A stretch of DNA of 64,000 bases, taken from the NCBI GenBank assembly GCA_900547955.1, contig URIR01000003.1, positions 11,711-75,710 on the forward strand. Reading direction: 5' to 3'. A program made the position numbers and the translations under genes. Shown here one piece after another: positions 1 through 64,000 of this stretch; the stretch's first letter is position 1, and each line of letters starts with the position of its first letter. Source of the stretch: an uncultured Eubacteriales bacterium (lineage in GTDB: Bacteria; Bacillota; Clostridia; Christensenellales; QALW01). The notes beneath the pieces were generated by a model. It was not told the origin of the DNA, did no database searches, and saw only the letters and a list, made by a program, of their open reading frames with translations.

Positions 1-1426
1 TTATGACCGTGGATTCTTCCTTAATTATATCCATAACCTTCTGTTCGTTGGCAAGCACCTTCTGGCAGTAGGCTATAAAGCGGCGCTTTTCCTCCAATTC
101 CTCGGTCAGGCGGGATAATTCCAGACCAGTCAAGCGGTGCAGACGCATATCCAGTATACTTTTTGCCTGTTCATTTGAAAATTCCAGTTCGTCTACCAGC
201 CGCGTCCGGGCTATTTCGTAATTCTGGCTGGAACGGATTAAGGCTATAACCTGGTCTATTATGTCCAGCGCTTTTATAAGGCCTTCTAAAATGTGCGCGC
301 GGGCCAGGGCTTTATCCAAATCGTACTGGGTGCGGCGGCGGATAACCTCTTTCTGGTGTTCAAGGTAATAATAGAGCATCTGTTTAAGGTTGAGTATTCT
401 GGGCTCGCCGTCTACCAGCGCCAGCATAATAGCGCCGAAGGTTTCCTGGAGCTGGGTATGCTTATAGAGATAATTGAGCACTACGGTAGGATTGACGTCC
501 TTTTTCAGCTCCATAACTATGCGCATGCCGTCCTTATTGGATTCATCCCTCAGGGCGCTGAGTCCGTCAAAGCGCTTTTCCTTATACAGCTCGGCAATCT
601 TTTCAACTACCCGAGCCTTATTGACCTGATAGGGCAGCTCGCGTATTATTATGCGCGCGCGGTCGGCGGAGATTTGCTCTATTTCATGCTTGGCTCGAAC
701 CACTATGCGGCCTCGGCCGGTCAGATAGGTTTCCCGTATGCCGGCTAGTCCCAATATGCTTCCGCCGGTGGGAAAATCAGGGCCGGTTATATGCTCCATC
801 AGCTCTTCTACGGTTATATCCGGGTTATCTATAAGCGCTATAAGGCCTTTAATGGTTTCGCGCAGGTTATGCGGGGGAATATTTGTAGCCATGCCTACGG
901 CTATGCCGTCAGAGCCGTTCACTAAAAGATTGGGGAAGCGGGAGGGCAGCACCTTGGGCTGAAGCTCTGTTTCGTCGAAGTTGGGATAAAAATCCACAGT
1001 TTCCTTATCGATATCCGCCAGCATTTCGGCTGAAATCTTAGAAAGCTTAGCTTCGGTGTAGCGGGAGGCTGCCGGCGGGTCGCCGTCTACCGTGCCGAAA
1101 TTGCCCTGGCCCTGAACAAGCATATAGCGTATGGAAAAATCCTGGGCCAGACGAGCCAGCGCGTCGTATATGGAGCTGTCGCCGTGGGGATGATATTTAC
1201 CCATAACGTCGCCGACGATACGCGCGCTTTTGCGGGTGGGCTTATCGTTATACAGGCCCATTTCGTGCATGGAATAGAGTATTCGCCTGTGTACAGGCTT
1301 AAGACCGTCCCTTACGTCGGGCAGGGCGCGGCTTATATTGACTGCCATGGCGTAGGATATAAAGGATTTTTTTATCTCGTCCTCAATATCTACGTTAATT
1401 GTACGATTATGCAGATTATTCTCCAA
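1..1426 (-). CDS. gyrA: DNA gyrase subunit A, 5' part (gene runs off the left edge)
   Basis: The minus-strand frame is open from TTG at 1426 to the window edge, with GGAGGA about 8 nt upstream at 1434-1439. The translation [58 protein letters not shown]...[30 protein letters not shown]...[10 protein letters not shown] matches the conserved GyrA N-terminus. It is absent from the ORF track because it is truncated. Confidence 0.93.
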
Positions 1427-1498
1427 TTTAATATCCTCCCGGTGTTTTGCTTTAAGTTCGTATATCGCAGAAGCAAAAAAGCCTCTTTAACTATTTGA

Positions 1499-1650
1499 AG
1501 CCGCGGTCGCGCGCAGGGGCGCGGGCGGGTGTGATATGTATGGGCGGCGCGCGGGCGGTTTAGTCCGCGCGGGCCCAGTCCCCGCCCGCAGGGCGGGGAC
1601 TCTTTAGAGGGCGGGGCGCCCCCTTTTTTCTTTTAATGCTGGCGCCTATG
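1499..1650. repeat. GC-rich palindromic spacer between gyrB and gyrA
   Basis: Perfect hairpin gtccccgccc-gca-gggcggggac at 1578-1600. It is immediately followed by the motif ctctttagagggcggggcgccccc (1600-1623) and a T-run. gyrB and gyrA are usually closely spaced; here the spacer is 270 bp. Confidence 0.7.
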
Positions 1651-1696
1651 CCATAGTGAAATTTATTTTCCGGCACGCGGAGCGCTGCATATACGG

Positions 1697-3604
1697 TCAG
1701 ATATCAAGGTCGGCTACAAGCAGAGCGTTCTGCTCTATAAATTCGCGCCGCGGCTCTACCTGGTCTCCCATCAGTATGGTAAATATCTGGTCGGCCGCCA
1801 TAGCGTCGTCTAATGTCACCTTAAGCAGCGTTCTGGTTGCGGGATTCATGGTGGTTTCCCAAAGCTGCTCTGCGTTCATTTCGCCCAATCCCTTATAGCG
1901 CTGCACCTCGTAATTCTGTCTGTCTATGGATTCAAGATATTGGTTCAGCTCTGTGTCATTGTAAAAATAGCTTATTTGCTTTGTGCGGGTCAGCGTCACT
2001 TTGAAGAGCGGCGGCTGGGCAATGTATACATAACCCTCCTCTATAAGCTTGGGCATATGCCGGAAAAAGAAGGTTAAAAGCAGGGTGCGTATATGGCTTC
2101 CGTCCACATCGGCGTCCGTCATGCATATTATCTTATGATAGCGCAGCTTTTCAGCATTGAACTCTACGTCTATGCCGGCGCCGAATGCGGTTATCATGGC
2201 CCGTATTTCGGCATTTTGAAGCATCTTGTCCAGCCGGGTGCGCTCTACGTTTAATATTTTGCCGCGCAGGGGAAGTATGGCCTGGAATTTGCTGTCGCGG
2301 CCCTGCTTTGCGCTTCCGCCCGCGCTGTCCCCCTCTACTATGAATATTTCGCAGTTTTCTGGATGGTTGTCCGAGCAGTCTGCCAGCTTGCCGGGCAGCG
2401 CGTTGGATTCCAGCACGTTTTTGCGCCGGGTAAGCTCTCTCGCCTTGCGCGCGGCCTCCCGCGCTCTGTTGGCCGTCAGGCATTTGTCTATTATGGCCCG
2501 CGCTTCATCCGGATGCTCTTCCAAAAATGCGTCCAGCGTGCTGCCCACCACGTTATCTACCAGCGAACGGAATTCCGAATTGCCCAGCTTGGTTTTAGTC
2601 TGTCCTTCAAACTGCGGCTCCTCCAATTTAACGCTTATAACCGCTACCAGCCCTTCGCGCACATCCTCGCCCGACAGGGAAGCCTCGTTGCTTTTTAGCA
2701 TATGGTGCCGCTTAGCGTAGTCGTTGACCACTCTAGTCAAGGCCGTCTTAAAGCCCTGAAGATGAGTGCCTCCCTCGTGAGTAGCTATATTGTTTGCGTA
2801 GGTATATATTAATTCATTATAGTTGTCGTTGTACTGCATGGCCACTTCCACTATGGAGGCGCCCTTGTCTCCTTCCATATAAAGCGGCTCGGGAGTCAGT
2901 GCATTCTTGTTCTTATTTAAATATTTAACAAATTCTATTATGCCGCCCTCATAATGAAATTCATCCTGGCGCCCTTCGCCGCGTTCATCCTTAATGCGTA
3001 TGCGTATGCCTTTATTCAAAAAGGCCAGCTCGCGCAGCCGGCTGCGTATTGTCTCGTAATTGAATTCTACTGTTTCAAATATCTCGCTGTCCGGCCGGAA
3101 ACGCTCATAGGTGCCCGTGCTTTGACATTCACCTATCACGGTAAGCTCATTAATGGGGTCTCCCCGGCGGTAATCCTGGGAGTATATTTTGCCGTTCCGG
3201 CTTATCTCCACATGCAGCTCCTCGCTCAGGGCGTTGACTACGCTCATGCCTACGCCGTGCAGGCCGCCTGAAACCTTATAACCGCCGCCGCCGAATTTAC
3301 CGCCCGCGTGCAGGATGGTCATGGCTACCTCTACGGCGGGCTTATGGTATTTTTCGTGCATATCTACCGGTATGCCGCGGCCGTTGTCCCGCACGCTTAC
3401 CGTTCCGTCTGCGTGCAGAATAACCTCTATGGTATCGCAGTAGCCTGCCAGCGCTTCGTCTATGCTGTTGTCCACCAGCTCGGTGACGAGGTGATGCAGG
3501 CCTCTTTCGTCAGTAGAGCCTATATACATTCCCGGCCTGCGGCGTACTGCCTCCAGCCCTTCCAGCACCTGAATTTGAGAAGCATCGTAATTGTTTTGCT
3601 GCAT
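1697..3604 (-). CDS. gyrB: DNA gyrase subunit B
   Basis: 635-aa ORF with the N-terminal ATPase signature [25 protein letters not shown], the Toprim [14 protein letters not shown] motif and the C-terminal [15 protein letters not shown]. Confidence 0.98.
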
Positions 3605-3641
3605 TATAATTAATCCCTTCCTTAATATTGCTTCCTGAGCA

Positions 3642-3887
3642 TTACATTCCCGCCCGCTGAATAATGGTCTGCGCGGTTATGGGGGAAAGATAAAAGACGT
3701 ATCCCCGCTTATCGGCCGTCAGTATTCCGCATTTATAAGGAGGCGGGCCTATTTCTATCAGAAAGCCCTCCTCCCTGGAAATCTTTATAAAGTCTTGGGT
3801 ATCTTCAGTCAGCTCACCGTTCAGCTCAAGCACGGCTACGATTTTTTTTTGAAGCACGCTGACGTCTCCGCCCAGATGGACAAGCAT
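3642..3887 (-). CDS. DUF370 / RemB-like small protein
   Basis: 81 aa. The [11 protein letters not shown]...[13 protein letters not shown] pattern and the position directly upstream of gyrB are typical of the Firmicutes DUF370 gene. Confidence 0.8.
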
Positions 3888-4293
3888 ACGCTATTCCTTT
3901 CCCGGCTTAAACGCCGGATTATTAAAGCAAATTGAAAAAAGCAGTTGAAAGGCTGAACCGTTAAAAAACAGCAACCTTATTATATTTTTTATTATAGCAT
4001 ATTTTCATGCTTCTGTCTTGTGATTTTTGAAAAAACCCATGTTAAATATGGCGTAAAAGTCATTTTAAGCACTCAGACCCTTTTTAAGCATGAGCGCAAA
4101 TACTCCACCGTATGCCAAAGAGGAAAAAACGCCTGAGGGGCATATGCGCGGCATTGGGAGGGGCGGAGGAAGGAAGCTTTTGTATTGTAAAACAAAACGG
4201 ACGAAGAGACATATCGGTACGAAATAGGCGAACGATATATGCGTATAGTCAAAGAGCGGTAAAGAAAGCCGCGTTGCCGCGGACGCTCCCCAT

Positions 4294-4330
4294 ATTAATA
4301 AAAGGACGGCTGCGCCGTCCTTTTATTAAT
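4294..4330. terminator. Bidirectional intrinsic terminator downstream of pepF
   Basis: Perfect 16-bp stem attaataaaaggacgg / ccgtccttttattaat with loop ctgcg. The GC core is flanked by an A4 tract and a T4 tract. Confidence 0.6.
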
Positions 4331-4342
4331 ACAGGGGAGCCG

Positions 4343-4387
4343 AAGGGGGCGGCCGGGGCACAACGCGCCCCGACTCGCCCCCTTTTT
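4343..4387. repeat. GC-rich nested hairpin
   Basis: Outer stem aagggggcg (4343-4351) pairs with cgccccctt (4376-4384). It encloses cggggc...gccccg and is followed by T5. Confidence 0.5.
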
Positions 4388-4424
4388 GCTGTGCTTCGCC
4401 CAAACGCTCGAGGCTTAAAGCGGC

Positions 4425-6143
4425 TTAGGGAATCAGCTGGGCGTTGCGCCTGAGCAGCTCCATATACGAAGGGCCTACAATTTGTCTGAGCGCGCCTTCC
4501 TTAAAGGGCGAATCCAGCCCCATTTCCTCAAGCAGCTGAGGATAGGTGAACTGCGCGCCCTTTTGGACCAGCTTCATATATGTCTCCAGTCCCGCATTAT
4601 AATCCTCCCGCATTATATTGAGCAGCATGAACGCCGCAGACTGAGCCAGGCAGTAATCTATATAATAGAAGGGGTGCATGTAGATATGCAGCTGCCGCTG
4701 CCACCAGCCGCCCTTTGCGAAATAGCATATATCGCCGTAATCTATATCGGGACGGTAGGCGCTTTCCAGCTTCAGCCATTCCTCATGCCGCTCCTGTGGA
4801 GTCAGCTCAGGATTGTCGTAAACTATGTGCTGGAATCTGTCCACCATGCAGCCGTAGGGCAGGAAGATTATTGCGTCTGCAAGATGCTGATAGATGAATT
4901 TATCCTTTTTCTCCCCGAAAAACAGTCCCATATAGGGGTAAGTCATAAATTCCATGCCCATGGAATGAATTTCGGCTATATCGTAGGAGGGCTCTTCCTG
5001 CTCGATATATTTGACCTTTCGAAGGGATATATAGCTGTTAAGGGCATGCCCGCATTCGTGGGTGAGCACCTCTACGTCTCCTGCCGTGCCGTTGAAATTG
5101 GCAAAAACAAAGGGCGCCATAAAGTCGGGGATGCTGGTGCAGTAGCCTCCGCTGGCCTTGCCGTCCCTGCTCAGAACGTCAAACAGCCCGTTGGAGAGCA
5201 TAAATTCTATAAATTCAGCCGTGAGGGGAGAAAGCTCGGTATACATTTTCCGGCCCTTCTCGAATATTTCCTCAGGGGTTCCCTGAGGGCGGGGGTTGCC
5301 CTCCTTAAAGCTCAGGGAGCGGTCCCATATCATTGCGTCCTCTATGCCGTTGCGGTCGTGCTGAAGCTTTATAAGATGGGTAGCCAGGGGCACTATCTCT
5401 CTGCGTACCTGCTCGCAAAAGGCTTCGGTTTCCTTCCGGCCGTAGTCGGCCCGTTTAAGGCGGCAGTAGGCCATGTCGGTAAAGCTGTCAAAACCCAGCT
5501 TTTTGGCCATGCGGGTGCGGGTTTTCACCAGCTTGTCAAATATTTCGTCCAGTTTTGCGCCGTTTTCTTCCATGAATTTGCTTTCTGCTTCCCATGCGCG
5601 CCGGCGTATTTCCCTGTCCGGGTTTTGTTTAAAGGGTGTGAGCCGGCTTAAATTGACCGTTTGCCCGTCAAAGGGAATCTGAGCCGAGGCTATGAGCCTT
5701 TGATATTCGCTCTGAAGCCGGTTCTCTTCAGCCATATCTTCGGCAATTTCGGGAGAAAACGCCTTTTGGGCCAGCCGTGCGTTAAGAAAATAGGTTTCTC
5801 CCAGTTCTCTGCGAGCCAGCTCCTGAAATGGAGAATTCATTACTGCGCGGCTGAGGTCGGTGGAAAGCTGCTCCGCCGAGGGCATGTTCTGGTCGTAATA
5901 GTCGTTTTCCGCGCTGTAGAATTCGTCCTGGGTATTTATAGTGTGACGGATATAGCAGATATTGTACATGGTAGATAATCGGCGCTTAAAATGGTCCGCC
6001 TGCTTGAGCAGCTCCAGAAATTCCTCGGGGCTTTGCGCGGAACAAAGCTTTTCAGGGATGGAGGAGATTTCGGGCGGTATGGGCGTAAGAGGCACTCTTT
6101 GATATTGATAATCGTCAAATTTCATTGGGTTAATCCTTTCCAT
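4425..6143 (-). CDS. pepF: Oligoendopeptidase F family (M3B) zinc metallopeptidase
   Basis: 572-aa ORF with an HExxH zinc site (LTHECGHALNSY). Length and overall pattern fit M3B oligoendopeptidases. Confidence 0.88.
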   Translation of the reverse strand: MERINPMKFDDYQYQRVPLTPIPPEISSIPEKLCSAQSPEEFLELLKQADHFKRRLSTMYNICYIRHTINTQDEFYSAENDYYDQNMPSAEQLSTDLSRAVMNSPFQELARRELGETYFLNARLAQKAFSPEIAEDMAEENRLQSEYQRLIASAQIPFDGQTVNLSRLTPFKQNPDREIRRRAWEAESKFMEENGAKLDEIFDKLVKTRTRMAKKLGFDSFTDMAYCRLKRADYGRKETEAFCEQVRREIVPLATHLIKLQHDRNGIEDAMIWDRSLSFKEGNPRPQGTPEEIFEKGRKMYTELSPLTAEFIEFMLSNGLFDVLSRDGKASGGYCTSIPDFMAPFVFANFNGTAGDVEVLTHECGHALNSYISLRKVKYIEQEEPSYDIAEIHSMGMEFMTYPYMGLFFGEKKDKFIYQHLADAIIFLPYGCMVDRFQHIVYDNPELTPQERHEEWLKLESAYRPDIDYGDICYFAKGGWWQRQLHIYMHPFYYIDYCLAQSAAFMLLNIMREDYNAGLETYMKLVQKGAQFTYPQLLEEMGLDSPFKEGALRQIVGPSYMELLRRNAQLIP

Positions 6144-6162
6144 GCGCCAAATGGCGCGCCAT

Positions 6163-6247
6163 AGATAATATAATCAAAAGGGCAATGCGTTTTTAAAAGG
6201 ATATTGTTTTGTTTGTCCTGGGACGCATTGTATTTTGATTTTATTGA
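6163..6247. mobile_element. Miniature (85 bp) derivative of MITE family 1, TA-flanked
   Basis: Termini gataatataatcaaaagggcaatgcg and cgcattgtattttgattttattgat are inverted repeats related to the ends of the 276-284 bp copies. A TA dinucleotide lies on both sides (6161-6162 and 6248-6249). Confidence 0.55.
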
Positions 6248-6334
6248 TTAAATGATATAGTATTATATATTATATGTGTATGCAATAATTATATCTGGAT
6301 AAAAATTAACCAATTATTAACATTTGAGCGGGCG

Positions 6335-6426
6335 GGGGCCGGCGTTTGGCAGGCGCCGCAGGCGCCTGCCTGGGCCGGGCGCTGCCGCGCCCGGCCTGCG
6401 GCCGTACGGCCGCAAACGCCGGCCCC
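6335..6426. repeat. GC-rich cloverleaf palindrome (four-way junction), member 1
   Basis: Outer stem ggggccggcgttt (6335-6347) pairs with aaacgccggcccc (6414-6426). It encloses three perfect hairpins: ggcaggcgcc-gca-ggcgcctgcc (6348-6370), ggccgggcgc-tgcc-gcgcccggcc (6373-6396) and tgcggccg-ta-cggccgca (6397-6414). Confidence 0.85.
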
Positions 6427-6502
6427 GCAGAATAAAGCCGGGAAGAACGCTCAAAGATATAGCCCTGCTAGAAAGCGCAAAGCGGGCGGGATTATATAAT
6501 AA

Positions 6503-6594
6503 GGCGCCCCTGCCGCCGCGCAGCGTGCGGCGGCAGGGGCGCCCGGGCGCGCGTAAAACGCGCGCCCTCCTTTAAAGGGCGGGGCGTCCCCGCG
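6503..6594. repeat. Two perfect GC hairpins plus the CCTTTAAAGGGCGGGGCG motif
   Basis: A 17-bp stem ggcgcccctgccgccgc / gcggcggcaggggcgcc at 6503-6543, a 9-bp stem gggcgcgcg-taaaa-cgcgcgccc at 6545-6567, and the motif at 6565-6591. Confidence 0.8.
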
Positions 6595-6710
6595 ATTAAC
6601 GCATAAGCCTTCTAGAAAAGAAATTTTCAACCGTTTCAGCTTAAAAAACCTTTGTATTCTCCTTAAAACCCGTTTGTAATAAAAAATTTAAGAAAAATTA
6701 AAAAAACCGC

Positions 6711-6739
6711 TTGCCAAGCGCGGATTTTTATTGTAATAT
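6711..6739 (+). promoter_or_regulatory. Candidate sigma-A promoter of the S10 operon
   Basis: TTGCCA (6711-6716), a 17-nt spacer, then TAATAT (6734-6739). This lies about 185 nt upstream of rpsJ. Confidence 0.5.
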
Positions 6740-6923
6740 AAAAAAGCCGCAAAACGCGCCGAATGCGGCAAAACGGTATGAAGCGGGAGGTTGCCGGAAT
6801 AATCCGGGTAATTTCCGCGGACAATTGTCCGATAATCGGACGACAGGCCAAATGGCCGCTTTAAAAATTTAAAAGCGGCACACACGGAAACGTGTATTTG
6901 AGCTTACAAGGAGGTTTATTTTA

Positions 6924-7232
6924 ATGGCAAGTCAGAAGATCAGAATCAATCTTAAGTCGTATGACCACAATCTGGTGGACCAGACAGCGGCCAGGATAGT
7001 GGAGACCGCCAACAGGACAGGCGCAACTGTTTCAGGTCCCATACCGCTGCCTACAGAAAAAGAAGTAGTTACTATCCTGCGCTCCCCTCATAAATATAAG
7101 GACAGCCGGGAGCAGTTTGAAATGCGTACCCATAAGCGTCTCATCGACATCTATAACGCCGGCAGCAAGACGGTCGAAGCGCTTACAAAGCTTGATCCTC
7201 CCGCAGGCGTGGATATCAAGATAAAGCTCTAA
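6924..7232 (+). CDS. rpsJ: 30S ribosomal protein S10
   Basis: The 102-aa translation ([17 protein letters not shown]...) matches uS10. An AAGGAGG RBS is present and it is the first gene of the conserved S10 order. Confidence 0.98.
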
Positions 7233-7250
7233 GGGCGGAGGTGACGGAAT

Positions 7251-7883
7251 ATGAAAAAAGCTATATTGGGAAAAAAGCTGGGCATGACCCAGATATTTAA
7301 AGAGGACGGCACGGTAGTTCCCGTTACTGTCATCCAGGCGGGGCCGTGTACGGTAATTCAAAAGAAAACTGTTGAAAACGACGGCTATGACGCCTTGAAG
7401 GTAGGCTTCGGCGAGATACGCGAAAAGTTAGTCAATAAGCCGGACGCCGGACAGTTCAAAAAAGCAGGCGTGCCCGCTATGCGCTATGTTAGGGAGCTTC
7501 GCCTGGACGACTGCTCGGGCTATGAAATAGGACAGGCCATTACCTGCGACGTTTTTGCTCAGGGCGACCGCGTGGACGTTACCGCCCGCAGCAAGGGCCA
7601 CGGCTTCTCGGGCGTTATTCAGCGCTGGAACCAGCATACCGGCCCTATGGCTCACGGCTCGGGCTATCACCGCGGCGTAGGCTCCATGGGCGCCAATTCT
7701 TCTCCCAGCAGGGTGTTTAAGAATAAGCATATGCCTGGACATTGGGGAAACGAGCGGGTGACGATACTCAATCTTGAAGTGGCCCGCGTGGACGCTGAAA
7801 GAGGCGTTATACTGCTTAAGGGCGCCGTGCCCGGAGCAGACGGCGCGTTAGTAACCATTCGCCAGTCGGTCAAGAGCAAATAA
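7251..7883 (+). CDS. rplC: 50S ribosomal protein L3
   Basis: 210 aa; [16 protein letters not shown]... matches uL3; conserved order. Confidence 0.98.
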
Positions 7884-7900
7884 GCAAGGAGGTTATTTAA

Positions 7901-8524
7901 ATGCCTAAAGTAGCTGTCTACAATCTCGAAGGCTCGCAGACGGGCGAGCTTACGTTGAGCGATGAGATATTCGCTTCAGATATAAATAAGGCGGTCATAC
8001 ATTCAGTTGTGCGCGCGCAGCTGGCCAATAAGCGCCAGGGCACAAAGAGCACCCTGACCCGCACCGAAGTCCGCGGCGGCGGCAAGAAGCCTTACCGCCA
8101 GAAGGGAACGGGCCGCGCCCGCCAGGGCTCTACGCGCGCTCCCCAGTTCACAAAGGGCGGCGTAGTTTTTGCGCCCAAGCCCCGTTCCTTCAGAATAAAT
8201 GTTCCCAAGAAGGTTAAGCGCCTCGCGCTTAAGGGCGTGCTTACCGATAAGGTGGTAAACGATTCCTTTATAGTGGTTGAGGACCTGAATCTGGCCGCTC
8301 CCAAGACTAAGGAGATGGTTAAGGTGCTGGCTAACCTCAAAATGGAGGGCAAGACCCTTATCGTGCTGAGCGCTCCCGACGAGACGGTTCAGCGCGCCGC
8401 CGGAAATCTTCCCACGGCCGCCGTTACATTGGTAAACACCCTCAACGTGGTGGATATGCTCAAGGCGGATAAGCTGCTCCTTACAAAGGAAGCGGTTGAG
8501 CGGATTGAGGAGGTGTACGCGTAA
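7901..8524 (+). CDS. rplD: 50S ribosomal protein L4
   Basis: 207 aa; uL4 pattern ([19 protein letters not shown]); conserved order. Confidence 0.98.
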
Positions 8525-8820
8525 TGAAATTTTACGAGGATATTATAAGAAAGCCGGTGCTTTCTGAAAAAACCTACGATATGATAGGGGATAAGCGCTA
8601 TGTTTTCATAGTGGACCGGCGCGCCAATAAGGTGGAGATTAAAAAAGCGGTGGAGAGCATTTTCGACGTGCAGGTAGAAAAGGTGAACACCGTTACCACC
8701 ACCGGCAAGATTAAGCGCATGGGCCGCTCGGAGGGCAGAACCCCCACCACCAAAAAGGCCTATGTAATTTTGAAAAAAGATTCCAAGCCCATTGCGTTCT
8801 TTGAAGGCATGGCTGATTAA
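8524..8820 (+). CDS. rplW: 50S ribosomal protein L23
   Basis: 98 aa; TAATG overlap with rplD; uL23 pattern. Confidence 0.97.
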   Translation: MKFYEDIIRKPVLSEKTYDMIGDKRYVFIVDRRANKVEIKKAVESIFDVQVEKVNTVTTTGKIKRMGRSEGRTPTTKKAYVILKKDSKPIAFFEGMAD

Positions 8821-8841
8821 AAGCAGAGGAGGAATAGCAAA

Positions 8842-9672
8842 ATGGCGATTAAGAAGTATAAGCCTACAAGCCCGGCCAGACGTTTTATGTCCGTCTCCGC
8901 TTTTGAGGAGATAACGGCCAAAAGCCCTGAAAGGTCTCTGCTGGGTAATATCAAGAAAAACGGCGGCCGCAATAACGCCGGCCGTATGACCGTGCGCCAT
9001 CAGGGCGGCGGCAACACCCGCAAGTACAGGATTATTGATTTCAAGCGCGCTAAGGACGGCATTCCCGCCCGCGTGGCCAGTATTGAATATGATCCCAACC
9101 GTTCGGCCAACATCGCGCTGCTGGTCTATAGGGACGGCGAGAAAAGATATATTCTTGCGCCCTACGGCCTGAATGTCAACGATACGCTCTATTCGGGTGC
9201 GGACGCTGATATCAAGGTGGGCAACGCGCTGCCCATATCGGCCATCCCTGTGGGTACCTTAATTCACAATATCGAGCTTACGCCTGGTAAAGGCGGCCAG
9301 CTTGTCCGCTCGGCAGGCAACGCCGCGCAGCTTATGGCTAAGGAGGGCGCTTACGCCCAGGTGCGCCTGCCCAGCGGCGAAGTGCGCATGATATCCATGA
9401 ACTGCCGCGCCACTATCGGCCAGGTAGGCAATCTGGATTATGAAAACGTTTCTATCGGCAAGGCGGGCCGCAAGCGCCATATGGGCGTCCGTCCTACCGT
9501 CCGCGGCGTGGTTATGAACCCGTGCGACCATCCTCACGGCGGCGGCGAAGGCAAGTCCCCCATAGGCCGGCCGGGTCCGGTTACCCCGTGGGGCAAGCCC
9601 ACCTTGGGATACAAGACCCGCGCCAAGAAGAACAAGTCGGATAAATACATTATCAAGCGCCGTAACGGCTAA
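8842..9672 (+). CDS. rplB: 50S ribosomal protein L2
   Basis: 276 aa; uL2 pattern ([16 protein letters not shown]). Confidence 0.98.
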
Positions 9673-9687
9673 GGAAGGAGTCTAAGC

Positions 9688-9966
9688 ATGAGCAGATCGG
9701 TTAAAAAAGGACCTTATGTAAACGAAAAGCTGCTGGCGAAGATTGTGGCCATGAATGAATCGGGCGAGAAAAAGGTTTTAAAGACCTGGAGCAGAGCTTC
9801 GACTATCTTCCCCGACATGGTGAGCCACACCATTGCCGTTCACGACGGCAGGAAGCATGTACCAGTATATATTACAGAGGATATGGTAGGACATAAGCTG
9901 GGCGAATTCGCTCCGACCCGCACCTTCAGGGGGCATGCCGGTTCGGAGAAATCCTCAGGCAAGTAA
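9688..9966 (+). CDS. rpsS: 30S ribosomal protein S19
   Basis: 92 aa; [11 protein letters not shown]... matches uS19. Confidence 0.98.
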
Positions 9967-9981
9967 GGAGGAGCATTGAAA

Positions 9982-10368
9982 ATGGGAAAAAGATCGGCGC
10001 TCAAAAGAGCGCGCAATGAAGAAAAGCGCGAGCAGCGCGCGCATGCAACTGCAAAATATGTGCGCATCTCCTCCAGAAAGGTACGCATTGTAATCAATCT
10101 TATCAGAGGCAAAAAGGTGGACGAGGCTCTGGCCATTCTCCGCTTCACCCCCAAAAGCGCCTCCCCCGTTGTGGAAAAGCTGCTGAATTCGGCTATAGCC
10201 AACGCGGAGCACAATCTGGGCTTATCCAGGGACACATTATATGTGGCTGAAATCTTTGCCAACCAGGGCCCCAGCCTTAAGAGGTTCATGCCCAGGGCAA
10301 AGGGCAGCGCTTCTCCCATACTCAAGAGAACCAGCCATATTACCGTGATTCTGGACGAGATTAAGTAA
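9982..10368 (+). CDS. rplV: 50S ribosomal protein L22
   Basis: uL22 pattern. The track starts at TTG 9976, but ATG 9982 has better spacing from the AAGGAGGAG RBS at 9964-9972. Confidence 0.95.
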
Positions 10369-10381
10369 AGGAGGCATACAG

Positions 10382-11050
10382 ATGGGTCAGAAAGTTAATC
10401 CTCACGGCGCCAGGGTTGGCGTTATAAAGGGCTGGGACGCCCGTTGGTTTGCTGATAAAAAGGAATTTGCAAACTATATAGCGGAGGACGACAGGCTCCG
10501 CAAGTATCTTAAGAAAAAGCTCTACAGCGTAGGCATATCCAAGATAGAGATTGAGCGCAAGGCCAATTCCACCACCGTTTATCTCTATACCGCAAAGCCG
10601 GGCGCTTTAATAGGCAAGGGCGGCGCTGGAATAGAGGCGCTGCGCAAGGATATCTCCGCCTTTATCGGAAGGCCGGTAAACGTAAACGTTATGGAGATAA
10701 AGAAGCCGGACATAGACGCGCAGCTTGTAGCCGAGAATATAGCGGCTCAGCTTGAAAAGCGCATAAGCTTCCGCCGCGCCATGAAGCAGGCCCTGCAGCG
10801 CGCTGTCAAGGGCGGGGCCAAGGGTATAAAAACTCAGGTTTCGGGCCGTTTGGGCGGAGCTGAAATTGCCCGCAGCGAGGGCTATCATGAGGGCAGCATT
10901 CCCCTTCAGACCCTGAGGGCGGATATAGAATACGGCTTTGCCGAGGCGCACACCACTTACGGGCGCATAGGCGTTAAGGTCTGGGTATATAAGGGCGAAG
11001 TGCTCCCCCAGGTCAAGAAGGACGACAAAGCAGCGGAAGGGGGCAAATAA
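10382..11050 (+). CDS. rpsC: 30S ribosomal protein S3
   Basis: 222 aa; MGQKVNPHG... with KH domain pattern. Confidence 0.98.
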
Positions 11051-11053
11051 GTC

Positions 11054-11494
11054 ATGTTGATGCCTAAAAGAGTTAAGAGACGGCGCGTATTCCGCGGGCG
11101 CATGAAGGGCAAGGCCCAGCGCGGCAATTTCATTGCCTACGGCGAATACGGCATAATGGCGCTGGAGCCCGCCTGGGTTACCAGCAACCAGATAGAAGCG
11201 GCCCGTATAGCTATGACCCGTTACGTCAAGCGTCAGGGCCAGGTATGGACCAAGATATTTCCCGATAAGCCGGTAACGGCTAAGCCGGCCGAGACCCGAA
11301 TGGGAAGCGGTAAGGGCTCGCCCGAATACTGGGTGGCCGTGGTTAAGCCGGGCAGGGTGCTTTTTGAGATGGGAGGCATTCCCGAGGAGTCGGCGCGCGA
11401 GGCGCTGCGCCTGGCCGCTCATAAGCTGCCCCTGAAGGTTAAATTCGTAAAGAAATCAGATTTTGAAACGGAACAGGGTGGTGACGCAGAATGA
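11054..11494 (+). CDS. rplP: 50S ribosomal protein L16
   Basis: 146 aa; [19 protein letters not shown]... matches uL16. Confidence 0.98.
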
Positions 11495-11703
11495 AATCAG
11501 AAAAAAAGGTAAGAAAGTTTTCCGACCTGACTGACGCCGAGCTTAACGATAAGCTCAAGGACCTTAAGAGCGAGCTGTTCAACCTGCGCTTCCAGAACGC
11601 CACCGGTCAGCTCCAGAATCCCATGCAGATAGGCCTTTGCAAGAAGGATATCGCCAGAGTAAAGACCTTGCTGCGCGAGCGCGAGCTGGCGCAGGCCGAG
11701 TAA
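11491..11703 (+). CDS. rpmC: 50S ribosomal protein L29
   Basis: 70 aa; ATGA overlap with rplP; uL29 pattern ([11 protein letters not shown]). Confidence 0.96.
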
Positions 11704-11722
11704 GAAGGGAGGAGCTTAAAAA

Positions 11723-11983
11723 ATGGAAAACACGAGAAATTTCCGCAAGCAGAGAACGGGCGTAGTAGTGAGCGACAAAATGGATAAGACCATAGTCGTG
11801 GCTATAAAGACCAAGGTAAAGCATCCGCTTTACGGCAAGACTGTTAACCGCACCACCCGCTTAAAGGCGCATGACGAGAAGAACGAATGCGGCATAGGGG
11901 ATACCGTGCGCATAATGGAGACCAGGCCGTTGAGCAAGGAAAAAAGATGGAGACTGGTAGAAATAATCGAGAAGGCTAAATAA
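11723..11983 (+). CDS. rpsQ: 30S ribosomal protein S17
   Basis: 86 aa; uS17 pattern. Confidence 0.97.
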
Positions 11984-12009
11984 GCCGCTGCCGGAAGGAG
12001 GCAATAATT

Positions 12010-12378
12010 ATGATTCAACCTCAGACAAGATTGCAGGTTGCCGATAACACAGGCGCTAAGGAAATCATGTGCATCCGTGTGCTGGGCGGCTCGTTCAGGC
12101 GCCACGGCGGCATAGGAGACACCATAGTCGCATCTGTAAAGAGCGCCGCTCCGGGCGGCGTAGTCAAAAAGGGAGACGTGGTCAAGGCGGTTATAGTACG
12201 CACGACCAAGGCCAAGCGCCGCCCCGACGGGACGTACATCCGCTTTGACGATAACGCGGCCGTTATAATCAACGACCAGAAAATGCCCAGGGGCACCCGT
12301 ATATTCGGGCCCATAGCCCGCGAGCTGCGCGAAAAGGACTATATGAAGATAATTTCGCTGGCTCCCGAAGTCTTATAA
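12010..12378 (+). CDS. rplN: 50S ribosomal protein L14
   Basis: 122 aa; [18 protein letters not shown]... matches uL14. Confidence 0.98.
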
Positions 12379-12391
12379 GGAGGCGCCGACG

Positions 12392-12754
12392 ATGAAGATT
12401 AAAAAGGGCGATAAAGTCAGGATAATCACCGGCAAGGACAAATACCGCGCCGATAATAAGGAAACCTACGAGCACGAGGTGCTTGCCTGCTATCCCAAGG
12501 AGAACCGCATACTGGTTAAGGATGTGAACGTGGTTACCCGTCACACCAAGCCCCGCAAGGCGGGCCAGGCGGGCGGCAGGATTAAAAAGGAAGCTCCCAT
12601 AGACGCTTCAAACGCGATGGTTATATGCCCCAAGTGCGGACAGCCTACCCGAGTGGGCTACCGTGTTGAAAAGCAGGGGGATAAGGCCGTTAAGGTGCGC
12701 GTCTGCAAGAAAAAGGTGGACGGCGTTCCCTGCGGCGCGTCTCTGGATAAGTAA
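12392..12754 (+). CDS. rplX: 50S ribosomal protein L24 (Cys-containing C-terminal form)
   Basis: 120 aa; KOW N-terminus; the C-terminal part has CPKCG...[12 protein letters not shown]. Confidence 0.95.
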
Positions 12755-12776
12755 GGAAAGGGAGGTAAAAATTCAA

Positions 12777-13316
12777 ATGGCAAGATTGAAGGATAAATAT
12801 AAGTCCGAGATTGCCGGGGCCATGCAGCAGAAGTTCGGCTATAAGAACATAATGCAGATACCCAAGCTGGATAAAATAGTTATCAATATGGGTCTGGGCA
12901 ACGTTAAGGACGATTCTAAGAAATTTGAAGCCGCCGTTTCCGAGCTTGCGCTTATAGCGGGCCAGAGGCCGTTAATAACCAAGTCCAAGAAGTCGGTTGC
13001 AAATTTCAAGGTGCGCCAGGGCATGAATATAGGCGCAAAGGTTACGCTGCGCGGCGACCGCATGTATGAATTTGCAGATAAGCTGGTTAATATATGTATT
13101 CCCCGCATACGCGATTTCCACGGCGTTTCCCCCAAGGGCTTTGACGGCCGCGGCAATTACGCGCTGGGCATCAAGGAGCAGCTTATATTCCCCGAAATAG
13201 AATATGATAAGATTGACCAGGTAAGAGGCATGGATATAATCTTTGTCACCACGGCAGAGACGGACGAGGAAGCCAAGGAGCTGCTTCGCCTGATGGGCAT
13301 GCCCTTCAGCGCTTAA
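12777..13316 (+). CDS. rplE: 50S ribosomal protein L5
   Basis: The track ORF (12663) is over-extended. ATG at 12777 gives [12 protein letters not shown]..., the canonical uL5 N-terminus (179 aa). Confidence 0.96.
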
Positions 13317-13336
13317 GAGAGGGAGGATTTCAGAAA

Positions 13337-13522
13337 ATGGCTAAAAAAAGCATGATAAACAAGCAGCAGAGGACTCCCAAATACTCCACCAGGGCTTATA
13401 CCCGCTGCCGGATATGCGGACGGCCTCACGCCGTGCTGCGCAAATACGGAATCTGCCGTATCTGCTTCAGGGAGCTGGCCTACCGCGGCCAGATACCCGG
13501 CGTGCGCAAGGCAAGCTGGTAA
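13337..13522 (+). CDS. rpsN: 30S ribosomal protein S14, short zinc-binding type
   Basis: 61 aa with CRICGRP...CRICFRE. Confidence 0.97.
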
Positions 13523-13555
13523 GAGCGTTAATGATTTGAGAGGAGGAAATCTAAA

Positions 13556-13954
13556 ATGGTTGTTACAGATCCTATCGCGGATATGCTCACCAGAATCAGG
13601 AACGCTCTGGTAGCAAAGCACGAGACGGTGGACGTCCCCGCTTCCAATATGAAAAAGGCCGTTGCGCAGATTCTGCTCAGCGAGGGCTTTATAAAGGGCG
13701 TTGAGGTTATAGAGGACGGCGTTCAGGGCACCCTGAAGCTGACCCTTAAATACGGCGCCGGCAAGGAACGGGTTATATCGGGCCTTAAGCGCATAAGCAC
13801 CCCTGGCCTGAGAATATATGCAAGATGCGAAGAGCTCCCCAAGGTGCTGGGCGGAATGGGCATAGCCTTAATTTCCACCAGCAAGGGAGTAATGACGGAC
13901 AGTCAAGCCCGTAAGCTGGGCGTAGGCGGCGAAGTGCTCGCTTATGTCTGGTAA
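13556..13954 (+). CDS. rpsH: 30S ribosomal protein S8
   Basis: 132 aa; [13 protein letters not shown] matches uS8. Confidence 0.98.
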
Positions 13955-13981
13955 CGGCGGAAAATGCGGAGGTAATTTATT

Positions 13982-14524
13982 ATGTCAAGAATAGGTAAGC
14001 TCCCTGTAATTGTTCCCGCCGGGGTTACCGTAACGGTAGACTCAGAAAATAACGTCACCGTTAAGGGGCCCAAGGGCACTCTTACCGAGAGCATCAGCAA
14101 GGAAATAGAAATTAAGCAGGAGGACGGCCAGATTTTAGTGAGCCGCAAGGGCGATTCAAAGCTTCAGCGCTCCCTGCACGGCCTCTCCAGAACCCTCGTC
14201 AGCAATATGGTGACGGGCGTGACCAACGGCTATGAGAAGGCGCTTGAGATTCAGGGCGTAGGCTACCGCGCCGCTAAGCAGGGCAAGAAACTGGTTCTGA
14301 ACGTAGGGTATTCCCATCCTGTGGAGATTGAGGAGACCGCGGATATTTCAATAGACGTGCCCGCGCAGAACAAGATAGTTATTAAGGGCATCAATAAGCA
14401 GAAGGTCGGACAGTTTGCGGCCGATGTGCGCAATGTGCGCAAGCCCGAGGTATATCATGGCAAGGGTATCCGCTATGAGGGCGAATATGTCCCGCTCAAA
14501 GAGGGAAAGACGGGTAAGAAGTAA
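13982..14524 (+). CDS. rplF: 50S ribosomal protein L6
   Basis: 180 aa; MSRIGKLPV... matches uL6. Confidence 0.98.
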
Positions 14525-14542
14525 GAAAGGAGAGGCAATAGG

Positions 14543-14911
14543 ATGATTAAGAAGAAGGACAAGAATCTTGACCGCCTTGCGCGTCATGCGCGCGTGCGCA
14601 AAAAGATTTCGGGTACGGCCGAGAGGCCCAGGCTGAACGTTTACCGCAGCCTCAATCATATCTATACTCAGGTAATAGACGACGCCGCCGGAAATACTCT
14701 TGCCGCCGCCTCCACCGTTGAGAAGGAGATAGCTTCTCAGGTACAGGATATGACTAAGACTGAGGCCGCGAAGCTTATAGGAAAGATTATCGCCCAGCGC
14801 GCCCAGGAAAAGGGCATCAAGCAGGTTGTTTTTGACAGAGGGGGCTACCTCTATACCGGCCGTGTCGCCGCGGTGGCTGAAAGCGCGCGCGAAGCGGGCC
14901 TGGAGTTCTAA
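14543..14911 (+). CDS. rplR: 50S ribosomal protein L18
   Basis: 122 aa; uL18 pattern. Confidence 0.97.
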
Positions 14912-14929
14912 AAGGAGGATTTTATAAAA

Positions 14930-15433
14930 ATGCAGAATAAGATTGACCCCAAAACGCTTGATTTAAAGGAAAAGCTGGTTTGCATCAACCGCGTCGCCAA
15001 GACGGTTAAGGGCGGCCGCAACATGCGCATGGCCGCGCTGGTGGTAGTAGGCGACGGCAACGGCTATGTAGGCGTGGGCAGCGGTAAGGCTTTGGAAGTG
15101 CCCGAGGCCATACGCAAGGCGACTGAGGACGCCAAGAAAAACCTTATAAAGGTTCCGGTTGTGGGCACCACCATTCCTCACGAAACCATAGGCAAATTCG
15201 GACGGGGCGAAGTGCTGCTTATGCCCGCTCCTGAAGGTACTGGAGTTATTTCGGGCGGAAGCGTGCGCGCGGTGCTCGAATTGGCCGGAGTAAGGGATAT
15301 CCGTACTAAGTGCCTGGGCTCCAATAACCCGGCCAACTGCATAAAGGCGACTTTGGCGGGGCTGGCCTCGCTTAAGACGGCTGAGGAATATGCCCGGCTG
15401 CGCGGCAAGACCACCGAAGAAATACTTGGCTGA
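14930..15433 (+). CDS. rpsE: 30S ribosomal protein S5
   Basis: 167 aa; uS5 pattern ([13 protein letters not shown]). Confidence 0.98.
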
Positions 15434-15532
15434 GAAGCAAAAGAATTTTTTCGGGGATGATGTCCGGCCGCATTCAGGGACGGATATAAATTAGGCGCAG
15501 GGGCGCGTTAGCGCGTGTTTATGGGCGTTCAG

Positions 15533-15700
15533 GTATGCAGGCGGAATGCGGACATGCGAGTATGCGGGCGCTCGAGTATACAGGCAGATATGCGGACATG
15601 AAGGCGGTTCGGGCGTTCGGGTATACAGGCAGGCATGCGGACATGCGAGTATGCGGGCGCTCGAGTATGCAGGCAGGTATGCGGACATGCGGGCGTTCGG
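15533..15700. repeat. GC-rich degenerate tandem repeat inside the rpsE-rpmD spacer
   Basis: Four 36-45 bp units start at 15533, 15576, 15621 and 15665. Each opens with GTAT(G/A)CAGGC(G/A)G..ATGCGGACATG. Units 1 and 3 also share gcgagtatgcgggcgctcga, giving a higher-order repeat of about 88 bp. Confidence 0.85.
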
Positions 15701-15952
15701 ATATGCGAACGCGGATTAGCCGCGGGCCGGGCATAGCGGCGCGAGCTGGCTTTGACCTCTCTTAACGCTAAGATTGCCTGTGGGCCGCGGAATACCAGCG
15801 TCAGGAGGCTGGCAGAATTTTAGACGCCCGGCGGAGCTTTATACGATAAATTATAAAGCGCGGATTATGCGCCTGTATTTGAAACCGTGCCGGCTGCGGG
15901 CCGCCGCGGGCAAAGCGCGGATGCTACTTTCAATAAGGAAAGGTATGATTAT

Positions 15953-16135
15953 ATGAAACTGAAGGTTACCCTTTTAAAGAGCACTATAGGATGCAAGCCC
16001 GATCAGATAGCCACAGTAAAGGCTCTGGGGCTGAAGAAGATTCGCTCCACAGTTGTTAAGGAGGACAATCCGGCTATGCGCGGAATGGTCTTTAAGGTTA
16101 AGCATCTTGTGGGCGTGGAGGAAATAGAGGATTAA
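15953..16135 (+). CDS. rpmD: 50S ribosomal protein L30
   Basis: The track ORF (15887) is over-extended. ATG at 15953 follows AAGGAAAGG and gives [18 protein letters not shown]..., a 60-aa uL30. Confidence 0.95.
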
Positions 16136-16195
16136 ATTTCAGAATCCTCCTAAAAATCTAGGCCCGTAAGGGCGGACAGAAAGGTATGAGATGAA

Positions 16196-16642
16196 ATGAA
16201 GCTTCACGAGTTACAGCCGGCACCCGGCTCAGTTAAGGCTCCCAAGCGTCTGGGCCGCGGCGTAGGCTCCGGCCTGGGCAAGACCTCGGGCAAAGGCCAT
16301 AAGGGACAGAACGCCCGCAGCGGCGGCGGAGTGCGCCCCGGCTTTGAGGGCGGGCAGCATCCGCTGATACGCCGTATCCCCAAGCGCGGCTTTAACAATA
16401 ACTTCAGGAAGGTTTACACCCAGATAAACGTAAGCGCCCTGGAGGGATTTGACAACGGCGCGACCATTACCCCCGAGGTGCTGGTTTCGGCAGGCATAGT
16501 ACGGAAAGTAGAAAAAGATGGCATAAAAATCCTTGGCAACGGCGAGCTTACTAAGAGCCTCACGGTCAAGGCTGCTGGCTTTACCTCCACAGCCCAAGCA
16601 AAAATAGAGGCTAACGGAGGAAAGGCAGAGGTGATTGAATAA
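16196..16642 (+). CDS. rplO: 50S ribosomal protein L15
   Basis: 148 aa; [12 protein letters not shown]... matches uL15. Confidence 0.98.
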
Positions 16643-17955
16643 TGTTTGAGGTACTCAGGAACGCATGGCGGGTTAAGGATTTGCGCAGGAAGCTGCTTTA
16701 TACCATAATGATGCTCCTGCTCTTCAGACTCTGCACCTATATTCCCACGCCCTTTATAGACCAGTCGGTTATAAAGGAGGCTGTGGGCGCCAATTCCGGC
16801 TGGGGCGTTATAGATATAATTACGGGCGGCTCCCTTTCGGGCTATACCTTTATGGCCATGGGCATTACTCCCTATATCAACGCCTCCATTATCCTTCAGC
16901 TGCTGACGGTGGTTATTCCCCGCTTAGAGCAGCTTTCTAAAGAAGGCCCTGAGGGACGTAAAAAAATTACGCAGTACACCCGCTATCTGGGCATCGCCCT
17001 GGCGTTTGTGCAGGCGGTGGGCATATGCATGTCCTTTGGTTCAAGCGCGATTGTCTCTACCTTTAGGGACAATCTGTTCCTGGTTTATGTGATAATCGGC
17101 CTTACCCTGACGGCAGGCTCGGCTCTGGCCATATGGATGGGCGAGCGCATAACTGAAAACGGCATAGGCAACGGCATATCCATGCTTATATTCATAGGCA
17201 TTATCGCCCGCCTGCCCTCGACGGTTATAGCGTATGTTCAGCAGGCGGCCGAGCAGGCGCGCGGCGGCAACGCCGCTCTTTGGTGGATACTGCCCTTCAT
17301 AGTTCTGGGCGTGGCCGCGCTGGTGGTTATCATAGTGCGCGTGGATTTAGGAGAGCGCAGGATACCCGTTCAATATGCAAAGCGCATTTCGGGCCGCAAG
17401 GTATACGGCGGACAGAGCACCTACATACCCATGAAGCCCAACGGCGCCGGCGTGCTGCCTTTGATTTTCGCCATGAGCTTTTTGGCTTTCCCCAACATAA
17501 TTATAAAGATGTTCTGGCCCCATGTGGTGTGGTATGACAACTGGCTGGGCGCGGGCACCCCGCTTTACGCCGTACTGAGCGTAGTACTGGTGCTGTTCTT
17601 CGCCTATTTCTACGCTTCCATATCCTTTAATCCGGAGGATACGGCCAACGACATACAGAAGTACGGCGGATTTATCCAGGGCATACGTCCGGGCAAGCCG
17701 ACCAGCGATTATTTAAAGAAGATAAACCGCAGGCTTACTCTCTTTGCAGGCTTGTTCCTTGCGGGAATAGCCGTGCTGCCCATGATAATAAGCGCGTGCC
17801 TGGGCCGCATGGAGAACAGCGCGCCTATACTTAACCTGGCGCTGACCTTCTCCTCAACCGGCTTATTGATACTTACCAGCGTTTCCATTGAGGTAACCAA
17901 GCAGCTTGAGGCGCAGCTTGTAATGAATCACTACAAGGGATTTTTGGATAAATAA
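16642..17955 (+). CDS. secY: Preprotein translocase subunit SecY
   Basis: 437-aa polytopic membrane protein in the conserved position after rplO; TAATG overlap. Confidence 0.97.
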   Translation: MFEVLRNAWRVKDLRRKLLYTIMMLLLFRLCTYIPTPFIDQSVIKEAVGANSGWGVIDIITGGSLSGYTFMAMGITPYINASIILQLLTVVIPRLEQLSKEGPEGRKKITQYTRYLGIALAFVQAVGICMSFGSSAIVSTFRDNLFLVYVIIGLTLTAGSALAIWMGERITENGIGNGISMLIFIGIIARLPSTVIAYVQQAAEQARGGNAALWWILPFIVLGVAALVVIIVRVDLGERRIPVQYAKRISGRKVYGGQSTYIPMKPNGAGVLPLIFAMSFLAFPNIIIKMFWPHVVWYDNWLGAGTPLYAVLSVVLVLFFAYFYASISFNPEDTANDIQKYGGFIQGIRPGKPTSDYLKKINRRLTLFAGLFLAGIAVLPMIISACLGRMENSAPILNLALTFSSTGLLILTSVSIEVTKQLEAQLVMNHYKGFLDK

Positions 17956-18135
17956 CAGTATTTTTGCTCGAAGAGGGCGCGCATATCCGTGCGATTTGCC
18001 CTCTGCGGGCTTAGACTGTCTATTGGCGCTGTCCCGGCCCATTGCGACGCTGCTGTTTTTTAAAAAGTCATTCTGCCCGCAGGCGGAAATGGCTGCTTAT
18101 GAGGGCCGAATTTAGCAATAACGAAAGGAACGCCT

Positions 18136-18759
18136 ATGAAATTAATCATGCTGGGGGCTCCCGGCGCCGGCAAGGGCACGCAGGCGTCTCTGCTGGCCGG
18201 GCTTTACAACATACCCCATATATCCACGGGAGATATCTTCCGGGACAATATAAAGAGAGGGACTCCTGTAGGCAGGGAGGTCAAATTGATAATAGACGCA
18301 GGCGCGCTGGTTCCTGACGATTTAACCATCTGCCTTGTCAAGGAGCGCCTTTCGCAGGCGGACTGTGCCGGAGGCTATCTGCTGGACGGATTTCCGCGCA
18401 ATCTTTATCAGGCCGAGTCATTAGAGAGCATTAATCCTCCCGATGTGGCGGTGAACGTAGAGATAGACCAGGATATATTAGTGGACCGCCTGGCGGGCAG
18501 GAGAGCTTGCTCGGCCTGCGGAGGCACATATCACATTTCCTCCGTTCCCTCCGAGATATGTCCGGTTTGCGGCGAGACTCTTGCTGTACGGCCGGACGAC
18601 GTTCCCGAGACTATTCGCAGGCGTCTGGAGATATATAACAGCCAGACCGCTCCCCTTATCGCCTTTTACAGGCAGCTGGGCAAGCTGCTGGACATAAACG
18701 GCAATCAGCCCATAGAAAAGGTATGCGGAGATATAGTGGAGGGATTGAGAAAGGAATAA
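18136..18759 (+). CDS. adk: Adenylate kinase (zinc-lid type)
   Basis: 207 aa; P-loop GAPGAGKGTQ; lid cysteines CSACG...CPVCG. Confidence 0.97.
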   Translation: MKLIMLGAPGAGKGTQASLLAGLYNIPHISTGDIFRDNIKRGTPVGREVKLIIDAGALVPDDLTICLVKERLSQADCAGGYLLDGFPRNLYQAESLESINPPDVAVNVEIDQDILVDRLAGRRACSACGGTYHISSVPSEICPVCGETLAVRPDDVPETIRRRLEIYNSQTAPLIAFYRQLGKLLDINGNQPIEKVCGDIVEGLRKE

Positions 18760-19517
18760 TGCTTTATATCAAGACTCTGAGCAATATTCGGGCGATGGCC
18801 GAGGGCGGCCGCCTGCTTTATGAAACGCTGGAGCTTTTAAAAAGCGAAATCCGCCCTGGAATAAGCACAAAAGACTTGAATAAATCGGCCGAATGTTATA
18901 TAATAAAAAACGGCGCTGTTCCCGGATTTAAGGGATACGGCGGTTTCCCTGCGGGAGTATGCATATCTGTCAACGAGCAGGTTATACACGGGATACCCTC
19001 GGGACGCACGCTTAAGAGGGGGGATATAGTATCCCTGGACGCGGGCGTGTATTATAAGGGCTTTCATACCGACGCGGCCCGCACCTATGCCGTGGGCGAA
19101 TGCTCAAATGAGGCGCAGGCGCTTATGGACGCGGCGGAGCAGTCCTTTTATCGGGGCTTTCAAAAGGCTCGGACAGGGAATCGCATTTCGGATATTTCCC
19201 ACGCTGTGGAGGAATATATAAAGCCTTTGGGCTACGGTATAGTCCGGGATTTTACCGGGCATGGAGTGGGCTTTGAACTGCATGAGGACCCGGCGATACC
19301 CAATTACGGCAAACCGGGGCACGGACTGCGCATTCAGGAGGGCATGACCCTTGCTATTGAGCCTATGATAACGCTGGGAAGCGGGGACGTCAGGATTCTT
19401 TCGGACGGCTGGACTACAGTTACCCGCGACGGCTCCTGCGCGGCTCACTATGAAAATACCGTGGCCGTTGTGGACGGCGCGCCGGTAATTCTGACCGCTC
19501 CCGACGTTTCCATATAA
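18759..19517 (+). CDS. map: Methionine aminopeptidase type I
   Basis: The track ORF starts too early. ATG at 18759 (TAATG overlap with adk) gives MLYIKTLSNIRAMAEGGRL..., the canonical MAP N-terminus. Confidence 0.95.
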   Translation: MLYIKTLSNIRAMAEGGRLLYETLELLKSEIRPGISTKDLNKSAECYIIKNGAVPGFKGYGGFPAGVCISVNEQVIHGIPSGRTLKRGDIVSLDAGVYYKGFHTDAARTYAVGECSNEAQALMDAAEQSFYRGFQKARTGNRISDISHAVEEYIKPLGYGIVRDFTGHGVGFELHEDPAIPNYGKPGHGLRIQEGMTLAIEPMITLGSGDVRILSDGWTTVTRDGSCAAHYENTVAVVDGAPVILTAPDVSI

Positions 19518-19534
19518 GGCTTGCGGAGGTTGCT

Positions 19535-19828
19535 TTGAAGGAAGAGAATTTTCAGATTGGCCGGCTGGTGCGTTCCCGCCAGGGCCGCGACGCCGGCAGG
19601 TATTTTGTAATAACCGGCCTGCCTGAAGAGAATTACGCATATATTTCGGACGGGGCCGTGCGCAGGCTAAGCGCGCCCAAAAAGAAGAAATTAAAGCACC
19701 TGGAGCTTTGCCCGGAGGAAATACCGGCCGTAAGGGCCAAGCTGGAAGCAGGCAGCAAGGTTTTTGACAGCGAGCTGAAGAGCGCTATAGAAGCTCTGGG
19801 CTTTAATATCAAACAAAAACAGGAGTGA
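19535..19828 (+). CDS. KOW-domain RNA-binding protein
   Basis: 97 aa with a TTG start. It occupies the map-infA slot, as in many Clostridia, and has the [21 protein letters not shown]-like pattern. Confidence 0.8.
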
Positions 19829-19832
19829 GCCG

Positions 19833-20054
19833 ATGGCAAAGGAAGATGTAATGGAACTTGAGGGCGTAGTGGAGGAAACCATGCGCAACGCGGTATTTCA
19901 AGTAAGGCTGGAAAACGGGCACTGCATACAGGCCCATCTGGCTGGGAAGCTGCGCATGCATAATATACAGGTGCTGCCCGGAGACCATGTGACGGTGGAG
20001 ATATCTCCCTACGACCTTACAAAGGGCCGTATCATATGGAGGAGCAAGGGCTGA
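19833..20054 (+). CDS. infA: Translation initiation factor IF-1
   Basis: 73 aa; [15 protein letters not shown]...S1-like fold pattern. Confidence 0.98.
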
Positions 20055-20120
20055 GCGGAGATACCGCTTTATTAAACAGGCTGCCGCGTTTCGGGCAGGA
20101 ATTTTAAGGAGGAAACAAAA

Positions 20121-20237
20121 ATGAAGGTAAGGCCAAGCGTTAAGCCAATGTGCGACAAATGCAAGATAATAAAGAGAAAAGGCAAGGTTATGGTAATATG
20201 CCCTGCCGATAAGAGCCATAAGCAGAGACAGGGCTGA
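20121..20237 (+). CDS. rpmJ: 50S ribosomal protein L36
   Basis: Not in the ORF track (38 aa). ATG at 20121 follows AAGGAGGAAAC. The translation [38 protein letters not shown] is bL36. Confidence 0.96.
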
Positions 20238-21243
20238 AGAAGCTTTCCTGTTTGGGAAATTGCTGAGGGAATGCTCGTTTTAACGGCTTAAGGCGGATAA
20301 AACGGCCGGCGGTTTGGGTAGGCTGAGAGATTAGACTGCCGGACGGCAGGCTGAAGGATTAGGCCGCCGGGCGGCAGAGTCAACCCTTCCTATGGGTTTA
20401 AGCCCCGCCGTGCCCAATCGGGCGGGGCGGGATGAGCCAGGCAGAGTTAGGCGAGCGGGCCGGGCTGGGGACTGCGCTTAGGCGCAGGGCTTAAACGGCT
20501 CATACTTAGGCGGCCGCGCTTCTTCGCATGGCGGAAAAGCGTATGGCGCGCTGCTCGGGATTTTGCCTTAACGCGGCTTGGTTTGCCGGTGCGCGGCGGG
20601 TCTGAGCTTAAGCTTTGTTTTCGCCGCAGAAGGATAAAGCTGCGTTTTGCGCTCATGCTAGAGCGCCGGGCTGCCGCGGTCAGCGGATATTCTGCGTTAA
20701 AGCGCTGCGCTGCGATATGGCAGGCCGAGGCTTTGAGTTAATACCCTTTGACGGCTCCGATGAGGCGAAGCATGGGTTTTGGCTAAAGGGCTTTGTTGAC
20801 GCCGATACGGCGGGGTTTGCGCTTTGAGCAAAAGGTTTTGCCGGTCACGGCATGGCGAGGCCCTGCGTTTTGAGTTAATACGCAGCGTTTTGCGGCTTTG
20901 GCGCCGGCGCGCAGGTGCTGAATGAGCGCGGTTGATATGCGTTGAAGCGCCGGATTTAAGTCGTATTTCGGATTGCAGGCGCTTATACGGGCACTTGTTC
21001 TAAGCGTGCCGCAGGGATACGAGCGGTTTAACGAGCTGAGCAAAACCAAGAGCGCCGTTTCGGAATAATGGGCGCTTAAGGCTTGAGCCGGCAGGAGCGG
21101 CCGGCTGGGGTAAAAGGCAGGAAAATTCCCCGGAAACAGAAAATCAGGTCCCCCGCGGGCGCGGCTGAGCGGGTATAATTACCCCTTGCCCGCATAGGGA
21201 TTTTATATATTTTTCTTAAAAAATTTACGGAGGTGGAACCTAA
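20238..21243. repeat. About 1-kb GC-rich degenerate repeat and hairpin block between rpmJ and rpsM
   Basis: I see no credible ORF here. TTA(A/G)G-centred units recur every 30-45 bp. Small perfect hairpins are present (ctgcgc-ttag-gcgcag, agcttaagct, agccggc-aggagcg-gccggct). A decayed cloverleaf lies at 20396-20496. Confidence 0.75.
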
Positions 21244-21615
21244 ATGGCACGTATTGCCGGAATAGATCTTCCCAGAGAAAAGCGTATAGAAGTGGGAATC
21301 AGAAGCATTTATGGCATAGGTCCTGCTCGTTCTAAGGAGATTCTCGCCGCGACAGGGGTTAATCCTGATACGCGCGTGCGCGACCTTACCGACGACGAGG
21401 TAAACAGGCTCAGAGACTATATAGACAAGAATATCAAGGTGGAGGGCGACCTTCGCCGCGAGGTATCTCTTAATATCAAGCGGCTTATTGAGATAGGCTG
21501 CTACCGCGGTATTCGTCACCGCAAGGGCCTGCCCGTGCGCGGACAGAGCACCAAGCAGAACGCGCGCACCCGCAAAGGTCCCAAGAAGATTGTTGCGGGC
21601 AAGAAGAAAAAGTAA
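21244..21615 (+). CDS. rpsM: 30S ribosomal protein S13
   Basis: 123 aa; [14 protein letters not shown]... matches uS13. Confidence 0.98.
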
Positions 21616-21631
21616 GGGGAGGTTTGAATAA

Positions 21632-22033
21632 ATGGCAAAGCCTACTAATATTAAGAGAGGCGTGCGCCGCCGCGTTGAAAAAAAGAATATCGAGCGGGGT
21701 GCGGCTCATATCTGCTCGTCCTTTAATAATACTATAGTAACTATAACTGATACTGCCGGAAACGCCATAAGCTGGGCGAGCGCAGGAGGCCTGGGCTTCC
21801 GCGGCTCCAAGAAGAGCACTCCCTTCGCTGCGCAGATGGCGTCCGAGACGGCTGCTAAAGCGGCTATGGAGCATGGGCTCAGAACAGTAGAGGTATATGT
21901 TAAGGGCCCCGGTTCGGGACGCGAGGCCGCAATAAGAGCGCTGCAGGCTGCAGGACTGGAAATCAGCATGATTAAGGATGTCACACCCATCCCCCATAAC
22001 GGCTGCCGTCCTCCCAAGCGCAGAAGAGTATAA
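21632..22033 (+). CDS. rpsK: 30S ribosomal protein S11
   Basis: 133 aa; uS11 pattern. Confidence 0.98.
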
Positions 22034-22053
22034 AGGATAGGAGGATATTAAAT

Positions 22054-22680
22054 ATGGCTAGATATACAGACGCTGTCTGCCGTCAGTGCCGCAGAGAAAA
22101 TCAAAAGCTGTTTCTGAAGGGCAGCCGCTGCTATAGTGAAAAATGCCCCGTTACAAAGCGCGGGACCATACCCGGCCAGCACGGCGCGGGCCGCCGCGGC
22201 AAGGTAGGAGAATACGGCCTCCAGCTCCGTGAGAAGCAGAAGGCTAAGAGAACCTACGGGGTGCTGGAGAGGCAGTTCCGCAAATATTTTGAGATGGCCG
22301 AGCACACCAAGGGAGTTACGGGTGAAAATATGCTGGCGCTGCTTGAATGCAGGTTGGATAACGTAGTTTATCGTCTGGGCTTCGGCGTATCCCGTCCTCA
22401 GGCCCGCCAGGTGGTCAATCACGGCCACATTTTGGTGAACGGCAAGCGTGTGGACATTCCCTCCTATATAGTTAAGGCGGGAGACGTTATAAGCATATGT
22501 CCCAAGAGCGCCGAAAAGGAGCAGTTTAAGGTGCTGCGTGAGGGTACGGGCAGGCTTATCCCTCAATGGCTGAGCCTGGACAGCGCCAATCTTACCGGTA
22601 CGGTGGTCAGCATACCCAAGCGCGAGGAGATAGACCTCCAGATTGCCGAACACCTTATTGTCGAGCTGTACTCTAAATAA
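22054..22680 (+). CDS. rpsD: 30S ribosomal protein S4
   Basis: 208 aa; [15 protein letters not shown]... matches uS4. Confidence 0.98.
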
Positions 22681-22724
22681 TGAGGCATTGCCCTCATCGA
22701 CCATAAAGGAGGGTTCCGTAAAAA

Positions 22725-23672
22725 ATGATAGAAATAGAAAAGCCCATGATAGAATGCAGACAGCTCAGCCCGGACAACCGCTATGCGCAGATTGTAGTAG
22801 AGCCCCTGCAGAGAGGCTTTGGCAATACCATAGGCAACTCTCTTCGCCGTATTTTGCTGTCCTCTCTGCCCGGCGTTGCCGTAACCAGCGTGCGGATAGA
22901 CGGAGTGCTGCATGAATTTTCCACGATAGAAGGCGTTTCGGAGGACGTTACCGAAATAGTGCTCAATATCAAGGGGATTTCAGCGAAAATGCATTCGGAT
23001 ACGCCTGTGACGGCCAGCATACGCGCAAAAGGGCCCTGCGAGGTTACCGCCGGAAGCATAACGGGGGATTCCAGCCTTGAGATTATCAATACCGACCATC
23101 ATATCGCCACGCTGAGCGAAGGGGCGACTCTCAATATGGATTTGGTCTTTGCCAAGGGCATAGGCTATGTGGGAGCGGATAAGAACAAGACGGAGGATAT
23201 GACCATAGATACCATAGCGGTGGATTCCATATATACTCCTATAACCAAGGTGAATTATTCTGTGGAGCCCGCGCGCGTGGGCCGCAGCTCTGATTACGAC
23301 AGGCTGGTTCTGGACGTTTGGACTAACGGCTCCATTAATCCTAAAGAGGCGGTCAGCCTGGCTGCCAAGATATTGAACGATTATCTGGCGCTGTTTATCA
23401 ATCTGGTAGACAACGTAGGCGGCCTGGAGATGATGGTGGAAAAGGAAGAGGAGAAGAAAACCAAGGTTCTGGAAATGACCATAGACGAGCTGGATTTATC
23501 CGTGCGTTCCTATAACTGCCTTAAGCGCGCCGGTATAAACACCGTAGACGAGCTTATACAGCGGGACGAGGTGGATATGATGAAGGTGCGCAACCTGGGC
23601 AGAAAGTCCCTTGAAGAGGTGCGCCAGAGGCTTGCTTCCTTAGGCCTGTCCCTGAAAAAAGGCGACGAATAA
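22725..23672 (+). CDS. rpoA: DNA-directed RNA polymerase subunit alpha
   Basis: 315 aa; N-terminal domain plus the C-terminal [16 protein letters not shown] helix-hairpin-helix. Confidence 0.98.
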
Positions 23673-23756
23673 TAGAAACGGGCTCGCCGTCTTGCCGGCA
23701 CAAGGCGGCAGCGAGCATTATGAATATGCAATTATGCCGGAGAAAAGGAGCAGAAA

Positions 23757-24269
23757 ATGCCTGGTAACAGAAAGCTTAACCGTCCCAGCGACCAGAGGAA
23801 CGCAGTACTTCGCGGACTGTGTACCGCTCTTATCGCTAATGGACGCATAGAGACCACCGAGGCCCGCGCCAAGGAGGTTCGTAAAATAACCGAGAAGCTG
23901 ATAACCCTTGCTATGCGCGATTATGCCGGCGAGGTAGAAGTGACTAAGCAGGTGCGCAACGAGAAGAAGCAGCTTGTGGACGAGACCTTTAAGACGGATA
24001 CGCCTGCCAAGCTGCATGCCCGCCGTCAGCTTATGGCATATCTTTATAATGTGCCAGAAAAGAGGATGGAAGGGGAGAGCAAGCTGCTTTACAAGCAGAG
24101 GCTCAAGGAAGTCAATAATCCCGTTGTGGAGAAGCTTTTCCGTGAGCTGGCGCCTAAATATGCGCAGCGCAAGGAAGAGAAGGGCACGGGCGGCGGTTAT
24201 ACCCGCATAATTAAAAAAGGTCCTCGCCGCGGCGACGCGGCCGAGATGGTCATTCTCGAGCTTATTTAA
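23757..24269 (+). CDS. rplQ: 50S ribosomal protein L17 (extended, 170 aa)
   Basis: The bL17 core is present ([17 protein letters not shown]..., [19 protein letters not shown]). There are about 50 extra residues in two internal stretches compared with the ~120-aa Bacillus protein. Confidence 0.95.
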
Positions 24270-24307
24270 GTAGTAAATAATTATACGCTGTTTCCCGGGC
24301 ATCTGCT

Positions 24308-24509
24308 TTTAGGAGCGCCTAAGCAGTTAAAGGGCCAGGGGGGCGGCGCGCCGCCCGGCCGAGCCAAAGGCTCGGCCGGGCCAGGCGGCCCGCATAATCC
24401 GGGGGCTTTTAGCCCCCGGATTATGCGGGCCGCCTGCTTTTGGCGCCCGTAAGGGCGCCAAAAGGGCGCGCCGCCCCCCTGGCCCTTTAACTGCTTAGGC
24501 GCTCCTAAA
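24308..24509. repeat. GC-rich cloverleaf palindrome (four-way junction), large member
   Basis: Perfect 45-bp outer arms at 24308-24352 and 24465-24509. They enclose three abutting perfect hairpins at 24353-24381, 24382-24436 and 24437-24464, with no unpaired junction nucleotide. Confidence 0.9.
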
Positions 24510-24528
24510 TTTATTTATCAGAATTTAT

Positions 24529-24948
24529 CTATACCCAAAAGAAGCCGGACTGCATGCTGCAGATCTGGCTTTTTCCTGTATTGGGATATAATTTGCGCTT
24601 CCTCTTTTGAAAGCTCTGTCTCCAAAAACGCGTTCCCATATCAGGACGAATATCCAGCAGTTCATTTGGATTCACTTTAAGAACGTTGCAGATAGAAGCG
24701 AGAATGTCTACGTCGGGGCGGTTAAGGCCCTGCTCCCAGTTGGATACGCGCGCATTGCTCACACTAATAAGCTTGGCAAATTTGATACCGTTGCGTATAA
24801 AGCGGGCATATTTCCGGCGGTATTTAAAAAATGCTTGATGGCCGGCGCACGATATATTCGGAGCAGTATAAGGCAATTTGCCAGGCGCTGGGGGTGGGGC
24901 TGAAACATTTTTAAATATTAAATTGGCATAGCCGGCTTCAAAAAGCAA
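24529..24948 (-). CDS. XRE-family helix-turn-helix protein (start uncertain, possibly decayed)
   Basis: The central stretch IKFAKLISVSNARVSNWEQGLNRPDVDILASICNVLKVNPNELL fits the Cro/C1 HTH pattern. The roughly 40-aa N-terminal extension has no recognisable feature. Confidence 0.5.
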   Translation of the reverse strand: MLFEAGYANLIFKNVSAPPPAPGKLPYTAPNISCAGHQAFFKYRRKYARFIRNGIKFAKLISVSNARVSNWEQGLNRPDVDILASICNVLKVNPNELLDIRPDMGTRFWRQSFQKRKRKLYPNTGKSQICSMQSGFFWV

Positions 24949-24975
24949 GCAAACGGATAAAGAATTTCTTGATGA

Positions 24976-26362
24976 GGATTACAGAGCCAGGGCGACCTTG
25001 TCTCTGCCCGCAGCCAAGGAGAAACTGGCGAGCGACATAATGTTTGTATATCCACAAGCGCGGATGTAGAGGAGGTGATGGTTGAAATGCTTTTTAATCT
25101 TAAGGCGCACGCTGAAAATTCGCAGGCCAGCGTTAAGGTCGGCGTCGTTATATTTAATAAGCAGGCTAACGTAACCTGTGTCCTTACCGATATTCAGACG
25201 GGCTATGAGGATATTTTAGAGGGCATCAGGACGGATATAAGCAGCGGCACCAATACTCATGCCGGTATCTTAGCGGGCAAAAAAATGCTGGATGAGGATT
25301 GCGCGGTGCCGGCCAGGCGAAAATATCTGATTTTTATAAGCGATGCGATAACATATATATAACGAAGAGCCTGCTGCTATTCCATCGCAGTTTGCGGAAA
25401 ACGCCGTATTTGCTGGTCCGGACGCATGGGCTAATAAATATCAGAATAATAATCCTCCAAGCGACTGTAATGAATTTTTGACTTCCGTCGGCGTTCAGAT
25501 TGAGGCGGATGGAGATACCTTTGAAGCAAACTACGGAGCAAAGGAGCCGTTTATCCCCTATTCAGAACGCAGCGGGCATGCTATGACGGTAGCTAAGGCG
25601 CTGTATAATACGGCCATGGCTTATAAAAGCGCCCAGGATGCGGGATATACCTGCTATGCCATAACAGCTTCCGCGTCGGCAGCCGCCTCCGAGCAATATT
25701 CATGGGGCCCTTCCTTTATGAATTATCTGGCTCAGGGAGAGAAGGTATCCTTTGACGGAATATACAATGAGGCAATATATCTTTTGGATGCGGGCAGCAG
25801 GGTTATTGACGTAATAGGCAGCGGGTAAGGCCAGTATAGGGACGGAGAGCTTATTGATAAGGGATATAATTTTGTAAACAGTCCGGAGACGCTGGAATTG
25901 AAGGTAGGGGAAGATAAATACGCGCTGACCCGGCTGGAGAATAAGGTATATGCCTTTGGAGAGGAGAACGGACAAAATCAATATCCCTTCATACTGCGTT
26001 ATTATCCCGAGGGGACTGCCTCAGAGCCGCGCGAGCATTTAGTTTGGGAAATTAACGCGCCGGTGGATATAACCAGACGGGCGAGCCTTACATATACTGT
26101 GGAGCTTGCCGACCCGCAGTCTGAGGCAGGGCTGTACACGCAGCTTTATACCAATGAGGAGGCAATTATATATCCTGTGGATACATGCGGCAGCGAAGGC
26201 GAGGGAGAATATTTTGAAAGACTTGCGGCAGCTTACAGAATTTTGCCTATGGAGGAGGAGCACCCGACGGGAGACGCCGGAGTTCTTCTGCTATGCTGCA
26301 TATTGGGCGTATGCGTCTCAGCCGTAATTTTGCTTAAAGTCTTAAAGGTCAGAAACGAATAG
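24976..26362 (+). pseudogene. Remnant of a vWA-domain, sortase-anchored surface protein
   Basis: Three ORF fragments (25075-25362, 25478-25828, 25898-26362) read through as one protein if two lesions are repaired. One is a frameshift at the (AT)4A tract at 25353-25361; the other is an in-frame TAA at 25826-25828. vWA motifs are present (SGTNTHAGI, LIFISDA). The C-terminus is HPTGD followed by a TM segment and a basic tail. The signal peptide and the DxSxS motif are missing. Confidence 0.75.
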
Positions 26363-26459
26363 AGGCCGGGGAGCAATTAGAAAACATTTAGTGCAGGAAA
26401 AACTCCTGGTCAGGGCGGGCCGCACGGCTATACTCCTGGATAAAGGCTGACGCTGCCAG

Positions 26460-26501
26460 AATAATGGACCGTCCATAATAGGATGGTCCATTATTTTTTT
26501 T
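26460..26501 (+). terminator. Intrinsic terminator after the vWA remnant
   Basis: Stem aataatggacc / ggtccattatt followed by a T-run. Confidence 0.65.
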
Positions 26502-26509
26502 GCGCCGGC

Positions 26510-26996
26510 GGAACCGTTCCGAGAGACTGATGAAATTGTACTGAGCTGGAAAAAGAGAAGAAAAGGGAAGCGGAACGTGAGAAAAATTTGTCTAGTATAT
26601 GAACAATTATAAGCATACTATATTTGGATATAACCATTTATTCCCTGTAAAAACCTGTGTAAAAAATCGTGAAAAGCAATAAAATTTAAAAAAAATCAGA
26701 AAAAAACGCAAAAATCTATTGCTTATCCACAGGTTTTTTGGTATCATTTATATTGCCGTCAGCGATTAGAGTAGCGCGGCGGCGATTTATAGTTCGGAGC
26801 TTAAAATGCTTTAAAAATATGCAAATCGCCCTTATATGGGCGTTTTTAGCCATTTAGGCCAATGAATAAATCTAGGGATTGTGCCTTATTTTAATAGGTC
26901 ATACACCATATAGAGTTATCAACAGCCTGTGGAAAAGTTTTGGACTATAAATTGTACTTTTTACTCGGTTAATATTTTTCTGGGGGTTGTTGAAGC
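26510..26996. promoter_or_regulatory. oriC-like AT-rich spacer with DnaA boxes upstream of dnaA
   Basis: One perfect DnaA box TTATCCACA at 26723-26731. TTATCAACA at 26916-26924 faces TGTGGAAAA at 26928-26936 (complement TTTTCCACA). Long A/T tracts lie around 26660-26715. Confidence 0.6.
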
Positions 26997-28322
26997 ATGC
27001 AGGATGCAAGTGAAATCTGGGCAAAGGTATCCGCCGTATTAAAAGAGACAAAGGAGATATCCAGCTTGGCCTATACTACCTGGCTTGCGTCTATAAAGCC
27101 GGCGCTTTTTCGGAACGACTGCCTATATCTGGTAGTACCCTCGGCGCTGCACCGAAATCATATTGTAGGAAACAGCAATTATAAAATATATATCAATACT
27201 GCGCTTAATATGGTCACGGGCAAGGAATGCTCTGTTGAGCTGCTGCTGGAGGGAGAAGTCAAGGATGTTATGCAGAGCGCCGTCCAGCCCAATAAATGGC
27301 CTATGCTCAACGACAAATATACCTTTGAAACCTTTGTTATAGGTCCCAGCAATCAGTTTGCCCAGGCGGCGGCTTTAAGCGTAGCCGAAGCGCCTGCTAC
27401 GCAGAATAACCCGCTTTTTATATACGGCGGCGTAGGGCTGGGCAAGACCCATTTAATGCATGCTATAGGCAACTATGTTTTGGAGCAGAATCCGGCTGTG
27501 CGCGTTTTATATACCACCTGTGAGAAATATACAAACGAATATATAGATTCCATACCTAAGAACCGGGTTGCAGCCTTTAGAGAGCATTACAGGAACAACG
27601 TGGATATTCTAATGATAGACGATATCCAGTTCCTCACCCGCAAGGAGCGTATTCAGGAGGAATTTTTCCATAATATTAACGAATTAGTATCGGCGAACAA
27701 GCAGATAATTATAACCAGCGACCGGCCGCCGCGGGATATAGCCACGCTGGAGGATAGGCTGCGCTCCCGCTTTGAGGGCGGATTGATAGTGGATATAACG
27801 CCGCCTGATTTGGAGACAAGAGTTGCTATTCTGCGCCTTAAGGCCGAGGCCTTTGGGGCGGTATTGGATAACGAGCTGCTGTTTTACATAGCCGAGCGGG
27901 CAAGCGACAACGTGCGCGAATTGGAAGGCTCTCTTAAGCGGGTTATAGCTTATTCCAGCATAATGGGGCAGGATATAACCTTTGAGCTGGTTTCGGAGGC
28001 TTTAAAGGACTATAACGCCGTACAGCAGCGCACCTTGACCGTGGATAAAATCATGGAGACGGTAGCGGAGTATTACGGCGTGGAGGTAGAGGAATTGGTG
28101 GGCAAAAAAAGAGACGCGGCTATAGTTATGCCCAGGCATATAGCTATGTATCTCTGCCGTGAGCATACCGACCTGTCTTTTCCCCGCATAGGAGACGAAT
28201 TTGGGGGCCGGGACCATTCTACCGTTATAAACGGCATAGGCAAGATACATCAGGCGCTTAAGACGGACCCTAAGGTAAAAACCTATGTGGAGGACATAGA
28301 GCGCCGGCTTCAAGGGGTTTAA
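26997..28322 (+). CDS. dnaA: Chromosomal replication initiator protein DnaA
   Basis: 441 aa; AAA+ Walker A GGVGLGKTHL; C-terminal DNA-binding domain DHSTVINGIGKI. Confidence 0.98.
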   Translation: MQDASEIWAKVSAVLKETKEISSLAYTTWLASIKPALFRNDCLYLVVPSALHRNHIVGNSNYKIYINTALNMVTGKECSVELLLEGEVKDVMQSAVQPNKWPMLNDKYTFETFVIGPSNQFAQAAALSVAEAPATQNNPLFIYGGVGLGKTHLMHAIGNYVLEQNPAVRVLYTTCEKYTNEYIDSIPKNRVAAFREHYRNNVDILMIDDIQFLTRKERIQEEFFHNINELVSANKQIIITSDRPPRDIATLEDRLRSRFEGGLIVDITPPDLETRVAILRLKAEAFGAVLDNELLFYIAERASDNVRELEGSLKRVIAYSSIMGQDITFELVSEALKDYNAVQQRTLTVDKIMETVAEYYGVEVEELVGKKRDAAIVMPRHIAMYLCREHTDLSFPRIGDEFGGRDHSTVINGIGKIHQALKTDPKVKTYVEDIERRLQGV

Positions 28323-28416
28323 AAACTGTTTCGTGCCGGACGGGCAATAAGGGCTGAGCATAAAGGCGCAGAGGCTAAGGCGTGCAGCACCGCTCAGACG
28401 GGGAGAATAAGCTAAA

Positions 28417-28504
28417 CAACCCGGCGGCGCCGCGGCCTGCGGCCGCGGGCCGGGCCTTTTGGCCCGGCCGGGCAGGCGCAAAGCGCCTGCGCGCCGCCGG
28501 GTTG
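28417..28504. repeat. GC-rich cloverleaf palindrome (four-way junction), member 2
   Basis: Outer stem caacccggcggcgc (28417-28430) pairs with gcgccgccgggttg (28491-28504). It encloses cgcggcc-tgc-ggccgcg (28431-28447), ggccgggcc-tttt-ggcccggcc (28448-28469) and gcaggcgc-aaa-gcgcctgc (28472-28490). Confidence 0.88.
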
Positions 28505-28838
28505 ATGATATTGAAAAACAAGTTAAGCTGCCGTCCTTTCGGTATGCGTTGATACTGTCTGCCGGCAGTCGTGCGCCCGCACGATAAGGCAAAATATGAG
28601 GAATGCCTTCCGTCTATTCGGGCGGAGGGCAATTTTAAATTTAGGCTTGCAACAATTGTTTTTATCATTTATGGTATGAACATATAAAGATTTTGAAACT
28701 CATTTATATCAGACAGGATAATAACTCTGTTTTTTGCCAGCAGAATATCAGATTAAAAGACGTATTTCACTTTCGGTTTTTGGTGGCAGGGACGCATTTT
28801 TTTATGAGTTGAGGAATTAGAATTTAAAAGGAGGGATA

Positions 28839-29114
28839 GACAATACAGTCAAAGCGCAATGCGTTTTTCATAATGCCCGTCGCGTCCGCTTTGCTGCGCG
28901 GTCATAAAAATATGCCCGGTATGTCTTTAATTGCGCGCCGCGCGGGTGTCAACGGGTTCTTATGCAAAAATCTCCGCCCGCATAGAAAAAGGGAATCTTC
29001 CAGCTTTGCAAGGCGGCAGGACGCAGAAATACCAGGCGTATTTTAAGGACGACAACGCAGCAAAACCGAGCAATTCACACTTTCGTCGGCGTACTGTACT
29101 CTGATTGTATTGTC
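28839..29114. mobile_element. MITE family 1, full-length copy (276 bp), TA-flanked
   Basis: Termini GACAATACAGTCAAAG... and ...CTGATTGTATTGTC are inverted. TA lies on both sides (28837-28838 and 29115-29116). By eye it is roughly 80% identical to the copy at 34174-34457. Confidence 0.8.
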
Positions 29115-29123
29115 TAAGTAAAG

Positions 29124-30605
29124 ATGAAAAATAAGCTTTTAGGTCTGCTGCTCTGCGGCTTGCTGTGCATAGGGCTGTTTCCGGCGCAGGTATTCGCCGC
29201 GGGCGTAAATGAGGGAATTATTGTAAACGGAGTGGATATTACTACGGCTCAGGATTATACCGTAGTTTGCGGTGAAGGCAAAGCTGTATATAATCCGCAG
29301 GAGCAGAAGCTGACGCTGGACAACGCGGAAATCACGGTAGGAGCGAAGGCGAGTTCTACTGCCGGCGAGCGTTACGGCGTCGCTATACAGGGCGGGATAA
29401 CTGGTACAGTCGAGGTTGTTTTGAATGGAAAAAACAGCATTATCCTGTCTGATACGCAATACAAAAATATGGGAATATGGGCGGCAGGCTCCAGCCTTAA
29501 GTTTTCAGGCGGGGGAAGCCTGGAGGTATCTCTTTATAATGATTCATTTCCCTCTATAATACAGGGCAGGAATCTGGAATTTGAAAAAGTAGATATTACC
29601 GGCAGGCTTTTGAACGAAGAAAGCCCTTGCGGTTATGCTGTCCGGACGACTGGTACGGTAATAAGCAATCAGTCCGCTTTTGAGATTACCGGCTTTGAGA
29701 CAGCGATTGATACCGGCTCGCTTGCTATGAGGAACGGCAGCAGCCTAAATGTTAAAACTTCTGCAGAATACGGAATGGGGGTATTTTCCGGGGATATACT
29801 TGTTGAAGATTCGCAGATGGAACTTCAGGTTCCGGATACCGGACTTTACTGCCTGGCTGGTAATTTGACAGTCAGCCGGAGCAGTATTGTTTGCTCGCAG
29901 GCGAACGTTGGTATGTATGCCGAAGAAGGGATAATAACGGTCAAAGAAGATTCCATGCTGAATTTAAATAACAAAATTTATGGCCTGCGAATTTATAACG
30001 GCAGTTTATCCATTAGCGGCGGCGTAATTCATGCGTCAGGCAGCAGAGGAGGAATCCAGGTTCTGAATGTGAAGGAGGATGAAACAGACACGCCGACTGT
30101 AGCTATCTTTATGGCGCCTGATTGGGCGGAAAAGGCCGGCGGAAAAGCCGCCGCGGCAGAGTGCTTGTATGACGACGGATATGACGAGCCGTATCCTGTT
30201 TTTATTACAACCTTTATTTCTGCAGAAGACAGTATACTGAATGAGGATTTAAGCAACGCGGTTACGTCAGTACAAATCCAAATCAAGGGCGCCGACTACA
30301 GCAGGGTGGAAGAAATGATAGAAAAGGCAAAGGCCCTGAATAAAGACGAATACAAGGATTTTTCAAAGGTGGAAGCGGCGATAGACGCCGTTATATATGG
30401 CAAGAATATTAAGGAGCAGGGCTTGGTAGACGATATGGCGGAGGCGATTGAGGATGCCATATCCTCGTTGGAAAAGAAGCTGGATACTGATATTCCGCAG
30501 ACGGGAGATAACGGTATGATAATTTGGATTGCTGTTATGCTCGCGGCAGGCGCAGGATTGTCCGGGACGGTAATCTGCGGCAGAAAGATAAAACGCAGCA
30601 GATAA
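29124..30605 (+). CDS. Secreted cell-surface protein with C-terminal sorting signal (IPQTGD + TM + basic tail)
   Basis: 493 aa; signal peptide MKNKLLGLLLCGLLCIGLFPAQVFA; repetitive beta-rich body; a helical ADYSRVEEMIEKAKALNKDEYKDF module; sortase-type C-terminus. Confidence 0.85.
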   Translation: MKNKLLGLLLCGLLCIGLFPAQVFAAGVNEGIIVNGVDITTAQDYTVVCGEGKAVYNPQEQKLTLDNAEITVGAKASSTAGERYGVAIQGGITGTVEVVLNGKNSIILSDTQYKNMGIWAAGSSLKFSGGGSLEVSLYNDSFPSIIQGRNLEFEKVDITGRLLNEESPCGYAVRTTGTVISNQSAFEITGFETAIDTGSLAMRNGSSLNVKTSAEYGMGVFSGDILVEDSQMELQVPDTGLYCLAGNLTVSRSSIVCSQANVGMYAEEGIITVKEDSMLNLNNKIYGLRIYNGSLSISGGVIHASGSRGGIQVLNVKEDETDTPTVAIFMAPDWAEKAGGKAAAAECLYDDGYDEPYPVFITTFISAEDSILNEDLSNAVTSVQIQIKGADYSRVEEMIEKAKALNKDEYKDFSKVEAAIDAVIYGKNIKEQGLVDDMAEAIEDAISSLEKKLDTDIPQTGDNGMIIWIAVMLAAGAGLSGTVICGRKIKRSR

Positions 30606-30667
30606 CCAAAGGGCATAATAAGAGACTAAAAAGAGAGCCGGGGTATTTCTCCGGCTTTCTTTTTGTA

Positions 30668-30771
30668 TGCGCGCGGGCAAAGACATATCCGGGCGTATTT
30701 TTAAGACCGCGCAGCAAAGCGGACGGGGCGGGCTCTTAAGCAAAAACGTATTGTGCTTTGAATGTATTGTC
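30668..30771. mobile_element. Rearranged or partial MITE family 1 copy
   Basis: atatccgggcgtatttttaagaccgcgcagcaaagcgga...aaaaacgtattgtgctttgaatgtattgtc matches the reverse complement of the left third of the full copies, including the terminal repeat. Confidence 0.6.
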
Positions 30772-30985
30772 CAGGCAATAACCGCATATATAATAATTTT
30801 ATATGCGCTTTCCCCAAATAGGGTTTTATCACGCAGTAAAATAGAAAATGCGGGCAAGAAACAGCCTGCTCCTTACCCGCTTTTTTCTCAGCCATATATG
30901 GCTGAAATTCTGTTTAATTATGTTATGGATATTGTTTTGTTTGCGCAGTTTTCTGGGTTAATCATTATTTAGACTATCTGGCGGG

Positions 30986-33808
30986 TCAAAGCTGCTTTCT
31001 GGAACGCAGACGTCTTTTGCGTATTAATAGGACCCACGCTAAAACGGCCAAACCGACTGCAAGCCCCAGAAGCGCGGGCAGCATCCAGGAGGCGCCGGTA
31101 TCCTGGGGAGAATCGGTCAGCTTTTTAAATGAGGCGGATACGCTTATGTCTGCTTGTATATTTTCCAGCGTATAGCTGCTTACCGCGCCTACGCTGCCGC
31201 CGTTTATTATTACGTCCTCAATTATATATCCGTCCTGCGGCGTTATTGTAACTGCTGCGCTTGAGCCGGGCTTAACACGGCCGTCCGGCTGGACGGTTAT
31301 AACGCCTCCCTCTGTTTGCTGAACGTTTATTTGGAAAGTCCTATTCTCCTGAACGGCCAGCTCCTTAGTCAGTCCCAGATTATCCAGATATATGTTGGAA
31401 ATGCTGTTTCCATCAGGCAGGAAGCCACGGATATCTATAGTTACCTGGTCCGCGTCGGACACATCTATTATGTTGACGCCGTTCCATTGTCCCTGCTGCA
31501 TGTGTTTAGGGTCAAGCGAAATGTATATATAGCCTTCAAAGTCTTTGGGAATTACTGCGTAGCGGGTATCCATAAAGCTGAGCCAGTCGTAGCGGGAGCC
31601 TATGTCGGTGCTTGCCTTGGAAATATTGCCCTGCATATCCTTTAGATATACATGGTCGTTAGTTTCTATAGCTGCCAGCTTCTGGGTGCTGTATAGTTTA
31701 GCCGAAAAGAACAGCTCGCAGCCCAACTGATTTTTAATATACATTGAATAGTATTTGTGGTCTAACGCACCGTAGGTTATAATGCCTGCAAACGCTTTGG
31801 AATTAATGGTATATATGAAATTTGCATTGTTTTCGGGCACGTTTGTCAGCGTCAGGAGCTGGCCCTGGCCGTCTGAAGCGGGTTTTAAGCTGAGCTGGGC
31901 TGTAGAATAGCCCTCTGTTTTTCCGCTTAGAGCAATGTAATTCCCCAGAGATTGGTCCGTGGCTTCATCAAAATTTATTATCTCCAGCCGCTCGCCTGGA
32001 AAGGCTATCTCTGAGCTGAGGGGCTGGGATATATTGCCGTAAGGGTCCAGGGCGTAAACGCTCAGTACGGCGTCTATGCCCGCGAATGAGCCGGTCATAG
32101 TATAGCTGAAGCTGCTTTGCTTTTCTCTCATGCCATAATCAGAGAGTATGCTTTGGGTACGCAGCACGGCTCCGGTATCCCGTCGGCTGAGCACGGCTTT
32201 ATAGCTCACTACCATTTCATCGTCCTGGGCCGCGCTGAAGGAAAACTCTAATTTATCGCTTGAGGCGGCGGTAATATTAAGCTGCGCGTCCTGGCTGAAG
32301 CTGGGCGCCTGAGAATTATCCCTGCGCGCGTCGGTATATATAAAATCCTCTTTGGCGAAGCTGCCTGTGCGGCCGGCGGCGCTGTTGATTACATAAGGCT
32401 GTTCGGACAGATATTCATGATAGCGGAAGGAATAAGGGTAAATGCGCACTTCGTTGCTGGCGTCCACCTCCACTATCATTGCGCTGAAGCTTACCGGTTC
32501 GCTGGCGGGCACGGCTTTAGGGTTATTATAGAACCAATAGCCGCCTACGACAGAAGTATAATATTCCTGCCTTACGCAGCTGGGAGAGGTTAGAGGCAGA
32601 TGAGTATGTCCGGAAAAGTTTATAATTTGAGAGTAGCTCTTCATTATTTCATAAGGATAGGACATAGACGCGATTGTTTCGTCCGAACCATAGCCGCCGT
32701 CTGGAGCCTGAAAATGCTGGAATACGAATATGGGCTTATCCGGGCCGTCCTGCTCAGCCTGAGCCAGGGAGTTTGCCAGCCATTGGGTATTCTGCGAATA
32801 GTCCGAGCCGCCGCGCGGTGAGTTTGTTATAATTTTGAAGCCGTTCAGGTCGTAAACGCCGTCCATTTCAAGCCCGATATATTTATTCCAAAGCGCGTCC
32901 GCCTCAGATTGGGACAGCCATCCCATGGAAGAGTTTAAATATTCATGATTGCCATAGCAGGATATGAATTGCGTGCCCTCCTTAAGAGAACCGTCAAGCG
33001 CGGCGCGAAGCTTTATATAATCCTCGTCCTGCGCGACCTGTACGTTATCTCCCGATGAAATGACGGCGTCCAGCTTATTATAAGAGGGATGCGCCTGCAC
33101 CATTTTGTAAAGATGGTCCATTGCGCTTTGGAAGGCGCCGGGCGCCTGTGAGCCGAAATGCAGGTCGGTTACCGCCAAAAAGCGCATTACAGGGATATAA
33201 TCTGGGTCGGACATTATGTATATTTCCTCCTCGTTTAGCGGGCTGAGCGCGCTTATATTGCTTATATCAAAGACTGTGGAAGAAGTAGGAGCGGCATAGC
33301 CCACGGCCAGCCCGTTTATATCTTTGCAGGGAAATAAGCTTAGGGGGAAGAGCAGCCAGCCGTCAAAGCCTGCCGACCAATACATGGGGAAGGCCCAGCT
33401 CATGCCGTTTATGCCGTTATAGTCTACAAGCTGCTTGATTTGGATTTGACCGTCAAGCGTAAGAGTTATTATTTCTCCGCCGGCATTCGGAATATATTCA
33501 GCTCCAGAGGAGTCCCTTGCTATAAGGGTCATCCCTCCTCCATTGGCTGAGCCTGAATTAAAGCGCACGGCTATATAGGAAGCGCCTGCCAGGACTGAGT
33601 TATCTATTTGGATAAAATCCAGGCGGTGAGTGTTCCAGTCGCGGCTGCCCGACTGCACTATGTCATAGCTTTGGCTGGATATTAATTCTTTTGCGTAGGC
33701 GACGCCATCCAGTTCAATAAAGGCGTCGTTTTGGGCCAGAGCGGGCGTAAATGCCAGCATGGTCATGGCCAGAATCAGGGCAAGGACAAGAGAAATGCTC
33801 TTTTTCAT
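30986..33808 (-). CDS. Surface-anchored calcineurin-like metallophosphoesterase, multi-domain
   Basis: 940 aa; signal peptide; phosphoesterase motifs DLHFG, SGDNV, GNHEY and GHTHL; a B-repeat-like module near the C-terminus; SPQDTGA followed by a TM segment and RKRRLRSRK tail. Confidence 0.88.
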   Translation of the reverse strand: MKKSISLVLALILAMTMLAFTPALAQNDAFIELDGVAYAKELISSQSYDIVQSGSRDWNTHRLDFIQIDNSVLAGASYIAVRFNSGSANGGGMTLIARDSSGAEYIPNAGGEIITLTLDGQIQIKQLVDYNGINGMSWAFPMYWSAGFDGWLLFPLSLFPCKDINGLAVGYAAPTSSTVFDISNISALSPLNEEEIYIMSDPDYIPVMRFLAVTDLHFGSQAPGAFQSAMDHLYKMVQAHPSYNKLDAVISSGDNVQVAQDEDYIKLRAALDGSLKEGTQFISCYGNHEYLNSSMGWLSQSEADALWNKYIGLEMDGVYDLNGFKIITNSPRGGSDYSQNTQWLANSLAQAEQDGPDKPIFVFQHFQAPDGGYGSDETIASMSYPYEIMKSYSQIINFSGHTHLPLTSPSCVRQEYYTSVVGGYWFYNNPKAVPASEPVSFSAMIVEVDASNEVRIYPYSFRYHEYLSEQPYVINSAAGRTGSFAKEDFIYTDARRDNSQAPSFSQDAQLNITAASSDKLEFSFSAAQDDEMVVSYKAVLSRRDTGAVLRTQSILSDYGMREKQSSFSYTMTGSFAGIDAVLSVYALDPYGNISQPLSSEIAFPGERLEIINFDEATDQSLGNYIALSGKTEGYSTAQLSLKPASDGQGQLLTLTNVPENNANFIYTINSKAFAGIITYGALDHKYYSMYIKNQLGCELFFSAKLYSTQKLAAIETNDHVYLKDMQGNISKASTDIGSRYDWLSFMDTRYAVIPKDFEGYIYISLDPKHMQQGQWNGVNIIDVSDADQVTIDIRGFLPDGNSISNIYLDNLGLTKELAVQENRTFQINVQQTEGGVITVQPDGRVKPGSSAAVTITPQDGYIIEDVIINGGSVGAVSSYTLENIQADISVSASFKKLTDSPQDTGASWMLPALLGLAVGLAVLAWVLLIRKRRLRSRKQL

Positions 33809-34173
33809 TAAAGTTCCTCCTTATAATTTTAACTAAATTGAGAACTGAGCTGCCATGAGGGGTATTTTAAAAGCTGCTTTAGGGGGGCTGGCTCACCAGG
33901 CATTTTATCGGCGGAATAAGTTGAATTGCAGACATTGGCAGAGCGTCCGCGCTTTTATAACAGATACTTTAGCATATAACTAGGGAGGAGTACAGAGACG
34001 GATATAACTAACAAGGAGACAAAACTAACGCCGGGATAATATTTATCCCCTTGCCGACGGGGACAAAAAAGCGGAAGGCAAAAGGAAAGGATGCCTTGGG
34101 GCTGAGCGTTTTTTAAGAAAATGCAGAGGGACGGCAAGCAATGCCGTCCCGTTAAATATTTTTTATTTCATTA

Positions 34174-34457
34174 GACAATACAATATAATACAATCAAAGT
34201 ACAATGCGTTTTTGGATAAATCCCGCCGCATCCGCTTTGCTGCGCGGTCTTTAAAATACGTCCGTATGTATTCAATCAGGCGCCGCGCTGCTGTCAACGG
34301 GCTCTTAAGCAAAAATCTCCGACCGCAGAGGAGGAAAATTATTCGGTTTTGTAAGGCGGCAGGGCGCAGAAATACCGGGCGTATTTCAAGGACAACAACA
34401 CAACAAAACCGAACAATTCACACTTTGGGCGGCGCATTGTACTTTGATTGTATTGTC
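34174..34457. mobile_element. MITE family 1, full-length copy (284 bp), TA-flanked
   Basis: 27-nt terminal inverted repeat tagacaatacaatcaaagtacaatgcg / cgcattgtactttgattgtattgtcta. It is perfect apart from a 10-nt duplication in the left arm. TA lies on both sides. Confidence 0.85.
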
Positions 34458-34492
34458 TATGCTCTTGAACATGTTATTTGATTCTGAGCGCG

Positions 34493-35677
34493 TTACAGCA
34501 GCTTATTAAGCCGCTTTACGGCCGCAAGGGTATTTTCATAGCTTCCGAAGGCGGTCAGGCGGAAATAGCCCTCGCCGTTTTTGCCGAAGCCTGCTCCGGG
34601 AGTGCCTGCAATCTGTGCGTTTTCCAGCAGATAGTCGAAGAATTCCCAGGAGTCCATATTATTGGGGCAGCGCATCCAGATATAGGGGGAGTTTTCGCCG
34701 CCGGTAAACCAGACGCCCTTAGCGCGCAGGCAGTCGGCTATTATGCTGGCGTTTTGCTTGTAATAGTGGATATTTGCCTTTATCTGGCGCTGGCCCTCGG
34801 GTGAAAATACGGCGGCGGCGCCCTTTTGCACTATATAGGACACCCCGTTGAACTTGGTGGTCTGACGGCGCAGCCAGAGCTTATTAATGCTTACGCCTTC
34901 CCGCTCCAGTTCCATGGGCACAATAGTGTAGCCGCAGCGGGTGCCGGTAAAGCCCGCGGTTTTGGAAAGGGAGCATATCTCTATGGCGCATGTGCGCGCG
35001 CCCTCTATTTCATAGATGGAGCGGGGCAGGTCGCCCTCTACAAAGGCCTCATAGGCGGCGTCAAAGAGGATTATGGCGTTTCGGGCGTTGGCATAGTCTA
35101 CCCAGGCTTTAAGCTGCTGACGGTTGTATACTGCGCCGGTGGGATTATTGGGAGAGCAGATATATATTACGTCCGCCTGTATGTTTTTATCCGGAAGGGG
35201 AAGGAAGCTATTTTCGCCGTTGGCGTCTATGTAATTTACCGTTCGGCCGTCCATTATGTTGACGTCTACATATGCCGGATATACAGGGTCGGGGATAAGG
35301 GCGGAGTTGGAACGGTCGAATAAATCAAGGATATTTCCCAAATCGCTTTTAGCTCCGTCGCTTATAAAAATTTCCGAATCCAAAAGGGAAACTCCCTTTT
35401 GCTGATAATAGCCTTTAATGCCGTTTTTCAAAAATTCATAGCCATAGGCCTGAGCGTCGGGGCCATAGCCATGAAAGGTTTCGGCCCGGCCCATCTCCTC
35501 TACGGCCTGAGCAAGGGCGTTAACAACCGCGGTGCACAATGGAAGGGTTACGTCTCCGATGCTGAGCTTTATAACGTCGGCGTCGGGGTGAGCTGATTTG
35601 TATTCGGCTATTTTTCTGCCCGTTTCGGCAAAGAGGTAGCTGTCTTTTACATCCAGATAGTGCTTATTGATTTTCAT
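34493..35677 (-). CDS. dapL: LL-diaminopimelate aminotransferase
   Basis: 394 aa. The N-terminus INKHYLDVKDSYLFAETGRKIAEY and the class-I aminotransferase body are typical of DapL. It lies adjacent to dapF. Confidence 0.88.
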   Translation of the reverse strand: MKINKHYLDVKDSYLFAETGRKIAEYKSAHPDADVIKLSIGDVTLPLCTAVVNALAQAVEEMGRAETFHGYGPDAQAYGYEFLKNGIKGYYQQKGVSLLDSEIFISDGAKSDLGNILDLFDRSNSALIPDPVYPAYVDVNIMDGRTVNYIDANGENSFLPLPDKNIQADVIYICSPNNPTGAVYNRQQLKAWVDYANARNAIILFDAAYEAFVEGDLPRSIYEIEGARTCAIEICSLSKTAGFTGTRCGYTIVPMELEREGVSINKLWLRRQTTKFNGVSYIVQKGAAAVFSPEGQRQIKANIHYYKQNASIIADCLRAKGVWFTGGENSPYIWMRCPNNMDSWEFFDYLLENAQIAGTPGAGFGKNGEGYFRLTAFGSYENTLAAVKRLNKLL

Positions 35678-35712
35678 TATGTATCTCCTTTCGGTATAAG
35701 AATTTTAATGCA

Positions 35713-35863
35713 GGGGGGCCGCCCCGCCCTTAAAAGGAGGGCGCGCCCTGGGGACGCTGGAATCTAACCGCTTAAGCGGAAACCGGTTTTTATTCGGACG
35801 CAGGCAATTTTGAGTCCGCGCCCGGCCCTTAAGGCGCGCACGTTCTGCGCGCGCCTTAAGGGC
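35713..35863. repeat. GC-rich palindrome cluster between dapF and dapL
   Basis: The motif is present in reverse orientation at 35713-35748. The palindrome ccgcttaagcgg is at 35769-35780. A 15-bp perfect stem gcccttaaggcgcgc / gcgcgccttaagggc spans 35825-35863. Confidence 0.8.
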
Positions 35864-36012
35864 ATTATATATATCCCCGCCCGCGGCCCTGAGCCGCTGC
35901 GCGCTGCGCCGAGGCGTTTATATTGAGCATGGGCCGTAACTGCGCAGGCCGCTTTGCGCGGGTATTTGCGTTTTAGCTTTTAAAGGCCTCCGTTTTATGG
36001 GCATAAACTATT

Positions 36013-39000
36013 TTACACCATAACCGTGCCGTCAAAGACCTTTACTGCGTTGCCTGTCATATACACCTCGCCCGTATCGGTATACCTTATCTTAAGCTCT
36101 CCGCCCAGCAGCTTAACGGTTATATCGGTATTTTTATCGCAGAGTCCGTTTTCTACGGCTGCTACGGCCGCCGCGCAGGCGCCTGTGCCGCAGGCCCAAG
36201 TTTCCCCGCTGCCCCGCTCCCAGACGCGCATTTTAAGAGTAGCGCGGTCTATAACCTTGACAAATTCGGCGTTGACCCTCTCGGGGAACAGCTCGCTGTG
36301 CTCAAACTGAGGACCAATCTTTTCCAGCGGGAAGAAATCTACGTTTTCAACAAATACTACGCAGTGGGGATTGCCCATGGAGACGCAGGTTATATGGTAA
36401 TTTTCCCCGCCTATATTTACCTGCCGGCCTATGACCTTATCTCCCTCTAATTTTACCGGCACCTCCTCCGGCCTGAGCTGCGCCGCGCCCATATTCACTC
36501 TGGCCGAGGTGGCTACGCCGTTCTGCGTATACACCCTTATGCTCTTTATGCCCGAAAGGGTTTCAAGGGTCATAACCTCTTTATTAACCATATGGTTGTC
36601 GTATAAATATTTGGCGACGCAGCGGGACGCATTGCCGCACATCCTGCCTTCGCTGCCGTCCAGATTGAACATGCGCATTTTGGCGTCCGCCTTGGAGGAG
36701 GGGCATATTAATACCACGCCGTCGCCTCCTACTCCGAAATGCCTGTCGGCCAGGCGTATGGACAGCCCCTCCGGGTTGTCTATATGCTGCTCAAAGGCGT
36801 TAAAATAGATATAGTCGTTTCCGCAGCCGTGCATCTTGGTGAACTTGAGCTGGGTGCGCTTGGTGCGCATATGGTTGATGTCCACCAGCTCGCAGTTCAA
36901 TTCGGAATAGCGGCTCTTTATGCTGTCGGCTACGGCGTGAGCCGTGTCTATGGAGGTCAGGCAGGGTATGCTGCGCTCTACCGCCTTGCGCCGTATTTTA
37001 ACGCTGTCCCTGCCGGGCAGGCGGCCTTTGGCGCTGGTGGAGATAAGATAGTCTATTTTGCCGCTCTCTATAAGGGTGAGGGTGTTGACGTCGCTTTCGT
37101 GTATCTTGCTGACTATCTCGGCCTCCATGCCTGAGGCCTTTATAATTTCAGCCGTGCCCGCCGTAGCGTATAATTTAAAGCCCAAATCATAGAATTTCTT
37201 GGCTACTGCCGCAATCTCGGGCTTATCAGAATCGCGCACCGAGAGGAATACGCCCTTTTTGGAGGAGCTGACCGCCTTGCGCAGCTTATAGCCCGCCGCA
37301 ATAAGCCCTTTATAAAGCGCTTCCTCCAGGGTTCCCGCCAAGCCCAGCACCTCGCCCGTGGATTTCATTTCGGGCCCAAGATGGCTGTCCACGTTGGCCA
37401 GCTTTTCAAAGGAGAATATGGGCACCTTAACCGCGAAATACGCGCCCTGGGGATAAAGCCCCGTGCCGTAGCCCATATCGTAGAGCTTTTCGCCCAGCAT
37501 GGCGCGGGTGGCCAGCGCCACCATGGGTACGCCCGTTACCTTGCTTATATAAGGCACGGTCCGGGAGGAGCGCGGGTTGACCTCTATTACATAAAGCTGG
37601 CCGTTATATATGACGTACTGGATGTTTATAAGCCCCTTGGTATTCAGAGCCAGAGCCAGGCGGCGGGTGCAGTCCACTATGCGGCTGACCATGCGGTCGC
37701 TTAAGTTGTAGGCGGGATATACGCTTATGGAATCGCCCGAATGCACGCCCGCCCGCTCTATATGTTCCATTATGCCGGGGATGAGTACGTCCTCCCCGTC
37801 GCAGATGCCGTCTACCTCTATTTCCAGCCCCATAAGGTATTTATCTATTAATACCGGATTCTCTATGCCCTGGGAGAGGATTATCTGCATGTATTCCCTG
37901 ACGTCCGAATCGTTAAAGGCGATTATCATATTCTGGCCGCCCAGCACATAGGAGGGACGCAGCAGCACGGGATAGCCTATTTCATTTGCGGCGGCCAGCG
38001 CGCCCTGAGCGTCGGTTACCGAATGCCCCTTGGGCCGCTCTATCTTTAATTCCTCCAGCAGTTCGTCAAAGCGTTCGCGGTCCTCCGCCCGGTCTATGCT
38101 GTCCGCGCTGGTGCCTAAAATGTTTTCTCCCCGTTCAGAAAGGAACCTGGTCAGCTTGATGGCCGTCTGGCCGCCGAAGGCTACTACGACGCCCCAGGGC
38201 TTTTCTGTTTCAAGCACGTTGCGCACGTCCTCGGGAGTGAGGGGTTCAAAATAAAGCCGGTCGGCGGTGTCAAAGTCGGTAGAGACGGTTTCGGGGTTGT
38301 TATTGACTATAACCACTTCAAAGCCGGCGTTTTTAAGCGCCCAGACGCAGTGCACCGAGGCGTAGTCAAATTCTATGCCCTGGCCTATCCGGATGGGGCC
38401 GGAGCCGAATACTATTACCGTCCGCTTGCGCTCGGGCAGCTCCTGAATAAATTCCTCAGCCTCGTTTTCCTCTTCAAAGGAGGAGTAGAAATAGGGGGTT
38501 TCGGCGCTGAATTCGGCCGCGCAGGTATCCACCATCTTAAATACCGCAACAGCGGGATTCTCTACCCTTTGCCCCGAAAATTCCTCTATGACGCTGTCTA
38601 AAAAGCCCATGCGCTTGGCGCGCAGGTAGGTCTCTCTGTCAAAGCCCTGCTTAAGGGTGTTTTCCATATCTATGATGTTTTGAATCTTATATAGGAACCA
38701 TAGGTCTATCTTGGTTATGTCGTGTATTTCCTCGGGGGAAACTCCCTTCCTGAGCGCGTCGGCCACGATAAACAGGCGCTCGTCGGTAGTTTCATGCAGG
38801 CGGGAGAGCGCTTCCTCCCGCGGCAGGTCGTATTTTTTGGAATAGAGGCTCTTAAGCCCTATTTCGGCGCCCCTTACCGCCTTTAGCAGGGCTTCTTCAA
38901 AGGTAACGCCTATGGCCATAACCTCGCCCGTGGCCTGCATCTGGGTGCCTAACTGGCGTTTGGCGTATACGAATTTATCAAAGGGCCATTTTGGCAGCTT

Positions 39001-40062
39001 AACTACTACGTAATCCAGCGCAGGCTCAAAGCAGGCGCTCTTGCCCGTTATGGCGTTGGCGATTTCGTTGAGATTATAGCCTATGGCTATCTTGGCGGCC
39101 ACCTTGGCTATGGGATAGCCCGTGGCCTTGGAGGCCAGCGCGCTGGAGCGGGATACGCGGGGATTGACCTCTATTACGGCGTATTCAAAGCTCTCGGGAT
39201 TGAGGGCGAACTGGCAGTTGCAGCCTCCCTCCACCTTTAGGGCGGAGATAATGTCCAGCGCCGCCGTGCGCAGCATCTGATATTCCTTATCGGCTAAGGT
39301 GACGGCGGGCGCGACTACTATTGAATCTCCCGTATGTATTCCTACGGGGTCTAAATTTTCCATGCTGCATATGGTTATAACGTTGCCTGCGCCGTCCCGC
39401 ATGACCTCGAATTCAATTTCCTTCCAGCCGGCAATGCATTTTTCCACCAGTATCTGGCCTATGGGGGAGAGCCTTAGGCCGTTGACGGCAATATCCGCCA
39501 TTTCCTCGTCGTTATTGACTATGCCGCCGCCGCTGCCGCCTAGTGTGAAAGCTGGGCGGATAATGAGGGGATAGCCTATTTCACGGGCGAAGGAGAGCGC
39601 GTCCTCAAGGGTGGTCACTACTCTGGAGGGAATGCAGGGCTGATTAATGCTCTGCATGGTGTCCTTAAACAGCTGGCGGTCCTCGGCTTTATCTATGGTT
39701 TCAGGATTGGCCCCCAGCAGGCGCACGCCCATCTGCTCCAAGAAGCCGTCCTTGGCTAACTGCATGGAGAGGGTCAGGCCCGTCTGGCCGCCTAAGGTGG
39801 AAAGCAGGCTGTCCGGGCGCTCCTTTTCTATTATGCGCTTTATTACGGGCAGGGTTAAAGGCTCGATATATATGCGGTCGGCCATAGCGCTGTCCGTCAT
39901 TATGGTGGCCGGATTGGAATTAACCAGGACTACCTCCAGGCCGTCCTCCTTAAGCGCGCGGCAGGCCTGGGTGCCCGCGTAGTCAAATTCGGCCGCCTGC
40001 CCTATGACAATGGGCCCGGAGCCTATAACCATGACTTTTTTTATGCTTTTGTTAAGCGGCAT
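36013..40062 (-). CDS. carB: Carbamoyl-phosphate synthase large subunit fused in frame to diaminopimelate epimerase
   Basis: Single 1349-aa ORF. Residues 1-1064 are a full-length CarB (two ATP-grasp halves plus an MGS-like tail). Residues 1065-1349 (nt 36870-36013) are a full DapF (FTKMHGCGNDY, GNASRC, ERGSGETWACGTGA). Confidence 0.93.
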   Translation of the reverse strand: MPLNKSIKKVMVIGSGPIVIGQAAEFDYAGTQACRALKEDGLEVVLVNSNPATIMTDSAMADRIYIEPLTLPVIKRIIEKERPDSLLSTLGGQTGLTLSMQLAKDGFLEQMGVRLLGANPETIDKAEDRQLFKDTMQSINQPCIPSRVVTTLEDALSFAREIGYPLIIRPAFTLGGSGGGIVNNDEEMADIAVNGLRLSPIGQILVEKCIAGWKEIEFEVMRDGAGNVITICSMENLDPVGIHTGDSIVVAPAVTLADKEYQMLRTAALDIISALKVEGGCNCQFALNPESFEYAVIEVNPRVSRSSALASKATGYPIAKVAAKIAIGYNLNEIANAITGKSACFEPALDYVVVKLPKWPFDKFVYAKRQLGTQMQATGEVMAIGVTFEEALLKAVRGAEIGLKSLYSKKYDLPREEALSRLHETTDERLFIVADALRKGVSPEEIHDITKIDLWFLYKIQNIIDMENTLKQGFDRETYLRAKRMGFLDSVIEEFSGQRVENPAVAVFKMVDTCAAEFSAETPYFYSSFEEENEAEEFIQELPERKRTVIVFGSGPIRIGQGIEFDYASVHCVWALKNAGFEVVIVNNNPETVSTDFDTADRLYFEPLTPEDVRNVLETEKPWGVVVAFGGQTAIKLTRFLSERGENILGTSADSIDRAEDRERFDELLEELKIERPKGHSVTDAQGALAAANEIGYPVLLRPSYVLGGQNMIIAFNDSDVREYMQIILSQGIENPVLIDKYLMGLEIEVDGICDGEDVLIPGIMEHIERAGVHSGDSISVYPAYNLSDRMVSRIVDCTRRLALALNTKGLINIQYVIYNGQLYVIEVNPRSSRTVPYISKVTGVPMVALATRAMLGEKLYDMGYGTGLYPQGAYFAVKVPIFSFEKLANVDSHLGPEMKSTGEVLGLAGTLEEALYKGLIAAGYKLRKAVSSSKKGVFLSVRDSDKPEIAAVAKKFYDLGFKLYATAGTAEIIKASGMEAEIVSKIHESDVNTLTLIESGKIDYLISTSAKGRLPGRDSVKIRRKAVERSIPCLTSIDTAHAVADSIKSRYSELNCELVDINHMRTKRTQLKFTKMHGCGNDYIYFNAFEQHIDNPEGLSIRLADRHFGVGGDGVVLICPSSKADAKMRMFNLDGSEGRMCGNASRCVAKYLYDNHMVNKEVMTLETLSGIKSIRVYTQNGVATSARVNMGAAQLRPEEVPVKLEGDKVIGRQVNIGGENYHITCVSMGNPHCVVFVENVDFFPLEKIGPQFEHSELFPERVNAEFVKVIDRATLKMRVWERGSGETWACGTGACAAAVAAVENGLCDKNTDITVKLLGGELKIRYTDTGEVYMTGNAVKVFDGTVMV

Positions 40063-40121
40063 TATGTAAATCCCCTTTTTAATAGTTTTTTATTTTCAGC
40101 GTCAGTACTTTAGAGCCGACG

Positions 40122-41207
40122 TCATTTTTCCAGCATGGATACGAACCTGTCGAAGAGGAAGGCGGTATCCTTGGGCCCGGCCGAGGCCTCGGGATGGAAC
40201 TGTACCGAAAAGGCGGGCATATTAAGATAATCCACGCCCTCGCAGGTGCCGTCGTTGGCGTTAATAAAGGATACCCGCGCGTCTGAGGGCAGGCTGTCGT
40301 TCAGTACCGCGTAGCCGTGGTTCTGGCTGGTTATATATACTCTGCCCGTATCCGTTTGGGTGCAGGGCTGATTGGCGCCGCGGTGGCCGTATTTGAGCTT
40401 GCCCGTTTTGGCGCCCGCGGCCAGGGCGAGCAATTGATGTCCCAGGCATATGCCGAAAATAGGCAGTCCGCTTTTAAACAGCTTGCGCAGCTCTTTAATT
40501 ATGCCTGTGTTTTCGGCCGGGTCGCCGGGGCCGTTTGAGAGCATTATGCCCTGTGGGTTTGCGGCCAAAATATCTTCTGCCGTGCTGGAGGCGGGCATTA
40601 CCTTTACGCGGCAGCCGCGCTTGAGTAATTCCCGTTCTATATTGAGCTTGGCTCCGAAATCCCAGAGCGCTATCAGCGGCCCGCTTTGGGGCTGCTCTAA
40701 ATGGGGCTGGGGCAGGGCGCTTACGCTGCTTACCGCTCCCTTTATGGAGAAATTGCGCAATTGGGCTAAAAGGGCCTCGTCCGCGTCGGGGGTAAAGCTT
40801 AATTTAGCGTTCATGACCCCCTGCTCGCGCACTATGCGGGTAAGGGCCCGGGTATCTATGCCGTAAAGGCCGGGAATGCCTGCCTGTTTTAAAAAAGCGT
40901 CAAGCCGGCCTTCCGAACGGAAATTTGAAGGCTGCTGACACCACTCTCTGACGATATATGCCTTTAAAACGGGACGGGCGCTTTCAAAATCAATGGGGAT
41001 AACGCCGTAATTGCCTATAAGCGGAAAGGTCTGAATTACTAATTGGCCGTAATAGCTTGGGTCGGTTAGAGTTTCCAAATAGCCGGTCATGGCGGTGGTA
41101 AAAACTAATTCGCCTATTGCCTCGGCCTCCTTTCCGAAGAAATATCCCTGAAAAATTCTGCCGTTTTCCAGTATTAGATAACCCCTGCGGGCTTCCTGCT
41201 CCTGCAT
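40122..41207 (-). CDS. carA: Carbamoyl-phosphate synthase small (glutaminase) subunit
   Basis: 361 aa; GATase triad region GICLGHQ...HPE. Confidence 0.96.
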   Translation of the reverse strand: MQEQEARRGYLILENGRIFQGYFFGKEAEAIGELVFTTAMTGYLETLTDPSYYGQLVIQTFPLIGNYGVIPIDFESARPVLKAYIVREWCQQPSNFRSEGRLDAFLKQAGIPGLYGIDTRALTRIVREQGVMNAKLSFTPDADEALLAQLRNFSIKGAVSSVSALPQPHLEQPQSGPLIALWDFGAKLNIERELLKRGCRVKVMPASSTAEDILAANPQGIMLSNGPGDPAENTGIIKELRKLFKSGLPIFGICLGHQLLALAAGAKTGKLKYGHRGANQPCTQTDTGRVYITSQNHGYAVLNDSLPSDARVSFINANDGTCEGVDYLNMPAFSVQFHPEASAGPKDTAFLFDRFVSMLEK

Positions 41208-41248
41208 TTTTTCCTCCTTATATTGCTTGGGCCGTTTTTGGCGGCGCG

Positions 41249-41812
41249 CTATTTTTCATACGCCTTGAGAATGCTCTGGGCGATATCCAGGCGCGTCCGG
41301 CGCAAATCCATGGCCTGCTTTTCAATGTAACGGTGAGCCTGCGGCTCAGTCATATCAGCATATTGTATCAGAGCGCACTTAGCTCTGTCAACTAGTCTTA
41401 TTTCTGCAATTTTTTCCTGAAGGCGCTCATTTTCGCTTTTTAAACGGCTTATCATATGTCTGGACGCATTTAAAAGATGAAGCGCCTGAAAGAACAGCGC
41501 GCGGTTTAAGGGCTTGGGCACCACCAGCACTCCGGCGTTTTCCACTCTGGCGGCTATTTCGTCGCTCATTTCATTTTTAACGAGCATTATAACGCCCGAG
41601 CCAATTTCGGCCGCGTCCAGAGCCAGCTCCAGGCCCGTTTCCTCCTTGAGCGGCGCGTTTATCAGAACCAAATCAAACGCGCAGGAAAGCATGCGCCGGG
41701 CCTGAAAGGAATCTGCGGTGCATTCAATTCTCTGATAATCGGTCTGCCCGAAAAGCGATTTGAGCACGGGCAGGCTGGCGCTGCTGCCCGAAATTATAAG
41801 CAGCTCGCCCAC
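41249..41812 (-). CDS. ANTAR-domain RNA-binding regulator with pseudo-receiver domain
   Basis: 187 aa with a GTG start. The C-terminal ANTAR pattern is LVDRAKCALIQYADMTEPQAHRYIEKQAMDLRRTR. The receiver-like N-terminus has N where the phospho-acceptor Asp is expected (DLVLINAPL). Confidence 0.85.
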   Translation of the reverse strand: MGELLIISGSSASLPVLKSLFGQTDYQRIECTADSFQARRMLSCAFDLVLINAPLKEETGLELALDAAEIGSGVIMLVKNEMSDEIAARVENAGVLVVPKPLNRALFFQALHLLNASRHMISRLKSENERLQEKIAEIRLVDRAKCALIQYADMTEPQAHRYIEKQAMDLRRTRLDIAQSILKAYEK

Positions 41813-41815
41813 CTC

Positions 41816-43039
41816 TCAGCCCTCCGTTTTGCCGCCCGTTATGCGGGCCAGATAATTTTTGTAAAGCAGGGGGGGCATATTTTGAGTTATCAGCGGGCTT
41901 TTCAGAGAACGGCGGGCCGCCTCGGAGAGGCTTAATGGAAGCGCGCTTATGGGCTGCGCTTCAGGCCGGGCCTCGCGCTTTATGCCGTCCAGGCCGGCCA
42001 GTATAACTGCTGAAAGAGCCAGATATGGATTGCAAAGCGGGTCGGGAGAGCGCAATTCCAGCCTGACGTTTTCGCCCGAGGCGGCGGGGATGCGGATTAT
42101 TTTAGAGCGGGCGCCCCTTTCAAAGCCTAAAAAATGAGGGGAGCTGAGGGCGCTTAAGCGCTTATAGGAGAGGGGAGAGGGATTTAAAAAGGCGGTGATA
42201 TCCCCGATATTTTCCAGTATGCCCGCCATAAAGCTCTCAGCCTGAGGGCAATGGCCGTCTGAAGCCGCTTTAAATATATTCTTGCCCTCCTTAAAGAGAG
42301 AAAGATTAAAATGCAGTCCGCTGCCCGGCGCGTTTTCAAGGGGCATGGGTTCAAAGCTGGCGTGCAGCCCGCTGCGCGCGGCGGCGGTGCTTATCACCCA
42401 TTTGACGGTTATAAGCCTGTCCGCCGTGGTCAGGGCGTCGTTATATTTAAAGTCTATTTCGTTCTGCCCCGGCCCCTTTTCGTGATGGGAGCTTTCGGGC
42501 GGGATGCCCATATCCTCTAAGGTAAGGCAGATATCCCTGCGCACGTTTTCTCCTCTGTCTAGTGGGGAGACGTCCATATAGCCCGCCAGGTCCAACGGCT
42601 GGTTGGTATTCATGCCGTGCTCGTCCAGCTTAAAAAGATAAAATTCGCATTCTGCGCCCGCCTTGACAGCATAGCCTGCTTCTGCGGCCTGATTTTGAAC
42701 GGCAGAGAGCAGACTGCGGCAGTCTCCCTCAAAGGGTTTGCCCGAGGGATATTTTATATTGCACATAAATCGCGCCACCCGTCCGTGGGATGGGCGCCAG
42801 GGGAGTATGGAGAGGGTGGAGGCGTCGGGGCAGAGGAAGAGGTCGCCGGTCACGGCGTTTTCAAAGCCGGGAACGGAAAATGCGTCCAGAGCTATGCCTT
42901 TTTCAAAGGCCCGTTCCAATTCGCCGGGCATTATGGAAATATTTTTCTGTCTGCCTGTTAAATCGCAGAAGGCCAGGCGAATAAATTTAACGTCGTTTTC
43001 CTTGACGAATTGCAGTATTTCGTTAATTTTATAGGTCAT
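41816..43039 (-). CDS. glnA: Glutamine synthetase family protein (short, divergent type I-like)
   Basis: 407 aa with GS catalytic-domain motifs (HHEKGPGQNEIDF, GSGLHFNLSL, ELRSPDPLCNPYLA). It is shorter than the canonical ~440-aa GlnA and diverges around the SYKRL segment. Confidence 0.85.
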   Translation of the reverse strand: MTYKINEILQFVKENDVKFIRLAFCDLTGRQKNISIMPGELERAFEKGIALDAFSVPGFENAVTGDLFLCPDASTLSILPWRPSHGRVARFMCNIKYPSGKPFEGDCRSLLSAVQNQAAEAGYAVKAGAECEFYLFKLDEHGMNTNQPLDLAGYMDVSPLDRGENVRRDICLTLEDMGIPPESSHHEKGPGQNEIDFKYNDALTTADRLITVKWVISTAAARSGLHASFEPMPLENAPGSGLHFNLSLFKEGKNIFKAASDGHCPQAESFMAGILENIGDITAFLNPSPLSYKRLSALSSPHFLGFERGARSKIIRIPAASGENVRLELRSPDPLCNPYLALSAVILAGLDGIKREARPEAQPISALPLSLSEAARRSLKSPLITQNMPPLLYKNYLARITGGKTEG

Positions 43040-43294
43040 ATTTTTCCCTCCGCGGCGCGTTTTTTATCCTTATTTATATTATACACCATTGCGCGCTAAA
43101 AACAAAGCGTTTTATTTAGGGCCTGGTGCTGAAAATATCGGCGTCCGCACTGGGAAGGGAGGCGTTCGGCTTTTTCAAACGGCCGGCCCGGGTGCGTTTT
43201 GAGCGAAAAACGAGGGTTTTTGCTGTATTTTAACAATAACAACTTGCTATTATCCTTTCTTATGTGCTATAATTACCGCCGTGAAAATTGTTTT

Positions 43295-43543
43295 CGGTTT
43301 AAACGGGCGCGGCTATACGCATAATTTTCTAAGCGGTAAAGCCTGAACGGCCGGCTGGAGACGCGGCTTTTTGAGCGGTTAAAGCCTGAACGGCCCGCTG
43401 GAGATGCTGTTTCCTGAGCGCGGATTTTTAAACGGCCGGCCGGGGCGCTGCTTTTTTGAGCGGGGAAAGCCTGAACGGCCGGACGCAAGGCTGTTTTTTG
43501 CATGCGGACGCTTAAGGCGGCCCGGCCGCCTGCGGCTGAATGC
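43295..43543. repeat. GC-rich tandem repeat with a 42-43 bp period
   Basis: Units start at 43330, 43373, 43416, 43458 and 43500. Units 1, 2 and 4 read ...gcgg(t)(t)aaagcctgaacggccgg...; units 1-4 end in a T-run (e.g. gctttttt). Unit 3 and especially unit 5 are more divergent. Confidence 0.85.
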
Positions 43544-43570
43544 TAATGCTGAAGGAGGAGATTGATTTAT

Positions 43571-45124
43571 ATGACCCAATGCGCGGCGGCGCCTGAAAAC
43601 GCCTCTCTTTCGTTTCAAAATGTACGCGCCTGCATAATAAGGCTGCTGAAAAACAAGGTATACGTTCTATTTCTTATTCTTACCGGCATTGCCGCCTTTG
43701 GCTTTACCATAACCCATTTTGCCATGGGCATAGACGATTTCGGCCTGGGGCATTATATGGATTTAAGCCCTGAGAGCAGCAATAATATGCTTCAGCAGGG
43801 CCGTTTGCTGCATATAGCTCTGTATTATCTCACCGGCCTGATGGACGTTATTCCCTTCCTTAATAATTTTCTGAGCGCGGCTCTTATTGTGTTTTCGGCG
43901 CTTTTGCTTTCAGGACTGGCCGACGCTGCCTCAAACGGACGGTTCAATACCTTTGAGCATGTAATTTTTTCAGGGATTTATATTTCCAGCCCGGTTATGG
44001 CCTTTAAATTCATATATGATTTGGACGTTGTAGCGGTGGCCGTATCCAGCGCCGCCTGCGTGCTGGCGGTTATTTTTGGGTTTTCCTTTGTTCAGACCCA
44101 TAAAAGGATGGATTTATTTAAAGCGCTGGCTATGCTGCTTTTGACTGTAAGCAGCTATGAAACCTTTAACGCAGTATTTATTATAATGGTGCTGTTTGTC
44201 CTGCTTCTGGAGGCGCTTTACGGGGAGAAAAAGCCCGGAGAGCTTTGCCGCGCAGGGCTTAAGCTGGCGCTGACGCTTATTGCGGCGCTGGCGGCGTATT
44301 ATATCCTGGTTACCGTGCTTCAGGCGTGCACGGGCAACCTTAACCATACCAGGCTCAGCCTGTTCAACCGGGGTAAACCGGTTATAGACCTTTTAAAGGG
44401 CATAGCCTACAGGCTGCTTAATTTCAAGCTGTTCAGCATGGCCGAGTTTACCGTGACCGCCGTGCTCTCGGTGCCTGCGGCGGTATATTACAGCGTCAGG
44501 AAAAAAAGCGCCTTTATATTCCTGCTCTTTGCGGGAATGGGTGCGTTCAGCATTTTTATGCCGGTTATTCAGGGCCAGCTTTATTACAGGACCTGCCAGA
44601 CTTTCGGACTGTTTATAGCCATAATAGTGCTGATGATTATGGATATTTTCAGGGATAAGCGGGTGCTGCGCGCGTTTTGCGCCTGCGCGGCGGCTCTGCT
44701 GCTTATTTGGCAGCTTAAGGACGTCAATCTTTTGTATTATAAGGATTGGGCCAATTACCAGAAGAATGTTTATGCGCTGCATAATATCGCCACAGAGCTG
44801 AATTCAGGCTATTCCATAGAGCGCAAGCCCGTCTGCTTCGTCAACCGGGATTATAATTCCTTTTTAATGTCATGGGAGGCGGATAAGGACCAGTATGAAA
44901 TAGGGGAATCCCCCATTGTTTCTGCCGTGGCCTTTTGCGGGGATATAACCTGTCCGGAGCTTATAAGGCTGTTTGAATATCAGGAATACACCTTTCTTAT
45001 CCAGCCAAGCTGGGAGCAGGCCCAGAAGGCTATTGAATATTCTAAGAGCATGCCGGGCTACCCTAAGGACGGATATATTTCCGAGCTGGAGGATATAATA
45101 GTGGTTAAGCTGGGAGAGGCCTGA
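43571..45124 (+). CDS. Polytopic membrane protein of unknown function (possibly GtrII-like glucosyltransferase)
   Basis: About 517 aa with many hydrophobic segments. ATG 43571 is preferred over the track's TTG 43562 because it lies about 10 nt after GAAGGAGGAG. The functional guess is weak. Confidence 0.75.
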   Translation: MTQCAAAPENASLSFQNVRACIIRLLKNKVYVLFLILTGIAAFGFTITHFAMGIDDFGLGHYMDLSPESSNNMLQQGRLLHIALYYLTGLMDVIPFLNNFLSAALIVFSALLLSGLADAASNGRFNTFEHVIFSGIYISSPVMAFKFIYDLDVVAVAVSSAACVLAVIFGFSFVQTHKRMDLFKALAMLLLTVSSYETFNAVFIIMVLFVLLLEALYGEKKPGELCRAGLKLALTLIAALAAYYILVTVLQACTGNLNHTRLSLFNRGKPVIDLLKGIAYRLLNFKLFSMAEFTVTAVLSVPAAVYYSVRKKSAFIFLLFAGMGAFSIFMPVIQGQLYYRTCQTFGLFIAIIVLMIMDIFRDKRVLRAFCACAAALLLIWQLKDVNLLYYKDWANYQKNVYALHNIATELNSGYSIERKPVCFVNRDYNSFLMSWEADKDQYEIGESPIVSAVAFCGDITCPELIRLFEYQEYTFLIQPSWEQAQKAIEYSKSMPGYPKDGYISELEDIIVVKLGEA

Positions 45125-45138
45125 CGGCCTCTTTTTTT
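45115..45138 (+). terminator. Intrinsic terminator overlapping the stop codon
   Basis: agaggcc-tgac-ggcctct followed by T7. Confidence 0.7.
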
Positions 45139-45303
45139 GGCCTGCCGCGGGCGCCGGGAAATTTAACTGCTGCCAATATGTTTAGCTGCCTTTAAATTAG
45201 GGCTTGCACGGTATTATTTAATGTGATATAATTTTTTAAACAAAAATCTTATTTATTCGACATTTTGCTGCGGCTTATTAAAATTATTCCGAGGTGAGTT
45301 AAA

Positions 45304-46851
45304 ATGAAAAGATTTTTCGCTTATGCTGCGGCTTTTGCGCTTATGCTCAGCTTTGCTTCATGCGCTTCTTCAAGCGGACCTTCGCCGTCGGCTGAGGGGC
45401 TTAATGCTTTTAGCCCGTCTGCGGCGGCGGATTATAATTTGCCCCAAAATGGCGAAACGGCGGGAAACACTTTTGCCGCGGGCACTCTGCCTATAGGCAG
45501 TACGGCCGGCGGCGGAGCAGCGGCGGACGCCTCTGCCTCGGTTCAGCCTACCGGGACCGCTTATGCTTCTACGCCCACGCCTACGCCTACACCTGCGCCT
45601 ACGCCTACACCTACACCTACACCTACACCTACACCTGCGCCCACGCTTACGCCTGCTCCGCAGCCCTCTAAGACTACTGAACCTACGCTTTCGCCGCGGC
45701 CGACCGCTTCATATACGTCCGAGCCGACCACTACGCCCGTGAACGTCCCGATACCTACGGCGGTTATCGGCGAGCCCAAGGAGCATTATGACGATATCCA
45801 GGGGGTAAACGGCAAAAATAATGCAAGCAACTACAGATTGGCGTTTGTCAGCCTTCAAATAATAAATGCGGACAATTATATTTATTTTGTGGGCGGCGAG
45901 CCTCGGAACCAAATGGTTCCGTACGGCACTTACCGTCTGGATACCAGGACGGATAAGCTGGAATTTTTCAGCGGGGAACAGATGAATGAAATGTTTATAG
46001 CGGGCGAATGGCTGTATTATGAGATATATGATTCGGAAACTGATAGTTATTACAGCTACCGCATGCATTCGGACGGCACATGCCAGACCAGGCTCTCCTA
46101 TCTTATGCCTGACGTCTTCTGCTGCCTGGACGAATATCTTTATTATATAGAGGAGGGCAGCCTTTACCGCAGGCTTATATCGGGCGAGGATGAGCCCGTG
46201 CTTGCGCGAGAACCTGAACAGGACGAGGAGTTCAGCAGTATCTGCACGGACGGACAGAATTTATATATAGTAAGCGACAGCGCGGACGGCTCGCGCATAT
46301 ATAAGCAGAGCGGCTCGGAGAGCAAGATTCTTTGGACGGGGGATAATATTGGCGCTATAGTATATGACAGCGGCTATATATGGGGCGAGTCTCATTGGGA
46401 AGAGAATAAAGCGTATATTTTATTAAGGATAGACGCCGAAACAGGGGAAGAGGAATACACAGGCTTATGCGAGGATTACTCTAAGAGCAGATATTTCAAT
46501 ATAATTGATGGAACGCTGTACATTTTTGGCGATAGTTACGGCTTGCGTAATCTTGTAAGCATGGATATTAATTTTGAAAATAAGACAGAACTGGGTTATT
46601 TGACAACGGCGGGCAACATAAACGGTATAAACAGCGCTAGTTTCTGCGTTATCGGGGACTATTTCTGCTTTAAGGGGCCGGTTGGCAAGGGAGTGTATGA
46701 AAGCGTCGTGCTCTTTAAAAACGACGGCAGCAATAAATATATGGTAATAGATACGGATTTTCCCGACCCCGACGGGGAAGTCCCCAGCCGAGATTATCCT
46801 ATTATGGCATGGATGAAGGATGATTGGATGGACGAATATACAAGGCCGTAG
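45304..46851 (+). CDS. Lipoprotein with Pro/Thr-rich linker and beta-propeller-like (DUF5050-type) C-terminal region
   Basis: 515 aa; lipobox LSFASC; a (TP)n linker encoded at about 45571-45660; repeated YIYF/LYYI-type strands. Confidence 0.8.
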
Positions 46852-46856
46852 AATCA

Positions 46857-46988
46857 GAATGAAGAAAATTTGCGCGGGATAAAGCGCGTTTGCAGTAGAA
46901 ACGTACCGGGTGGTACCTGGAAGCAAAGCAACGCGGCAGGACGCAAATTTTATGCATTCTGGCCACGCAGTTTCTTGTAAACTTAGGG
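46857..46988. mobile_element. Partial copy (right part) of repeat family 2
   Basis: aagcaaagcaacgcggcaggacgcaaattttatgcattctgg...tttcttgtaaacttaggg aligns with 52650-52713. It ends 10 nt before the rpsF -35 box. Confidence 0.65.
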
Positions 46989-46997
46989 AAAAACCAT

Positions 46998-47026
46998 TTG
47001 CAAATAAAATGCGGACATGTTATAAT
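46998..47026 (+). promoter_or_regulatory. Candidate sigma-A promoter of rpsF-ssb-rpsR
   Basis: TTGCAA (46998-47003), a 17-nt spacer, then TATAAT (47021-47026). Confidence 0.6.
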
Positions 47027-47094
47027 AATTTGCCGATATTCCTTGCCGCTTGATAAATTAGGCGGCCATAGACCATAAGGGAGGTGAAAGCTTA

Positions 47095-47379
47095 ATGAAC
47101 AAGTACGAGACGCTTTATATCATCAAGCCTACCGTGGAGGAGGAAGCGCGCAAGGCGCTTATAGACAAATTCTCCGAGATAATCACGGCTCAGGGGACGG
47201 TGGAAGGAGTCGAGGAAATGGGGATGCGCAAGCTGGCTTATCCTATTAATTACATTTCCGAAGGTTATTACGTTCTTGTCAATTTTGAAGCGCAGCCCGC
47301 TCTGCCCGCAGAGCTTGAGCGCAATTTCAAAATAAACGAGAATATCATGCGTTATATCATAGTTAAAAAAGAAAGCTGA
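47095..47379 (+). CDS. rpsF: 30S ribosomal protein S6
   Basis: 94 aa; MNKYETLYIIKP... matches bS6. Confidence 0.97.
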   Translation: MNKYETLYIIKPTVEEEARKALIDKFSEIITAQGTVEGVEEMGMRKLAYPINYISEGYYVLVNFEAQPALPAELERNFKINENIMRYIIVKKES

Positions 47380-47400
47380 TTGGGAAAGGAATGAGGGTGT

Positions 47401-47844
47401 ATGAACAAAGCCATATTAGTGGGTAATCTTACCAGGGACCCGGAGCTGAGAGCTACGGCATCAGGCATATCGGTATGCACTTTTACCATTGCGGTAAACA
47501 GGCGCGTTAGCCGGGACGCTCAGGCTCAGGGACAGAGGGACGCCGATTTTATTCCTATAGTCACCTGGCGCGGTCTGGCCGACAACTGCGCGAAATATCT
47601 AGCCAAGGGCCGGAAGGTAGCGGTAACGGGCAGCATACAGACCCGCAGCTATGACGCTCAGGACGGAACGCGGCGTTATGTTACCGAGGTTGTGGCCGAC
47701 GACGTGGAATTTTTAACTCCGGCGGGCGCAGGAGCCATGCCTTCCATGCCGCCTGAAGCGCATCCCGCCAACAGCTTTGACGCCCCCTCTGGCAGCTATA
47801 CCGAGGGCATTCAGCCTATAGACGAGGACGAGCTGCCGTTCTGA
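47401..47844 (+). CDS. ssb: Single-stranded DNA-binding protein
   Basis: 147 aa; OB-fold N-terminus and acidic tail DEDELPF. Confidence 0.97.
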   Translation: MNKAILVGNLTRDPELRATASGISVCTFTIAVNRRVSRDAQAQGQRDADFIPIVTWRGLADNCAKYLAKGRKVAVTGSIQTRSYDAQDGTRRYVTEVVADDVEFLTPAGAGAMPSMPPEAHPANSFDAPSGSYTEGIQPIDEDELPF

Positions 47845-47869
47845 GAGTTTAAAAAGGAGGTAAGGTTAT

Positions 47870-48118
47870 ATGTCCGAGAAGGATATTAAAAAGCCCCGCG
47901 GGGCGCGCAGGCCCAGGAGAAAGGCCTGTCAGTTCTGCGTGGATAAGGTTGAGAGCATAGATTATAAGGATGTTGCGCGTCTGCGCCGCTTTGTATCTGA
48001 GCGCGGCAAGATTATGCCCCGCCGCATGACGGGCACCTGCGCTAAGCATCAGCGCGAGCTGGCTATAGCGGTTAAGCGCGCCCGCCAGGTTGCTCTGCTG
48101 CCTTTCAGCGCCGACTGA
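47870..48118 (+). CDS. rpsR: 30S ribosomal protein S18
   Basis: 82 aa; [15 protein letters not shown]...matches bS18. Confidence 0.97.
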
Positions 48119-48143
48119 TAAATGCTTTAGGCAATAGTATTTT

Positions 48144-48179
48144 AAAGCCCCGGGAGGTTATAGCCGCCCGGGGCTTTTT
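48144..48179 (+). terminator. Intrinsic terminator after rpsR
   Basis: 11-bp stem aaagccccggg / cccggggcttt followed by a T-run. Confidence 0.8.
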
Positions 48180-48474
48180 ATTATATGATTGGCATTCCCT
48201 GCAAGCGCTGGTATGCTTTAAAAAGCGTCAATTTCGGACGGCAGCCGAGGGCGGGGCCTTGCTGGATTGCGGAAGGGACTTTAGAGCGGGCTGGCGTTGG
48301 CATATTTGCAATGGGGCGGAATATTTGTATTTGCGGACTGTATCAGCCGGTATGGCCGGATAGCCATATGGGCGGAATGAGAAGGTGCTTTTGATTGGCC
48401 GGGCTTTGAGCGGTTGAGCTTGGTTATCAAGCGGCCGTATGAGCGAAACGAGCGGGGGCAGAGACGGCAGGGCT

Positions 48475-48670
48475 GGCTGAGCGAGCTGGGATTACGAGGG
48501 AAACCAGCAGGGGCGGCTAAGCGAGCTGGGATTATGAGGGGAAACAGCAGGGCCGGCGGGGCGAGCTGGGATTATTGGGGAGAAAGGGCAAGGCCTGCAC
48601 GGCAGGTTGGGATTATAGTGAAGAAACAGCAGGACTGGCAGGGCGGGTATCGGATTAGGGGAGCAGGGGC
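48475..48670. repeat. GC-rich tandem repeat with a period of about 40 bp
   Basis: Units at 48475, 48515, 48555 and 48601, plus a decayed fifth. They share the core gctgggatta(c/t)..gg.gaaa..agcagg. Confidence 0.85.
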
Positions 48671-48789
48671 GGCGGGGCGCATAGAGGCGGAGACGGCGGG
48701 CTTAGCGCAGCGGTCGGACGGGCTGGGCGTGAAATGATTTTTTTGCGGTTAAAGCCGGGCTGGTAAAATGGCGGCGCAAAGAGAGAAAG

Positions 48790-48985
48790 TGCGGTATTTT
48801 GATGCGGCGAGGGGGACTTAAAGCACCCCTCTCTCCCCTCTCCCACCCTTTCTTTTTTTACTGCCCTTTTGCGCCCGAAAGCCCTGCGGCTGAGGCATTT
48901 TCCCCTGCAGACGCAGGAGAATCTGCAAACCAATATTTGCATATTATACCAAATAGCTTGTTCCTGTATTTTGATATCCATAGCC
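48790..48985 (-). repeat. Repeat family 3 unit (about 190 bp), inverted relative to the 51665-52035 copies
   Basis: The reverse complement aligns with 51851-52035. Both start with (g)gtatcaaaatacaggaa and end with a polypurine gggagag... block followed by gcatcaaaat(a/c)ccg. Confidence 0.7.
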
Positions 48986-49206
48986 TTTAGCATATAAGGC
49001 GCAGCGCCCTTTTTGCCGCCGAATTTGCTCTTATTGCCGTATTTCTCTTGCTGCGTTTTAGCGATAGGGCAGTTCGGGCGCTCTGCATGGGCGGAATTTA
49101 CTCTTTTGGCCTCTGAGACCTTTTTATATACTGCGGCTTTTCTTCAAAATATCCATTATTTTAACGGGCGGTGAGCAGTAATTTGTCTTTTATATACTCT
49201 CTTATC

Positions 49207-49235
49207 TTGACTTTATTACGTTATTGTGATAAAAT
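49207..49235 (+). promoter_or_regulatory. Candidate sigma-A promoter of the ABC transporter operon
   Basis: TTGACT (49207-49212), a 17-nt spacer, then TAAAAT (49230-49235). Confidence 0.55.
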
Positions 49236-49268
49236 TTCAGTCACTTAATAAGATAAAGGAGAGTTGTT

Positions 49269-50030
49269 ATGAAAAAGATTTTGACGGTATGCTTATGCGT
49301 TGTTATGCTGTGCGGCATATTTCTCTTTTCGGGCTGCGCTAAGGACGCTAATACGCTGGTGCTGGGCCTGGACGCCACCTTTGCGCCCATGGGCTTTAAA
49401 GACGACAATAACGAGATAGTGGGCTTTGATATTGACGTTGCGCGCGAGGTGTGCAAGCGCATAGGCATGACGCTTGAGTGCAAGGAGATAATTTGGGACC
49501 AGAATCTCATTGAGCTTAACAATAACAGCATAGACTGCGTATGGAACGGTATGAGCATAAATGAGGACCGGGAGAGAGATATGCTGCTCACGCCCGCCTA
49601 TATGAATAACCGTATGGTGTTCGCCGTCAAGACTGATTCGGATATTCAGACGGTTGACCAGCTTACAGGCAAGAAAATAGCTGTACAGAACGGCTCCGAG
49701 GGTGAAAAGGCTTTGGAGGCCAGCGGTATGGAATATGAAAAGGTGGGCCATGCGGATTATGCAATGGCTTACAATGAGCTGGAGCTGGGGCTTGTGGACG
49801 CCGTGCTTGTAGACGAAGTGGCCGTGCAGTATATGATTAAGAGCCAGAATAAGGATTTCCGCGTTCTGGATGAGGCGCTGGGGGACGACCTTTATGTTAT
49901 AGGCTTCCGAAAGGGTGATACAGAGCTTAAAGATAAGGTTTGGAATGCGATAAAGGAAATGAAAGAGGACGGGACCCTTAAAGAGATTTCTGAAAAGTGG
50001 TTCGGCTCGGATTTGACCGTAGTGGAATAG
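49269..50030 (+). CDS. Amino-acid ABC transporter substrate-binding lipoprotein (family 3)
   Basis: 253 aa; lipobox LFSGC; PBP type-2 pattern. Confidence 0.9.
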   Translation: MKKILTVCLCVVMLCGIFLFSGCAKDANTLVLGLDATFAPMGFKDDNNEIVGFDIDVAREVCKRIGMTLECKEIIWDQNLIELNNNSIDCVWNGMSINEDRERDMLLTPAYMNNRMVFAVKTDSDIQTVDQLTGKKIAVQNGSEGEKALEASGMEYEKVGHADYAMAYNELELGLVDAVLVDEVAVQYMIKSQNKDFRVLDEALGDDLYVIGFRKGDTELKDKVWNAIKEMKEDGTLKEISEKWFGSDLTVVE

Positions 50031-50181
50031 CCGTTAAGACGGCCTGAGAACGGGCTGGTCTTTTCTAAGCGCTTGTTTTGAATGGGATTATATTATTTCA
50101 GCGCATTTTAAGCGGCGCCGGCCGTTGGCCGGCGCCTTGTGTTTGTAAATTGCCGGGTAATGGAGGAAGGGAGATTTAGCT

Positions 50182-50829
50182 TTGTTTGCTGAACTTTTAA
50201 AATACGGCATGTTGGTGCTGGAGGGGCTGGGCAATACCCTGCTTATATTTGCCGTTACGCTTGTTACCTCAGTTCCATTGGGATTTTTGGTTGCTCTGGG
50301 CAGAATGTCCAAACACGGTTGGCTTAGAAAGCTTTTAGGCGCATATATTTCTATTATGCGGGGCACCCCTCTTATGCTCCAGCTTATAGCCGTGCTTTAT
50401 TTGCCCAGCATGATTTTTCATCTGCCAATGGACAGGTATTTGGCGGCTTTTATAGCCTTTGCGATTAATTACGCCGCATATTTTGGTGAAATTTTCCGAG
50501 GCGGCATACAATCCATAGACAGAGGGCAATACGAAGCGGCGTCTGTGCTGGGCTTTTCAAAAAAGCAGACGTTTATACATATAATTCTGCCCCAGACTGT
50601 TAAAAGAGTGCTGCCCGCTACGGCTAACGAGGTAATAACCCTGGTTAAGGATACTTCCCTTGCGCAGGTAGTGGCCGTAGTTGAAATGTTTACCATAGCC
50701 AAGCAGCATATGTCGGCTAATGGGAGCGTAATTCCTCTGCTGGCGGCGGGCATATTCTACTACATTCTGAATTTATTGGTAACGGTGAGCTTTTCCTATG
50801 CGGAAAAGAAGCTGTCCTATTACCGTTAA
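50182..50829 (+). CDS. Amino-acid ABC transporter permease (His/Glu/Gln/Arg/opine family)
   Basis: 215 aa with a TTG start after GGAGGAAGGGA. It has an EAA-loop-like segment (YEAASVLGFSKKQTFIHIILPQ). Confidence 0.9.
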   Translation: MFAELLKYGMLVLEGLGNTLLIFAVTLVTSVPLGFLVALGRMSKHGWLRKLLGAYISIMRGTPLMLQLIAVLYLPSMIFHLPMDRYLAAFIAFAINYAAYFGEIFRGGIQSIDRGQYEAASVLGFSKKQTFIHIILPQTVKRVLPATANEVITLVKDTSLAQVVAVVEMFTIAKQHMSANGSVIPLLAAGIFYYILNLLVTVSFSYAEKKLSYYR

Positions 50830-50841
50830 GGGGGACGGAGT

Positions 50842-51591
50842 ATGAACATTTTAAATGTTAGCGGGCTGCGCAAAAGCTTTGGAGGGCATGAGGTTATAAA
50901 GGGCGTTTCCTTTTCCCTGGAGCAGGGGGAGACGCTGGCTATAATAGGGCCGTCCGGCTCGGGCAAATCTACAATTCTGCGCTGTATCAGTCAGCTTGAG
51001 AGGGTAGATGCGGGCAGGATAAGCGTTTGCGGCAAGGAGATGCTTAAGGAGGACGGAACCTATGCGCCGCATGAACAGCTGGAGGAGATAAGGCGCAGCG
51101 TAGGCATGGTATTTCAAAATTTTAATCTGTTTCCACATATGAGCGTAATGCGCAATATAACCGAGGCGCCGGTGCGCGTTTTGGGGATAGATAAGGCGGA
51201 GGCAGAGAAGAAGGCCCTGGAGCTGCTGGCGCAGATGGGCCTGGAGAGCAAGGTGAAAGCGTATCCCTGCGAGCTTTCGGGCGGACAGCAGCAGAGGGTA
51301 TCCATAGCGCGGGCGCTGGCGCTTAATCCGCAGCTTATGCTATTTGACGAACCTACCAGCGCTTTGGATCCTGAGCTTACAGGGGAGATACTGGCCGTTA
51401 TACGGGATTTGGCTTTACGCAGGATGACCATGGTGGTAGTAACTCACGAGATGAGCTTTGCCAGGGATGTAGCGGATAAGATTATATTTATGGACGATGG
51501 AGTAATAGTGGAAGAAGGGCTTCCGGAAAATGTAATAGCAAATCCGCAGAGCGAGCGTACCAGGCAGTTTTTAAAGAGATATGGCGGGTAA
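50842..51591 (+). CDS. Amino-acid ABC transporter ATP-binding protein
   Basis: 249 aa; Walker [10 protein letters not shown]; signature LSGGQQQR; Walker [13 protein letters not shown]. Confidence 0.96.
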
Positions 51592-51664
51592 GCCGGCTTT
51601 GCAGACGGTATATAGAGAAACGGACGGCGTCGGGCGGATATAGCTGCGGCGCTGTTTTTGCGTT

Positions 51665-52035
51665 GAGGGAGAGAGGGTGTTAAGTTAATAACCTCGCATC
51701 AAAATACAGGAAGAGGCTCTTTAGCAGAATAAGCGGCTGAGAGCTGGAACCGGCGCTGGGCAAAGCGGCCAAAGCAGCGGTGAATACGGCAAAAAACGGG
51801 CTGCATATATGTATTATGCGCTTTGAAAGGCGCATGTGGGCGTATACCCCTCAGGGTATCAAAATACAGGAATATACTTTTTGGCAAAATAGATGTTTAA
51901 TGGGTTGCGGATTTTCGGGGCTTTGGGAGAAATGCCCATGCGCTGGGGCTTGCAGCCGTCAGGCTTTGGGCGAAGAAAAGAAAAAAGGGGGCGCGAGGAG
52001 GGAGAGGAAGTCACCCTCCCTGCATCAAAATCCCG
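51665..52035 (+). repeat. Repeat family 3, two tandem units
   Basis: The boundary motif (polypurine block followed by atcaaaatacagg) recurs at about 51696, 51857 and 52020. Confidence 0.7.
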
Positions 52036-52437
52036 TAATCGTCTTTATTTTGCTCTGCTTTTTTATGCCGCTGGGGATTGCTGCATAAGCGCTTTATTGC
52101 TCTGCCTGCGCGGCAAAGCGGTCGTTTATATTTATAGCAAAATATATTATGTGCAAGCTTTATTTTAAGCGAGTTGATTAAAAAATGCAATTTGCTTTGG
52201 TTGAGGCAGCGCTTATGTATGGCTGAGCCGTGCTTTGGGTGCCGCGGTATGTTTTCGAGCGCCTGTTTTAAGGCTGGGAGCGAGGGGGAGCGAGGAACCT
52301 TTTTGTAATAAAGTTGGCTGCGGAGTATAGGCAGAATTTTCAGAACGCCGAAACGAGCCACCGCTGAAACATTGAAATAATACAGTAAAATAAACGCTTG
52401 TTCGGCTTAAGAAGCCATTATATTTAGAACGCGCGTA

Positions 52438-52713
52438 CCCTCAGTTTACAAGGAACTACACGACTTAAAACGGGACAATTTCTTCATTTTCTGCGTTATA
52501 CTCAATCAGTATACTCATAAGTAGCGATTTCTTGGTCTGCCTTGAAAATGAAGAAATCCTTTTTCTTTGAGCTCTACAGAGTCAGAAGGCATAAAATTTG
52601 CGCCAGGTAAAGCGCGCTTGAAGGAAAAATGTATCCGGGCGTACATGGAATCAAAGCAACGCAGCAGGACGCAAATTTTATGCCTTCTGACCGTCTTCCT
52701 TGTAAACTGAGGG
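52438..52713. mobile_element. Repeat family 2, full-length MITE-like element (276 bp)
   Basis: 18-bp perfect terminal inverted repeat ccctcagtttacaaggaa (52438-52455) / ttccttgtaaactgaggg (52696-52713). An internal 22-bp perfect inverted repeat is gtcagaaggcataaaatttgcg (52581-52602) / cgcaaattttatgccttctgac (52670-52691). Confidence 0.8.
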
Positions 52714-53053
52714 TGCTGAAATAGCAAAAAAATAACAGCCGAAAAAAGCTGCTTGCATAAATATACACTAAAGCTGTTTAAAAATAAATCCGAGCAGAAA
52801 GAGAGACGGCAAAATTAAGCCGCCATGCAGACAGTAATGTGAAAAAATGCTTAATCCCTTTCTCTGCGCGCTTTAAAATGAAGACCGTATGCGTCGCAGA
52901 TTGTAACGGCCAAATATGTTTATTTCTTGTCTTAATGATAACACCCCAAATATTAAAAGTCAATACCCACACGAAAAATAATTTAAATTGTTGATAACTT
53001 TTTGTGAATATTTATAAATGCGCAGCAATATATCATTTTTATTGGAGCGTATA

Positions 53054-53207
53054 GACAATGCAATCAGATTATAATGCGTCGCCGAGGGGGTGAATTGTTT
53101 GGTTTTGCTGCGTTGTCATTCTTAAAATACGCCCGGCATGTATTCAATCATACGCCGCGCAGCCATCAATGGGCATTTATGCAAAACGCATCTTTGATTG
53201 AGTTGTT
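53054..53207. mobile_element. MITE family 1, short (154 bp) rearranged copy, TA-flanked
   Basis: gacaatgcaatcag...gtgaattgtttggttttgctgcgttgtc matches the reverse complement of the right end of the full copies. The remainder matches the central part. TA lies on both sides (53052-53053 and 53208-53209). Confidence 0.7.
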
Positions 53208-53300
53208 TAATCCTGCCGTCTATTTATTTCGCCAAGCAGCATCAGGAATATTCGGAATTTAAGTATATAATGCCTGTCTCTGGATTTATGTAAAAATCAG

Positions 53301-53332
53301 TTGACAAAAGCATAAAGCGCCGTTAATATAAT
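53301..53332 (+). promoter_or_regulatory. Near-consensus sigma-A promoter upstream of the glutamate synthase cluster
   Basis: TTGACA (53301-53306), a 17-nt spacer, then TAATAT (53324-53329), which overlaps TATAAT (53327-53332). Confidence 0.55.
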
Positions 53333-53341
53333 ATTTAGAAC

Positions 53342-53394
53342 AAAGACGTTCGCAGCGGAGCTGTTTATGGCTCGGCTGGCGGACGTCTTTTTTA
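53342..53394 (+). terminator. Promoter-proximal intrinsic terminator / candidate attenuator
   Basis: Stem of about 19 bp, aaagacgttcgcagcggagc / gctcggctggcggacgtcttt, with two mismatches and one bulge, followed by T6. Confidence 0.55.
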
Positions 53395-53476
53395 TATCTA
53401 TTTTTGCTCTTAAGCTTTTTCCAGCGGCTTAACTTACGCTGGAACAGGCTCAGGGAGCTTAAAGGGGAAATGCTTT

Positions 53477-54562
53477 ATGTTAAAAGAGGGACAATTTAGA
53501 ATACCTTCAGGCTGCGCTGTTTCGGGCATGCTCTGCCGCGGTGGGCGCAGGCTGAGCGGCGAAAAGATAATTAAATCCATCGCCGTTATGCACGACCGCT
53601 CCAACGGTTTGGGCGGGGGCTTTGCCGGCTATGGCATATATCCTGAATACAAGGATTATTTTGCGCTGCATGTGTTTTACAATTCTGCGGAGGCGCGCCA
53701 GAGCTGCGAGAGCTTTTTAGACAGGCATTTTGATATTATAAACCTTTCTAAGATACCTACCCGTAAGCTGCCTGAAATTACTGACGAGCCTCTGATATGG
53801 AGGTATTTTGTCGCTCCTCTGCCTACAAAGCTGGCTGAAAGCCAGCTTGAGGAATATGAGTTTACCGCTCGCTGCGTAACCAATATAAATACCAATCTTG
53901 ACGGCGCATATGTGTTTTCAAGCGGAAAGAACATGGGGGTGTTTAAGGCAGTAGGATTTCCGGAGGATGTGGGCCGGTTTTACCGCCTGGAGGAATATTC
54001 GGGCTGGTGCTGGACTGCGCACGGGAGGTATCCGACCAACACTCCCGGCTGGTGGGGCGGGGCGCATCCGTTTGCGCTGCTGGATTATTCGGTAGTGCAT
54101 AACGGCGAAATATCCTCGTATGACGCTAACCGCCGGTATATTGAGATGTTTGGATACAAGTGCAATTTATTAACAGATACCGAGGTTATAACCTATATGA
54201 TAGATTACCTAGTACGACGTATGGGCCTGAGCCTTAAGGAACTGGCAAATGTTATTGCCGCGCCCTTTTGGAGCACGATAAACGCTTTGCCTGAGGAGGA
54301 GCGCGAGCGGCTTACATATCTGCGCAACACCTTTGGGCCTTTACTGGTAACCGGGCCATTTTCCATACTTTTAGGCTTTTCCAACGGTCTAATGGCGCTT
54401 AACGACAGGCTAAAGCTGCGGTCCATGGTGGTGGGCGAAAAGGAGGATATGGTTTATATAGCCAGCGAAGAATGCGCCATTAGAGCAGTTGCGCCCGAGC
54501 TGGACAGAATTTGGGCGCCCAGAGGAGGAGAGCCGGTTATATATACTCTGGATATGATGTGA
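53477..54562 (+). CDS. Class-II glutamine amidotransferase subunit of split glutamate synthase
   Basis: 361 aa; the N-terminal Cys nucleophile context (RIPSGCAVSGM) and GltB-N-domain-like body fit. Confidence 0.85.
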   Translation: MLKEGQFRIPSGCAVSGMLCRGGRRLSGEKIIKSIAVMHDRSNGLGGGFAGYGIYPEYKDYFALHVFYNSAEARQSCESFLDRHFDIINLSKIPTRKLPEITDEPLIWRYFVAPLPTKLAESQLEEYEFTARCVTNINTNLDGAYVFSSGKNMGVFKAVGFPEDVGRFYRLEEYSGWCWTAHGRYPTNTPGWWGGAHPFALLDYSVVHNGEISSYDANRRYIEMFGYKCNLLTDTEVITYMIDYLVRRMGLSLKELANVIAAPFWSTINALPEEERERLTYLRNTFGPLLVTGPFSILLGFSNGLMALNDRLKLRSMVVGEKEDMVYIASEECAIRAVAPELDRIWAPRGGEPVIYTLDMM

Positions 54563-54634
54563 TACGGCGTTGCCTTAAATGAGCAAGACGCAGCAATTAA
54601 TGTTTTAAGTCAGTTAGGAAATGGGGTTTTAATT

Positions 54635-56140
54635 ATGGCGGTAAATTATATACATCCAGAATATGAAGTGGTTAGGGATTTTACGAGGTGCATAGCCTGC
54701 CGGGTATGCCAGAGGCAGTGCGCCAACTGCGTGCATTATTATGATGAGGAAAGCGGTCTTATGCGTGCGGACGAATCAAAATGCGTGTGCTGTCAGCGCT
54801 GCGTGGCATTATGCCCTACCCGCGCGCTGAAGATAGTTAAGAGCGATAATACCTTTAGGGCGAATTATAATTGGAGTGGGGAGACTATTCAGGAAATATA
54901 CCGCCAGGCTGAGAGCGGAGGAGTGCTGCTTTCTTCTATGGGCAATCCGCGTCCGCTGCCCGTATACTGGGACCGGCTGCTTCTAAACGCCTCCCAGGTG
55001 ACTAATCCGAGCATAGACCCTCTGCGCGAGCCTATGGAGACAGTAACTTTCTTAGGAGCCAAGCCGGAGCGGCTGGAGCGGAGCAGGGAGGGCGGCCTTA
55101 TTCCCAATTTAAGTCCGCAGCTTAAGCTGACGGCGCCCATAATGTTTTCGGCAATGAGCTACGGCTCTATAAGCTATAATGCGCACGAGGCCTTAGCCGG
55201 GGCGGCTTCAGAATTGGGGATATATTATAATACGGGCGAGGGCGGCCTGCATGAGGATTTTTATAAATACGGAGCCAACACCATAGTGCAGGTGGCTTCA
55301 GGACGCTTTGGGGTACATAAAAAATATCTGGAGGCGGCTGCGGCTGTGGAGATTAAAATGGGGCAGGGCGCCAAGCCGGGTATAGGCGGGCATCTGCCTG
55401 GAGAAAAAATAGTGGGTGAGATTTCGCGCACCCGCATGGTGCCCGAGGGGTCGGACGCCATTTCTCCTGCTCCTCACCACGACATATATTCAATAGAGGA
55501 TTTGCGGCAGCTTGTTTTTTCCATAAAGGAGGCCACAGAGTACAAAAAGCCGGTAATAGTTAAGGTCGCGGCGGTGCATAACGTTGCGGCCATAGCCAGC
55601 GGCATAGCCCGCTCGGGCGCCGATATTATAGCTATAGACGGTTTCAGGGGAGGCACGGGCGCGGCGCCAACGCGCATAAGGGATAACGTAGGCATTCCGA
55701 TAGAGCTGGCTTTGGCCAGCGTGGACGAGCGGCTCAGGCAGGAGGGAATAAGGGGCAGGGTTTCAATAGTTGTGGCTGGAAGCATACGTTCAAGCGCGGA
55801 TATGGTTAAGGCCTTAGCGCTGGGAGCGGACGCAGTTTATATAGGTACGGCTGCGCTTCTGGCCTTAGGCTGCCATCTTTGCCGGAATTGTCACAGCGGC
55901 AAATGCAACTGGGGAATAGCTACTCAGCGGCCTGAGCTGGTTAAACGGCTCAATCCGGAAATAGGGCGCAGGCGTTTAGTGAATTTAGTCAATGCCTGGA
56001 CGCATGAGCTTAAGGAGATTATGGGGGGCATGGGCATAAATTCAGTCGAGGCCCTGCGCGGCAACAGGCTGATGCTTAGGGGTATAGGAATGACTCAGAA
56101 GGAACTGGATATTTTAGGCGTGAAACATGCAGGTGAATAG
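54635..56140 (+). CDS. Glutamate synthase FMN/Fe-S domain subunit with N-terminal 2x[4Fe-4S] ferredoxin
   Basis: 501 aa; CxxCxxCxxxC clusters followed by a GltB central-domain pattern (GEGG, KMGQGAKPGIGGHLPG, IDGFRGGTGAAP). Confidence 0.9.
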   Translation: MAVNYIHPEYEVVRDFTRCIACRVCQRQCANCVHYYDEESGLMRADESKCVCCQRCVALCPTRALKIVKSDNTFRANYNWSGETIQEIYRQAESGGVLLSSMGNPRPLPVYWDRLLLNASQVTNPSIDPLREPMETVTFLGAKPERLERSREGGLIPNLSPQLKLTAPIMFSAMSYGSISYNAHEALAGAASELGIYYNTGEGGLHEDFYKYGANTIVQVASGRFGVHKKYLEAAAAVEIKMGQGAKPGIGGHLPGEKIVGEISRTRMVPEGSDAISPAPHHDIYSIEDLRQLVFSIKEATEYKKPVIVKVAAVHNVAAIASGIARSGADIIAIDGFRGGTGAAPTRIRDNVGIPIELALASVDERLRQEGIRGRVSIVVAGSIRSSADMVKALALGADAVYIGTAALLALGCHLCRNCHSGKCNWGIATQRPELVKRLNPEIGRRRLVNLVNAWTHELKEIMGGMGINSVEALRGNRLMLRGIGMTQKELDILGVKHAGE

Positions 56141-56157
56141 ATAGGAGAGACGCAATC

Positions 56158-56586
56158 GTGAAAAGAGTTTATGTTGATGAAAAATGGTGTTTGGGCTGCC
56201 ATTTATGTGAGTATAACTGCGCTTTTGCCAATTCGGGGAAAAAAGATATGGCTGATGCGCTGAAAAATGTTAAAATCAATCCTCGCATAAGAGTAGAGGA
56301 GAAGGACGGCGTTTGTTTTGCAGTTTCCTGCAGACATTGTGTTGAGCCATTGTGCGCCAAGGCGTGCATAAGCGGAGCAATGAGAGCTAAAGCCGGAGTT
56401 ATATCGGTTGACAGGGAAAAATGCGTGGGATGCCTAAGCTGTGTTATGGCGTGTCCTTATGGAGCAGTATTTCCCGGAGAGGATGGGCCGGTGCAAAAGT
56501 GCGAATTGTGTTTAAACAATAGCTGCGGACAGCCGGCATGTGTTGCAGGTTGCCCTAATCGCGCAATCATATATGAGGAAAGATAA
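56158..56586 (+). CDS. 4Fe-4S dicluster protein
   Basis: 142 aa with a GTG start and several CxxCxxCxxxCP motifs. Confidence 0.88.
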   Translation: MKRVYVDEKWCLGCHLCEYNCAFANSGKKDMADALKNVKINPRIRVEEKDGVCFAVSCRHCVEPLCAKACISGAMRAKAGVISVDREKCVGCLSCVMACPYGAVFPGEDGPVQKCELCLNNSCGQPACVAGCPNRAIIYEER

Positions 56587-56994
56587 AGGGAGCTAAGCCG
56601 GCATTGAATAAGAAATGATTTTCTTGATGCAGAATTAAGATAGTATGAATATAAATTAAATTCTTAGTCCTGTGCGGACATATTTATTGATCTTTAAATT
56701 GCCTATTAGCCGCATGCTAGAAAGAAATCTGGTATTGCCGCGGCAGTTTGCTGCGCGCGGGTGGGTCGATATATATGGGCGCTAAGCTTATTGCAATGAT
56801 AAAAAACAGAAGCCGGAATGAAAAATAAACATCCGTGATGATGCGAAAGACGGCTGCGCCCGTTTTGGCGAGCGTTTAGCGAACCAAAACTCTTTAAAGG
56901 GCGGGAGCGCGCTCTGCATGAATAAGGAGATACAAGCATTTAATAGTCGAAAGACTTATTATTCAAGGCCTATGGGTCTGTTGGAGGTAAGGAT

Positions 56995-58227
56995 ATGAAA
57001 GCAAAATATGTTATTATAGGCAATTCAGCCGGGGCGATAGGCGGAGTTGAGGGAATAAGAGCATTGGATAAAGAGGGTGATATAATTATAGTTTCTTCTG
57101 AAACGTATTTTACATATTCTCGCCCCCTTATATCCTATCTTTTGTGCGGAGAAACCGATATGCAGAGCATAAAATATCGTCCGGATAATTTTTATGATGA
57201 GAATAAAGCTGTTTTGCTGGCAGGGCGAACGGTGGAAAAAATCAATGCAGATGATAAATGCATATTTTTAGACGGCAACGAGAAGATAGAGTATGAAAAG
57301 TTGCTTTATGCTGCCGGTAGTCGGCCGTTTATCCCGCTCATAAGCGGACTGGAGCAGGTGGAGAAAAAATATACCTTTATGAGCCTGGATGATGCGCTGG
57401 CTCTTGAAAAGGAGATAAGCTCTCAGACTAGGGTGCTTATTATGGGAGCTGGGCTTATAGGCCTTAAATGCGCTGAGGGGCTTTATGGCCGTGTAGGCAG
57501 CATAACGGTGGTAGATCTAGCGGATAGAGTGCTTCCCAGTATATTGGACGAGCAGAGTGCTGCCATAATGCTCGAACATCTTAAAAATAAGGGTATAACG
57601 GTGCGGCTGAATGCTGGGGTTAAGGCCTTTAAGCCTGAAGGTGCGGATGTTGGCAATGAAATAATACCATTTGATGTGCTGGTCGTAGCTGTAGGTGTGC
57701 GCGCAAATATGGAATTGCTTAAGGAAGCAGGAGCAGAGTGTGAGCGCGGCATAATCACAGATGAAGGATCTCGCACAAGCTTAAAGGATATATATGCTGC
57801 CGGCGATTGTACTCAGTGCTTTGATATCTCTTGCGGAATGAGCAGAGTTTTAGCTTTGCTGCCTAATGCCTATATGCAGGGGGAAACAGCGGGAAAGAAT
57901 ATGGCCGGCGGCAATATGAGGTTTGATAAAGCTGTCCCTATGAATTCCATGGGAGTTTTGGGACTGCACATGGTGACCTGCGGAACATATGATGGCGAGA
58001 GCATTATTTCCAATAAGGATGGTACATACAAGCGGCTGTGCGTAAAGGATGATGTGCTTTCAGGCTATATAATTTTAGGGGATGTTTCACGTGCTGGTAT
58101 ATATACTTCCTTGGTGCGGGAGAGGATACCTCTAAACAGCATAGATTTCAAACTGACGGCGGAGTCTCCGCAGTTAGCCGCCTTTTCTGTTCAATACAGG
58201 CATCAGAATCTGGCCAAACTGGTGTAG
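56995..58227 (+). CDS. FAD/NAD(P)-dependent pyridine nucleotide-disulfide oxidoreductase
   Basis: 410 aa with two Rossmann GxGxxG motifs (IIGNSAGAIG, IMGAGLIGLK). Confidence 0.9.
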   Translation: MKAKYVIIGNSAGAIGGVEGIRALDKEGDIIIVSSETYFTYSRPLISYLLCGETDMQSIKYRPDNFYDENKAVLLAGRTVEKINADDKCIFLDGNEKIEYEKLLYAAGSRPFIPLISGLEQVEKKYTFMSLDDALALEKEISSQTRVLIMGAGLIGLKCAEGLYGRVGSITVVDLADRVLPSILDEQSAAIMLEHLKNKGITVRLNAGVKAFKPEGADVGNEIIPFDVLVVAVGVRANMELLKEAGAECERGIITDEGSRTSLKDIYAAGDCTQCFDISCGMSRVLALLPNAYMQGETAGKNMAGGNMRFDKAVPMNSMGVLGLHMVTCGTYDGESIISNKDGTYKRLCVKDDVLSGYIILGDVSRAGIYTSLVRERIPLNSIDFKLTAESPQLAAFSVQYRHQNLAKLV

Positions 58228-58250
58228 TCAAATATAAAAATATAGAAAGG

Positions 58251-58982
58251 ATGCCGTTTATGATAAGGATAGATGCTCAGGGAGAGTATTATTCCCAGTT
58301 AAATGAAAAGATAAGAGAATGTAACGACAAGGAGATAACCGTAGATAATGTTTTGGGACAGCGATATATAGGCTGCGGTTTGGCGGGACGTAGAATAATA
58401 ATTAACGGAACGCCGGGCAACGCTATGGGAGCGTATCTGGACGGCTCGGAAATATATGTGCGGGGCAATGCCCAGGATGCTGTAGGGGATACTATGGACG
58501 ATGGGCTTATAGTTATAGACGGCTGCGCTGGGGATGCGATAGGCTATGCTATGCGCGGGGGAGAGATTTTTGTAAGGGGAAGCGTAGGCTATCGTGCGGG
58601 TATACATATGAAGGAATATAAGCAGAAGCATCCGGTACTGGTTGTAGGAGGAGCTGCGGGCAGCTTTTTGGGAGAATATCAGGCGGGCGGCACCATAATA
58701 ATTCTGGGCCTGGGTAGCTCCGGCCAGATAGTGGGCCCCTTTTGCGGAACGGGCATGCATGGGGGAGAGATATTCCTGCGCAGCGATAAGCCACCGGCGT
58801 TTTTATCCGAACAGGTTTGCATGCGGGATGCGCTGCCGGAGGAGCTTAAGCGGGTGGAGAAATATATAAATCGTTTCTGCGAGTATTTTAATTATCAGGC
58901 TGAAGAGCTTTTAAATCACAGGTATATAATACTATCTCCCAATACCAGCAGTCCTTACAGACAGCTTTATACGCCTAACTAA
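58251..58982 (+). CDS. GXGXG-motif protein (glutamate synthase alpha-subunit C-terminal domain homologue)
   Basis: 243 aa with a beta-helix repeat pattern: repeated G.AGD..G..M.GG.I.V.G. Confidence 0.88.
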   Translation: MPFMIRIDAQGEYYSQLNEKIRECNDKEITVDNVLGQRYIGCGLAGRRIIINGTPGNAMGAYLDGSEIYVRGNAQDAVGDTMDDGLIVIDGCAGDAIGYAMRGGEIFVRGSVGYRAGIHMKEYKQKHPVLVVGGAAGSFLGEYQAGGTIIILGLGSSGQIVGPFCGTGMHGGEIFLRSDKPPAFLSEQVCMRDALPEELKRVEKYINRFCEYFNYQAEELLNHRYIILSPNTSSPYRQLYTPN

Positions 58983-59061
58983 TGAGGTCAAGCAGTCGGT
59001 CTGCCGCTTGTATATGCGGCTGAGGCATAAAAAAACAGATTGCGGTGTAAAAAATAGGCTT

Positions 59062-59117
59062 AAAAAACGGGACAGGGGCGCAGCTTATACCTATGCCCCT
59101 GCCTAGTCCGTTTTTTT
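59062..59117. terminator. Bidirectional terminator between convergent genes
   Basis: aaaaaacgggacaggggc ... gcccctgcctagtccgttttttt: a GC stem flanked by an A-run and a T-run. Confidence 0.6.
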
Positions 59118-59149
59118 CGGTTATATGAGCCGTTTTATATGGAACGGCA

Positions 59150-61873
59150 TTATTCTTTTACCAGCCTGTAGGAATACTCCGCTTGCGGGTCGCCCGAGTG
59201 CTGGACGTTAAAGGTAAGTTCATATGAGCCGTCCTGCGCGTTATAGTAGGTTTGCCAGTAATCGTTGCCCAGGTATGCCTGTTCTATCTGTTCCCATTGT
59301 CCGTCCTTCAGGGCTTCCAGTCTATAGCCTGAATAGGAGGGGACTCCGGTAAAGGTGATGGGTATATAGCTTATGCCGCCCTTGACGGTAATCTGGGCAA
59401 GCACATCCTGGTTTTGCGCGCATTTTACGGCGATGGGATACTGGCGGAGTATTTCTCCAATCTGCGCCGAAGCCTGAGTCTTATCTCCTATGGCGTAGCG
59501 GTAGGCTAATTTCCAGGTATTGAATTCCTCCTCAGGAATGCTTTTTATGACGGGGCTGTCAAAATAATAGCTGGAGAGGGATATGGGCAGATTTATATAT
59601 TCCACCGCGCCTTTTACCGTGCTGCCCGCTTGTATAGTATTGCCGGCCTCTGCTGGTGGGCAGAGCTCCACAAGGGTGGAATTGCCGCAGAACATTTGGG
59701 TGCTGCGCAGGTTAAAGGCGGGCTTTGAATAGCTTTTGCCGTTCAAATTGGCTTCAAACTCCAGCAGGCTGAGCATACGGTTTGCGTTCTGCGAATCAAA
59801 ATAGTCTGAATTTATTTTTTTATAGCTGTCGGTATATGCTATCCACATACCCTCGCCGGGGACCTCCAGGCGCTGCATGCCGTTATGGCCGATATAGCCG
59901 GCGGTATCATATACTGGGATTTCCGCTTGAGCGCCGTAGGTTACGCCGTCTATAACATATTCTATCGGGCCGTCGTCGTTCCCTATGGTTATGCCGTGCC
60001 AGCGGCCGCTGTTATGATTATCCGCGCCCAGCTGATAGAAGGCCATTCTTTCAAAGCTGACGTCTTTGATAAAGCGGTATTCAAAGGTATGGGTTGCGCG
60101 GGAGACGTCGTTTGTACGGCCCAGGTAGGTTGCCAGGGTAAATTCTACGGCGTCGTCCTTGGTTATGCCTGTAAAAATTATTTCAGCCAGGTTGGGAGCG
60201 TAATTTTTATAGAATACCCGAACATTTTTAAAGCCTACAATACCAGAGGTATTAGCGCCGTCCTTGCCGTAATACAGGAAATTTCCTCCTCCGTTATTAG
60301 CTCCCCACACATATTTTTGGCCGCTGTCATAGGGGTCGAAGCCGACGCCGCGGACGTCGTTAATAAATGCCAGGCCGCAGGTTTGGTCGGGGTCATAGCA
60401 GAAGGCTTCCCCGCTGGAGCCTATCGTGCTGGTCTGCCAGACCTGATGGGTGCTGTTGGACGGCCAGCCTATAAGGCATAATTGGGCATGACTGGCGACC
60501 TTGAGCGTGCCCCAGTTGTTAAAGGCGTTCATATATTCATAGGTGACGCTGGAATTAGCGGGCACCTCCAGATAGGTATAGCCATGGTACCACGAGCCGT
60601 CCAGGCCTTTATACCATTCCTTTTGGGTAACAGAGCTGTCAAATGGGTGCCAGTTTTTAGATATCTGGACGGGTATGCCCATTGGTTCTCCGGTATCTGC
60701 GTCCCGTATAACCGGCCCAAAGCCTTCTACTGCGAAGGTGCCGCTTTTTTCAAACATGACGGGCACGGTTACGGTACGGCTGGAATTATTTTTTAAAGTA
60801 AAGAGCACTCTGTCGCAGGCGTTTTGGTTACGTTCCTGTGCAAAGGCCGTTCCCTTAGCGGTGGTCATGCGGTTAGTGTCTATGACCCATACGCCTCTGT
60901 CGGCGTCGAACTGAACTGGCACTTCCCGGCCTTCGCGGGGAGAAATTTGGCGTGCGGTAATTTCCATACCAGCTATAGCGTTATAATTATCAATATCGGC
61001 TTGGGATGGGGAGTCGCTGGGGATGATTATAGCGCTGAAGCCGCTGAATTTATATTGTTCCAGCGTTATTCCCAAACAAGTCATAGTTAAGGTTTTGGAG
61101 GCTTGGTCGTAGGAGAGGGAGGCGTTCGGGTTAGGCAGAATGACGGCCAGGCCCGAGCCGTTTTTAGCGGTCAGCAGCATTTCCCGGCCGTTTGAGGAGG
61201 GGGAGGCGGTCATTTCCTCAGAAAACTGCAGGGAATATGTAAGGGCTGCGTTGGAAAAGTTTTTTTGGGCGAATAATTGATAGTTCAGCGCGAAGTATTC
61301 GGGCAGGGCTTTAATTTCTGTACGGCCTATAAAATCATTGGTACGCTTTCCTGAGGAGTCTGCAAAAATCATAGCGGCTGTGTCGAAAGACTGCATATAC
61401 TGTCCGGATTCTATTATGCGCATATTGATTGTATGGTATTGGGCGGGCTGTATTATATTAGTGAACGTATATGATATATTATCTATTGACGCCGCACTAG
61501 AAGCTTTTATCTCGGGCAGGCTGTTTATAACTGAGGAATCTTGAGACATAATTTGGGTTTGACTGTATTCTTCTTTTATAACGCCTAGTCTGTCTAGCAT
61601 ACCGTTTGAGCCGTTAAAGCTCATGCCATAGTAGCCGGTTTGCACAAAGAATTTATTCTTTTCCGAGATTCCGGTGCCTTCAGGCCACCAGGAATAGGCG
61701 TAGTCGCGTATTTCCGGCTGCTGGGCATAGGTATTGCCGATATAGGGATTTAGTTCGGATGAATCTTCTTTAGGCGGGAGCGAGGGATTATGGGATGGGG
61801 ATGGGTTATCGGTGCAAGAGGTTAATGAGAGGCTTATAGCTCCGGTGAGCAGCAATGCGGCAAGTTTTTTCAT
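59150..61873 (-). CDS. Large lipoprotein of unknown function
   Basis: 907 aa; lipobox LSLTSC; I recognise no catalytic motif or domain. Confidence 0.85.
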   Translation of the reverse strand: MKKLAALLLTGAISLSLTSCTDNPSPSHNPSLPPKEDSSELNPYIGNTYAQQPEIRDYAYSWWPEGTGISEKNKFFVQTGYYGMSFNGSNGMLDRLGVIKEEYSQTQIMSQDSSVINSLPEIKASSAASIDNISYTFTNIIQPAQYHTINMRIIESGQYMQSFDTAAMIFADSSGKRTNDFIGRTEIKALPEYFALNYQLFAQKNFSNAALTYSLQFSEEMTASPSSNGREMLLTAKNGSGLAVILPNPNASLSYDQASKTLTMTCLGITLEQYKFSGFSAIIIPSDSPSQADIDNYNAIAGMEITARQISPREGREVPVQFDADRGVWVIDTNRMTTAKGTAFAQERNQNACDRVLFTLKNNSSRTVTVPVMFEKSGTFAVEGFGPVIRDADTGEPMGIPVQISKNWHPFDSSVTQKEWYKGLDGSWYHGYTYLEVPANSSVTYEYMNAFNNWGTLKVASHAQLCLIGWPSNSTHQVWQTSTIGSSGEAFCYDPDQTCGLAFINDVRGVGFDPYDSGQKYVWGANNGGGNFLYYGKDGANTSGIVGFKNVRVFYKNYAPNLAEIIFTGITKDDAVEFTLATYLGRTNDVSRATHTFEYRFIKDVSFERMAFYQLGADNHNSGRWHGITIGNDDGPIEYVIDGVTYGAQAEIPVYDTAGYIGHNGMQRLEVPGEGMWIAYTDSYKKINSDYFDSQNANRMLSLLEFEANLNGKSYSKPAFNLRSTQMFCGNSTLVELCPPAEAGNTIQAGSTVKGAVEYINLPISLSSYYFDSPVIKSIPEEEFNTWKLAYRYAIGDKTQASAQIGEILRQYPIAVKCAQNQDVLAQITVKGGISYIPITFTGVPSYSGYRLEALKDGQWEQIEQAYLGNDYWQTYYNAQDGSYELTFNVQHSGDPQAEYSYRLVKE

Positions 61874-61972
61874 AGATGCTCCTCCTTAATTTATTTAATT
61901 GTAGTTATTATAAGCAATGCAAATAAGGAATGTCAATATAGAAACGGATATAATTTTCAGGTGGCGGCGGCG

Positions 61973-62287
61973 TTCCCGCCCGTTTTGCTTTATGCTCCTT
62001 GGGAGCATAAAGCAAAACAATAATGAGGCCGGCTTAAGCCGGCCGGGTATGGCCGCGGCCCATATCCGCCGCGGCCATACCTCTTAATTTTACCCACCCG
62101 CGCGCCGCTGAGAAACGTTAGGGCGCCGTCAGGCGCGGGACCGGGGGCGGGCGGGAAAGATAAAGGCCATCAGGCACCGGTTTAGGCGCCTGATGGCGTA
62201 CGGCTTAAGCCGTACTCATTTTTTGCCGCTAACCCATCCGGGGAATTTCCCGGATGGGTTAGCGGCTGTCCGGCCTTACGGCCGGAC
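61973..62287. repeat. Array of at least 8 distinct perfect GC-rich hairpins
   Basis: Perfect stems at 61982-62018 (17 bp), 62027-62044 (18-nt palindrome), 62046-62081 (13 bp), 62166-62197 (10 bp), 62198-62215 (18-nt palindrome), 62225-62266 (18 bp) and 62268-62287 (8 bp). An enclosing stem ttcccgcccg (61973-61982) pairs with cgggcgggaa (62148-62157). Confidence 0.88.
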
Positions 62288-62317
62288 GGGGTGGGATAAG
62301 CCCCCGGATTAAAAAAC

Positions 62318-63448
62318 TTACTTCATGTATTTTATTAATCGTAGAATGTCGTTGACCGTACTGCGCAGATTTTTTTCACTTTTATGTCTGCTTATAGAAA
62401 AATCTTCGGGCAGTCGGTTTATAGGAAAAACGGCGGTAACGCCTAGATTATATGCTGGGGCCAAGTCTTCCGATGCACCTCCTGTAATAACAAGTACTGG
62501 AACGCCTGCTTTTTTCGCATGGCATGCGATGCCTATAACCGCTTTTCCATATATACTTTGGCTGTCTATTCTGCCTTCGCCGGTAAAAACTATATCGGCG
62601 TCCTGCAGCTGTTTATCAAAATTCACCATATCTAAAATTATGTCTATGCCCATTTTGAGTTGAGCATTAAAAAATGCGGCGGCTCCTGCACCCATGCCGC
62701 CTGCAGCGCCCCCGCCGGGTAGATTGGATATATCTTTTCCTAAATCCTGTTTGATTATTTCGCTTATATGCCGGAGACCTTGGTCTAAAAGTTTAACCTG
62801 CGCTTTGCTTGCTCCCTTTTGCGGCGCAAAGACATAAGCCGCTCCGTTTTCACCGTATAATTCGTTGCTTATATCGCACATAGCAAGTATAGGTATTGAG
62901 GTTATACTGGGAGTTAGTCCTGATACATCAATGTGAAATATATCCTTTAAAGTACCGCCGGTTGGTATAAAGGGTTTGCCGTTCTGGTTATAGAATTTAA
63001 CGCCTAGGGCTGCGGCCATACCGCAGCCGCAGTCATTAGTGCATGAGCCGCCAAGACATAAAATTATTCGTTTACAGCCCATATCCAGCGCGTTTAATAT
63101 TAGCTCGCCTACGCCGTATGTAGTAGTCAGCATTGGGGCTTTTCTGTTTTCAACCAAGGGCAGCCCGCTGCAAACGGCCATTTCTATAATTGCCGAGCCG
63201 TCATTAAGCAGAGCGTATGCGCCTGTCATGGACTGAAAAAATGGGTCGGAACATTGGGCTTCTATAATACTGCCGCCTAATGCCTGCAAAAAACAGGAGA
63301 GGCTGCCTTCCCCGCCGTCGGCTATAGGAATGGCCACTATCTGGCAGCTGGGAAAATGTATTTTAATCTGTTCTGATATTATTGTGCATATTTGAGCGGC
63401 AGAGAGTGTGCCTTTAAAGGAGTCGGGAATGATAATGACTTTTTTCAT
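62318..63448 (-). CDS. glxK: Glycerate kinase
   Basis: 376 aa; MKKVIIIPDSFKGTLSA... and the overall pattern fit the glycerate kinase family. Confidence 0.92.
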   Translation of the reverse strand: MKKVIIIPDSFKGTLSAAQICTIISEQIKIHFPSCQIVAIPIADGGEGSLSCFLQALGGSIIEAQCSDPFFQSMTGAYALLNDGSAIIEMAVCSGLPLVENRKAPMLTTTYGVGELILNALDMGCKRIILCLGGSCTNDCGCGMAAALGVKFYNQNGKPFIPTGGTLKDIFHIDVSGLTPSITSIPILAMCDISNELYGENGAAYVFAPQKGASKAQVKLLDQGLRHISEIIKQDLGKDISNLPGGGAAGGMGAGAAAFFNAQLKMGIDIILDMVNFDKQLQDADIVFTGEGRIDSQSIYGKAVIGIACHAKKAGVPVLVITGGASEDLAPAYNLGVTAVFPINRLPEDFSISRHKSEKNLRSTVNDILRLIKYMK

Positions 63449-63449
63449 A

Positions 63450-64000
63450 CTATTTAAGACTGCTGATATAGGCTAATTCGGTAGAATTTAATTCACGGTA
63501 TTCTCCTGAGGGCAGTTTGCCGAGATTTATCCCGCCTATGCGTATACGCATAAGGCTGAGCAATTCTTTATTGATTGCTTCCAGCATTTTTCGCACTTCG
63601 CGGTTGCGTCCTTCGTGTATTGTTATGGAAAGGGTTACGGTATGCTGAGTGCCGCCCACTACTTGTATTTTAGCCGGCGCCGTAACTGTGTTTTCTTCTA
63701 TCTGCACGCCTCTTTCCAATTTTAATATATCCCTGCGGTCTATTTCTCCTTTTATTACCGCGAGATATTCCTTTTCTATTTCATATTTGGGGTGGGTAAG
63801 CCGATAGGCGGCGTCTCCGTCATTTGTAAGCAATATCAGGCCGCTGGTGTTATAATCCAATCGGCCAACGGGATATAAGCGATACGGAAGGTCTATAAGC
63901 TGCGTAACAGTTACGCGGCCTTCGGGGTCGCTGGAGGTGCTCATAACCTTTTCAGGCTTATTAAGCATAATATAAACGTACTTTGGCTGTTCCTGCAGGA
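63450..64000 (-). CDS. RsuA/RluB-family pseudouridine synthase, 3' part (5' end beyond right edge)
   Basis: The frame stays open upstream of the track's ATG to the window edge (LQEQPKYVYIMLNKPEKVMST...). The catalytic motif is PVGRLDYNTSGLILLTNDG. Confidence 0.9.
   Translation of the reverse strand, partial: LQEQPKYVYIMLNKPEKVMSTSSDPEGRVTVTQLIDLPYRLYPVGRLDYNTSGLILLTNDGDAAYRLTHPKYEIEKEYLAVIKGEIDRRDILKLERGVQIEENTVTAPAKIQVVGGTQHTVTLSITIHEGRNREVRKMLEAINKELLSLMRIRIGGINLGKLPSGEYRELNSTELAYISSLK

Follow-up and report, generated by a model that had tools for sequence, protein, structure and literature searches.

In most bacteria the origin of replication, oriC, adjoins dnaA. The canonical arrangement in Firmicutes, as in B. 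subtilis and C. difficile, is jag-yidC-rnpA-rpmH, then oriC1, dnaA and oriC2, followed by dnaN-yaaA-recF-remB-gyrB-gyrA. In E. coli, dnaA lies about 42 kb from oriC, which is in the mnmG/mioC spacer; dnaA-dnaN-recF-gyrB are kept together, and the dnaA promoter is autoregulated and carries a DnaA box. Adjacency of oriC and dnaA is described as a general rule (PMC6669920), and in PolC-type Firmicutes the dnaA-oriC linkage is normally conserved (PMC7561715). Clostridial oriC1 and oriC2 contain 9-19 and 5-9 boxes respectively, counted as TTWTNCACA with at most one mismatch (PMC7561715).

The DNA analysed here (the window, 64,000 nucleotides, to which all coordinates refer) departs from this arrangement. 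Its source lineage is Candidatus Neochristensenella (Christensenellales), which is uncultured and found in chicken gut. The DnaA of the window is 99% identical to that of the Ca. Neochristensenella gallicola MAG (L007, the GTDB species representative), and the two sequences are syntenic from secY to glnA, with a tetranucleotide correlation of 0.98.

Gene order and scattered landmarks

The features of the window are listed in Table 1. From left to right the order is gyrA-gyrB-remB-pepF on the minus strand, followed by the S10-spc-alpha cluster (17.3 kb) and dnaA, both on the plus strand. The separation of dnaA from gyrBA that was originally predicted holds: dnaA is 23.1 kb from remB and on the opposite strand. 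Nor is dnaN the next gene downstream; the immediate neighbours of dnaA are the rplQ side upstream and a gene of unassigned family downstream. The cluster does lie between gyrBA and dnaA, with the correction that pepF also lies between remB and S10, at the place that recF, dnaN and dnaA have in the canonical order. In the canonical relative L052, too, the remB-like gene directly precedes gyrB in this way.

The supercluster (rpsJ...rpsE, rpmD, rplO, secY, adk, map, infA, rpmJ, rpsM, rpsK, rpsD, rpoA, rplQ) has the canonical order and an S10 leader, and deviates in ending at rplQ, without ecfA/ecfA'/ecfT/truA after it. The strain-variable segment is missing in strains L044-L047, in which both flanks are 99% identical, and is found in the sister species L007 and L008 at 70-80% identity. 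The insertion after dnaA is present in L044-L047 and missing in L007 and L008, where an aminotransferase gene directly follows dnaA. The rpsF-ssb-rpsR operon is a second highly expressed, normally origin-proximal operon, and shares its strand with the S10 cluster. The inferred gene-strand bias is about 62% in the window and lower at another locus of the same organism (L050), which is weak for a Firmicute and odd.

Table 1. Features of the window, in order of position
Feature	Position	Strand	Evidence and remarks
gyrA, 5' portion	1..1426	-	Runs past the left edge to about -1075; 833 aa call with DNA_topoisoIV/DNA_gyraseA_C domains in L001-L006
gyrB	1697..3604	-	Pfam DNA_gyraseB, Toprim, HATPase_c, DNA_gyraseB_C
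remB-like small gene (RemA-like/DUF370), upstream of gyrB	3642..3887	-	Pfam PF04025, E=2.6e-6
pepF-like M3 oligoendopeptidase	4425..6143	-	Pfam Peptidase_M3, E=2e-38; in 6/6 left-junction assemblies (L001-L006)
Cloverleaf palindrome 1, GC-rich	6332..6428		Outer stem and three hairpins; -92.2 kcal/mol, z=-6.2
S10-Clostridia ribosomal-protein leader	6770..6843	+	Rfam RF03136, 40 bits (gathering score 35.1)
S10-spc-alpha supercluster, rpsJ to rplQ	6924..24269	+	ORFs; Pfam gene calls on the same DNA in L001 and L044
Cloverleaf palindrome 2, GC-rich, 202 bp, directly after rplQ	24308..24509		Perfect 45-bp outer arms; -221.7 kcal/mol, z=-22
Strain-variable segment	24512..26509		Cro/C1-type HTH gene 24529-24948 (-), Pfam HTH_3; VWA-domain gene split into three ORFs 25075-26362 (+), Pfam VWA_2
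Conserved dnaA control block	26610..26765	+	Two weak DnaA boxes, A-rich tract, perfect box TTATCCACA 26723-26731, extended -10 promoter TGGTATCAT 26739-26747
Terminator-like hairpin and T-run in dnaA leader	26827..26850	+	Terminator-like match in scan; stem kept via compensatory changes in L007 and L035
Head-to-head near-consensus DnaA box pair	26916..26936		TTATCAACA gcc TGTGGAAAA; 60 bp before dnaA start codon; conserved in L007, L008 and L035
dnaA, 441 aa	26997..28322	+	Pfam Bac_DnaA, Bac_DnaA_C, DnaA_N
Cloverleaf palindrome 3, GC-rich, just past dnaA stop codon	28417..28504		Three hairpins in outer stem; -86.7 kcal/mol, z=-8.7
Species-specific insertion after dnaA	29124..33808		493-aa protein, no known family (+); 940-aa metallophosphoesterase (-)
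rpsF-ssb-rpsR operon	47095..48118	+	Pfam Ribosomal_S6, SSB, Ribosomal_S18

The original prediction had dnaN and recF absent from the window, and this extends to a wider range: tblastn with DnaN and RecF probes from other loci gave no match (E<=1) from -8.3 to +73 kb, and neither rpmH nor rnpA is present in that range. Two DnaN and two RecF probes gave no tblastn match in all the Neochristensenella DNA examined. Among 80 loci from a metagenome scan with a DnaN alignment, none had the tetranucleotide signature of the organism, the best correlation being 0.71.

Other landmarks were found elsewhere. The rpmH-rnpA-yidD-yidC-jag operon is at a third locus (L050), in agreement with the predicted lack of rpmH-rnpA upstream of dnaA, and ecfA-ecfA'-ecfT-truA, lost from rplQ, is now beside mnmE-mnmG (L036). 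The presence of these genes at further loci implies a rearrangement of more than one event. The layout had been called compatible with an inversion or transposition of the segment; the region is indeed rearranged, in a non-canonical organisation that is conserved across the genus, but one event does not account for it. The ancestral block, rnpA-rpmH on one side and dnaA-dnaN-yaaA-recF-remB-gyrB-gyrA on the other, would have been broken up by several old rearrangements in the lineage. All relatives with a DnaA identity of 57% or more have dnaA without dnaN linkage, and in the relative L052 (Clostridia, 52% DnaA identity) the block is fully canonical.

Strand composition and direction of the fork

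Cumulative GC skew climbs without reversal between 4.1 kb and 64 kb and forms no V at dnaA. The local minimum within the window is at 4109, and beyond the left edge the skew returns to positive values. Raw skew at four-fold-degenerate sites was rejected as a direct reporter of replication, since a preference for C-ending codons dominates it in relatives L009-L012. Gene orientation was therefore fitted explicitly as a term in a model of the four-fold sites of 75 curated genes, and a test on intergenic DNA alone was added. Codon-usage selection at four-fold sites is strong in this clade, so that the four-fold estimate is model-dependent, while the intergenic result is not.

In the four-fold model, the fit with one polarity throughout exceeds that with a sign change at 26.8 kb by 37.6 log-likelihood units, and placing a flip at 6.5 kb or 4.1 kb costs about 24 units relative to none. 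On either side of dnaA the replication term comes out positive (logit 0.24 on the left and 0.47 on the right), and T exceeds A on the plus strand at four-fold sites, again on both sides. Among the intergenic spacers, plus-strand GC skew is at least -0.01 in 35/35, with pooled values of +0.143 (SE 0.019) for spacers to the left of dnaA and +0.132 (SE 0.015) for those to its right. The minus-strand genes gyrA, HAD and pepF, left of dnaA, have a lagging-type four-fold composition, with a G-rich plus strand, and all spacers in the gyrBA-pepF block are G-rich on the plus strand. Thus none of the three measures (cumulative skew, four-fold sites corrected for orientation, intergenic spacers) changes polarity at 26.8 kb or within 4-7 kb. 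The left replication term is half the right one at four-fold sites, which could mean incomplete re-equilibration after a rearrangement.

The sign of the skew is informative, because relative L033 has the opposite sign throughout (intergenic spacers -0.12), as do the four-fold sites of L050, where the intergenic spacers are near zero (+0.02). In relatives L033, L035 and L012, dnaA marks a switch neither of gene orientation nor of skew. A skew flip at the dnaA of a canonical relative was sought as a positive control; L012, L010 and L035 gave a weak flip or none, and in L052 gene orientation and side are confounded.

By strand composition, the plus strand is the leading strand from about -2.5 kb to +72 kb. 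Since this signature is on both sides of dnaA, the strand asymmetry indicates that the fork most likely moves from left to right, co-directional with S10-spc-alpha, dnaA and rpsF-ssb-rpsR. The only head-on blocks would be gyrBA-pepF and two minus-strand blocks right of dnaA. The dnaA layout is old, being shared by species whose four-fold sites are 32-43% apart, and composition has therefore had time to adjust. A head-on clash between the fork and the r-protein supercluster, as originally envisaged, is thus unlikely. The suggested active origin at 26.5-27.0 kb is not borne out either, there being no GC-skew sign change at dnaA within 82 kb. The skew analysis put forward as a check, when run on these 82 kb, makes the cluster co-directional, and it does not point to an origin at 3.9-6.9 kb.

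The dnaA control region and the position of the origin

The DnaA boxes upstream of dnaA form the best cluster in the 82 kb, but the DnaA-box region of the original prediction is modest, with one perfect box (26723) and two with one mismatch (26916 and 26928). Counted as TTWTNCACA with at most one mismatch, there are six boxes in the upstream spacer, against a background of 1.1 per 500 bp. The downstream spacer has four, every one mismatched and scattered over 800 bp, and no cluster. Five box-like sites and the A-rich tract (26680-26720) are conserved across three species. In a bipartite origin, DnaA-trios (3'-[G/A]A[T/A]-5', n>3) come after a GC cluster, beside boxes and an AT-rich DUE. A scan for them, which covered runs of at least five triplets, gave no run in the dnaA spacers and only two in 82 kb, at 21601 and 70111.

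The control block has long invariant stretches in the three species, despite the 32-43% difference at their four-fold sites. The perfect box is 7 nt upstream of the conserved extended -10, in a promoter of the TGnTATyAT type, and the -35 hexamer found by a consensus scan is inside the box, so that a consensus DnaA box overlaps core elements of the dnaA promoter in the -35/spacer region. The core, TTGCTTATCCACAGGTTTTTTGnTATyAT, is upstream of dnaA in the window, L007 and L008 and also in L035 and L033, whose genomic contexts are different. The module therefore travels with dnaA in three contexts, namely rplQ reading into dnaA, rnpA divergent from dnaA (L035), and trmFO reading into dnaA (L033).

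Boxes that overlap a conserved promoter, in a module that follows dnaA, fit DnaA autoregulation. The orphan cassette would consist of the gene together with its control region of about 400 bp (extended -10 promoter, consensus DnaA box over the -35/spacer, leader hairpin and head-to-head box pair), and would now be directly downstream of the alpha operon (rpoA-rplQ). This anatomy, and the analogy with the dnaA promoters of E. coli and B. subtilis, make autorepression of the dnaA promoter by DnaA the most likely role of the boxes.

We favour, with somewhat better than even confidence, the reading that dnaA survives as such an autoregulated orphan cassette after the break-up of the origin block, with the fork coming from the left and oriC left of about -8 kb. 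The active oriC is probably at a site there and not at 26.5-27.0 kb; it is the lagging-type composition of the gyrBA-pepF block that seems to put it left of about -8 kb. The search for the origin covered 82 kb of the replicon, and oriC was not located within them. Several points run counter to a distant oriC: the boxes upstream of dnaA are the strongest cluster in this span, oriC adjoins dnaA in most bacteria, the conservation upstream of dnaA (about 75 bp invariant) goes beyond strict promoter needs, and the A/T-rich tract there could act as an unwinding element. The smaller left replication term, the model dependence of the four-fold estimate and the weak gene-strand bias also weigh against the favoured reading.

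In an alternative that we regard as possible but unlikely, the ~400-bp upstream module would form a compact monopartite oriC and relocate along with dnaA. Replication would start at 26.6-26.95 kb, and alpha, spc and S10 would be head-on. The strength of the box cluster and its conservation with the A-rich tract in three species are in its favour, as are the constant company of cluster and dnaA in relatives, and the general rule that oriC adjoins dnaA (PMC6669920). Box clusters are also lacking at the relocated landmarks, namely the ecfA|mnmE spacer (L036), the rpmH upstream spacer and the jag downstream gap (L050), and oriC at these loci was rejected for that reason. On the other hand, three independent measures give no skew sign change at dnaA, L033 and L035 likewise have no switch there, and gyrA, HAD and pepF are of lagging type. 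The boxes are few compared with clostridial origins, no DnaA-trio run of at least five triplets accompanies them, the perfect box is inside the promoter, and the genes of highest expression would be head-on over 17 kb.

A wider proposal, which we consider doubtful, is that the origin of this clade is uncoupled from dnaA, dnaN, rpmH and mnmG altogether. It would be either a relocatable cassette of dnaA and a ~400-bp mini-origin, with the supercluster head-on, or an unrecognised kind of origin at an unmarked site. A literature search gave no paper combining Christensenellaceae, origin of replication and dnaA.

It is very improbable that the origin is in the divergent spacer between minus-strand gyrBA-remB-pepF and plus-strand S10 (3.9-4.4 or 6.1-6.9 kb), which would make both blocks co-directional. 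Gene orientation diverges there, the within-window skew minimum is close by, there is an AT-rich tract at 6160-6330, and remB-gyrBA is normally just downstream of oriC. However, the positive skew further left means that the minimum at 4109 reflects only a 9-kb minus-strand gene island. The minus-strand genes and block spacers are G-rich on the plus strand, a flip at either position is disfavoured by the four-fold model, and there are only one or two weak DnaA boxes. The remB-pepF and pepF-S10 spacers were accordingly rejected as origin sites.

Palindromes, contig continuity and comparison with known arrangements

The two cloverleaf elements that bound the cluster in the original prediction are real, as judged by their folding (Table 1), but they do not represent scars of an inversion. 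Another copy, the third, lies after dnaA, and similar cloverleaves are at other loci of the same organism (L036 and L050), with which cloverleaf 1 has 15-18 nt modules in common. The cloverleaves are a dispersed palindrome family and not the breakpoints of one inversion. No meaningful Rfam match came up at permissive thresholds in the cloverleaves, in the spacers within operons, in the leader of dnaA or in the ORF-poor region at 51.6-53.5 kb. A shared short repeat, AGTACAATGCG, was uninformative as an organism tag.

A possible misassembly at 6.2-6.9 or 24.3-26.9 kb had also been raised, and was checked. The same junctions recur in ten or more independent assemblies and in two sister species. 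The gyrBA-pepF|S10 junction is present in six independent assemblies (L001-L006), of which L001 matches the window at 99.9% identity over 13.6 kb, and the rplQ-cloverleaf-dnaA junction is in four further assemblies and in the Ca. Neochristensenella gallicola representative. Several short-read contigs do stop inside the 202-bp perfect palindrome, but it is scarcely credible that the palindromes (6.3-6.6 kb or 24.3-24.5 kb) mark a chimeric join, given that both junctions are spanned at >=99% identity in different samples and by different assemblers (L001-L006 on the left, L044-L046 and L007 on the right), that the deletion variant, which lacks the adjoining 2 kb, keeps cloverleaf 2 and the rplQ-palindrome-dnaA order, and that a self-reverse-complementary palindrome alone cannot make a false A-P-B join.

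These results matter for methods that presume an origin next to dnaA and dnaN in Firmicutes, as do origin finders and the conventions for genome 'rotation'. Growth-rate estimates from metagenomic coverage need the origin position and rest on the same assumption. In this clade of uncultured gut Clostridia, dnaA is an orphan whose neighbourhood differs from genus to genus, with no compositional sign of an origin beside it, and origin calls based on dnaA would be wrong in such genomes. Highly expressed ribosomal operons appear to follow the co-orientation rule. If the origin is confirmed elsewhere, the clade would be a natural system for asking what maintains the dnaA-oriC linkage in other Firmicutes, and for studying DnaA autoregulation once that linkage is lost.

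The cloverleaves resemble REP/BIME-like families in being GC-rich, extremely stable, intergenic, mostly at gene 3' ends and dispersed, with short shared modules. They differ in having a long outer stem around three hairpins (a four-way junction), a length of 90-200 bp and element-specific outer arms, and they have no Rfam match, nor was a RAYT-type transposase present in the loci examined.

Compared with the canonical Firmicutes block, the window retains dnaA, the remB-gyrB-gyrA sub-operon and TTATCCACA-type boxes upstream of dnaA. It differs in that dnaA is 23 kb from remB-gyrBA on the opposite strand, and dnaN, yaaA and recF are absent from 82 kb. The marks of a bipartite Firmicutes oriC, namely the rnpA-rpmH-dnaA-dnaN context, box clusters in both spacers and a skew switch, are lacking at this dnaA, downstream of which there is neither a box cluster nor a DnaA-trio/DUE in the scan for runs of at least five triplets. 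The likeness to E. coli is in the consensus DnaA box in the dnaA promoter region, and in a dnaA that is away from the inferred origin and co-oriented with replication. The differences from E. coli are that the dnaA of the window is alone, that the mnmE-mnmG locus of the organism has no box cluster, and that the lineage is a PolC-type Firmicute.

Gene order around dnaA and continuity of the contig

The map of the window and its flanks is based on an ORF listing and Pfam scans, with Rfam used for the S10 leader, and is collected in the table below. It agrees with the layout that had been described from the sequence, the sole omission being pepF, between remB and the S10 cluster. The reported absence of dnaN and recF is also borne out: using probes from canonical loci, tblastn found no match to DnaN or RecF at E ≤ 1 between -8.3 and +73 kb (negative coordinates lie left of the window). 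There are no tRNA genes in the window.

Features of the window, and cloverleaf copies at two other loci (L036 and L050) that carry landmark genes in the same organism
Feature	Position	Strand	Basis or remarks
gyrA, 5′ part	1-1426	-	ORF/Pfam
gyrB	1697-3604	-	ORF/Pfam
'remB', RemA-like/DUF370	3642-3887	-	ORF/Pfam
pepF, M3 oligoendopeptidase	4425-6143	-	ORF/Pfam
S10-Clostridia leader	6770-6843		Rfam
S10-spc-alpha supercluster, rpsJ to rplQ	6924-24269	+	ORF/Pfam
Cro/C1-type HTH gene	24529-24948	-	Pfam
VWA-domain gene, split into three ORFs	25075-26362	+	Pfam
dnaA	26997-28322	+	ORF/Pfam
493-aa protein	right of dnaA	+	no Pfam match
12-kb block: metallophosphoesterase, aminotransferase, carB-dapF fusion, carA, ANTAR regulator, glnA	after 493-aa gene	-
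15-kb block including rpsF-ssb-rpsR	rpsF-ssb-rpsR at 47095-48118	+
Further block	running on to ~72 kb	-
Cloverleaf 1	6332-6428		outer stem and three GC hairpins; folding z = -6.2
Cloverleaf 2	24308-24509		outer stem and three GC hairpins; 202 bp; folding z = -22
Cloverleaf 3	28417-28504		same architecture; directly 3′ of dnaA
Hairpin clusters counted with the cloverleaf family	6503-6586, 4288-4390
Cloverleaf copies in L036	3042-3264, 4728-4949, 11852-11998, 12088-12260, 14123-14357, 15934-16100
Cloverleaf copies in L050	985-1169, 13525-13704

The CarB-DapF fusion is one 1349-aa ORF (36013-40062, minus strand), in which a complete carbamoyl-phosphate synthase large chain carries two C-terminal diaminopimelate-epimerase domains; the same product is called in other strains. 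The 493-aa protein and a 940-aa metallophosphoesterase with an InlB B-repeat-like domain occupy 29124-33808, an insert after dnaA that is specific to the window's species and missing in both the GTDB representative of Ca. Neochristensenella gallicola (L007) and a sister species (L008). Left of the window, from about -8300 to -3000 (16591-21908 of the independent assembly L001), is a low-GC (39-45%) island of large SH3/Ricin-lectin surface proteins, which is strain-variable (it differs in assembly L003). Long non-coding spacers separate rpsE from rpmD (15434-15952; 519 bp inside the r-protein operon, with 3.6 copies of a 44-bp tandem repeat) and rpmJ from rpsM (20238-21243; 1 kb, G-rich with a skew of +0.2), and both are kept in three other strains of the species (L044-L046).

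The DnaA encoded in the window is 99% identical to that of L007, a chicken MAG, and 98% identical to that of L008. Misassembly at 6.2-6.9 or 24.3-26.9 kb, raised originally as a possible source of the layout, is excluded for practical purposes. The junction between gyrA-gyrB-remB-pepF and the S10 cluster is spanned in six assemblies (from NCBI, JGI, ENA and Logan), including L001, which is 99.9% identical to the window, while the rplQ-to-dnaA junction is spanned in L007 and three further ENA assemblies (L044-L046). Some short-read contigs stop within the perfect palindrome at 24.3-24.5 kb, but a unique self-complementary sequence cannot wrongly connect two unlike flanks. Many assemblies stop near -11.8 kb and within this palindrome, giving recurrent contigs of about 36 kb. 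Longer contigs from long reads are available in ENA samples, one of 206 kb with dnaA and one of 374 kb with jag (for example ERZ28754545 contig_2964). The 2.0 kb at 24512-26509, comprising the HTH gene and the VWA fragments, is deleted in L044-L047 and has 70-80% identity in the sister species; in the deletion strains the order of rplQ, 202-bp palindrome and dnaA control region is unchanged, at 99% identity. This segment looks like a decaying accessory insert adjoining dnaA.

Strand composition and the direction of replication

The cumulative GC-skew curve climbs steadily between 4.1 and 64 kb and shows no V at 26.8 kb. Its minimum at 4.1 kb does not mark a replichore boundary, as the skew turns positive again over the 8.3 kb to the left of the window (taken from L001). 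In the relatives, four-fold sites are dominated by C-ending codons regardless of replication. Skew responds to gene orientation as well as to codon choice, and the four-fold G/C counts of 75 curated genes from -8.3 to +72 kb were therefore fitted with a model in which strand polarity, gene orientation and high expression each had a term of their own. A single polarity outperformed a sign flip placed at 26.8 kb by 37.6 log-likelihood units, and one placed at 6.5 or 4.1 kb by roughly 24. On either side of dnaA the polarity term comes out positive (logit 0.24 to the left and 0.47 to the right, equivalent to skews near 0.12 and 0.23). Minus-strand genes to the left have the same lagging-type composition as those to the right; in plus-strand orientation the four-fold skew is +0.39 for gyrA, +0.28 for a HAD hydrolase and +0.18 for pepF. 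The intergenic spacers provide a codon-independent test: plus-strand skew is at least -0.01 in all 35, and pooling them gives +0.143 (SE 0.019) to the left of dnaA and +0.132 (SE 0.015) to the right.

The leading strand is, as a general rule, G-rich. By this rule the plus strand leads over the whole region. The origin is then to be placed left of about -8 kb, with the fork moving in the direction of transcription of the S10-spc-alpha cluster, dnaA and rpsF-ssb-rpsR and meeting the gyrBA-pepF block head-on. The sign of the skew is not constant in the clade: a more distant relative (L033, 68% DnaA identity) is negative throughout (-0.12 intergenic), and at locus L050 of the same organism the four-fold polarity term is negative, with spacers near zero. 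The arrangement was already in place before the lineages of the window and L007 separated. Their four-fold sites differ by 32-43%, so there has been considerable time for composition to adjust.

Taken together, composition speaks against dnaA as the site of the origin. The scenario raised originally, in which 26.5-27.0 kb would be the active origin and the r-protein cluster head-on, is not supported by the cumulative, four-fold or intergenic measures. The other sites considered, at 4.1 and 6.5 kb, fail on the positive skew further left and the poorer fit of a flip there.

DnaA boxes and the dnaA promoter

Nowhere in the 82 kb examined are DnaA boxes better clustered than in the spacer upstream of dnaA. 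This cluster consists of one perfect box, TTATCCACA (26723), a head-to-head pair with one mismatch each (26916/26928) and two weaker boxes. Under the looser criterion used for clostridia (TTWTNCACA, at most one mismatch) there are six, where clostridial origins have 9-19 boxes in oriC1 and 5-9 in oriC2 (PMC7561715). The 800-bp spacer 3′ of dnaA has no box cluster, and neither dnaA-flanking spacer has a DnaA-trio run of five or more triplets. Neither oriC nor dnaN was located in the Neochristensenella DNA examined. Six loose box matches also occur at 51.6-53.5 kb, an AT-rich region of 1.9 kb with few ORFs that precedes the glutamate-synthase genes and across which the skew is unchanged.

Alignment of the DNA upstream of dnaA from three Neochristensenella species gave long invariant stretches, and the addition of more distant relatives left a common core, TTGCTTATCCACAGGTTTTTTGnTAT(C/T)AT. 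This places a consensus DnaA box at the -35/spacer position of an extended -10 promoter (TGn + TATyAT), with the -35 hexamer inside the box by a simple consensus scan. About 95 nt 3′ of the core, the dnaA leader contains a terminator-like hairpin and T-run (26827-26850, plus strand), whose pairing is preserved by compensatory changes in L007 and in L035 (75% DnaA identity), and which may serve as an attenuator or mark the 3′ end of a small RNA. After it come the head-to-head box pair and then the dnaA start codon.

The control module and dnaA are kept together in three genomic contexts: downstream of rplQ in Neochristensenella, divergent from rnpA in L035, and within topA-trmFO-dnaA-thrS, all in one direction, in L033. 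Judged from these sequences, the boxes more likely represent dnaA's own autoregulated promoter, travelling with the gene as expected; taken by itself, the pattern would also fit a mini-origin that co-travels with dnaA. Overall, we consider it reasonably probable that dnaA is an orphan, autoregulated gene and that replication starts at another site, 35 kb or more upstream of it. Less likely than this, and in our view improbable, is replication that starts at dnaA and runs head-on into the ribosomal supercluster; it is the interpretation that would have made the layout remarkable, if true.

Cloverleaf repeats and gene order in relatives

The cloverleaves at the two ends of the r-protein cluster had been taken as compatible with its inversion or transposition. 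They are real folds, but not scars that specifically bracket the cluster. A third copy follows dnaA, and eight further elements, mostly at gene 3′ ends or convergent junctions, occur in 43 kb of L036 and L050. The copies have 14-22-nt modules in common with the window elements, and measure 90-200 bp; each has a long outer stem, whose AT-rich ends differ from element to element, around what are usually three GC hairpins (folding z-scores -6 to -22). They form a dispersed, modular intergenic repeat family with no Rfam match, which may be an undescribed REP-like class, and whose members are probably strong bidirectional terminators. Other repeats in the window are MITE-like inverted-repeat pairs (34187-34454, 46855-46961, 52437-52714 and 62019-62266), with related arms at 46855/46942 and 52581/52670 (...AAAATTTGCG / CGCAAATTTT...), and imperfect intergenic tandem repeats of about 40-43 bp (70-76% matches) at 43338-43528, upstream of a GtrII-like gene, and 48460-48645, downstream of rpsR.

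The landmark loci share this palindrome family, and match the window in tetranucleotide composition with r = 0.955-0.968 (true Neochristensenella 0.97-0.99, other relatives 0.56-0.88). The ecfA-ecfA'-ecfT-truA genes, normally 3′ of rplQ, are divergent from and adjoin mnmE-mnmG in L036 (4006-9730). No rpmH-rnpA had been seen upstream of dnaA, and rpmH-rnpA-yidD-yidC-jag is indeed at a separate locus, 3′ of a replicative-helicase gene and an ABC-transporter operon (L038 and L050; 8080-10783 in L050, where its genes have lagging-type four-fold composition). No DnaA-box cluster was found at the ecfA/mnmE or rpmH-jag locus. At least three breakpoints are implied relative to the canonical order, and therefore a single inversion of the r-protein segment does not account for the layout.

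The non-canonical organisation is genuine and clade-wide. In L035, dnaA faces parAB-noc-gidB-mnmG-mnmE-jag-yidC-rnpA and dnaN is not next; in L009-L012 (57% DnaA identity) it faces jag-yidC-rnpA, and its downstream neighbours are a gene for a 709-aa membrane protein and serS, here too without dnaN; and in L033 its flanks differ on both sides. Unlinking of dnaA from dnaN is thus a property of the clade and not of the window's genome alone. The linkage was lost between the outgroups at 52% and 57% DnaA identity: the former, a Clostridia MAG (L052), has the textbook order, with parB-gidB-mnmG-mnmE-jag-yidC-rnpA next to dnaA-dnaN-S4-recF-remB-gyrB-gyrA.

Follow-up and report, generated by a model that had tools for sequence, protein, structure and literature searches.

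The window analysed here is a stretch of 64,000 nucleotides from an uncultured member of the Clostridia. It hosts three elements with a cloverleaf architecture, E1, E2 and E3. E1, the subject of this work, lies between divergent genes, upstream of the promoter and leader of the S10 operon. The elements and their parts are as follows.

6335-6426, minus strand: E1, a complete type-1 cloverleaf unit, from sequence, fold and covariance models
6335-6348 pairing with 6413-6426: closing stem of E1, GGGGCCGGCGTTT(G)/(C)AAACGCCGGCCCC, 13-14 bp
6348-6370: hairpin A of E1, GGCAGGCGCC-GCA-GGCGCCTGCC, perfect 10-bp stem
6373-6396: hairpin B of E1, GGCCGGGCGC-TGCC-GCGCCCGGCC, perfect 10-bp stem
6397-6414: hairpin C of E1, TGCGGCCG-TA-CGGCCGCA, that is TGCGGCCGTACGGCCGCA, an 18-nt perfect palindrome without spacer
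6323-6455: outer interrupted helix around E1, TTTGAGCG (6323-6330) pairing with CGCTCAAA (6448-6455), from sequence
6503-6586: GC-rich hairpins near E1 that are not type-1; 17-bp stem at 6503-6543, 10-bp stem at 6545-6567, palindrome at 6561-6586
24308-24509, minus strand: E3, a 'type-2' cloverleaf with three arms on a perfect outer stem of 45 bp that ends in CAGGGGGGCGGCGCG
28394-28504, plus strand: E2, a type-1 unit (28417-28504; C-B-A on the plus strand) with the surviving left arm of a long closing stem, from about 28394

Cloverleaf elements of the window

An earlier sequence-only reading had proposed an outer stem and hairpins A, B and C at 6335-6426, and on re-reading these match the sequence exactly. 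On the minus strand the hairpins follow one another as C-B-A, and on the plus strand as A-B-C. The predicted fold of E1 is a cloverleaf of -92.2 kcal/mol (z = -6.1), and none of 200 dinucleotide shuffles was as stable. The same reading saw the three hairpin types in the order C-B-A at 28417-28504, which both the sequence and the fold of E2 confirm (-86.7 kcal/mol, z = -7.9). The inverse orientation of the pair is likewise recovered by two covariance models, R1 and R2. These prefer the minus strand for E1 (68.3 and 62.7 bits, against 29.4 and 31.4 on the plus strand) and the plus strand for E2 (53.2 and 46.8 bits, against 29.4 and 25.6 on the minus strand). E1 was also said not to be a tRNA. 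Indeed, ARAGORN reports no tRNA or tmRNA in the window and the Rfam tRNA model has no match on E1; a tRNA has arms of 7, 4, 5 and 5 bp with D, T and anticodon loops, whereas type-1 arms are 6-12 bp long and their loops 2-5 nt.

The sequence of E1 is unchanged in three strain contigs (L012-L014). In the orthologue L060 every stem is identical and the differences are confined to two loops. There the outer helix reads TTTGCGC/GCGCAAA, a mirrored A:T to C:G change that is weak evidence because the helix is just 8 bp long. L060 and L011/L015 retain the neighbouring hairpins at 6503-6586, where a 1-nt indel and a T>C/A>G change both occur in mirrored form. They lie under a match to the sbcD RNA (RF01757) over 6500-6637 on the minus strand, which at 34 bits (E = 2e-5) falls short of the gathering score of 40. 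No T-run accompanies E1, and a terminator role would be senseless in its divergent promoter region; it may be no more than an insertion that is tolerated there. Transcription of E1 could in principle start from a promoter-like site at 6244-6273 on the plus strand.

The closing stem of E2 is 35-37 bp long in other strains, but in the window the right arm ends after GGGTT(G) at 28504, where a strain-specific segment of 2.4 kb truncates it. In L063 the orthologous element has its core inverted, within a perfect stem of 38 bp. A partial allele in L010 retains the right arm alone, which is predicted by neither tip insertion nor simple slippage. The 493-aa ORF adjoining E2 was considered as a transposase and rejected. 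It has no Pfam match and a weak NPXTG anchor motif; on these two features it is probably a surface protein, one bracketed by MITE copies.

E3 was thought to share the architecture of E1. The plan of an outer stem around three hairpins stands, but E3 scores only 23-24 bits with the type-1 models and is a member of a related but distinct, larger 'type 2' family, with homologues at L030:245-460, L044:1575-1780, L049:1980-2215 and L175:10225-10440. One of its arms, GCCCGGCCGAGCC-AAA-GGCTCGGCCGGGC, contains a B-variant stem, and its central arm of 26 bp carries no nested type-1 unit. Eight of nine contigs found through RplQ terminate within E3. Segments that vary between strains have their start precisely at E3's right-hand edge (24509) and within the right arm of E2; the segment adjoining E3 is ancestral DNA that has been lost in some strains.

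Census of the family and comparison with known systems

The type-1 unit consists of 85-92 nt, in which a closing stem of about 12 bp surrounds hairpins C, B and A with junctions of 0-4 nt. This is a four-way junction with nearly all bases paired. The consensus is GGGGGCGGCGTTT/AAACGCCGCCCC for the closing stem, GCGGCC for C, GGCCGGGC for B and GGCAGGCGC for A. Among 28 aligned copies the C stem GCGGCC/GGCCGC is invariant (28/28) and the A stem GGCAGGCGC is conserved in most; the B core GGCCGGGC/GCCCGGCC is conserved as well, with a base and a tip that vary in mirrored fashion. E1 and E2 both have the closing stem and C, B and A in order, at the R2 scores given above.

The prediction that further family members exist proved correct. 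We found 33 distinct copies of about 47-86 bits, in the species of the window and three relatives: the MAGs 'Selenomonadales bacterium CIM:MAG 469' and Candidatus Neochristensenella gallicola, and one metagenome contig. The R1 search gave 32 distinct copies (48-86 bits), 13 of which were missed by a 24-nt B-A pattern; the 13 extra copies came from about 125 kb of flanking DNA. R2 was built from copies in other genomes only, with no window sequences, and it recovers E1, E2 and the L060 and L063 copies. The similarity is not one of GC-rich low complexity either: in 155 kb of pattern-containing control DNA of 62-74% GC the type-1 models reach 22 bits at most, and 760 kb of pattern-selected viral DNA yielded no match at E <= 0.001.

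In a genome scan with the 24-nt pattern, multiple matches occurred only in two MAGs of about 50% GC; the others were single, in 62-74% GC DNA (21 high-GC stretches from other genomes). A phage origin was rejected, as the 80 loci that matched the pattern in three viral scans (0, 6 and 74) had no covariance-model match. Relatives found through DnaA (96%, 75% and 68% identity) have no type-1 copy across 15-21 kb around dnaA, and one of them has a type-2 element. A look-up of the Metallophos neighbour protein returned window-like strains only, with no new allele. The density is about one copy per 10 kb, a figure biased upward because loci were chosen for containing the pattern, and the window has just two type-1 copies in 64 kb. 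Type-1 is a family of a narrow clade of uncultured gut Clostridia. We found no description of this cloverleaf family in the full-text literature searched, and it is apparently previously undescribed.

All 33 copies are intergenic and occur in both orientations, the upstream gene's stop codon usually lying about 10-150 nt away. Sixteen lie between co-directional genes, six between convergent and three between divergent ones. Of the 16 between co-directional genes, 12 lie closer to the stop codon on the upstream side, and their orientations (5 vs 11) show no significant bias. The elements are probably transcribed as 3' UTRs. As for the features of an intrinsic terminator, about 10 of the 22 closing stems inspected are preceded by an A-run and followed by a T-run (in 2 the runs are reversed) and most copies follow stop codons; E1 shows neither.

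How does this family compare with known systems? Rfam 15 at the gathering threshold, applied to the window and 15 loci (about 30 copies), finds only the S10 leader, a cobalamin riboswitch, SRP RNA and tRNA, all elsewhere, and a permissive search over E1 returns chance-level matches only. The sbcD RNA likewise consists of long GC-rich hairpins of gut metagenomes, but its weak match lies off E1. The REP, BIME and REPIN elements of Proteobacteria have much in common with type-1. They too are high-copy GC-rich extragenic palindromes that occur in either orientation and as mosaic compounds, at gene 3' ends and in convergent regions, with no target duplication, with compensatory stem change and as hot spots of rearrangement and insertion. 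The high copy number and exclusively extragenic location of the 33 copies fit this class. Membership was nevertheless rejected: GTAG/CTAC occurs in 0 of 33 copies and CGTC/GACG, anywhere, in 5, and a three-hairpin junction of 85-92 nt is not the single imperfect palindrome of 20-40 nt, or inverted pair of these, that defines a REP or REPIN. In addition, type-1 stems are essentially perfect and free of G·T, closing stems lengthen into locus-specific perfect stems that reach 45 bp, and larger cloverleaves bear nested units at their tips. The hosts are Clostridia, and no RAYT turned up in the clade DNA searched.

Bacterial MITEs (Correia/NEMIS, ERIC, RUP and the pneumococcal BOX A-B-C) resemble type-1 in being small, non-coding, dispersed and foldable, with terminal inverted repeats, and BOX elements are also modular. 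Type-1 differs in that the whole element pairs and not the termini alone, and no parent IS with the same ends was seen. Its flanks form inverted and not direct repeats and a target-site duplication is absent, so it is not a MITE. The inverted terminal repeats of parvoviruses such as AAV and the folded telomeres of Streptomyces linear replicons are GC-rich, multi-branched perfect palindromes (A-B-B'-C-C'-A') with GNA-type or A-rich triloops and flip/flop orientations, in which one arm is copied from the other. They are the ends of linear replicons and are served by Rep or terminal proteins. Type-1 elements, unlike these, are internal, chromosomal and multi-copy, with three inner hairpins; the likeness may indicate a way in which symmetry is kept up, but it is not one of membership.

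Organelles provide a further parallel, in the double-hairpin elements of Allomyces and the hairpin repeats of sponge mitochondria (PMC2800124) and the palindromic repeats of Volvox (PMC2670323). These are also short GC-rich multi-hairpin intergenic modules that insert into each other and have no known enzyme, but they are organellar, unrelated in sequence, usually imperfect and have no four-way junction. Template-switch mutation can make or perfect a hairpin in a single step, as in quasipalindrome correction and the de novo origin of miRNA hairpins (PMC10710096). Such a process accounts, with no mismatched intermediates, for substitutions and indels in mirrored form, for inverted loops and for palindromes that lack a spacer. 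It is a mutational process, though, and leaves the conserved A, B and C sequences and the many copies unexplained.

Pairing, mirrored change and spread

In the 28 aligned copies, 99.0% of pair cells are paired and 22 of 35 pairs change on both sides, with 85 two-sided against 2 one-sided change cells; the alignment (A3) was fitted to the model, so these pair counts tilt towards structure. None of 500 shuffles matches the observed values, and slid controls are 30-49% paired. Covariation among the copies is strong, with differences nearly always mirrored on both arms, as first noticed for E1 and E2. G·U pairs are rare, with 5 of 965 aligned cells (0.5%). In predicted MFE structures they make up 1.4% of 2306 pairs, against 11.9% in four reference RNAs on the same contigs (tRNA, SRP RNA, cobalamin riboswitch and S10 leader), which is about 8-fold rarer. 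Some stems do contain imperfections, namely a G·T pair, a bulge or an unmirrored 7-nt duplication.

The orthologous stems after dnaA are a convenient illustration. The stems of L001 (37 bp) and L063 (38 bp) are both perfect, yet they differ at eight or more positions and by a 2-nt indel; the substitutions and indels are all mirrored and there are no mismatches. Ordinary terminator hairpins of the same two species, by comparison, include unmirrored changes. Turnover is rapid in the loops, at the tips and bases of the hairpin stems and in the outward extension of the closing stem, and the changes there are nearly always mirrored and strictly Watson-Crick. Structures can also flip. The centre loop of E3 reads TTT or AAA across strains about 1% apart, and relative to dnaA the core of E2 is C-B-A in the window and A-B-C in L063. 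Loops are mostly triloops or self-complementary zero-spacer centres. They are unconserved, and complementary forms occur in similar numbers (AAA/TTT 20/16, GCA/TGC 15/11, GAA/TTC 11/15). The sequence-only reading had left two options: either structure is under selection, or some mechanism uses one arm as the template for the other. The rarity of G·U, the mirrored substitutions and indels and the flips of loops and cores narrow this choice towards arm copying at the level of DNA. An apparent 'arm swapping' of outer stems between the two MAGs was set aside, since the common 7-8-mers could have arisen by chance.

Each locus has its own perfect closing stem, of 7-45 bp, and the flanks of type-1 units pair as inverted repeats. 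In type-2 elements the tip of the central arm may or may not carry a type-1 unit, and one carries hairpin A alone; long perfect hairpins lacking a unit are abundant. There are signs of both spread and retention. Near-identical paralogues occupy unrelated loci with different outer stems (e.g. L039:6457 and L048:1568), and a 'GATGTC' subtype sits in intergenic regions that differ between the two MAGs. The two MAGs also have copies in orthologous intergenic regions, with flanking proteins 72-98% identical, and one such orthologous pair has a rare A/B variant in common. Retention of this kind suggests low mobility, or function over selfish spread. No target-site duplication was found: one copy has a direct repeat of 3 nt flanking its perfect stem, and in the other 32 the longest is 0-1 nt. 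No filled site could be set against a cleanly empty one among the loci compared. A tblastn search of about 300 kb of clade DNA, a weak test with an IS200-like query, gave no IS200 or RAYT gene. An all-vs-all comparison of ORFs near the copies revealed no recurrent neighbour family other than ABC-type paralogues and orthologous synteny.

Origin and maintenance of the elements

Our preferred reading, held with moderate confidence, is that E1 is one copy of a dispersed, high-copy, REP/BIME-like family of GC-rich DNA palindromes whose arms are perfected by templated arm-to-arm copying. The constraint would act on DNA, as single-strand hairpins or cruciforms, and not on RNA. Complementarity could be kept by template switching in replication, by fold-back synthesis or by arm-to-arm gene conversion, and loops and whole cores would flip by that process too. 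Units would be gained at the tips of existing long hairpins, which would give rise to the locus-specific perfect outer stems and the nested cloverleaves. As with REP/BIME elements, most copies probably persist because so stable a structure at the 3' end of a gene is tolerated, or serves termination, protection of the 3' end or insulation.

A possible alternative, which we do not favour, is a non-autonomous element that travels as folded single-stranded DNA, with a hairpin-specific enzyme supplied from elsewhere in the genome, be it a RAYT, an HUH enzyme of IS200/IS605 type or another nuclease or recombinase. The enzyme would recognise the stems of A, B and C and insert the unit into single-stranded hairpin loops, and so the idea overlaps with our preferred reading plus a dedicated enzyme. 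It is consistent with stem sequences conserved over 33 copies in at least four species amid randomised loops and outer stems, with the dispersed paralogues and the 'GATGTC' subtype, with units located at hairpin tips and with the lack of target duplication, as in single-strand 'peel and paste' transposition. IS1397 and ISKpn1, which insert into REP loops, are a precedent for loop targeting. Yet the clade DNA searched offers no candidate gene, a GTAG head is lacking and CGTC is present in only 5 of 33 copies, many copies are old and orthologous, and a filled and cleanly empty pair of sites is missing. It is unlikely that the elements are structured ncRNAs or cis-acting RNA elements, such as terminators or 3'-end stabilisers, under selection on the RNA fold with DNA symmetry as a by-product. 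The position of most copies just 3' of stop codons, their enrichment in convergent regions, the A-run, stem, T-run form of many closing stems, the strong covariation, the weak match of neighbouring hairpins to an Rfam sRNA motif and the promoter-like site before E1 would all suit an RNA. But the scarcity of G·U, the missing preference for an orientation relative to transcription, the unconserved loops in both complementary forms and the inversion of a whole core at an orthologous site do not, and perfect stems of 35-45 bp are far longer than an RNA function would require. Three copies, E1 among them, moreover lie between divergent genes.

Integron-type attC or other site-specific recombination sites that mark cassette ends seem very improbable. 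Strain-variable segments do begin at the right edge of E3 and after GGGTT in E2, and the E3 outer stem GCCTAAG...CTTAGGC resembles the inverse-core and core boxes of attC. An attC is an imperfect palindrome with extrahelical bases and R''/R' boxes (RYYYAAC...GTTRRRY), found in one-way arrays near intI. Type-1 stems are perfect, with the closing consensus GGCGTTTG/CAAACGCC and none of the extrahelical bases that define a folded attC. The copies are scattered after core genes in both orientations, no integrase was seen, and the DNA adjoining E3 is an ancestral segment lost in some strains and not a cassette gained. We give next to no credence to there being no family at all, with E1 and E2 as unrelated GC-rich, terminator-like clusters alike by composition. 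The stems are almost all G/C, so short common words like GGCCGGGC are not rare, and the exact pattern has its single matches in 21 high-GC stretches of other genomes. The independent model and the controls reject this idea, however: R2 scores of 62.7 and 46.8 bits compare with 22 or less in the 155 kb of controls and nothing in the viral DNA, and 33 copies have the hairpins, junction lengths and closing stem in the same order.

A bolder and rather doubtful proposal is that the cloverleaf units, together with the larger cloverleaves bearing them, form a new kind of self-propagating DNA. Hairpin modules would be copied into single-stranded hairpin tips and extended by fold-back (snap-back) synthesis on their own flank, through an unrecognised dedicated enzyme or a clade-specific peculiarity of replication or repair. 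If true, this would yield fractal, perfectly self-complementary structures without target duplication. It would also account for arms that stay identical, loops and cores that flip and elements that act as break points of strain-level deletion and replacement.

There are practical consequences for researchers working on these genomes. The elements break short-read assemblies, as with the RplQ contigs that end in E3, they coincide with strain-level structural variation near dnaA and oriC, and they are prone to being miscalled as ORFs or going unnoticed as terminators. A covariance model for annotating type-1 elements now exists.

If our reading is right, common uncultured gut Clostridia carry a dispersed repeat family, with 33 copies in the DNA sampled, of an architecture unreported for bacterial repeats: a four-way junction with near-perfect Watson-Crick pairing and nested units. 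The mirrored substitutions and indels, the inversions of loops and cores and the zero-spacer centres would then be an unusually clean record of palindrome maintenance, pointing to a process in which one arm serves as template for the other. The creation, perfecting and tolerance of long bacterial palindromes would thus become testable in this clade.

Two cloverleaves on opposite strands and their setting

The sequence-only reading had described a cloverleaf at 6335-6426 (E1), and the sequence there matches that description exactly. A closing stem of 13-14 bp, GGGGCCGGCGTTT(G)/(C)AAACGCCGGCCCC, surrounds three perfect hairpins. The minimum-energy fold of E1 is the cloverleaf (-92.2 kcal/mol, z = -6.1) and none of 200 dinucleotide shuffles is as stable. 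Its partner (E2) carries the hairpins in the order C-B-A, as claimed, and folds at -86.7 kcal/mol (z = -7.9). The element had been said not to be a tRNA, and ARAGORN finds no tRNA in the whole window. At gathering thresholds the sole Rfam match in the window is the S10 leader, with none on the cloverleaf.

Hairpins of E1, all perfect
A: GGCAGGCGCC-GCA-GGCGCCTGCC
B: GGCCGGGCGC-TGCC-GCGCCCGGCC
C: TGCGGCCG-TA-CGGCCGCA

Features of the window around the elements
4425-6143, minus strand: M3 peptidase gene
6335-6426, minus strand: E1, type-1 cloverleaf
6711-6739: S10 promoter-like site, downstream of E1
6770-6843: S10 leader
6924-24269: ribosomal-protein cluster, rpsJ to rplQ
24308-24509: E3, a larger type-2 cloverleaf, beginning 39 nt past rplQ
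near 26723: DnaA box
26997-28322: dnaA (Pfam), after the ribosomal-protein cluster
28417-28504, plus strand: E2, type-1 cloverleaf, beginning 95 nt past dnaA

The window is a Clostridia chromosome. Identical proteins are encoded on contigs of many metagenome assemblies and in MAG GCA_964325985.1, and sample names suggest that these assemblies come from human gut. E1 lies between the divergent peptidase gene and the S10 promoter and leader, with promoter-like sites on both flanks. In the window dnaA immediately follows the rplQ end of the cluster (23757-28322) and has no dnaN after it. Relatives whose DnaA is 96%, 75% and 68% identical have quite other genes around dnaA: an RHS toxin gene; rnpA-yidC-jag-mnmE-mnmG; or topA/trmFO and thrS. 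Inside the ribosomal-protein cluster, the spacer between rpmJ and rpsM (20237-21245) is non-coding and G-rich, of about 1 kb (GC 0.56, GC skew about +0.2), and every strain contig has it. A permissive Rfam search of this spacer gave no match, and the spacer may represent either a decayed gene or a large structured RNA.

A narrowly distributed family with mirrored stems

One genome per species was scanned with the B-A junction pattern GCCCGGCC-N0-4-GCAGGCGC-N3-5-GCGCCTGC, which gave 37 loci; the window species was not among the genomes returned. Ten matches lie in the chicken-gut MAG Candidatus Neochristensenella gallicola and eight in 'MAG: Selenomonadales bacterium CIM:MAG 469', both of about 50% GC, while the remaining matches are single and in DNA of 62-74% GC. 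Locus L060, from CIM:MAG 469, is syntenic with window positions 44-6172 at 82-87% identity, and its match is the E1 orthologue.

Further family members do exist, and the copies are predicted to take one and the same cloverleaf fold. A covariance model (R1) from an alignment of 18 copies (A1), run on the window and 21 loci, recovered 32 distinct copies with scores of 48-86 bits, 13 of them without the exact search pattern, and one more copy in metagenome contig L063 brings the total to 33. A second model, R2, was built from 27 matches of the two MAGs (26 distinct copies and one reverse-strand echo), leaving out window and L060 sequences. It scores E1 at 62.7 bits on the minus strand and E2 at 46.8 bits on the plus strand, which bears out their proposed inverse orientation, and finds nothing above 32 bits in the rest of the 64-kb window. 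The best covariance-model score in 155 kb of pattern-containing high-GC loci was 22 bits, and 760 kb of pattern-selected viral loci gave no match with E <= 0.001. Mere GC low complexity is thus answered by the detection of both elements with an independent model and by controls at no more than 22 bits.

The family is a conserved four-way-junction unit in many copies. Its consensus, read C-B-A, starts with GGGGGCGGCGTTT, followed by GCGGCC-loop-GGCCGC (C), GGCCGGGC-loop-GCCCGGCC (B), GGCAGGCGC-loop-GCGCCTGCC (A) and the closing arm AAACGCCGCCCC. Its distribution is that of a narrow clade, with copies seen in the window species, CIM:MAG 469, Ca. Neochristensenella gallicola and the L063 species. 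The relatives with 96%, 75% or 68% DnaA identity have no type-1 copy in the 15-21 kb around dnaA, although the 96% relative does hold a type-2 element.

In an alignment of 28 copies (A3), standard pairs fill 99.0% of 965 pair cells. The expectation that differences are mirrored on both arms was confirmed, with 22 of 35 pairs changed on both sides, in 85 cells against 2 one-sided. Not one of the observed measures is attained in 500 column shuffles, and sliding the partner by 1-3 columns lowers pairing to 30-49%. G·U occupies only 5 cells of A3. In minimum-energy folds of 33 extended elements it makes up 33 of 2306 pairs (1.4%), compared with 24 of 201 (11.9%) in four RNAs of these contigs (the tRNA, SRP RNA, cobalamin riboswitch and S10 leader). 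Because G·U is so rare, the pairing rule is Watson-Crick only. This is what a DNA hairpin or arm-copying predicts and is not usual under RNA selection. The evolution of the stems is mirrored and strictly Watson-Crick.

Copies prefer the 3' ends of genes. For 25 copies a gene was called on each side: the neighbours are co-directional for 16, convergent for 6 and divergent for 3, E1 included. Of the 16 in co-directional pairs, 12 sit closer to the stop codon of the upstream gene, some at a distance of 8-10 nt. Orientation relative to transcription (5 vs 11) is not significant. At L029:4284-4527 a compound cloverleaf and, some 200 nt downstream of it, a cobalamin riboswitch share one intergenic region, which places the cloverleaf between the upstream gene and the riboswitch-controlled operon.

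Several known kinds of element invite comparison. No target-site duplication flanks the copies, none of the 33 has a GTAG head and CGTC occurs in only 5 of 33; two tested REP features (tetranucleotide head and simple-palindrome form) and one MITE feature (target-site duplication) therefore failed. The perfect stems and the scatter of copies in both orientations rule out attC sites, a viral origin is contradicted by the absence of model matches at E <= 0.001 in the viral loci, and an assembly artefact is contradicted by the same structures inside MEGAHIT, SPAdes, IDBA and Logan contigs and across species.

Orthologues, inversions and nesting

The stems of E1 are identical in the window and L060, in surroundings that are 82-87% identical, and two loops differ (TA vs GAA and GGCA vs GGAC). 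The hairpin at 6503-6543 differs between these sequences by an extra C in one arm and an extra G in the other, and in the next hairpin T>C is mirrored by A>G. In contrast, two ordinary terminator hairpins, likewise compared between the window and L060, do have unmirrored changes. In the more distant lineage of L011 and L015, E1 is absent and the 6503 hairpin has mirrored multi-base indels and one mismatch. Orthologous copies in the two MAGs keep their A, B and C stems; the outer extensions are unrelated, yet near-perfect. The hairpins adjoining E1 (6500-6637, minus strand) show a weak, sub-threshold resemblance to the Rfam family RF01757 (sbcD RNA; gathering score 40), at 34 bits and E = 2e-5; these hairpins are kept in two other species with mirrored changes.

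Strain contigs L001-L004, L008 and L009 carry E2 after dnaA with a perfect closing stem of 35-37 bp. L063, a different species (dnaA 85% identical at the nucleotide level), has an element at this site with a 38-bp perfect closing stem, ...CTAAATCCCGGCGGCGTTT, homologous to that of L001; at least 8 positions and a 2-nt indel differ, all mirrored. Its three hairpins are in reverse order relative to dnaA, and the covariance-model strand assignment agrees. L062, another species, has no element after dnaA. At L010:2060-2110, orthologous to 28390-28510, the left arm and three hairpins of E2 are gone and the 35-nt right arm is intact, the junction joining ...GCCGCTC to GCGCCGCCGGG... without a useful direct repeat. 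This looks like secondary loss, since L063 shows that the element predates the species; its end points do not follow from slippage or from tip insertion. The orphaned left arm of E2 in the window has three differences from L001, one of which, a T>C change, lets it pair again with the base that opens the new right flank.

Strain-variable segments start precisely where E3 ends on the right (24509) and within the right arm of E2 (28504), and 8 of 9 contigs found with RplQ terminate within E3. Homologues in L062 and L063 make the 2 kb after E3 ancestral, so L001-type strains have lost it through a deletion abutting E3. The variable segments, 24509-26509 (an HTH repressor-like gene and two small ORFs) and 28505-30944 (standing in place of about 60-80 nt), flank dnaA and oriC.

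Loops and cores are inverted, and units are nested. At the centre of E3 the loop reads TTT in the window, L017 and L019, and AAA in L001-L004, L008-L010, L016 and L018, strains about 1% divergent. Across the family triloops prevail (122 of 325 perfect hairpins), and six of them make up 88 of the 122, each matched by its complement in similar numbers (AAA/TTT 20/16, GCA/TGC 15/11, GAA/TTC 11/15); zero-spacer palindromes number 36 of 325. In a survey of 118,019 genomes, 4-nt spacers were commonest in bacterial perfect inverted repeats (PMC13155455). The G/C homopolymers of the E3 arms measure 6/6, 7/7, 6/7 or 7/6 among strains, a variation that may reflect intermediates or sequencing error.

Perfect pairing continues past the conserved closing stem (about 12 bp), to 7-45 bp in total with locus-specific sequence, often crossing an A-run at left and a T-run at right. 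Type-2 elements (140-215 nt) have three arms and an outer stem ending in CAGGGGGGCGGCGCG.

Type-2 members
E3 (window), L030:245-460, L044:1575-1780, L175:10225-10440
Six copies with a complete type-1 unit at the central-arm tip
L049:1980-2215, type-1 closing stem with hairpin A only
L057, which also has a type-1 closing stem around a bare loop

The same contigs are rich in long perfect hairpins without the unit (stems 20-42 bp), and hairpins with stems of at least 7 bp number 325 in 180 kb against 86 after shuffling. The simplest reading would be that hairpin tips are where units are acquired and lost.

Other palindromes accompany these elements. The two MAGs have many very long unit-free perfect palindromes with stems of 25-42 bp and spacers of 0-2 nt (e.g. 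L044:2847-2995, L030:319-560, L047:7644-7693 and L029:6986-7050). In the window, an intergenic cluster of long perfect hairpins at 61982-62290 (stems 17, 14, 18 and 8 bp), enclosed by a 23-nt imperfect outer inverted repeat and without a type-1 model match, may represent a further compound palindrome. A 493-aa ORF, for which Pfam gives no family and which shows just a weak NPXTG-anchor motif, lies between two inverted repeats of about 90 nt (28839-28928 and 30679-30771; 87% identical). A related 268-nt MITE-like unit at 34187-34454 has 22-nt perfect ends, AATACAATCAAAGTACAATGCG, and similar ends lie upstream of dnaA in L063. MITE-like inverted-repeat pairs at 46855-46961, 52581-52691 and 52437-52714 have the common end CGCAAATTTTATGC, one nested inside another.

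A proposed mechanism

We infer that the constraint acts on DNA. The arms would stay complementary through templated copying of one from the other, with replication template switching, fold-back synthesis or arm-to-arm conversion as candidate routes; template switching and fold-back synthesis have been described for hairpin genesis (PMC10710096). Units would enter at the tips of hairpins, and copies would persist since stable 3'-end structures are tolerated or useful, a persistence that we propose to be like that of REP/BIME. Because stem sequences are conserved at old orthologous sites, a trans-acting factor may read them. None turned up, and a local search for an IS200-like gene, a weak test on roughly 300 kb of DNA from this clade, was negative.

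The cloverleaf is real, and its interpretation as related inverse copies with paired-arm differences is supported. The type-1 family is a new and architecturally unusual form of structured extragenic palindromic repeat, a class already known, and it bears clear signatures of arm-to-arm copying.

Follow-up and report, generated by a model that had tools for sequence, protein, structure and literature searches.

A strain-variable tandem-repeat array, probably grown in place, in the rpsE-rpmD spacer of the ribosomal-protein cluster of an uncultured human-gut Clostridia species

The window analysed here, that is, the whole stretch of 64,000 nucleotides, carries on its + strand the standard Firmicutes S10-spc-alpha ribosomal cluster, including the rpsE and rpmD genes. 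The upstream gene, rpsE (14930-15433, + strand), was called as an ORF and encodes ribosomal protein S5 of 167 aa, the Pfam domains Ribosomal_S5 and S5_C being found on an identical protein. The downstream gene, rpmD (15953-16135, + strand), starts with ATG at 15953 and encodes ribosomal protein L30 of 60 aa, with Pfam Ribosomal_L30 found likewise on an identical protein. With rpsE ending at 15433 and rpmD beginning at 15953, the two genes are separated by a non-coding intercistronic spacer of 519 bp (15434-15952, + strand), exactly the distance claimed in a sequence-only reading of this DNA. The 5' segment of the spacer (15434-15475) consists of a T-run and a small GC hairpin-like motif, and can be partly aligned to the 75-bp spacer of a congener, L093. 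The stretch 15523-15700 is a degenerate tandem array, or VNTR, built of 44-bp units that combine into an 89-bp higher-order repeat and show an 8-bp sub-periodicity. The array is followed by a GC-rich, non-tandem part (15701-15918), in agreement with the earlier remark that more GC-rich sequence follows it; this part has weak short direct repeats (three CGCGGATTAGCCGC-like copies and two copies of AAAGCGCGGAT), is species-specific and shows neutral-like diversity. The 3' end of the spacer (15919-15952) is the sole block common to four congeners. It harbours the Shine-Dalgarno (SD) site of rpmD, AAGGAAAGG (15935-15943), and, beside rpmD, an anti-SD hairpin formed by CUUUC (15927-15931) and GAAAG (15938-15942), which is present in the MFE folds.

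The GC content was 0.615-0.63 over 15500-15799, as compared to about 0.52-0.58 in the flanking genes, and GC skew in the spacer reached +0.35. The sense strand of the spacer contained 35% G as compared to 21% C, with 58% purine, and the bias was found in the array as well (42% G, 20% C and 62% purine). When %C-%G was computed for successive lengths of 78 nt along the sense strand of the spacer, it was negative in all of them, ranging from -4 to -24.

Tandem Repeats Finder reported the array with a period of 44 (15533-15691, 3.6 copies, 78% matches) and with a period of 89 (15523-15700, 2.0 copies, 90% matches, score 289), and a repeat search gave unit spacings of 43, 45, 44 and 36 bp. Both levels of the degenerate array that had been proposed, units of 36-45 bp and a higher-order repeat of about 88 bp, were thus recovered, the higher-order period being 89 bp. 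The motif said to be shared by the units was also recovered. The pattern GTATRCAGGCNGNNATGCGGACATG matched exactly at three positions of the + strand (copy 2, 15576-15600; copy 3, 15621-15645; copy 4, 15665-15689), as compared to 0.00 matches expected in shuffles, and copy 1 (GTATGCAGGCGGAATGCGGACATG, 15533-15556, + strand) is one base shorter than the other copies and includes a ATGCGGACATG match at 15546-15556. Autocorrelation of the array showed peaks at lags of 8 (z 7.6), 16 (z 6.4), 44 (z 4.9) and 89 (z 8.0); in view of the peaks at 8 and 16, the array reads as strings of ATGCGGRC-like octamers. Only three inverted repeats were found in the spacer, all short (10-13 nt) and internal; none was terminal, and no target duplication was seen. 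A CRISPR array was considered and rejected, since the segments between the motifs themselves repeat (CGAGTATGCGGGCGCTCGA twice), giving the 89-bp higher-order unit, and there are no unique spacers of the CRISPR kind.

The rpsE-rpmD spacer was present in seven other independent metagenome assemblies of the window's species, one of them a noisy long-read-like contig, and is therefore not an assembly artefact. The species was found by exact-protein look-up in many gut metagenome assemblies, including a sample from a 2-month-old infant, and the index of the assembly collection lists the identical S5 protein for 561 blocks. We obtained eight distinct alleles of the spacer, of 430, 474, 519 (two), 520 (the noisy contig), 527 and 528 (two) bp. 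Alignment revealed that the 430-bp allele (L001) is short of exactly one 89-bp higher-order unit and that the 474-bp allele (L088) is short of 45 bp, while in the 527- and 528-bp alleles the array differs at its 5' edge by a 9-bp insertion and several substitutions. In all the strain alleles the sequence was near-identical in the flanks and in the 3' half of the spacer. This is classic VNTR behaviour: the locus has the head-to-tail units of about 10-100 bp and the whole-unit differences between strains, with conserved flanks, by which a VNTR or minisatellite is defined. Another contig of the collection, L006, starts about 309 bp upstream of rpmD, within the array, as would be expected if the assembly had broken at the repeat.

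The S5-L30 junction had been described as normally tight. When species-representative GTDB genomes were scanned with the S5 protein, the spacer was about 0-31 bp in 80 out of 80 relatives among the matches listed (63-81% S5 identity), in line with that description. The window's species and its congeners lie outside this set and were reached by a protein search and exact-protein contig look-ups. The protein search revealed S5 variants at 84-96% identity, the contigs of which form a graded series of spacers. In L096, with an S5 protein 85% identical, the S5-L30 spacer is 17 bp. For the closer contigs, nucleotide identity of the flanks to the window was measured over two blocks, rplE-rpsE and rpmD-secY, respectively. 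The spacer is 75 bp in L093 (GCA_964323645.1; 88% and 82% identity), 190 bp in L094 (89.5% and 85%) and 524 bp, with a different array, in L101 and L103 (91% and 89%). Thus, in four congeneric species the junction measures 75, 190, 524 and 430-528 bp, the last being the window's species. The array in the L101 spacer is made up of 37-bp units (3.3 copies) and 18-bp units (3.3 copies), and a 68-bp array of two copies is present between secY and adk in L101 and L103. The 75- and 190-bp spacers of L093 and L094 had no significant periodicity. In pairwise comparison of the spacers of the four congeners, similarity was confined to the last 25-45 nt or so adjoining rpmD, and the 25-nt motif of the window was absent from the congeners, whose junctions hold unrelated sequence. 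The comparison of the junction across related genomes, proposed along with the earlier reading, showed that a long non-repetitive spacer is not routine here, and that the sole similarly long congener (524 bp, L101) is also repetitive, with a different sequence. Taken together, the graded series of spacers and the limitation of similarity to the nucleotides next to rpmD argue for a junction that loosened in the ancestor of the genus and that each species then filled with its own sequence.

On either strand, the ORFs that overlie the array are repetitive, and they had been dismissed as not credible, a judgement our data support. ORFs of 57-76 aa do cover the array on both strands, and a 60-aa ORF (15774-15956) ends in an ATGA overlap with the start codon of rpmD, as might be expected if the repeat encoded a small repetitive protein. 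However, the alleles differ by 44, 45, 89 and 9 bp, not consistently by multiples of 3, and these differences break the frames between strains; the ORFs have no Shine-Dalgarno sites and are absent from the congeners, the sister species being without the sequence. None of the five longest spacer ORFs gave a Pfam match. The ATGA overlap is forced, since rpmD begins with ATG AAA. A protein product is therefore extremely unlikely. The mini-ORF reading MII-stop and the 60-aa ORF overlapping the rpmD start were also considered as MIRU-like coupling devices and rejected, as they have no SD site and are not conserved.

The S10-spc-alpha cluster of Bacillus subtilis is generally described as one long transcription unit. 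In the window, an S10-Clostridia leader at 6770-6843, which was the sole gathering-level Rfam match in the window, lies near a promoter-like site at 6711-6739, and a terminator with a 20-bp stem follows rplQ at 24386-24432. Leader and terminator bracket the cluster, an arrangement consistent with one long transcription unit. We scanned 14800-16300 for sigma-70-type consensus promoters and found no sigma-70-like promoter on the + strand; the spacers of the congeners also had no + strand promoter-like site. Three terminator-like sites were found, as compared to 2.0 expected in shuffles, and none was convincing. The sequence-only reading had left two alternatives, that the spacer is transcribed through or that the downstream genes are re-promoted. 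Of these, read-through appears to be favoured, because there is no + strand promoter and no convincing terminator, the sense strand is richer in G than in C, and just the SD region of rpmD is conserved. The other alternative would have upstream transcription end inside the spacer, and an internal promoter missed by the consensus scan restart rpmD-rplO-secY. The 519-nt untranslated gap is long enough for both signals, and it contains a weak hairpin with a T-rich tail (15858-15872), followed by CTGTATTTGA, as well as an A/T-rich patch (15838-15858). Against this, the scan gave no + strand -35/-10 match, terminator-like matches were at chance level, no promoter is conserved among the congeners, where the SD region alone is shared, and G>C composition disfavours termination by Rho. 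We consider such a split of the operon unlikely.

The relevance of composition comes from Bacillus subtilis, where RNA polymerase outruns ribosomes (Dierksheide et al. 2026, PMC13323073) and where Rho terminates just on stretches of more than 150 nt that are C>G and T-rich (PMC13323073). By this rule, an untranslated stretch rich in G would be no more exposed to Rho than a gene is, and termination would be expected on its C-rich antisense instead. The sense strand of the spacer is G>C throughout its length, which is the composition that escapes Rho of Bacillus subtilis. That work, however, deals with coding sequences in Bacillus subtilis, and both Rho and runaway transcription are only presumed for the organism of the window. 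Heavy transcription of unconstrained DNA might equally have left the G>C skew as its mutational signature. On the read-through reading, the spacer would be carried passively in the long S10-spc-alpha transcript, without a promoter or terminator of its own, and its G>C sense strand would presumably leave Rho without a loading site. For rpmD and the genes that follow, translation would depend on the conserved SD site of rpmD itself and not on coupling to S5; independent initiation at L30 is suggested by the fact that the region with the SD site and anti-SD hairpin (15919-15952) is the sole block conserved across the genus.

We also considered an RNA function of the spacer, as a small RNA or as a structured cis-regulatory element, for example a ribosomal-protein-binding leader for L30/L15, or an antisense RNA. 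The antisense candidate would run on the - strand from a promoter-like site at 15977-15948 to a hairpin at 15874-15856. The site, TTAAAA-18-TATAAT, scores 10/12 and recurs in the congeners, and the terminator-like hairpin lies about 75-95 nt downstream of it. However, the site is built from the start and SD sequence of rpmD, so its conservation is explained by coding, and the hairpin region is not conserved in the congeners, where nothing outside the SD region could be aligned. A C-rich antisense RNA would, moreover, suit Rho as a target. With E up to 10, Rfam had no match anywhere in 14000-18000, and a search of the whole window at the gathering threshold placed none in the spacer; the spacer does not match a known ribosomal-protein leader. 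Folding gave no significant z-score on the + strand (-1.56), on the - strand (-0.94) or in the 3' half (-0.12). An RNA element of this kind is thus very unlikely.

In the spacer, nucleotide diversity (pi) among seven strains was 0.0066 for the 5' part (87 bp) and 0.0120 for the 3' part (253 bp); it was 0.0087 at 1466 fourfold-degenerate sites of 16 flanking genes. Segregating sites made up 2.4% of the spacer as compared to 2.2% of the fourfold-degenerate sites, a comparison of low power as it involves just 8 sites in 340 bp. Within that power, the unique parts of the spacer vary like neutral sequence, and the spacer would appear to be selectively neutral.

The rpsE-rpmD spacer had been singled out as unusual. 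It is indeed unusual but it is not singular, since the congeners (75, 190 and 524 bp) and other junctions of this genome are also inflated. The rpmJ-rpsM spacer is 1005 bp in the window and 971-981 bp in other strains, as compared to 198-199 bp in L096 and L093 (198 bp in L096), the secY-adk spacer is 180 bp in the window as compared to 10 bp in L096, and a crude gene map of the window has many gaps of 0.4-1.9 kb. The spacer is, therefore, one instance of a clade-wide inflation of spacers. Other arrays are present too. A second one (43338-43528, periods 43 and 85 bp) lies between glnA and a GtrII-family gene and ends 34 bp before the latter; its strain alleles are 443, 511, 528, 530 and 531 bp, one of them being without a single 85-bp unit. 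GCA_964325985.1, with an identical GlnA protein and the same neighbouring genes, appears to be of the same species as the window. The third array (48460-48645) is made up of 4.6 copies of a 40-bp unit. Thus, three arrays in 64 kb share a period of 40-44 bp and 80-89 bp, with units that are unrelated in sequence. When the consensus unit of the spacer array was aligned cyclically with those of other arrays (B43, C40 and D28 in the window, E37 and F68 in L101), no similarity was found.

Two observations may be recorded with regard to these periods. A shared period of 40-44 and 80-89 bp is not what simple slippage predicts, and might instead reflect a specific mechanism or a bound protein. The spacing of the 25-nt motif, about 44 bp or about four helical turns, would also suit an array of binding sites.

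Accordingly, a regulatory role of the array had to be weighed. The array could be a tunable element, consisting either of protein-binding sites or of a length-variable spacer, the copy number of which would, as in a contingency locus, adjust how rpmD-rplO-secY-adk are transcribed or translated. Four motif copies of 24-25 nt at 43-45-bp spacing would all face the same side of the helix, strains differ in copy number, arrays of similar period occur upstream of other genes (43338-43528 and 48460-48645), and an independent setting of L30 translation is suggested by the conserved anti-SD hairpin at rpmD. However, the motif is absent from the congeners, which have unrelated sequence at the same place; the units of the different arrays share no sequence, so they provide no common binding site; diversity is neutral-like; and the stoichiometry of ribosomal proteins is an unlikely target of phase variation. 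A tunable element is, on balance, rather unlikely. A broader proposal would be that the genus has a specific process, either mutational or acting through selection via a bound protein, which repeatedly builds G-rich arrays in transcribed spacers, including those of a core ribosomal-protein operon, with a preferred period of about 40-45 bp and its double of 80-89 bp, and that the arrays serve as length-variable modulators of downstream expression. We keep this proposal, improbable as we consider it, because the three unrelated arrays share their period and the two arrays for which strain alleles were compared are both polymorphic in copy number.

How the spacer arose is the remaining part of the interpretation. 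The junction had been said to be split by an insertion of a GC-rich repeat. The enlargement of the junction is real; "insertion", on the other hand, is probably the wrong word, as the evidence favours growth in place, namely the 8/44/89-bp hierarchy, the likeness of the 3' end of the array to a sister spacer, and the lack of another copy, of terminal inverted repeats and of a target duplication. The hierarchy is the expected product of successive rounds of local duplication. With regard to the sister spacer, a motif of the 75-bp spacer of L093, TTCGGCAGATATGCCGGATAAGCCG, resembles the 3' end of the array, TTCGGATATGCGAACGCGGATTAGCCG (15693-15722), with p of about 0.03 against shuffles, and the first 40 nt or so of the window's spacer (TTTTTCGG-GGATGATGTCCGG) align locally with TTTTTCGGCAGATATGCCGG of the L093 spacer, with p of about 0.02 against shuffles. 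This likeness weakly suggests that the array was seeded in place.

If the spacer had begun as inserted foreign DNA (for example a MITE, templated filler DNA, or the remnant of an IS or intron) that decayed and was afterwards duplicated in part, its sudden appearance in one genus and its GC content above that of the neighbouring genes would be accounted for. Yet the spacer has neither terminal inverted repeats nor a target duplication, and a sensitive blastn search did not find a second copy of it in the 64-kb window. A metagenome scan with the repeat motif returned just two single chance matches, both inside a coding gene of an unrelated organism, and carries little information in itself. The content of the junction differs in each congener, and the 8-bp sub-periodicity together with the likeness to the short spacer of the sister species favours a local origin. 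We therefore regard a foreign insertion as highly improbable.

We propose, instead, that the spacer is a non-coding minisatellite grown in place, a neutral filler that is transcribed through with the operon; judged from the sequence comparisons given above, this is probably the correct reading. In the proposed course of events, the S5-L30 junction of the genus's ancestor would have widened from about 17 bp to a length of a few tens of bases. Repeated duplication of short motifs in this spacer, presumably by replication slippage or unequal recombination, would then have turned an octamer-like seed into 44-bp units and these into 89-bp double units, giving the G-rich array. Older duplications beside the array would have decayed since, and the array itself would continue to gain and lose whole units between strains.

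Few gene boundaries in bacteria are as conserved as the S5-L30 junction, and the genus of the window is an exception. A genus with a loosened and independently refilled junction (75-528 bp) indicates that tight spacing and translational coupling are dispensable there, at least in this Clostridia lineage. The spacer could serve as a natural test of Rho avoidance, that is, of whether untranslated operon RNA is tolerated under runaway transcription if its composition avoids Rho. For strain typing of this species, which is common in the human gut but uncultured, the array and its sibling at 43338-43528 are markers ready for use, and, as illustrated by contig L006, such an array can be a cause of assembly breaks. 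None of the findings points to a new molecular system. The spacer is most probably harmless filler and would be of use mainly for marking strains.

Among known repeat classes, the small, GC-rich, non-coding repeats of the REP/BIME, ERIC and MITE types can also sit between the genes of an operon and be co-transcribed (PMC3184786), and the spacer array resembles them in being small GC-rich non-coding repeats between genes of one operon. Those elements, however, are dispersed in many copies, each a palindrome or bounded by terminal inverted repeats (PMC3184786), whereas the spacer array is composed of direct repeats, without significant extra folding (z -1.56) and without another copy in the window. 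MIRU (Supply et al. 1997) are closer. In the accounts given in PMC3184786 and PMC12548453, MIRU are described as tandem units of 40-100 bp that are intercistronic, co-transcribed with the operon and polymorphic in copy number, and as being tolerated because downstream expression is maintained. The same accounts describe a dispersed and possibly mobile family of about 40-50 loci with a common consensus, the ORFs of which overlap the flanking stop and start codons so that translation stays coupled. Set against that description, the spacer array is likewise intercistronic (rpsE-rpmD, in the S10-spc-alpha cluster), variable in copy number and tolerated, and is likely to be co-transcribed. In contrast to MIRU so described, its unit is locus-specific in the sequence available (the 64-kb window, the other arrays and the metagenome scan), its unit lengths are not multiples of three, stops occur in all frames with no ORF spanning it, and rpmD relies on its own SD site.

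The best likeness is to the bacterial VNTRs of the MLVA type, with which the spacer array shares head-to-tail degenerate units of tens of bp, conserved flanks and change of copy number by whole units (430, 474 and 519 bp), as well as, presumably, growth by slippage or unequal recombination. It differs from them in its place inside the core spc operon, at the almost universally tight S5-L30 junction, in its three-level 8/44/89-bp hierarchy, and in the unrelated arrays that congeners have built at the same junction.

The 1005 bp spacer between rpmJ and rpsM (20239-21243) is a bigger instance of the spacer inflation seen between rpsE and rpmD. Its length was 971-981 bp in other strains of the species, as against only 198-199 bp in the sister species represented by contigs L096 and L093. 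The spacer carries more G than C, has direct repeats inside, and showed an autocorrelation peak at 45 bp. None of the assemblies compared had a gene call within it, and the window sequence of the spacer had no Rfam match. In the closest congener (contig L101), the S5-L30 spacer (524 bp; 8505-9028 of that contig) harbours its own arrays of 37 bp (3.3 copies) and 18 bp (3.3 copies) units, and two copies of a 68 bp unit are present between secY and adk (11028-11324); the sense strand of both regions is rich in T and G.

Two more arrays are present in the window. The second degenerate tandem array (43338-43528), with 43 bp units and a higher-order repeat of 85 bp, lies in the spacer between the divergent glnA and GtrII-family genes. 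We found alleles of 443, 511, 528, 530 and 531 bp for this spacer among strains, thereby showing that the array is polymorphic in copy number; one strain allele lacks a single 85 bp unit. The third array (48460-48645), comprising 4.6 copies of a 40 bp unit with a 9/18 bp sub-periodicity, is located within a 1150 bp gap (48119-49268), upstream of a solute-binding-protein gene. No sequence relationship links the window's three arrays, of which one is that between rpsE and rpmD (15523-15700), yet a period of 40-44/80-89 bp is common to all. A short hexamer repeat, CTACGC in 14 copies (45569-45654), was also observed within a 515 aa ORF (45304-46851), where it reads in frame as a Thr-Pro linker.

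A promoter-like site (6711-6739) immediately precedes a ribosomal-protein leader of the S10-Clostridia family (RF03136, 40 bits; 6770-6843), and a very strong terminator with a 20 bp stem (24386-24432) is located 3' of rplQ; the roughly 17.7 kb bracketed by these elements may be transcribed as one unit. The top-scoring promoter-like site of the cluster (TTGACC-16-TATAAT, 11/12; 13213-13240) precedes rpsN and falls within the 3' end of rplE. A 97 aa ORF between map and infA (19535-19828), which has no Pfam match, is conserved in all the strains and congeners.

The dnaA gene (26997-28322) is directly downstream of rplQ. The region between them (24270-26996) contains about 1.9 kb of extra DNA in the window strain, harbouring a minus-strand HTH_3 repressor-like ORF (24529-24948) and a VWA-domain fragment (25075-25362), along with two unknown ORFs; the gap is about 800 bp in other strains. 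The sequence at 26363-26996 is AT-rich (GC 0.38) and could represent the oriC region. Downstream of dnaA, a 493 aa ORF (29124-30605) without a Pfam match is present in the window strain and in the strain represented by contig L088; four other strains lack it at this position.

At the 3' end of the rpsE-rpmD spacer, a small hairpin, CUUUC-AAUAAG-GAAAG (15927-15942), pairs with part of the Shine-Dalgarno site of rpmD. It is absent from L096, the relative with an 85% identical S5 protein and a tight S5-L30 junction. Across four congeners the pyrimidine arm reads CUUUC, CUUCC or UUUCC, and complementarity to GGAAAGG is kept throughout.

Follow-up and report, generated by a model that had tools for sequence, protein, structure and literature searches.

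The MIRU-type minisatellites of mycobacteria are non-coding units of 40-100 bp, repeated head to tail, that lie between co-directional genes of operons and are oriented with those genes, and the REP/BIME sequences of enterobacteria are GC-rich extragenic palindromes, found inside operons or after them, that can protect or modulate mRNA; the latter are dispersed through the genome in many copies, in association with a RAYT transposase. In Escherichia coli, the leader of the alpha operon (Rfam RF00140, Alpha_RBS) is the site upstream of rpsM through which S4 exerts its autoregulation. By the gene-pair definition of the Piggy study (Thorpe et al. 2018, PMC5890482), which also summarises earlier E. 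coli work on horizontal regulatory transfer, a 'switched' intergenic region is one with the same conserved flanking genes and with intergenic alleles less than 90% identical, the origin of the alternative allele being left open. The spacer between rpmJ and rpsM described here is a switched intergenic region by this published operational definition, and what makes it most interesting is a switch of alleles where the flanks are still 99-100% identical.

A 1-kb spacer within the S10-spc-alpha cluster

The window, by which we mean the whole 64-kb stretch of DNA analysed, belongs to an uncultured gut bacterial species related to Candidatus Neochristensenella gallicola. Between about 6.9 and 24.3 kb it holds a complete S10-spc-alpha ribosomal-protein supercluster, with an S10-Clostridia leader ahead of it. 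Inside this cluster, the co-directional plus-strand genes rpmJ and rpsM are separated by 1006 bp (20238-21243; Table 1), so that one of the most conserved and tightly packed gene arrangements of bacteria here holds about 1 kb of untranslated sequence. The initial annotation of this DNA had described the block as GC-rich, about 1006 bp long and lacking a credible open reading frame; gene coordinates, together with the family and homology searches reported below, bear out the length and the absence of a gene, and its G+C content is indeed 57.3% (locally up to 65%) compared with 50.7% for the window.

Table 1. Features of the rpmJ-rpsM spacer and its boundary genes (positions in the window)
Feature	Position	Strand	Remarks
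rpmJ (ribosomal protein L36, 38 aa)	20121..20237	+	Upstream boundary; open reading frame; in related contigs, PF00444 is assigned to the identical product
Conserved 5' end of the spacer	20238..20272	+	The rpmJ stop codon is followed at once by a small hairpin (20241-20264) without U-tract; 100% identical between alleles
Hypervariable non-coding core, ~865 bp	20273..21137	+	~56% identical to the second allele; mostly (~20278-21049) absent from sister species
Tandem duplication of a 28-nt unit (two copies)	20317..20372	+	Sole Tandem Repeats Finder repeat in the spacer (28 nt x 2.1 at 20320-20377); one copy in the second allele (27-nt gap)
Ancestral hairpin B	21051..21076	+	6-bp GC stem AGCGCC/GGCGCT with A/T-rich loop; inside the variable core
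Perfect 7-bp hairpin AGCCGGC-aggagcg-GCCGGCT	21086..21106	+	In the ~45 nt extra between hairpin B and the sister-shared GGAAATTCCC element
Conserved rpsM leader	21138..21243	+	Long interrupted hairpin (~21146-21203); Shine-Dalgarno GGAGG (21230-21234); alleles 100% identical
rpsM (ribosomal protein S13, 123 aa)	21244..21615	+	Downstream boundary; first gene of rpsM-rpsK-rpsD-rpoA-rplQ

In base composition, the spacer is rich in G and poor in C (G 36%, C 23%, T 22%, A 19%). C exceeds G in 27 of 928 windows of 78 nt, all of them within ~21113-21228 and running into the conserved leader. Ordinary intergenic DNA of the window is AT-rich (28-42% GC), and the 4-fold sites of cluster genes are rich in C (42%). 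The C-poor signature is common to two other G-rich non-coding sequences, the rpsE-rpmD spacer and the block at 48.4 kb (48395-48654). The first of these is a second enlarged junction of the cluster, which thus has at least two; it is 520 bp long and has a 44-nt tandem array that behaves as a true copy-number variant (spacers of 430, 474, 519, 520 and 528 bp). The initial annotation had counted the rpmJ-rpsM block as the second large repeat block in the ribosomal-protein supercluster, and had placed both at operon-internal junctions rather than within genes. The placement, between rpmJ and rpsM and between rpsE and rpmD, agrees with our coordinates and the enlargement of the rpsE-rpmD junction is real, but 'repeat block' overstates the repetitiveness of the rpmJ-rpsM spacer.

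Comparison with related genomes

That the L36 and S13 genes are normally adjacent, as had been assumed when the gap was first noticed, is confirmed by a survey of 150 other loci with both genes present, drawn from 80 species genomes and 80 metagenome contigs: the rpmJ-rpsM spacer never exceeds 528 bp there, its median length being 37 bp and its 95th percentile 266 bp. Among named genomes, that of Candidatus Neochristensenella gallicola comes closest, with an identical L36, an S13 that is 99% identical and DNA that is 81-87% identical, and a scan of metagenomes with S13 yielded no relative closer than 81%. Comparative genomics of the junction, which had been proposed along with the initial annotation, places the enlargement in a single species. 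The spacer measures 203 bp in N. gallicola (K = 0.44 from the window species at 4-fold sites), 199 bp in a more distant congener (locus L185; K = 0.71) and 203 bp in a further lineage (L189), so about 800 bp were gained in the window species alone. These short spacers align at both ends of the long one, with a GGGAATG... motif on the left and the stretch from hairpin B through the rpsM leader on the right; the species-specific extra therefore consists of ~770 bp (~20278-21049) and ~45 nt around 21077-21120. The short spacers of loci L001, L161, L185 and L189 all indicate that the added sequence is specific to the species. The block is thus non-coding DNA that was inserted or expanded in this one species and whose repeat structure has decayed, while its ends keep the ancestral hairpins and the rpsM leader.

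At the left end, N. gallicola has a hairpin in the same place after rpmJ with another stem (TCCCC/GGGGG, compared with TTTCC/GGGAAA in the window). Hairpin B is by eye identical to the N. gallicola sequence at 23 of 26 positions (GCGCGCCGTTTGGATAATGGGCGCG), and nhmmer aligns the gallicola spacer from hairpin B onward; in the second allele described below, its sequence is changed and a GCGCGC/GCGCGC stem is kept. The rpsM leader has conserved counterparts in N. gallicola and L185 (E 1e-17), and the inner loop of its hairpin contains a species-specific TATAAT at 21174-21179. The Alpha_RBS family (RF00140) gives a weak match at 21167-21277, which at 18.1 bits (E 0.18) is below the gathering score of 38. 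The functional ends of the ancestral spacer of ~200 bp, namely the post-rpmJ hairpin, hairpin B and the rpsM leader, are intact.

Searches for relatives of the added DNA returned little. A BLAST comparison of the spacer with the rest of the window gave chance 13-15-mers only, and nhmmer found the core unrelated to the other G-rich blocks (15434-15953, 43300-43560, 48395-48700, 6324-6575, 24309-24509 and 1499-1696). Phage and plasmid DNA searches with the spacer produced no match, and no second copy of the core exists in the 64-kb window or the fetched loci that were searched. Two candidate sources were considered and rejected. The 43-nt unit of the array at 43338 looks alike by eye (TAAAGC...GCCGG...GTTTTTTGAG), and a profile of this unit gave noise-level matches only in the spacer. 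Derivation of the core from duplicated modules of the ancestral spacer was discarded as well, given that the gallicola and L185 spacers match its 3' end only.

Two alleles of the core

For the window species, contigs encoding exactly the same L36 and S13 form two groups. The window allele (1006 bp) is present in three independent assemblies, its copies at loci L176 and L186 being without a single difference, and at least five assemblies (loci L162, L163, L165, L168 and L170-L174) have the second allele, of 972-982 bp. The spacer is flanked by rpmJ and rpsM in the window and at every one of these loci. Between the two groups, the flanking genes are 99.0-100% identical, the 4-fold sites of twelve of them differ by 1.0-1.5%, other spacers are 97.5-100% identical, and the first 35 nt and last 106 nt of the spacer itself are identical. 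Next to the core, stretches of 440 nt and ~900 nt of flanking sequence have one difference each. Compared with these flanks, the core is ~56% identical (458 identical columns, 197 transitions, 164 transversions and 68 gap columns), with a transition/transversion ratio of 1.2, a Jukes-Cantor distance K of ~0.66 and a flat identity profile of 52-66% per 50 columns.

The alleles are nonetheless colinear by nhmmer (115 bits for the cores alone; 109.9 and 164.4 bits, in two segments, for whole spacers), and their local alignment scores are far above those of shuffled sequences. No significant local match was found between them beyond ~20750, and some of the local matches are offset by ~80 nt, as expected from gain or loss of repeat units. 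An inversion was considered and rejected, since nhmmer detected no significant minus-strand match. The differences are mainly substitutions, and the clearest repeat-unit indels are one unit of 27-28 nt and one 10-nt indel.

Among copies of the second allele, differences amount to 0.1-1.5% in the core and 0.1-0.6% in the mostly coding flanks, and the rate at which each allele changes is an ordinary neutral one. The same strains show 96-99% identity in other long G-rich non-coding blocks (43040-43561 and 48119-49268, the latter of 1150 bp), strains of N. gallicola show 98-99% in the large spacers of that species, and no other non-coding block compared shows such allele divergence. The divergence of the core is therefore neither the product of ongoing hypermutation nor a general trait of such blocks. 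Its size (K ~0.66) is greater than the distance at neutral sites (K ~0.44) from the sister species, which has no insert. A simple homologous import from a diverged relative should leave diverged flanks, so it does not explain a replacement as sharply bounded as this one. No donor was found for either allele.

Coding potential, repeats and RNA structure of the core

The longest open reading frames of the spacer comprise 88 aa (minus strand), 70 aa (plus) and 69 aa (minus). Pfam recognised no family in any spacer open reading frame or stop-to-stop segment of at least 41 aa, and NCBIfam gave for the same segments one noise-level match only (E 0.098, 10.8 bits compared with a 768-bit cut-off). Searched against 5.8 billion proteins, the 88-aa frame retrieved its own copy only. 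None of these frames is conserved in the second allele, which has different ones on different strands. The spacer core encodes nothing. The initial annotation had singled out two findings as contrary to its view of the block; one was a protein-coding gene, and the homology searches for such a gene in the interval came back empty.

The other was a conserved structured RNA, and neither Rfam nor the analysis of covariation produced one. At gathering thresholds, Rfam reported nothing in the core for the window, both alleles and the sister species, and at E <= 10 on 20000-21400 the core had no match save a noise-level snoRNA (11.8 bits); a tRNA and tmRNA scan found none. The plus strand has a folding energy of -440 kcal/mol, compared with -357 kcal/mol for the minus strand, and folds to -0.45 kcal/mol per nt. 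This low energy is mostly an effect of composition: measured against shuffled sequences, the fold z-score is about -3.6 for the window allele and +0.3 for the second allele, where genuine palindromic elements elsewhere in the window reach -22 and -8. RNAalifold on the two allele classes returned a covariation term of +0.93. Of the pairs predicted for one allele, 58-65% still form when imposed on the other, compared with ~40% in slid controls. The pairs with one side changed survive at 37-40%, which equals background, and those with both sides changed at 36-58%, at or modestly above it. Changed pairs are thus kept at about background, and a constrained RNA fold is not supported. What the alleles do conserve is composition (G 34-36%, C 23%) and length (972-1006 bp). 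A scan of 19800-21700 detected no sigma-70-type promoter-like site, and the spacer itself yielded no terminator-like site.

Several claims about repeats and hairpins were revised by counting. TTA(A/G)G cores had been proposed to mark the block, and the motif is indeed enriched, with nine occurrences in the window allele where 4.3 +/- 1.9 are expected (19 of 1000 shuffles reach nine) and eight in the second allele where 2.5 are expected. However, only six of the ten positions originally listed are real sites: those at 20330, 20491 and 20568 read TTAGA, TTAAA and TTAAC, and 20516 is 10 nt off the true site at 20506. TTAA, TTAAG, GTTTTG and GCCGG are also enriched in both alleles. The loose periodicity of 30-45 bp described at the outset survives as faint autocorrelation peaks of the window allele at lag 45 (z 3.5-4.2) and lag 91 (z 3.0-3.3), although Tandem Repeats Finder, run as a check, gives nothing beyond the one 28-nt repeat of Table 1. 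The second allele has an autocorrelation peak at lag 85 and a 72-nt stretch duplicated at 79% identity (E 1e-13). The many short perfect hairpins of the initial annotation turn out to be a chance-level feature, with 11, 3 and 1 perfect stems of at least 5, 6 and 7 bp in comparison with 8.7 +/- 3.1, 2.6 +/- 1.6 and 0.7 +/- 0.9 in dinucleotide shuffles; this holds in both alleles for perfect Watson-Crick stems, the only kind counted. With weak lag peaks, enriched short motifs and chance-level hairpins, the core bears a faint signature of decayed repeats rather than a hairpin array, and the filler looks to be derived from decayed short-unit repeats with units near 45 nt and 85-90 nt. A separate idea, that GGA motifs of the CsrA type are a feature of the core, was dropped because they are enriched in one allele only.

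Origin and persistence of the spacer core

The explanation we favour, and to which we would give roughly an even chance, is that the core is a passively co-transcribed filler of decayed repeats whose low C content and base pairing make it tolerable, and that one of its alleles was swapped by recombination. About 800 bp of G-rich, C-poor repeat-derived sequence would have been added within the ancestral spacer of ~200 bp and would since have been carried along in a read-through transcript joining the spc and alpha gene blocks, a continuous spc-to-alpha message being suggested by the lack of any detected promoter-like or terminator-like site in the spacer. Untranslated RNA that is C-poor and heavily paired should offer Rho little opportunity for loading, and the insertion would consequently not be polar on rpsM, rpsK, rpsD, rpoA and rplQ; poor Rho loading may be the reason that the filler is tolerated and persists. 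One of the two core alleles was probably installed by recombinational replacement, to which the neutral pace of each allele and the deep divergence between identical ends point in preference to ongoing hypermutation. A useless insert of 800 bp would be expected to be deleted, which counts against a passive filler. Both alleles have also held their length of 972-1006 bp and their composition across ~0.66 substitutions per site, a hint of constraint on length or composition.

This constancy despite a sequence difference of ~44% is one reason to consider a functional RNA spacer selected for length and composition and not for sequence, which might serve as an insulator or processing platform that uncouples the spc genes from the alpha genes in stability or translation, or might set the dosage of the alpha operon (rpsM, rpsK, rpsD, rpoA and rplQ), with alleles differing in expression. 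The C-poor composition recurs in the rpsE-rpmD spacer and at 48395-48654, unlike that of AT-rich intergenic DNA, hairpin B retains its GC stem through sequence change, and switched intergenic regions have been tied to expression differences in Staphylococcus aureus (PMC5890482). However, 200 bp are enough in the sister species, and the core has no conserved structure, no covariation and no match to a known RNA family. We regard selection of this kind as unlikely, if worth keeping in view. A more elaborate form of it, in which the 865-bp core is a sequence-free RNA spacer constrained in length and composition (for example a Rho-proof insulator, or a scaffold for protein binding between spc and alpha), and in which ancient alleles are kept for differing dosage of S13, S11, S4, RNA polymerase alpha and L17 and are swapped as a cassette between the identical ends of 35 nt and 106 nt by an undescribed mechanism, strikes us as a long shot. 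That the core is a large structured RNA gene like OLE, GOLLD or ROOL, or else a ribosomal-protein leader of elaborate form, is much less probable still and is largely refuted: the better folding of the plus strand, the z-score of the window allele and the highly expressed context speak for it, but the empty Rfam searches and the lack of compensatory signal in the core speak against it, the second allele folds no better than shuffled sequence, the core is absent from the sister species, and 56% identity between conspecific strains is incompatible with a constrained fold.

The core could also be what is left of a foreign insertion, whether of a degraded gene or of a non-autonomous mobile element, with two family members or decay states occupying one site in two clades; this would account for several properties of the junction. 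The addition in the window allele is essentially one block between GGGAATG and hairpin B, its boundaries are sharp with identical flanks, and gene decay and indels occur near the cluster, such as the VWA and HTH fragments at 24511-26510. Against this origin, no inverted-repeat pair spans the core (the one long-range inverted pair, with arms at 20202-20223 and 21074-21095, is 73% complementary and has its left arm inside rpmJ), the junctions show by eye no target duplication, and there is no further copy in the 64-kb window or the fetched loci and no phage or plasmid DNA match. The features of MITEs and IS elements, namely terminal inverted repeats, a target-site duplication and multiple copies, were thus found neither at the locus nor in the window, the loci searched, phages or plasmids. 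Pfam found no family in any frame and NCBIfam only its noise-level match, the alleles are colinear homologues and not unrelated inserts, and the variable part includes pieces of the ancestral spacer (hairpin B and the GGAAATTCCC element), all of which makes a foreign insertion rather improbable in our judgement, somewhat more so than selection for length and composition. A phase-variable invertible segment or an artefact of assembly might have been invoked for the second half of the core, where the alleles have no significant direct-strand match; however, they have no significant reverse-strand match either, and three independent assemblies agree on the 1006-bp sequence, with the other allele present in at least five, so that we give this possibility practically no credence and consider it already refuted. 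The filler of decayed repeats with a recombinational swap accordingly remains our preferred account.

Relation to known systems

The locus indicates that even the S10-spc-alpha cluster can carry large, rapidly replaced non-coding DNA, and the sharply bounded replacement is a concrete case for the exchange of intergenic alleles in gut bacteria. If the alleles alter downstream expression, including that of rpoA, this would amount to regulatory switching at the core machinery of translation and transcription.

Like the conserved leader of the E. coli alpha operon, the rpsM leader is structured and lies directly upstream of rpsM in the rpsM-rpsK-rpsD-rpoA-rplQ block; unlike the E. coli case, the Alpha_RBS match is below threshold, and it covers the last ~77 nt of the spacer and the first rpsM codons, not the 865-bp core. 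With REP/BIME sequences the spacer shares GC-rich extragenic DNA at an operon, but palindromes, counted as perfect stems, are not over-represented in it, no dispersed family was seen in the 64 kb and no conserved unit was found. The resemblance to MIRU elements lies in non-coding sequence, with faint traces of repeat units, between co-directional operon genes, and the 44-nt array of the rpsE-rpmD spacer even behaves as a copy-number variant. In the rpmJ-rpsM block, on the other hand, the units have decayed to autocorrelation and motif enrichment, there are no small coupling open reading frames, and substitutions dominate over the copy-number polymorphism seen in the rpsE-rpmD array. The likeness to the switched intergenic regions of the Piggy study (PMC5890482) extends to the same gene pair, near-identical flanks and intergenic alleles far below 90% identity. 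The cases described there are mostly promoter regions of ordinary size, whereas this region is ~1 kb long, sits between co-directional genes of the most conserved operon cluster, leaves its regulatory ends untouched and has alleles that are colinear homologues. The spacer combines two known kinds, a switched intergenic region and an intra-operon spacer derived from repeats.

Variation at the junctions of the ribosomal-protein supercluster

The rpsE-rpmD spacer, which holds a tandem array (see table), measures 430, 474, 519, 520 or 528 bp depending on the strain and is therefore a true copy-number variant. In Candidatus Neochristensenella gallicola, the closest named relative, the same spacer is 473 bp, and its secY-adk spacer (positions 3445-3954 of its locus, L161) spans 510 bp versus 180 bp in the window. 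Because some 360 nt of the latter form an extra block of N. gallicola's own, the enlarged junctions of the supercluster differ by species within the genus.

Two palindromic blocks stand out. The one following rplQ folds into three inner hairpins held together by a closing stem some 45 bp long (-221.7 kcal/mol; z, the folding energy relative to shuffled sequence, of -22), and is kept in strains with the second, 972-982-bp allele of the rpmJ-rpsM spacer and partly in N. gallicola. This palindrome appears to break assemblies, since many metagenome contigs start or end at it. The block at 6324-6575 contains a further closing stem with three hairpins and is flanked by a stretch of 28% GC (6144-6323) and the S10-Clostridia leader (6770-6843).

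Beyond rplQ, strains with the second spacer allele have the entire HTH/VWA stretch deleted; in all contigs covering the two sites, this indel and the spacer allele type go together. N. gallicola has an intact VWA gene (509 aa), whereas the window has it in fragments. A perfect DnaA box (TTATCCACA) is found at position 26722, with dnaA downstream of rplQ.

Coordinates of repeat, palindromic and leader features in the window
Feature	Position	Description
Nested-palindrome block	6324-6575	71% GC; z = -8.1
rpsE-rpmD spacer	15434-15953	520 bp; 44/89-nt tandem array at 15523-15707
rpsM leader	21138-21243	Long interrupted hairpin; conserved across genus
Three-way-junction palindrome	24309-24509	200 nt; directly 3' of rplQ; perfect base pairing
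rplQ-dnaA gap	24511-26510	HTH and VWA gene fragments
dnaA interval	26997-28322	dnaA downstream of rplQ
Tandem array, 43/85-nt units	43338-43528	Just upstream of ORF at 43562
Hexanucleotide repeat	45569-45654	CTACGC x 14; within ORF 45304-46851
Tandem array, 40-nt units	48460-48645	In 1150-bp non-coding stretch after rpsR

Repeats elsewhere in the window

The 43/85-nt and 40-nt arrays are each 96-99% identical between strains, and the region around the 40-nt array (48395-48654) is 44% G and 18% C. The ORF carrying the hexanucleotide repeat is the most variable of the coding sequences compared between strains (94.5-97.3% identity, plus indels). We also noted a dispersed repeat, roughly 135 nt long, with copies of 78-79% identity upstream of rpsF (46854-46988) and in the non-coding region at 51.6-53.5 kb (about 52578-52713).

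The rpsM leader

The inner loop of the rpsM leader reads TATAAT (21174-21179) in the window species versus TTTTTT in the sister species. The match of the leader region to Alpha_RBS is weak (18 bits, E 0.18). The region may represent a ribosomal-protein leader that has so far gone unrecognised, or else a new internal promoter.
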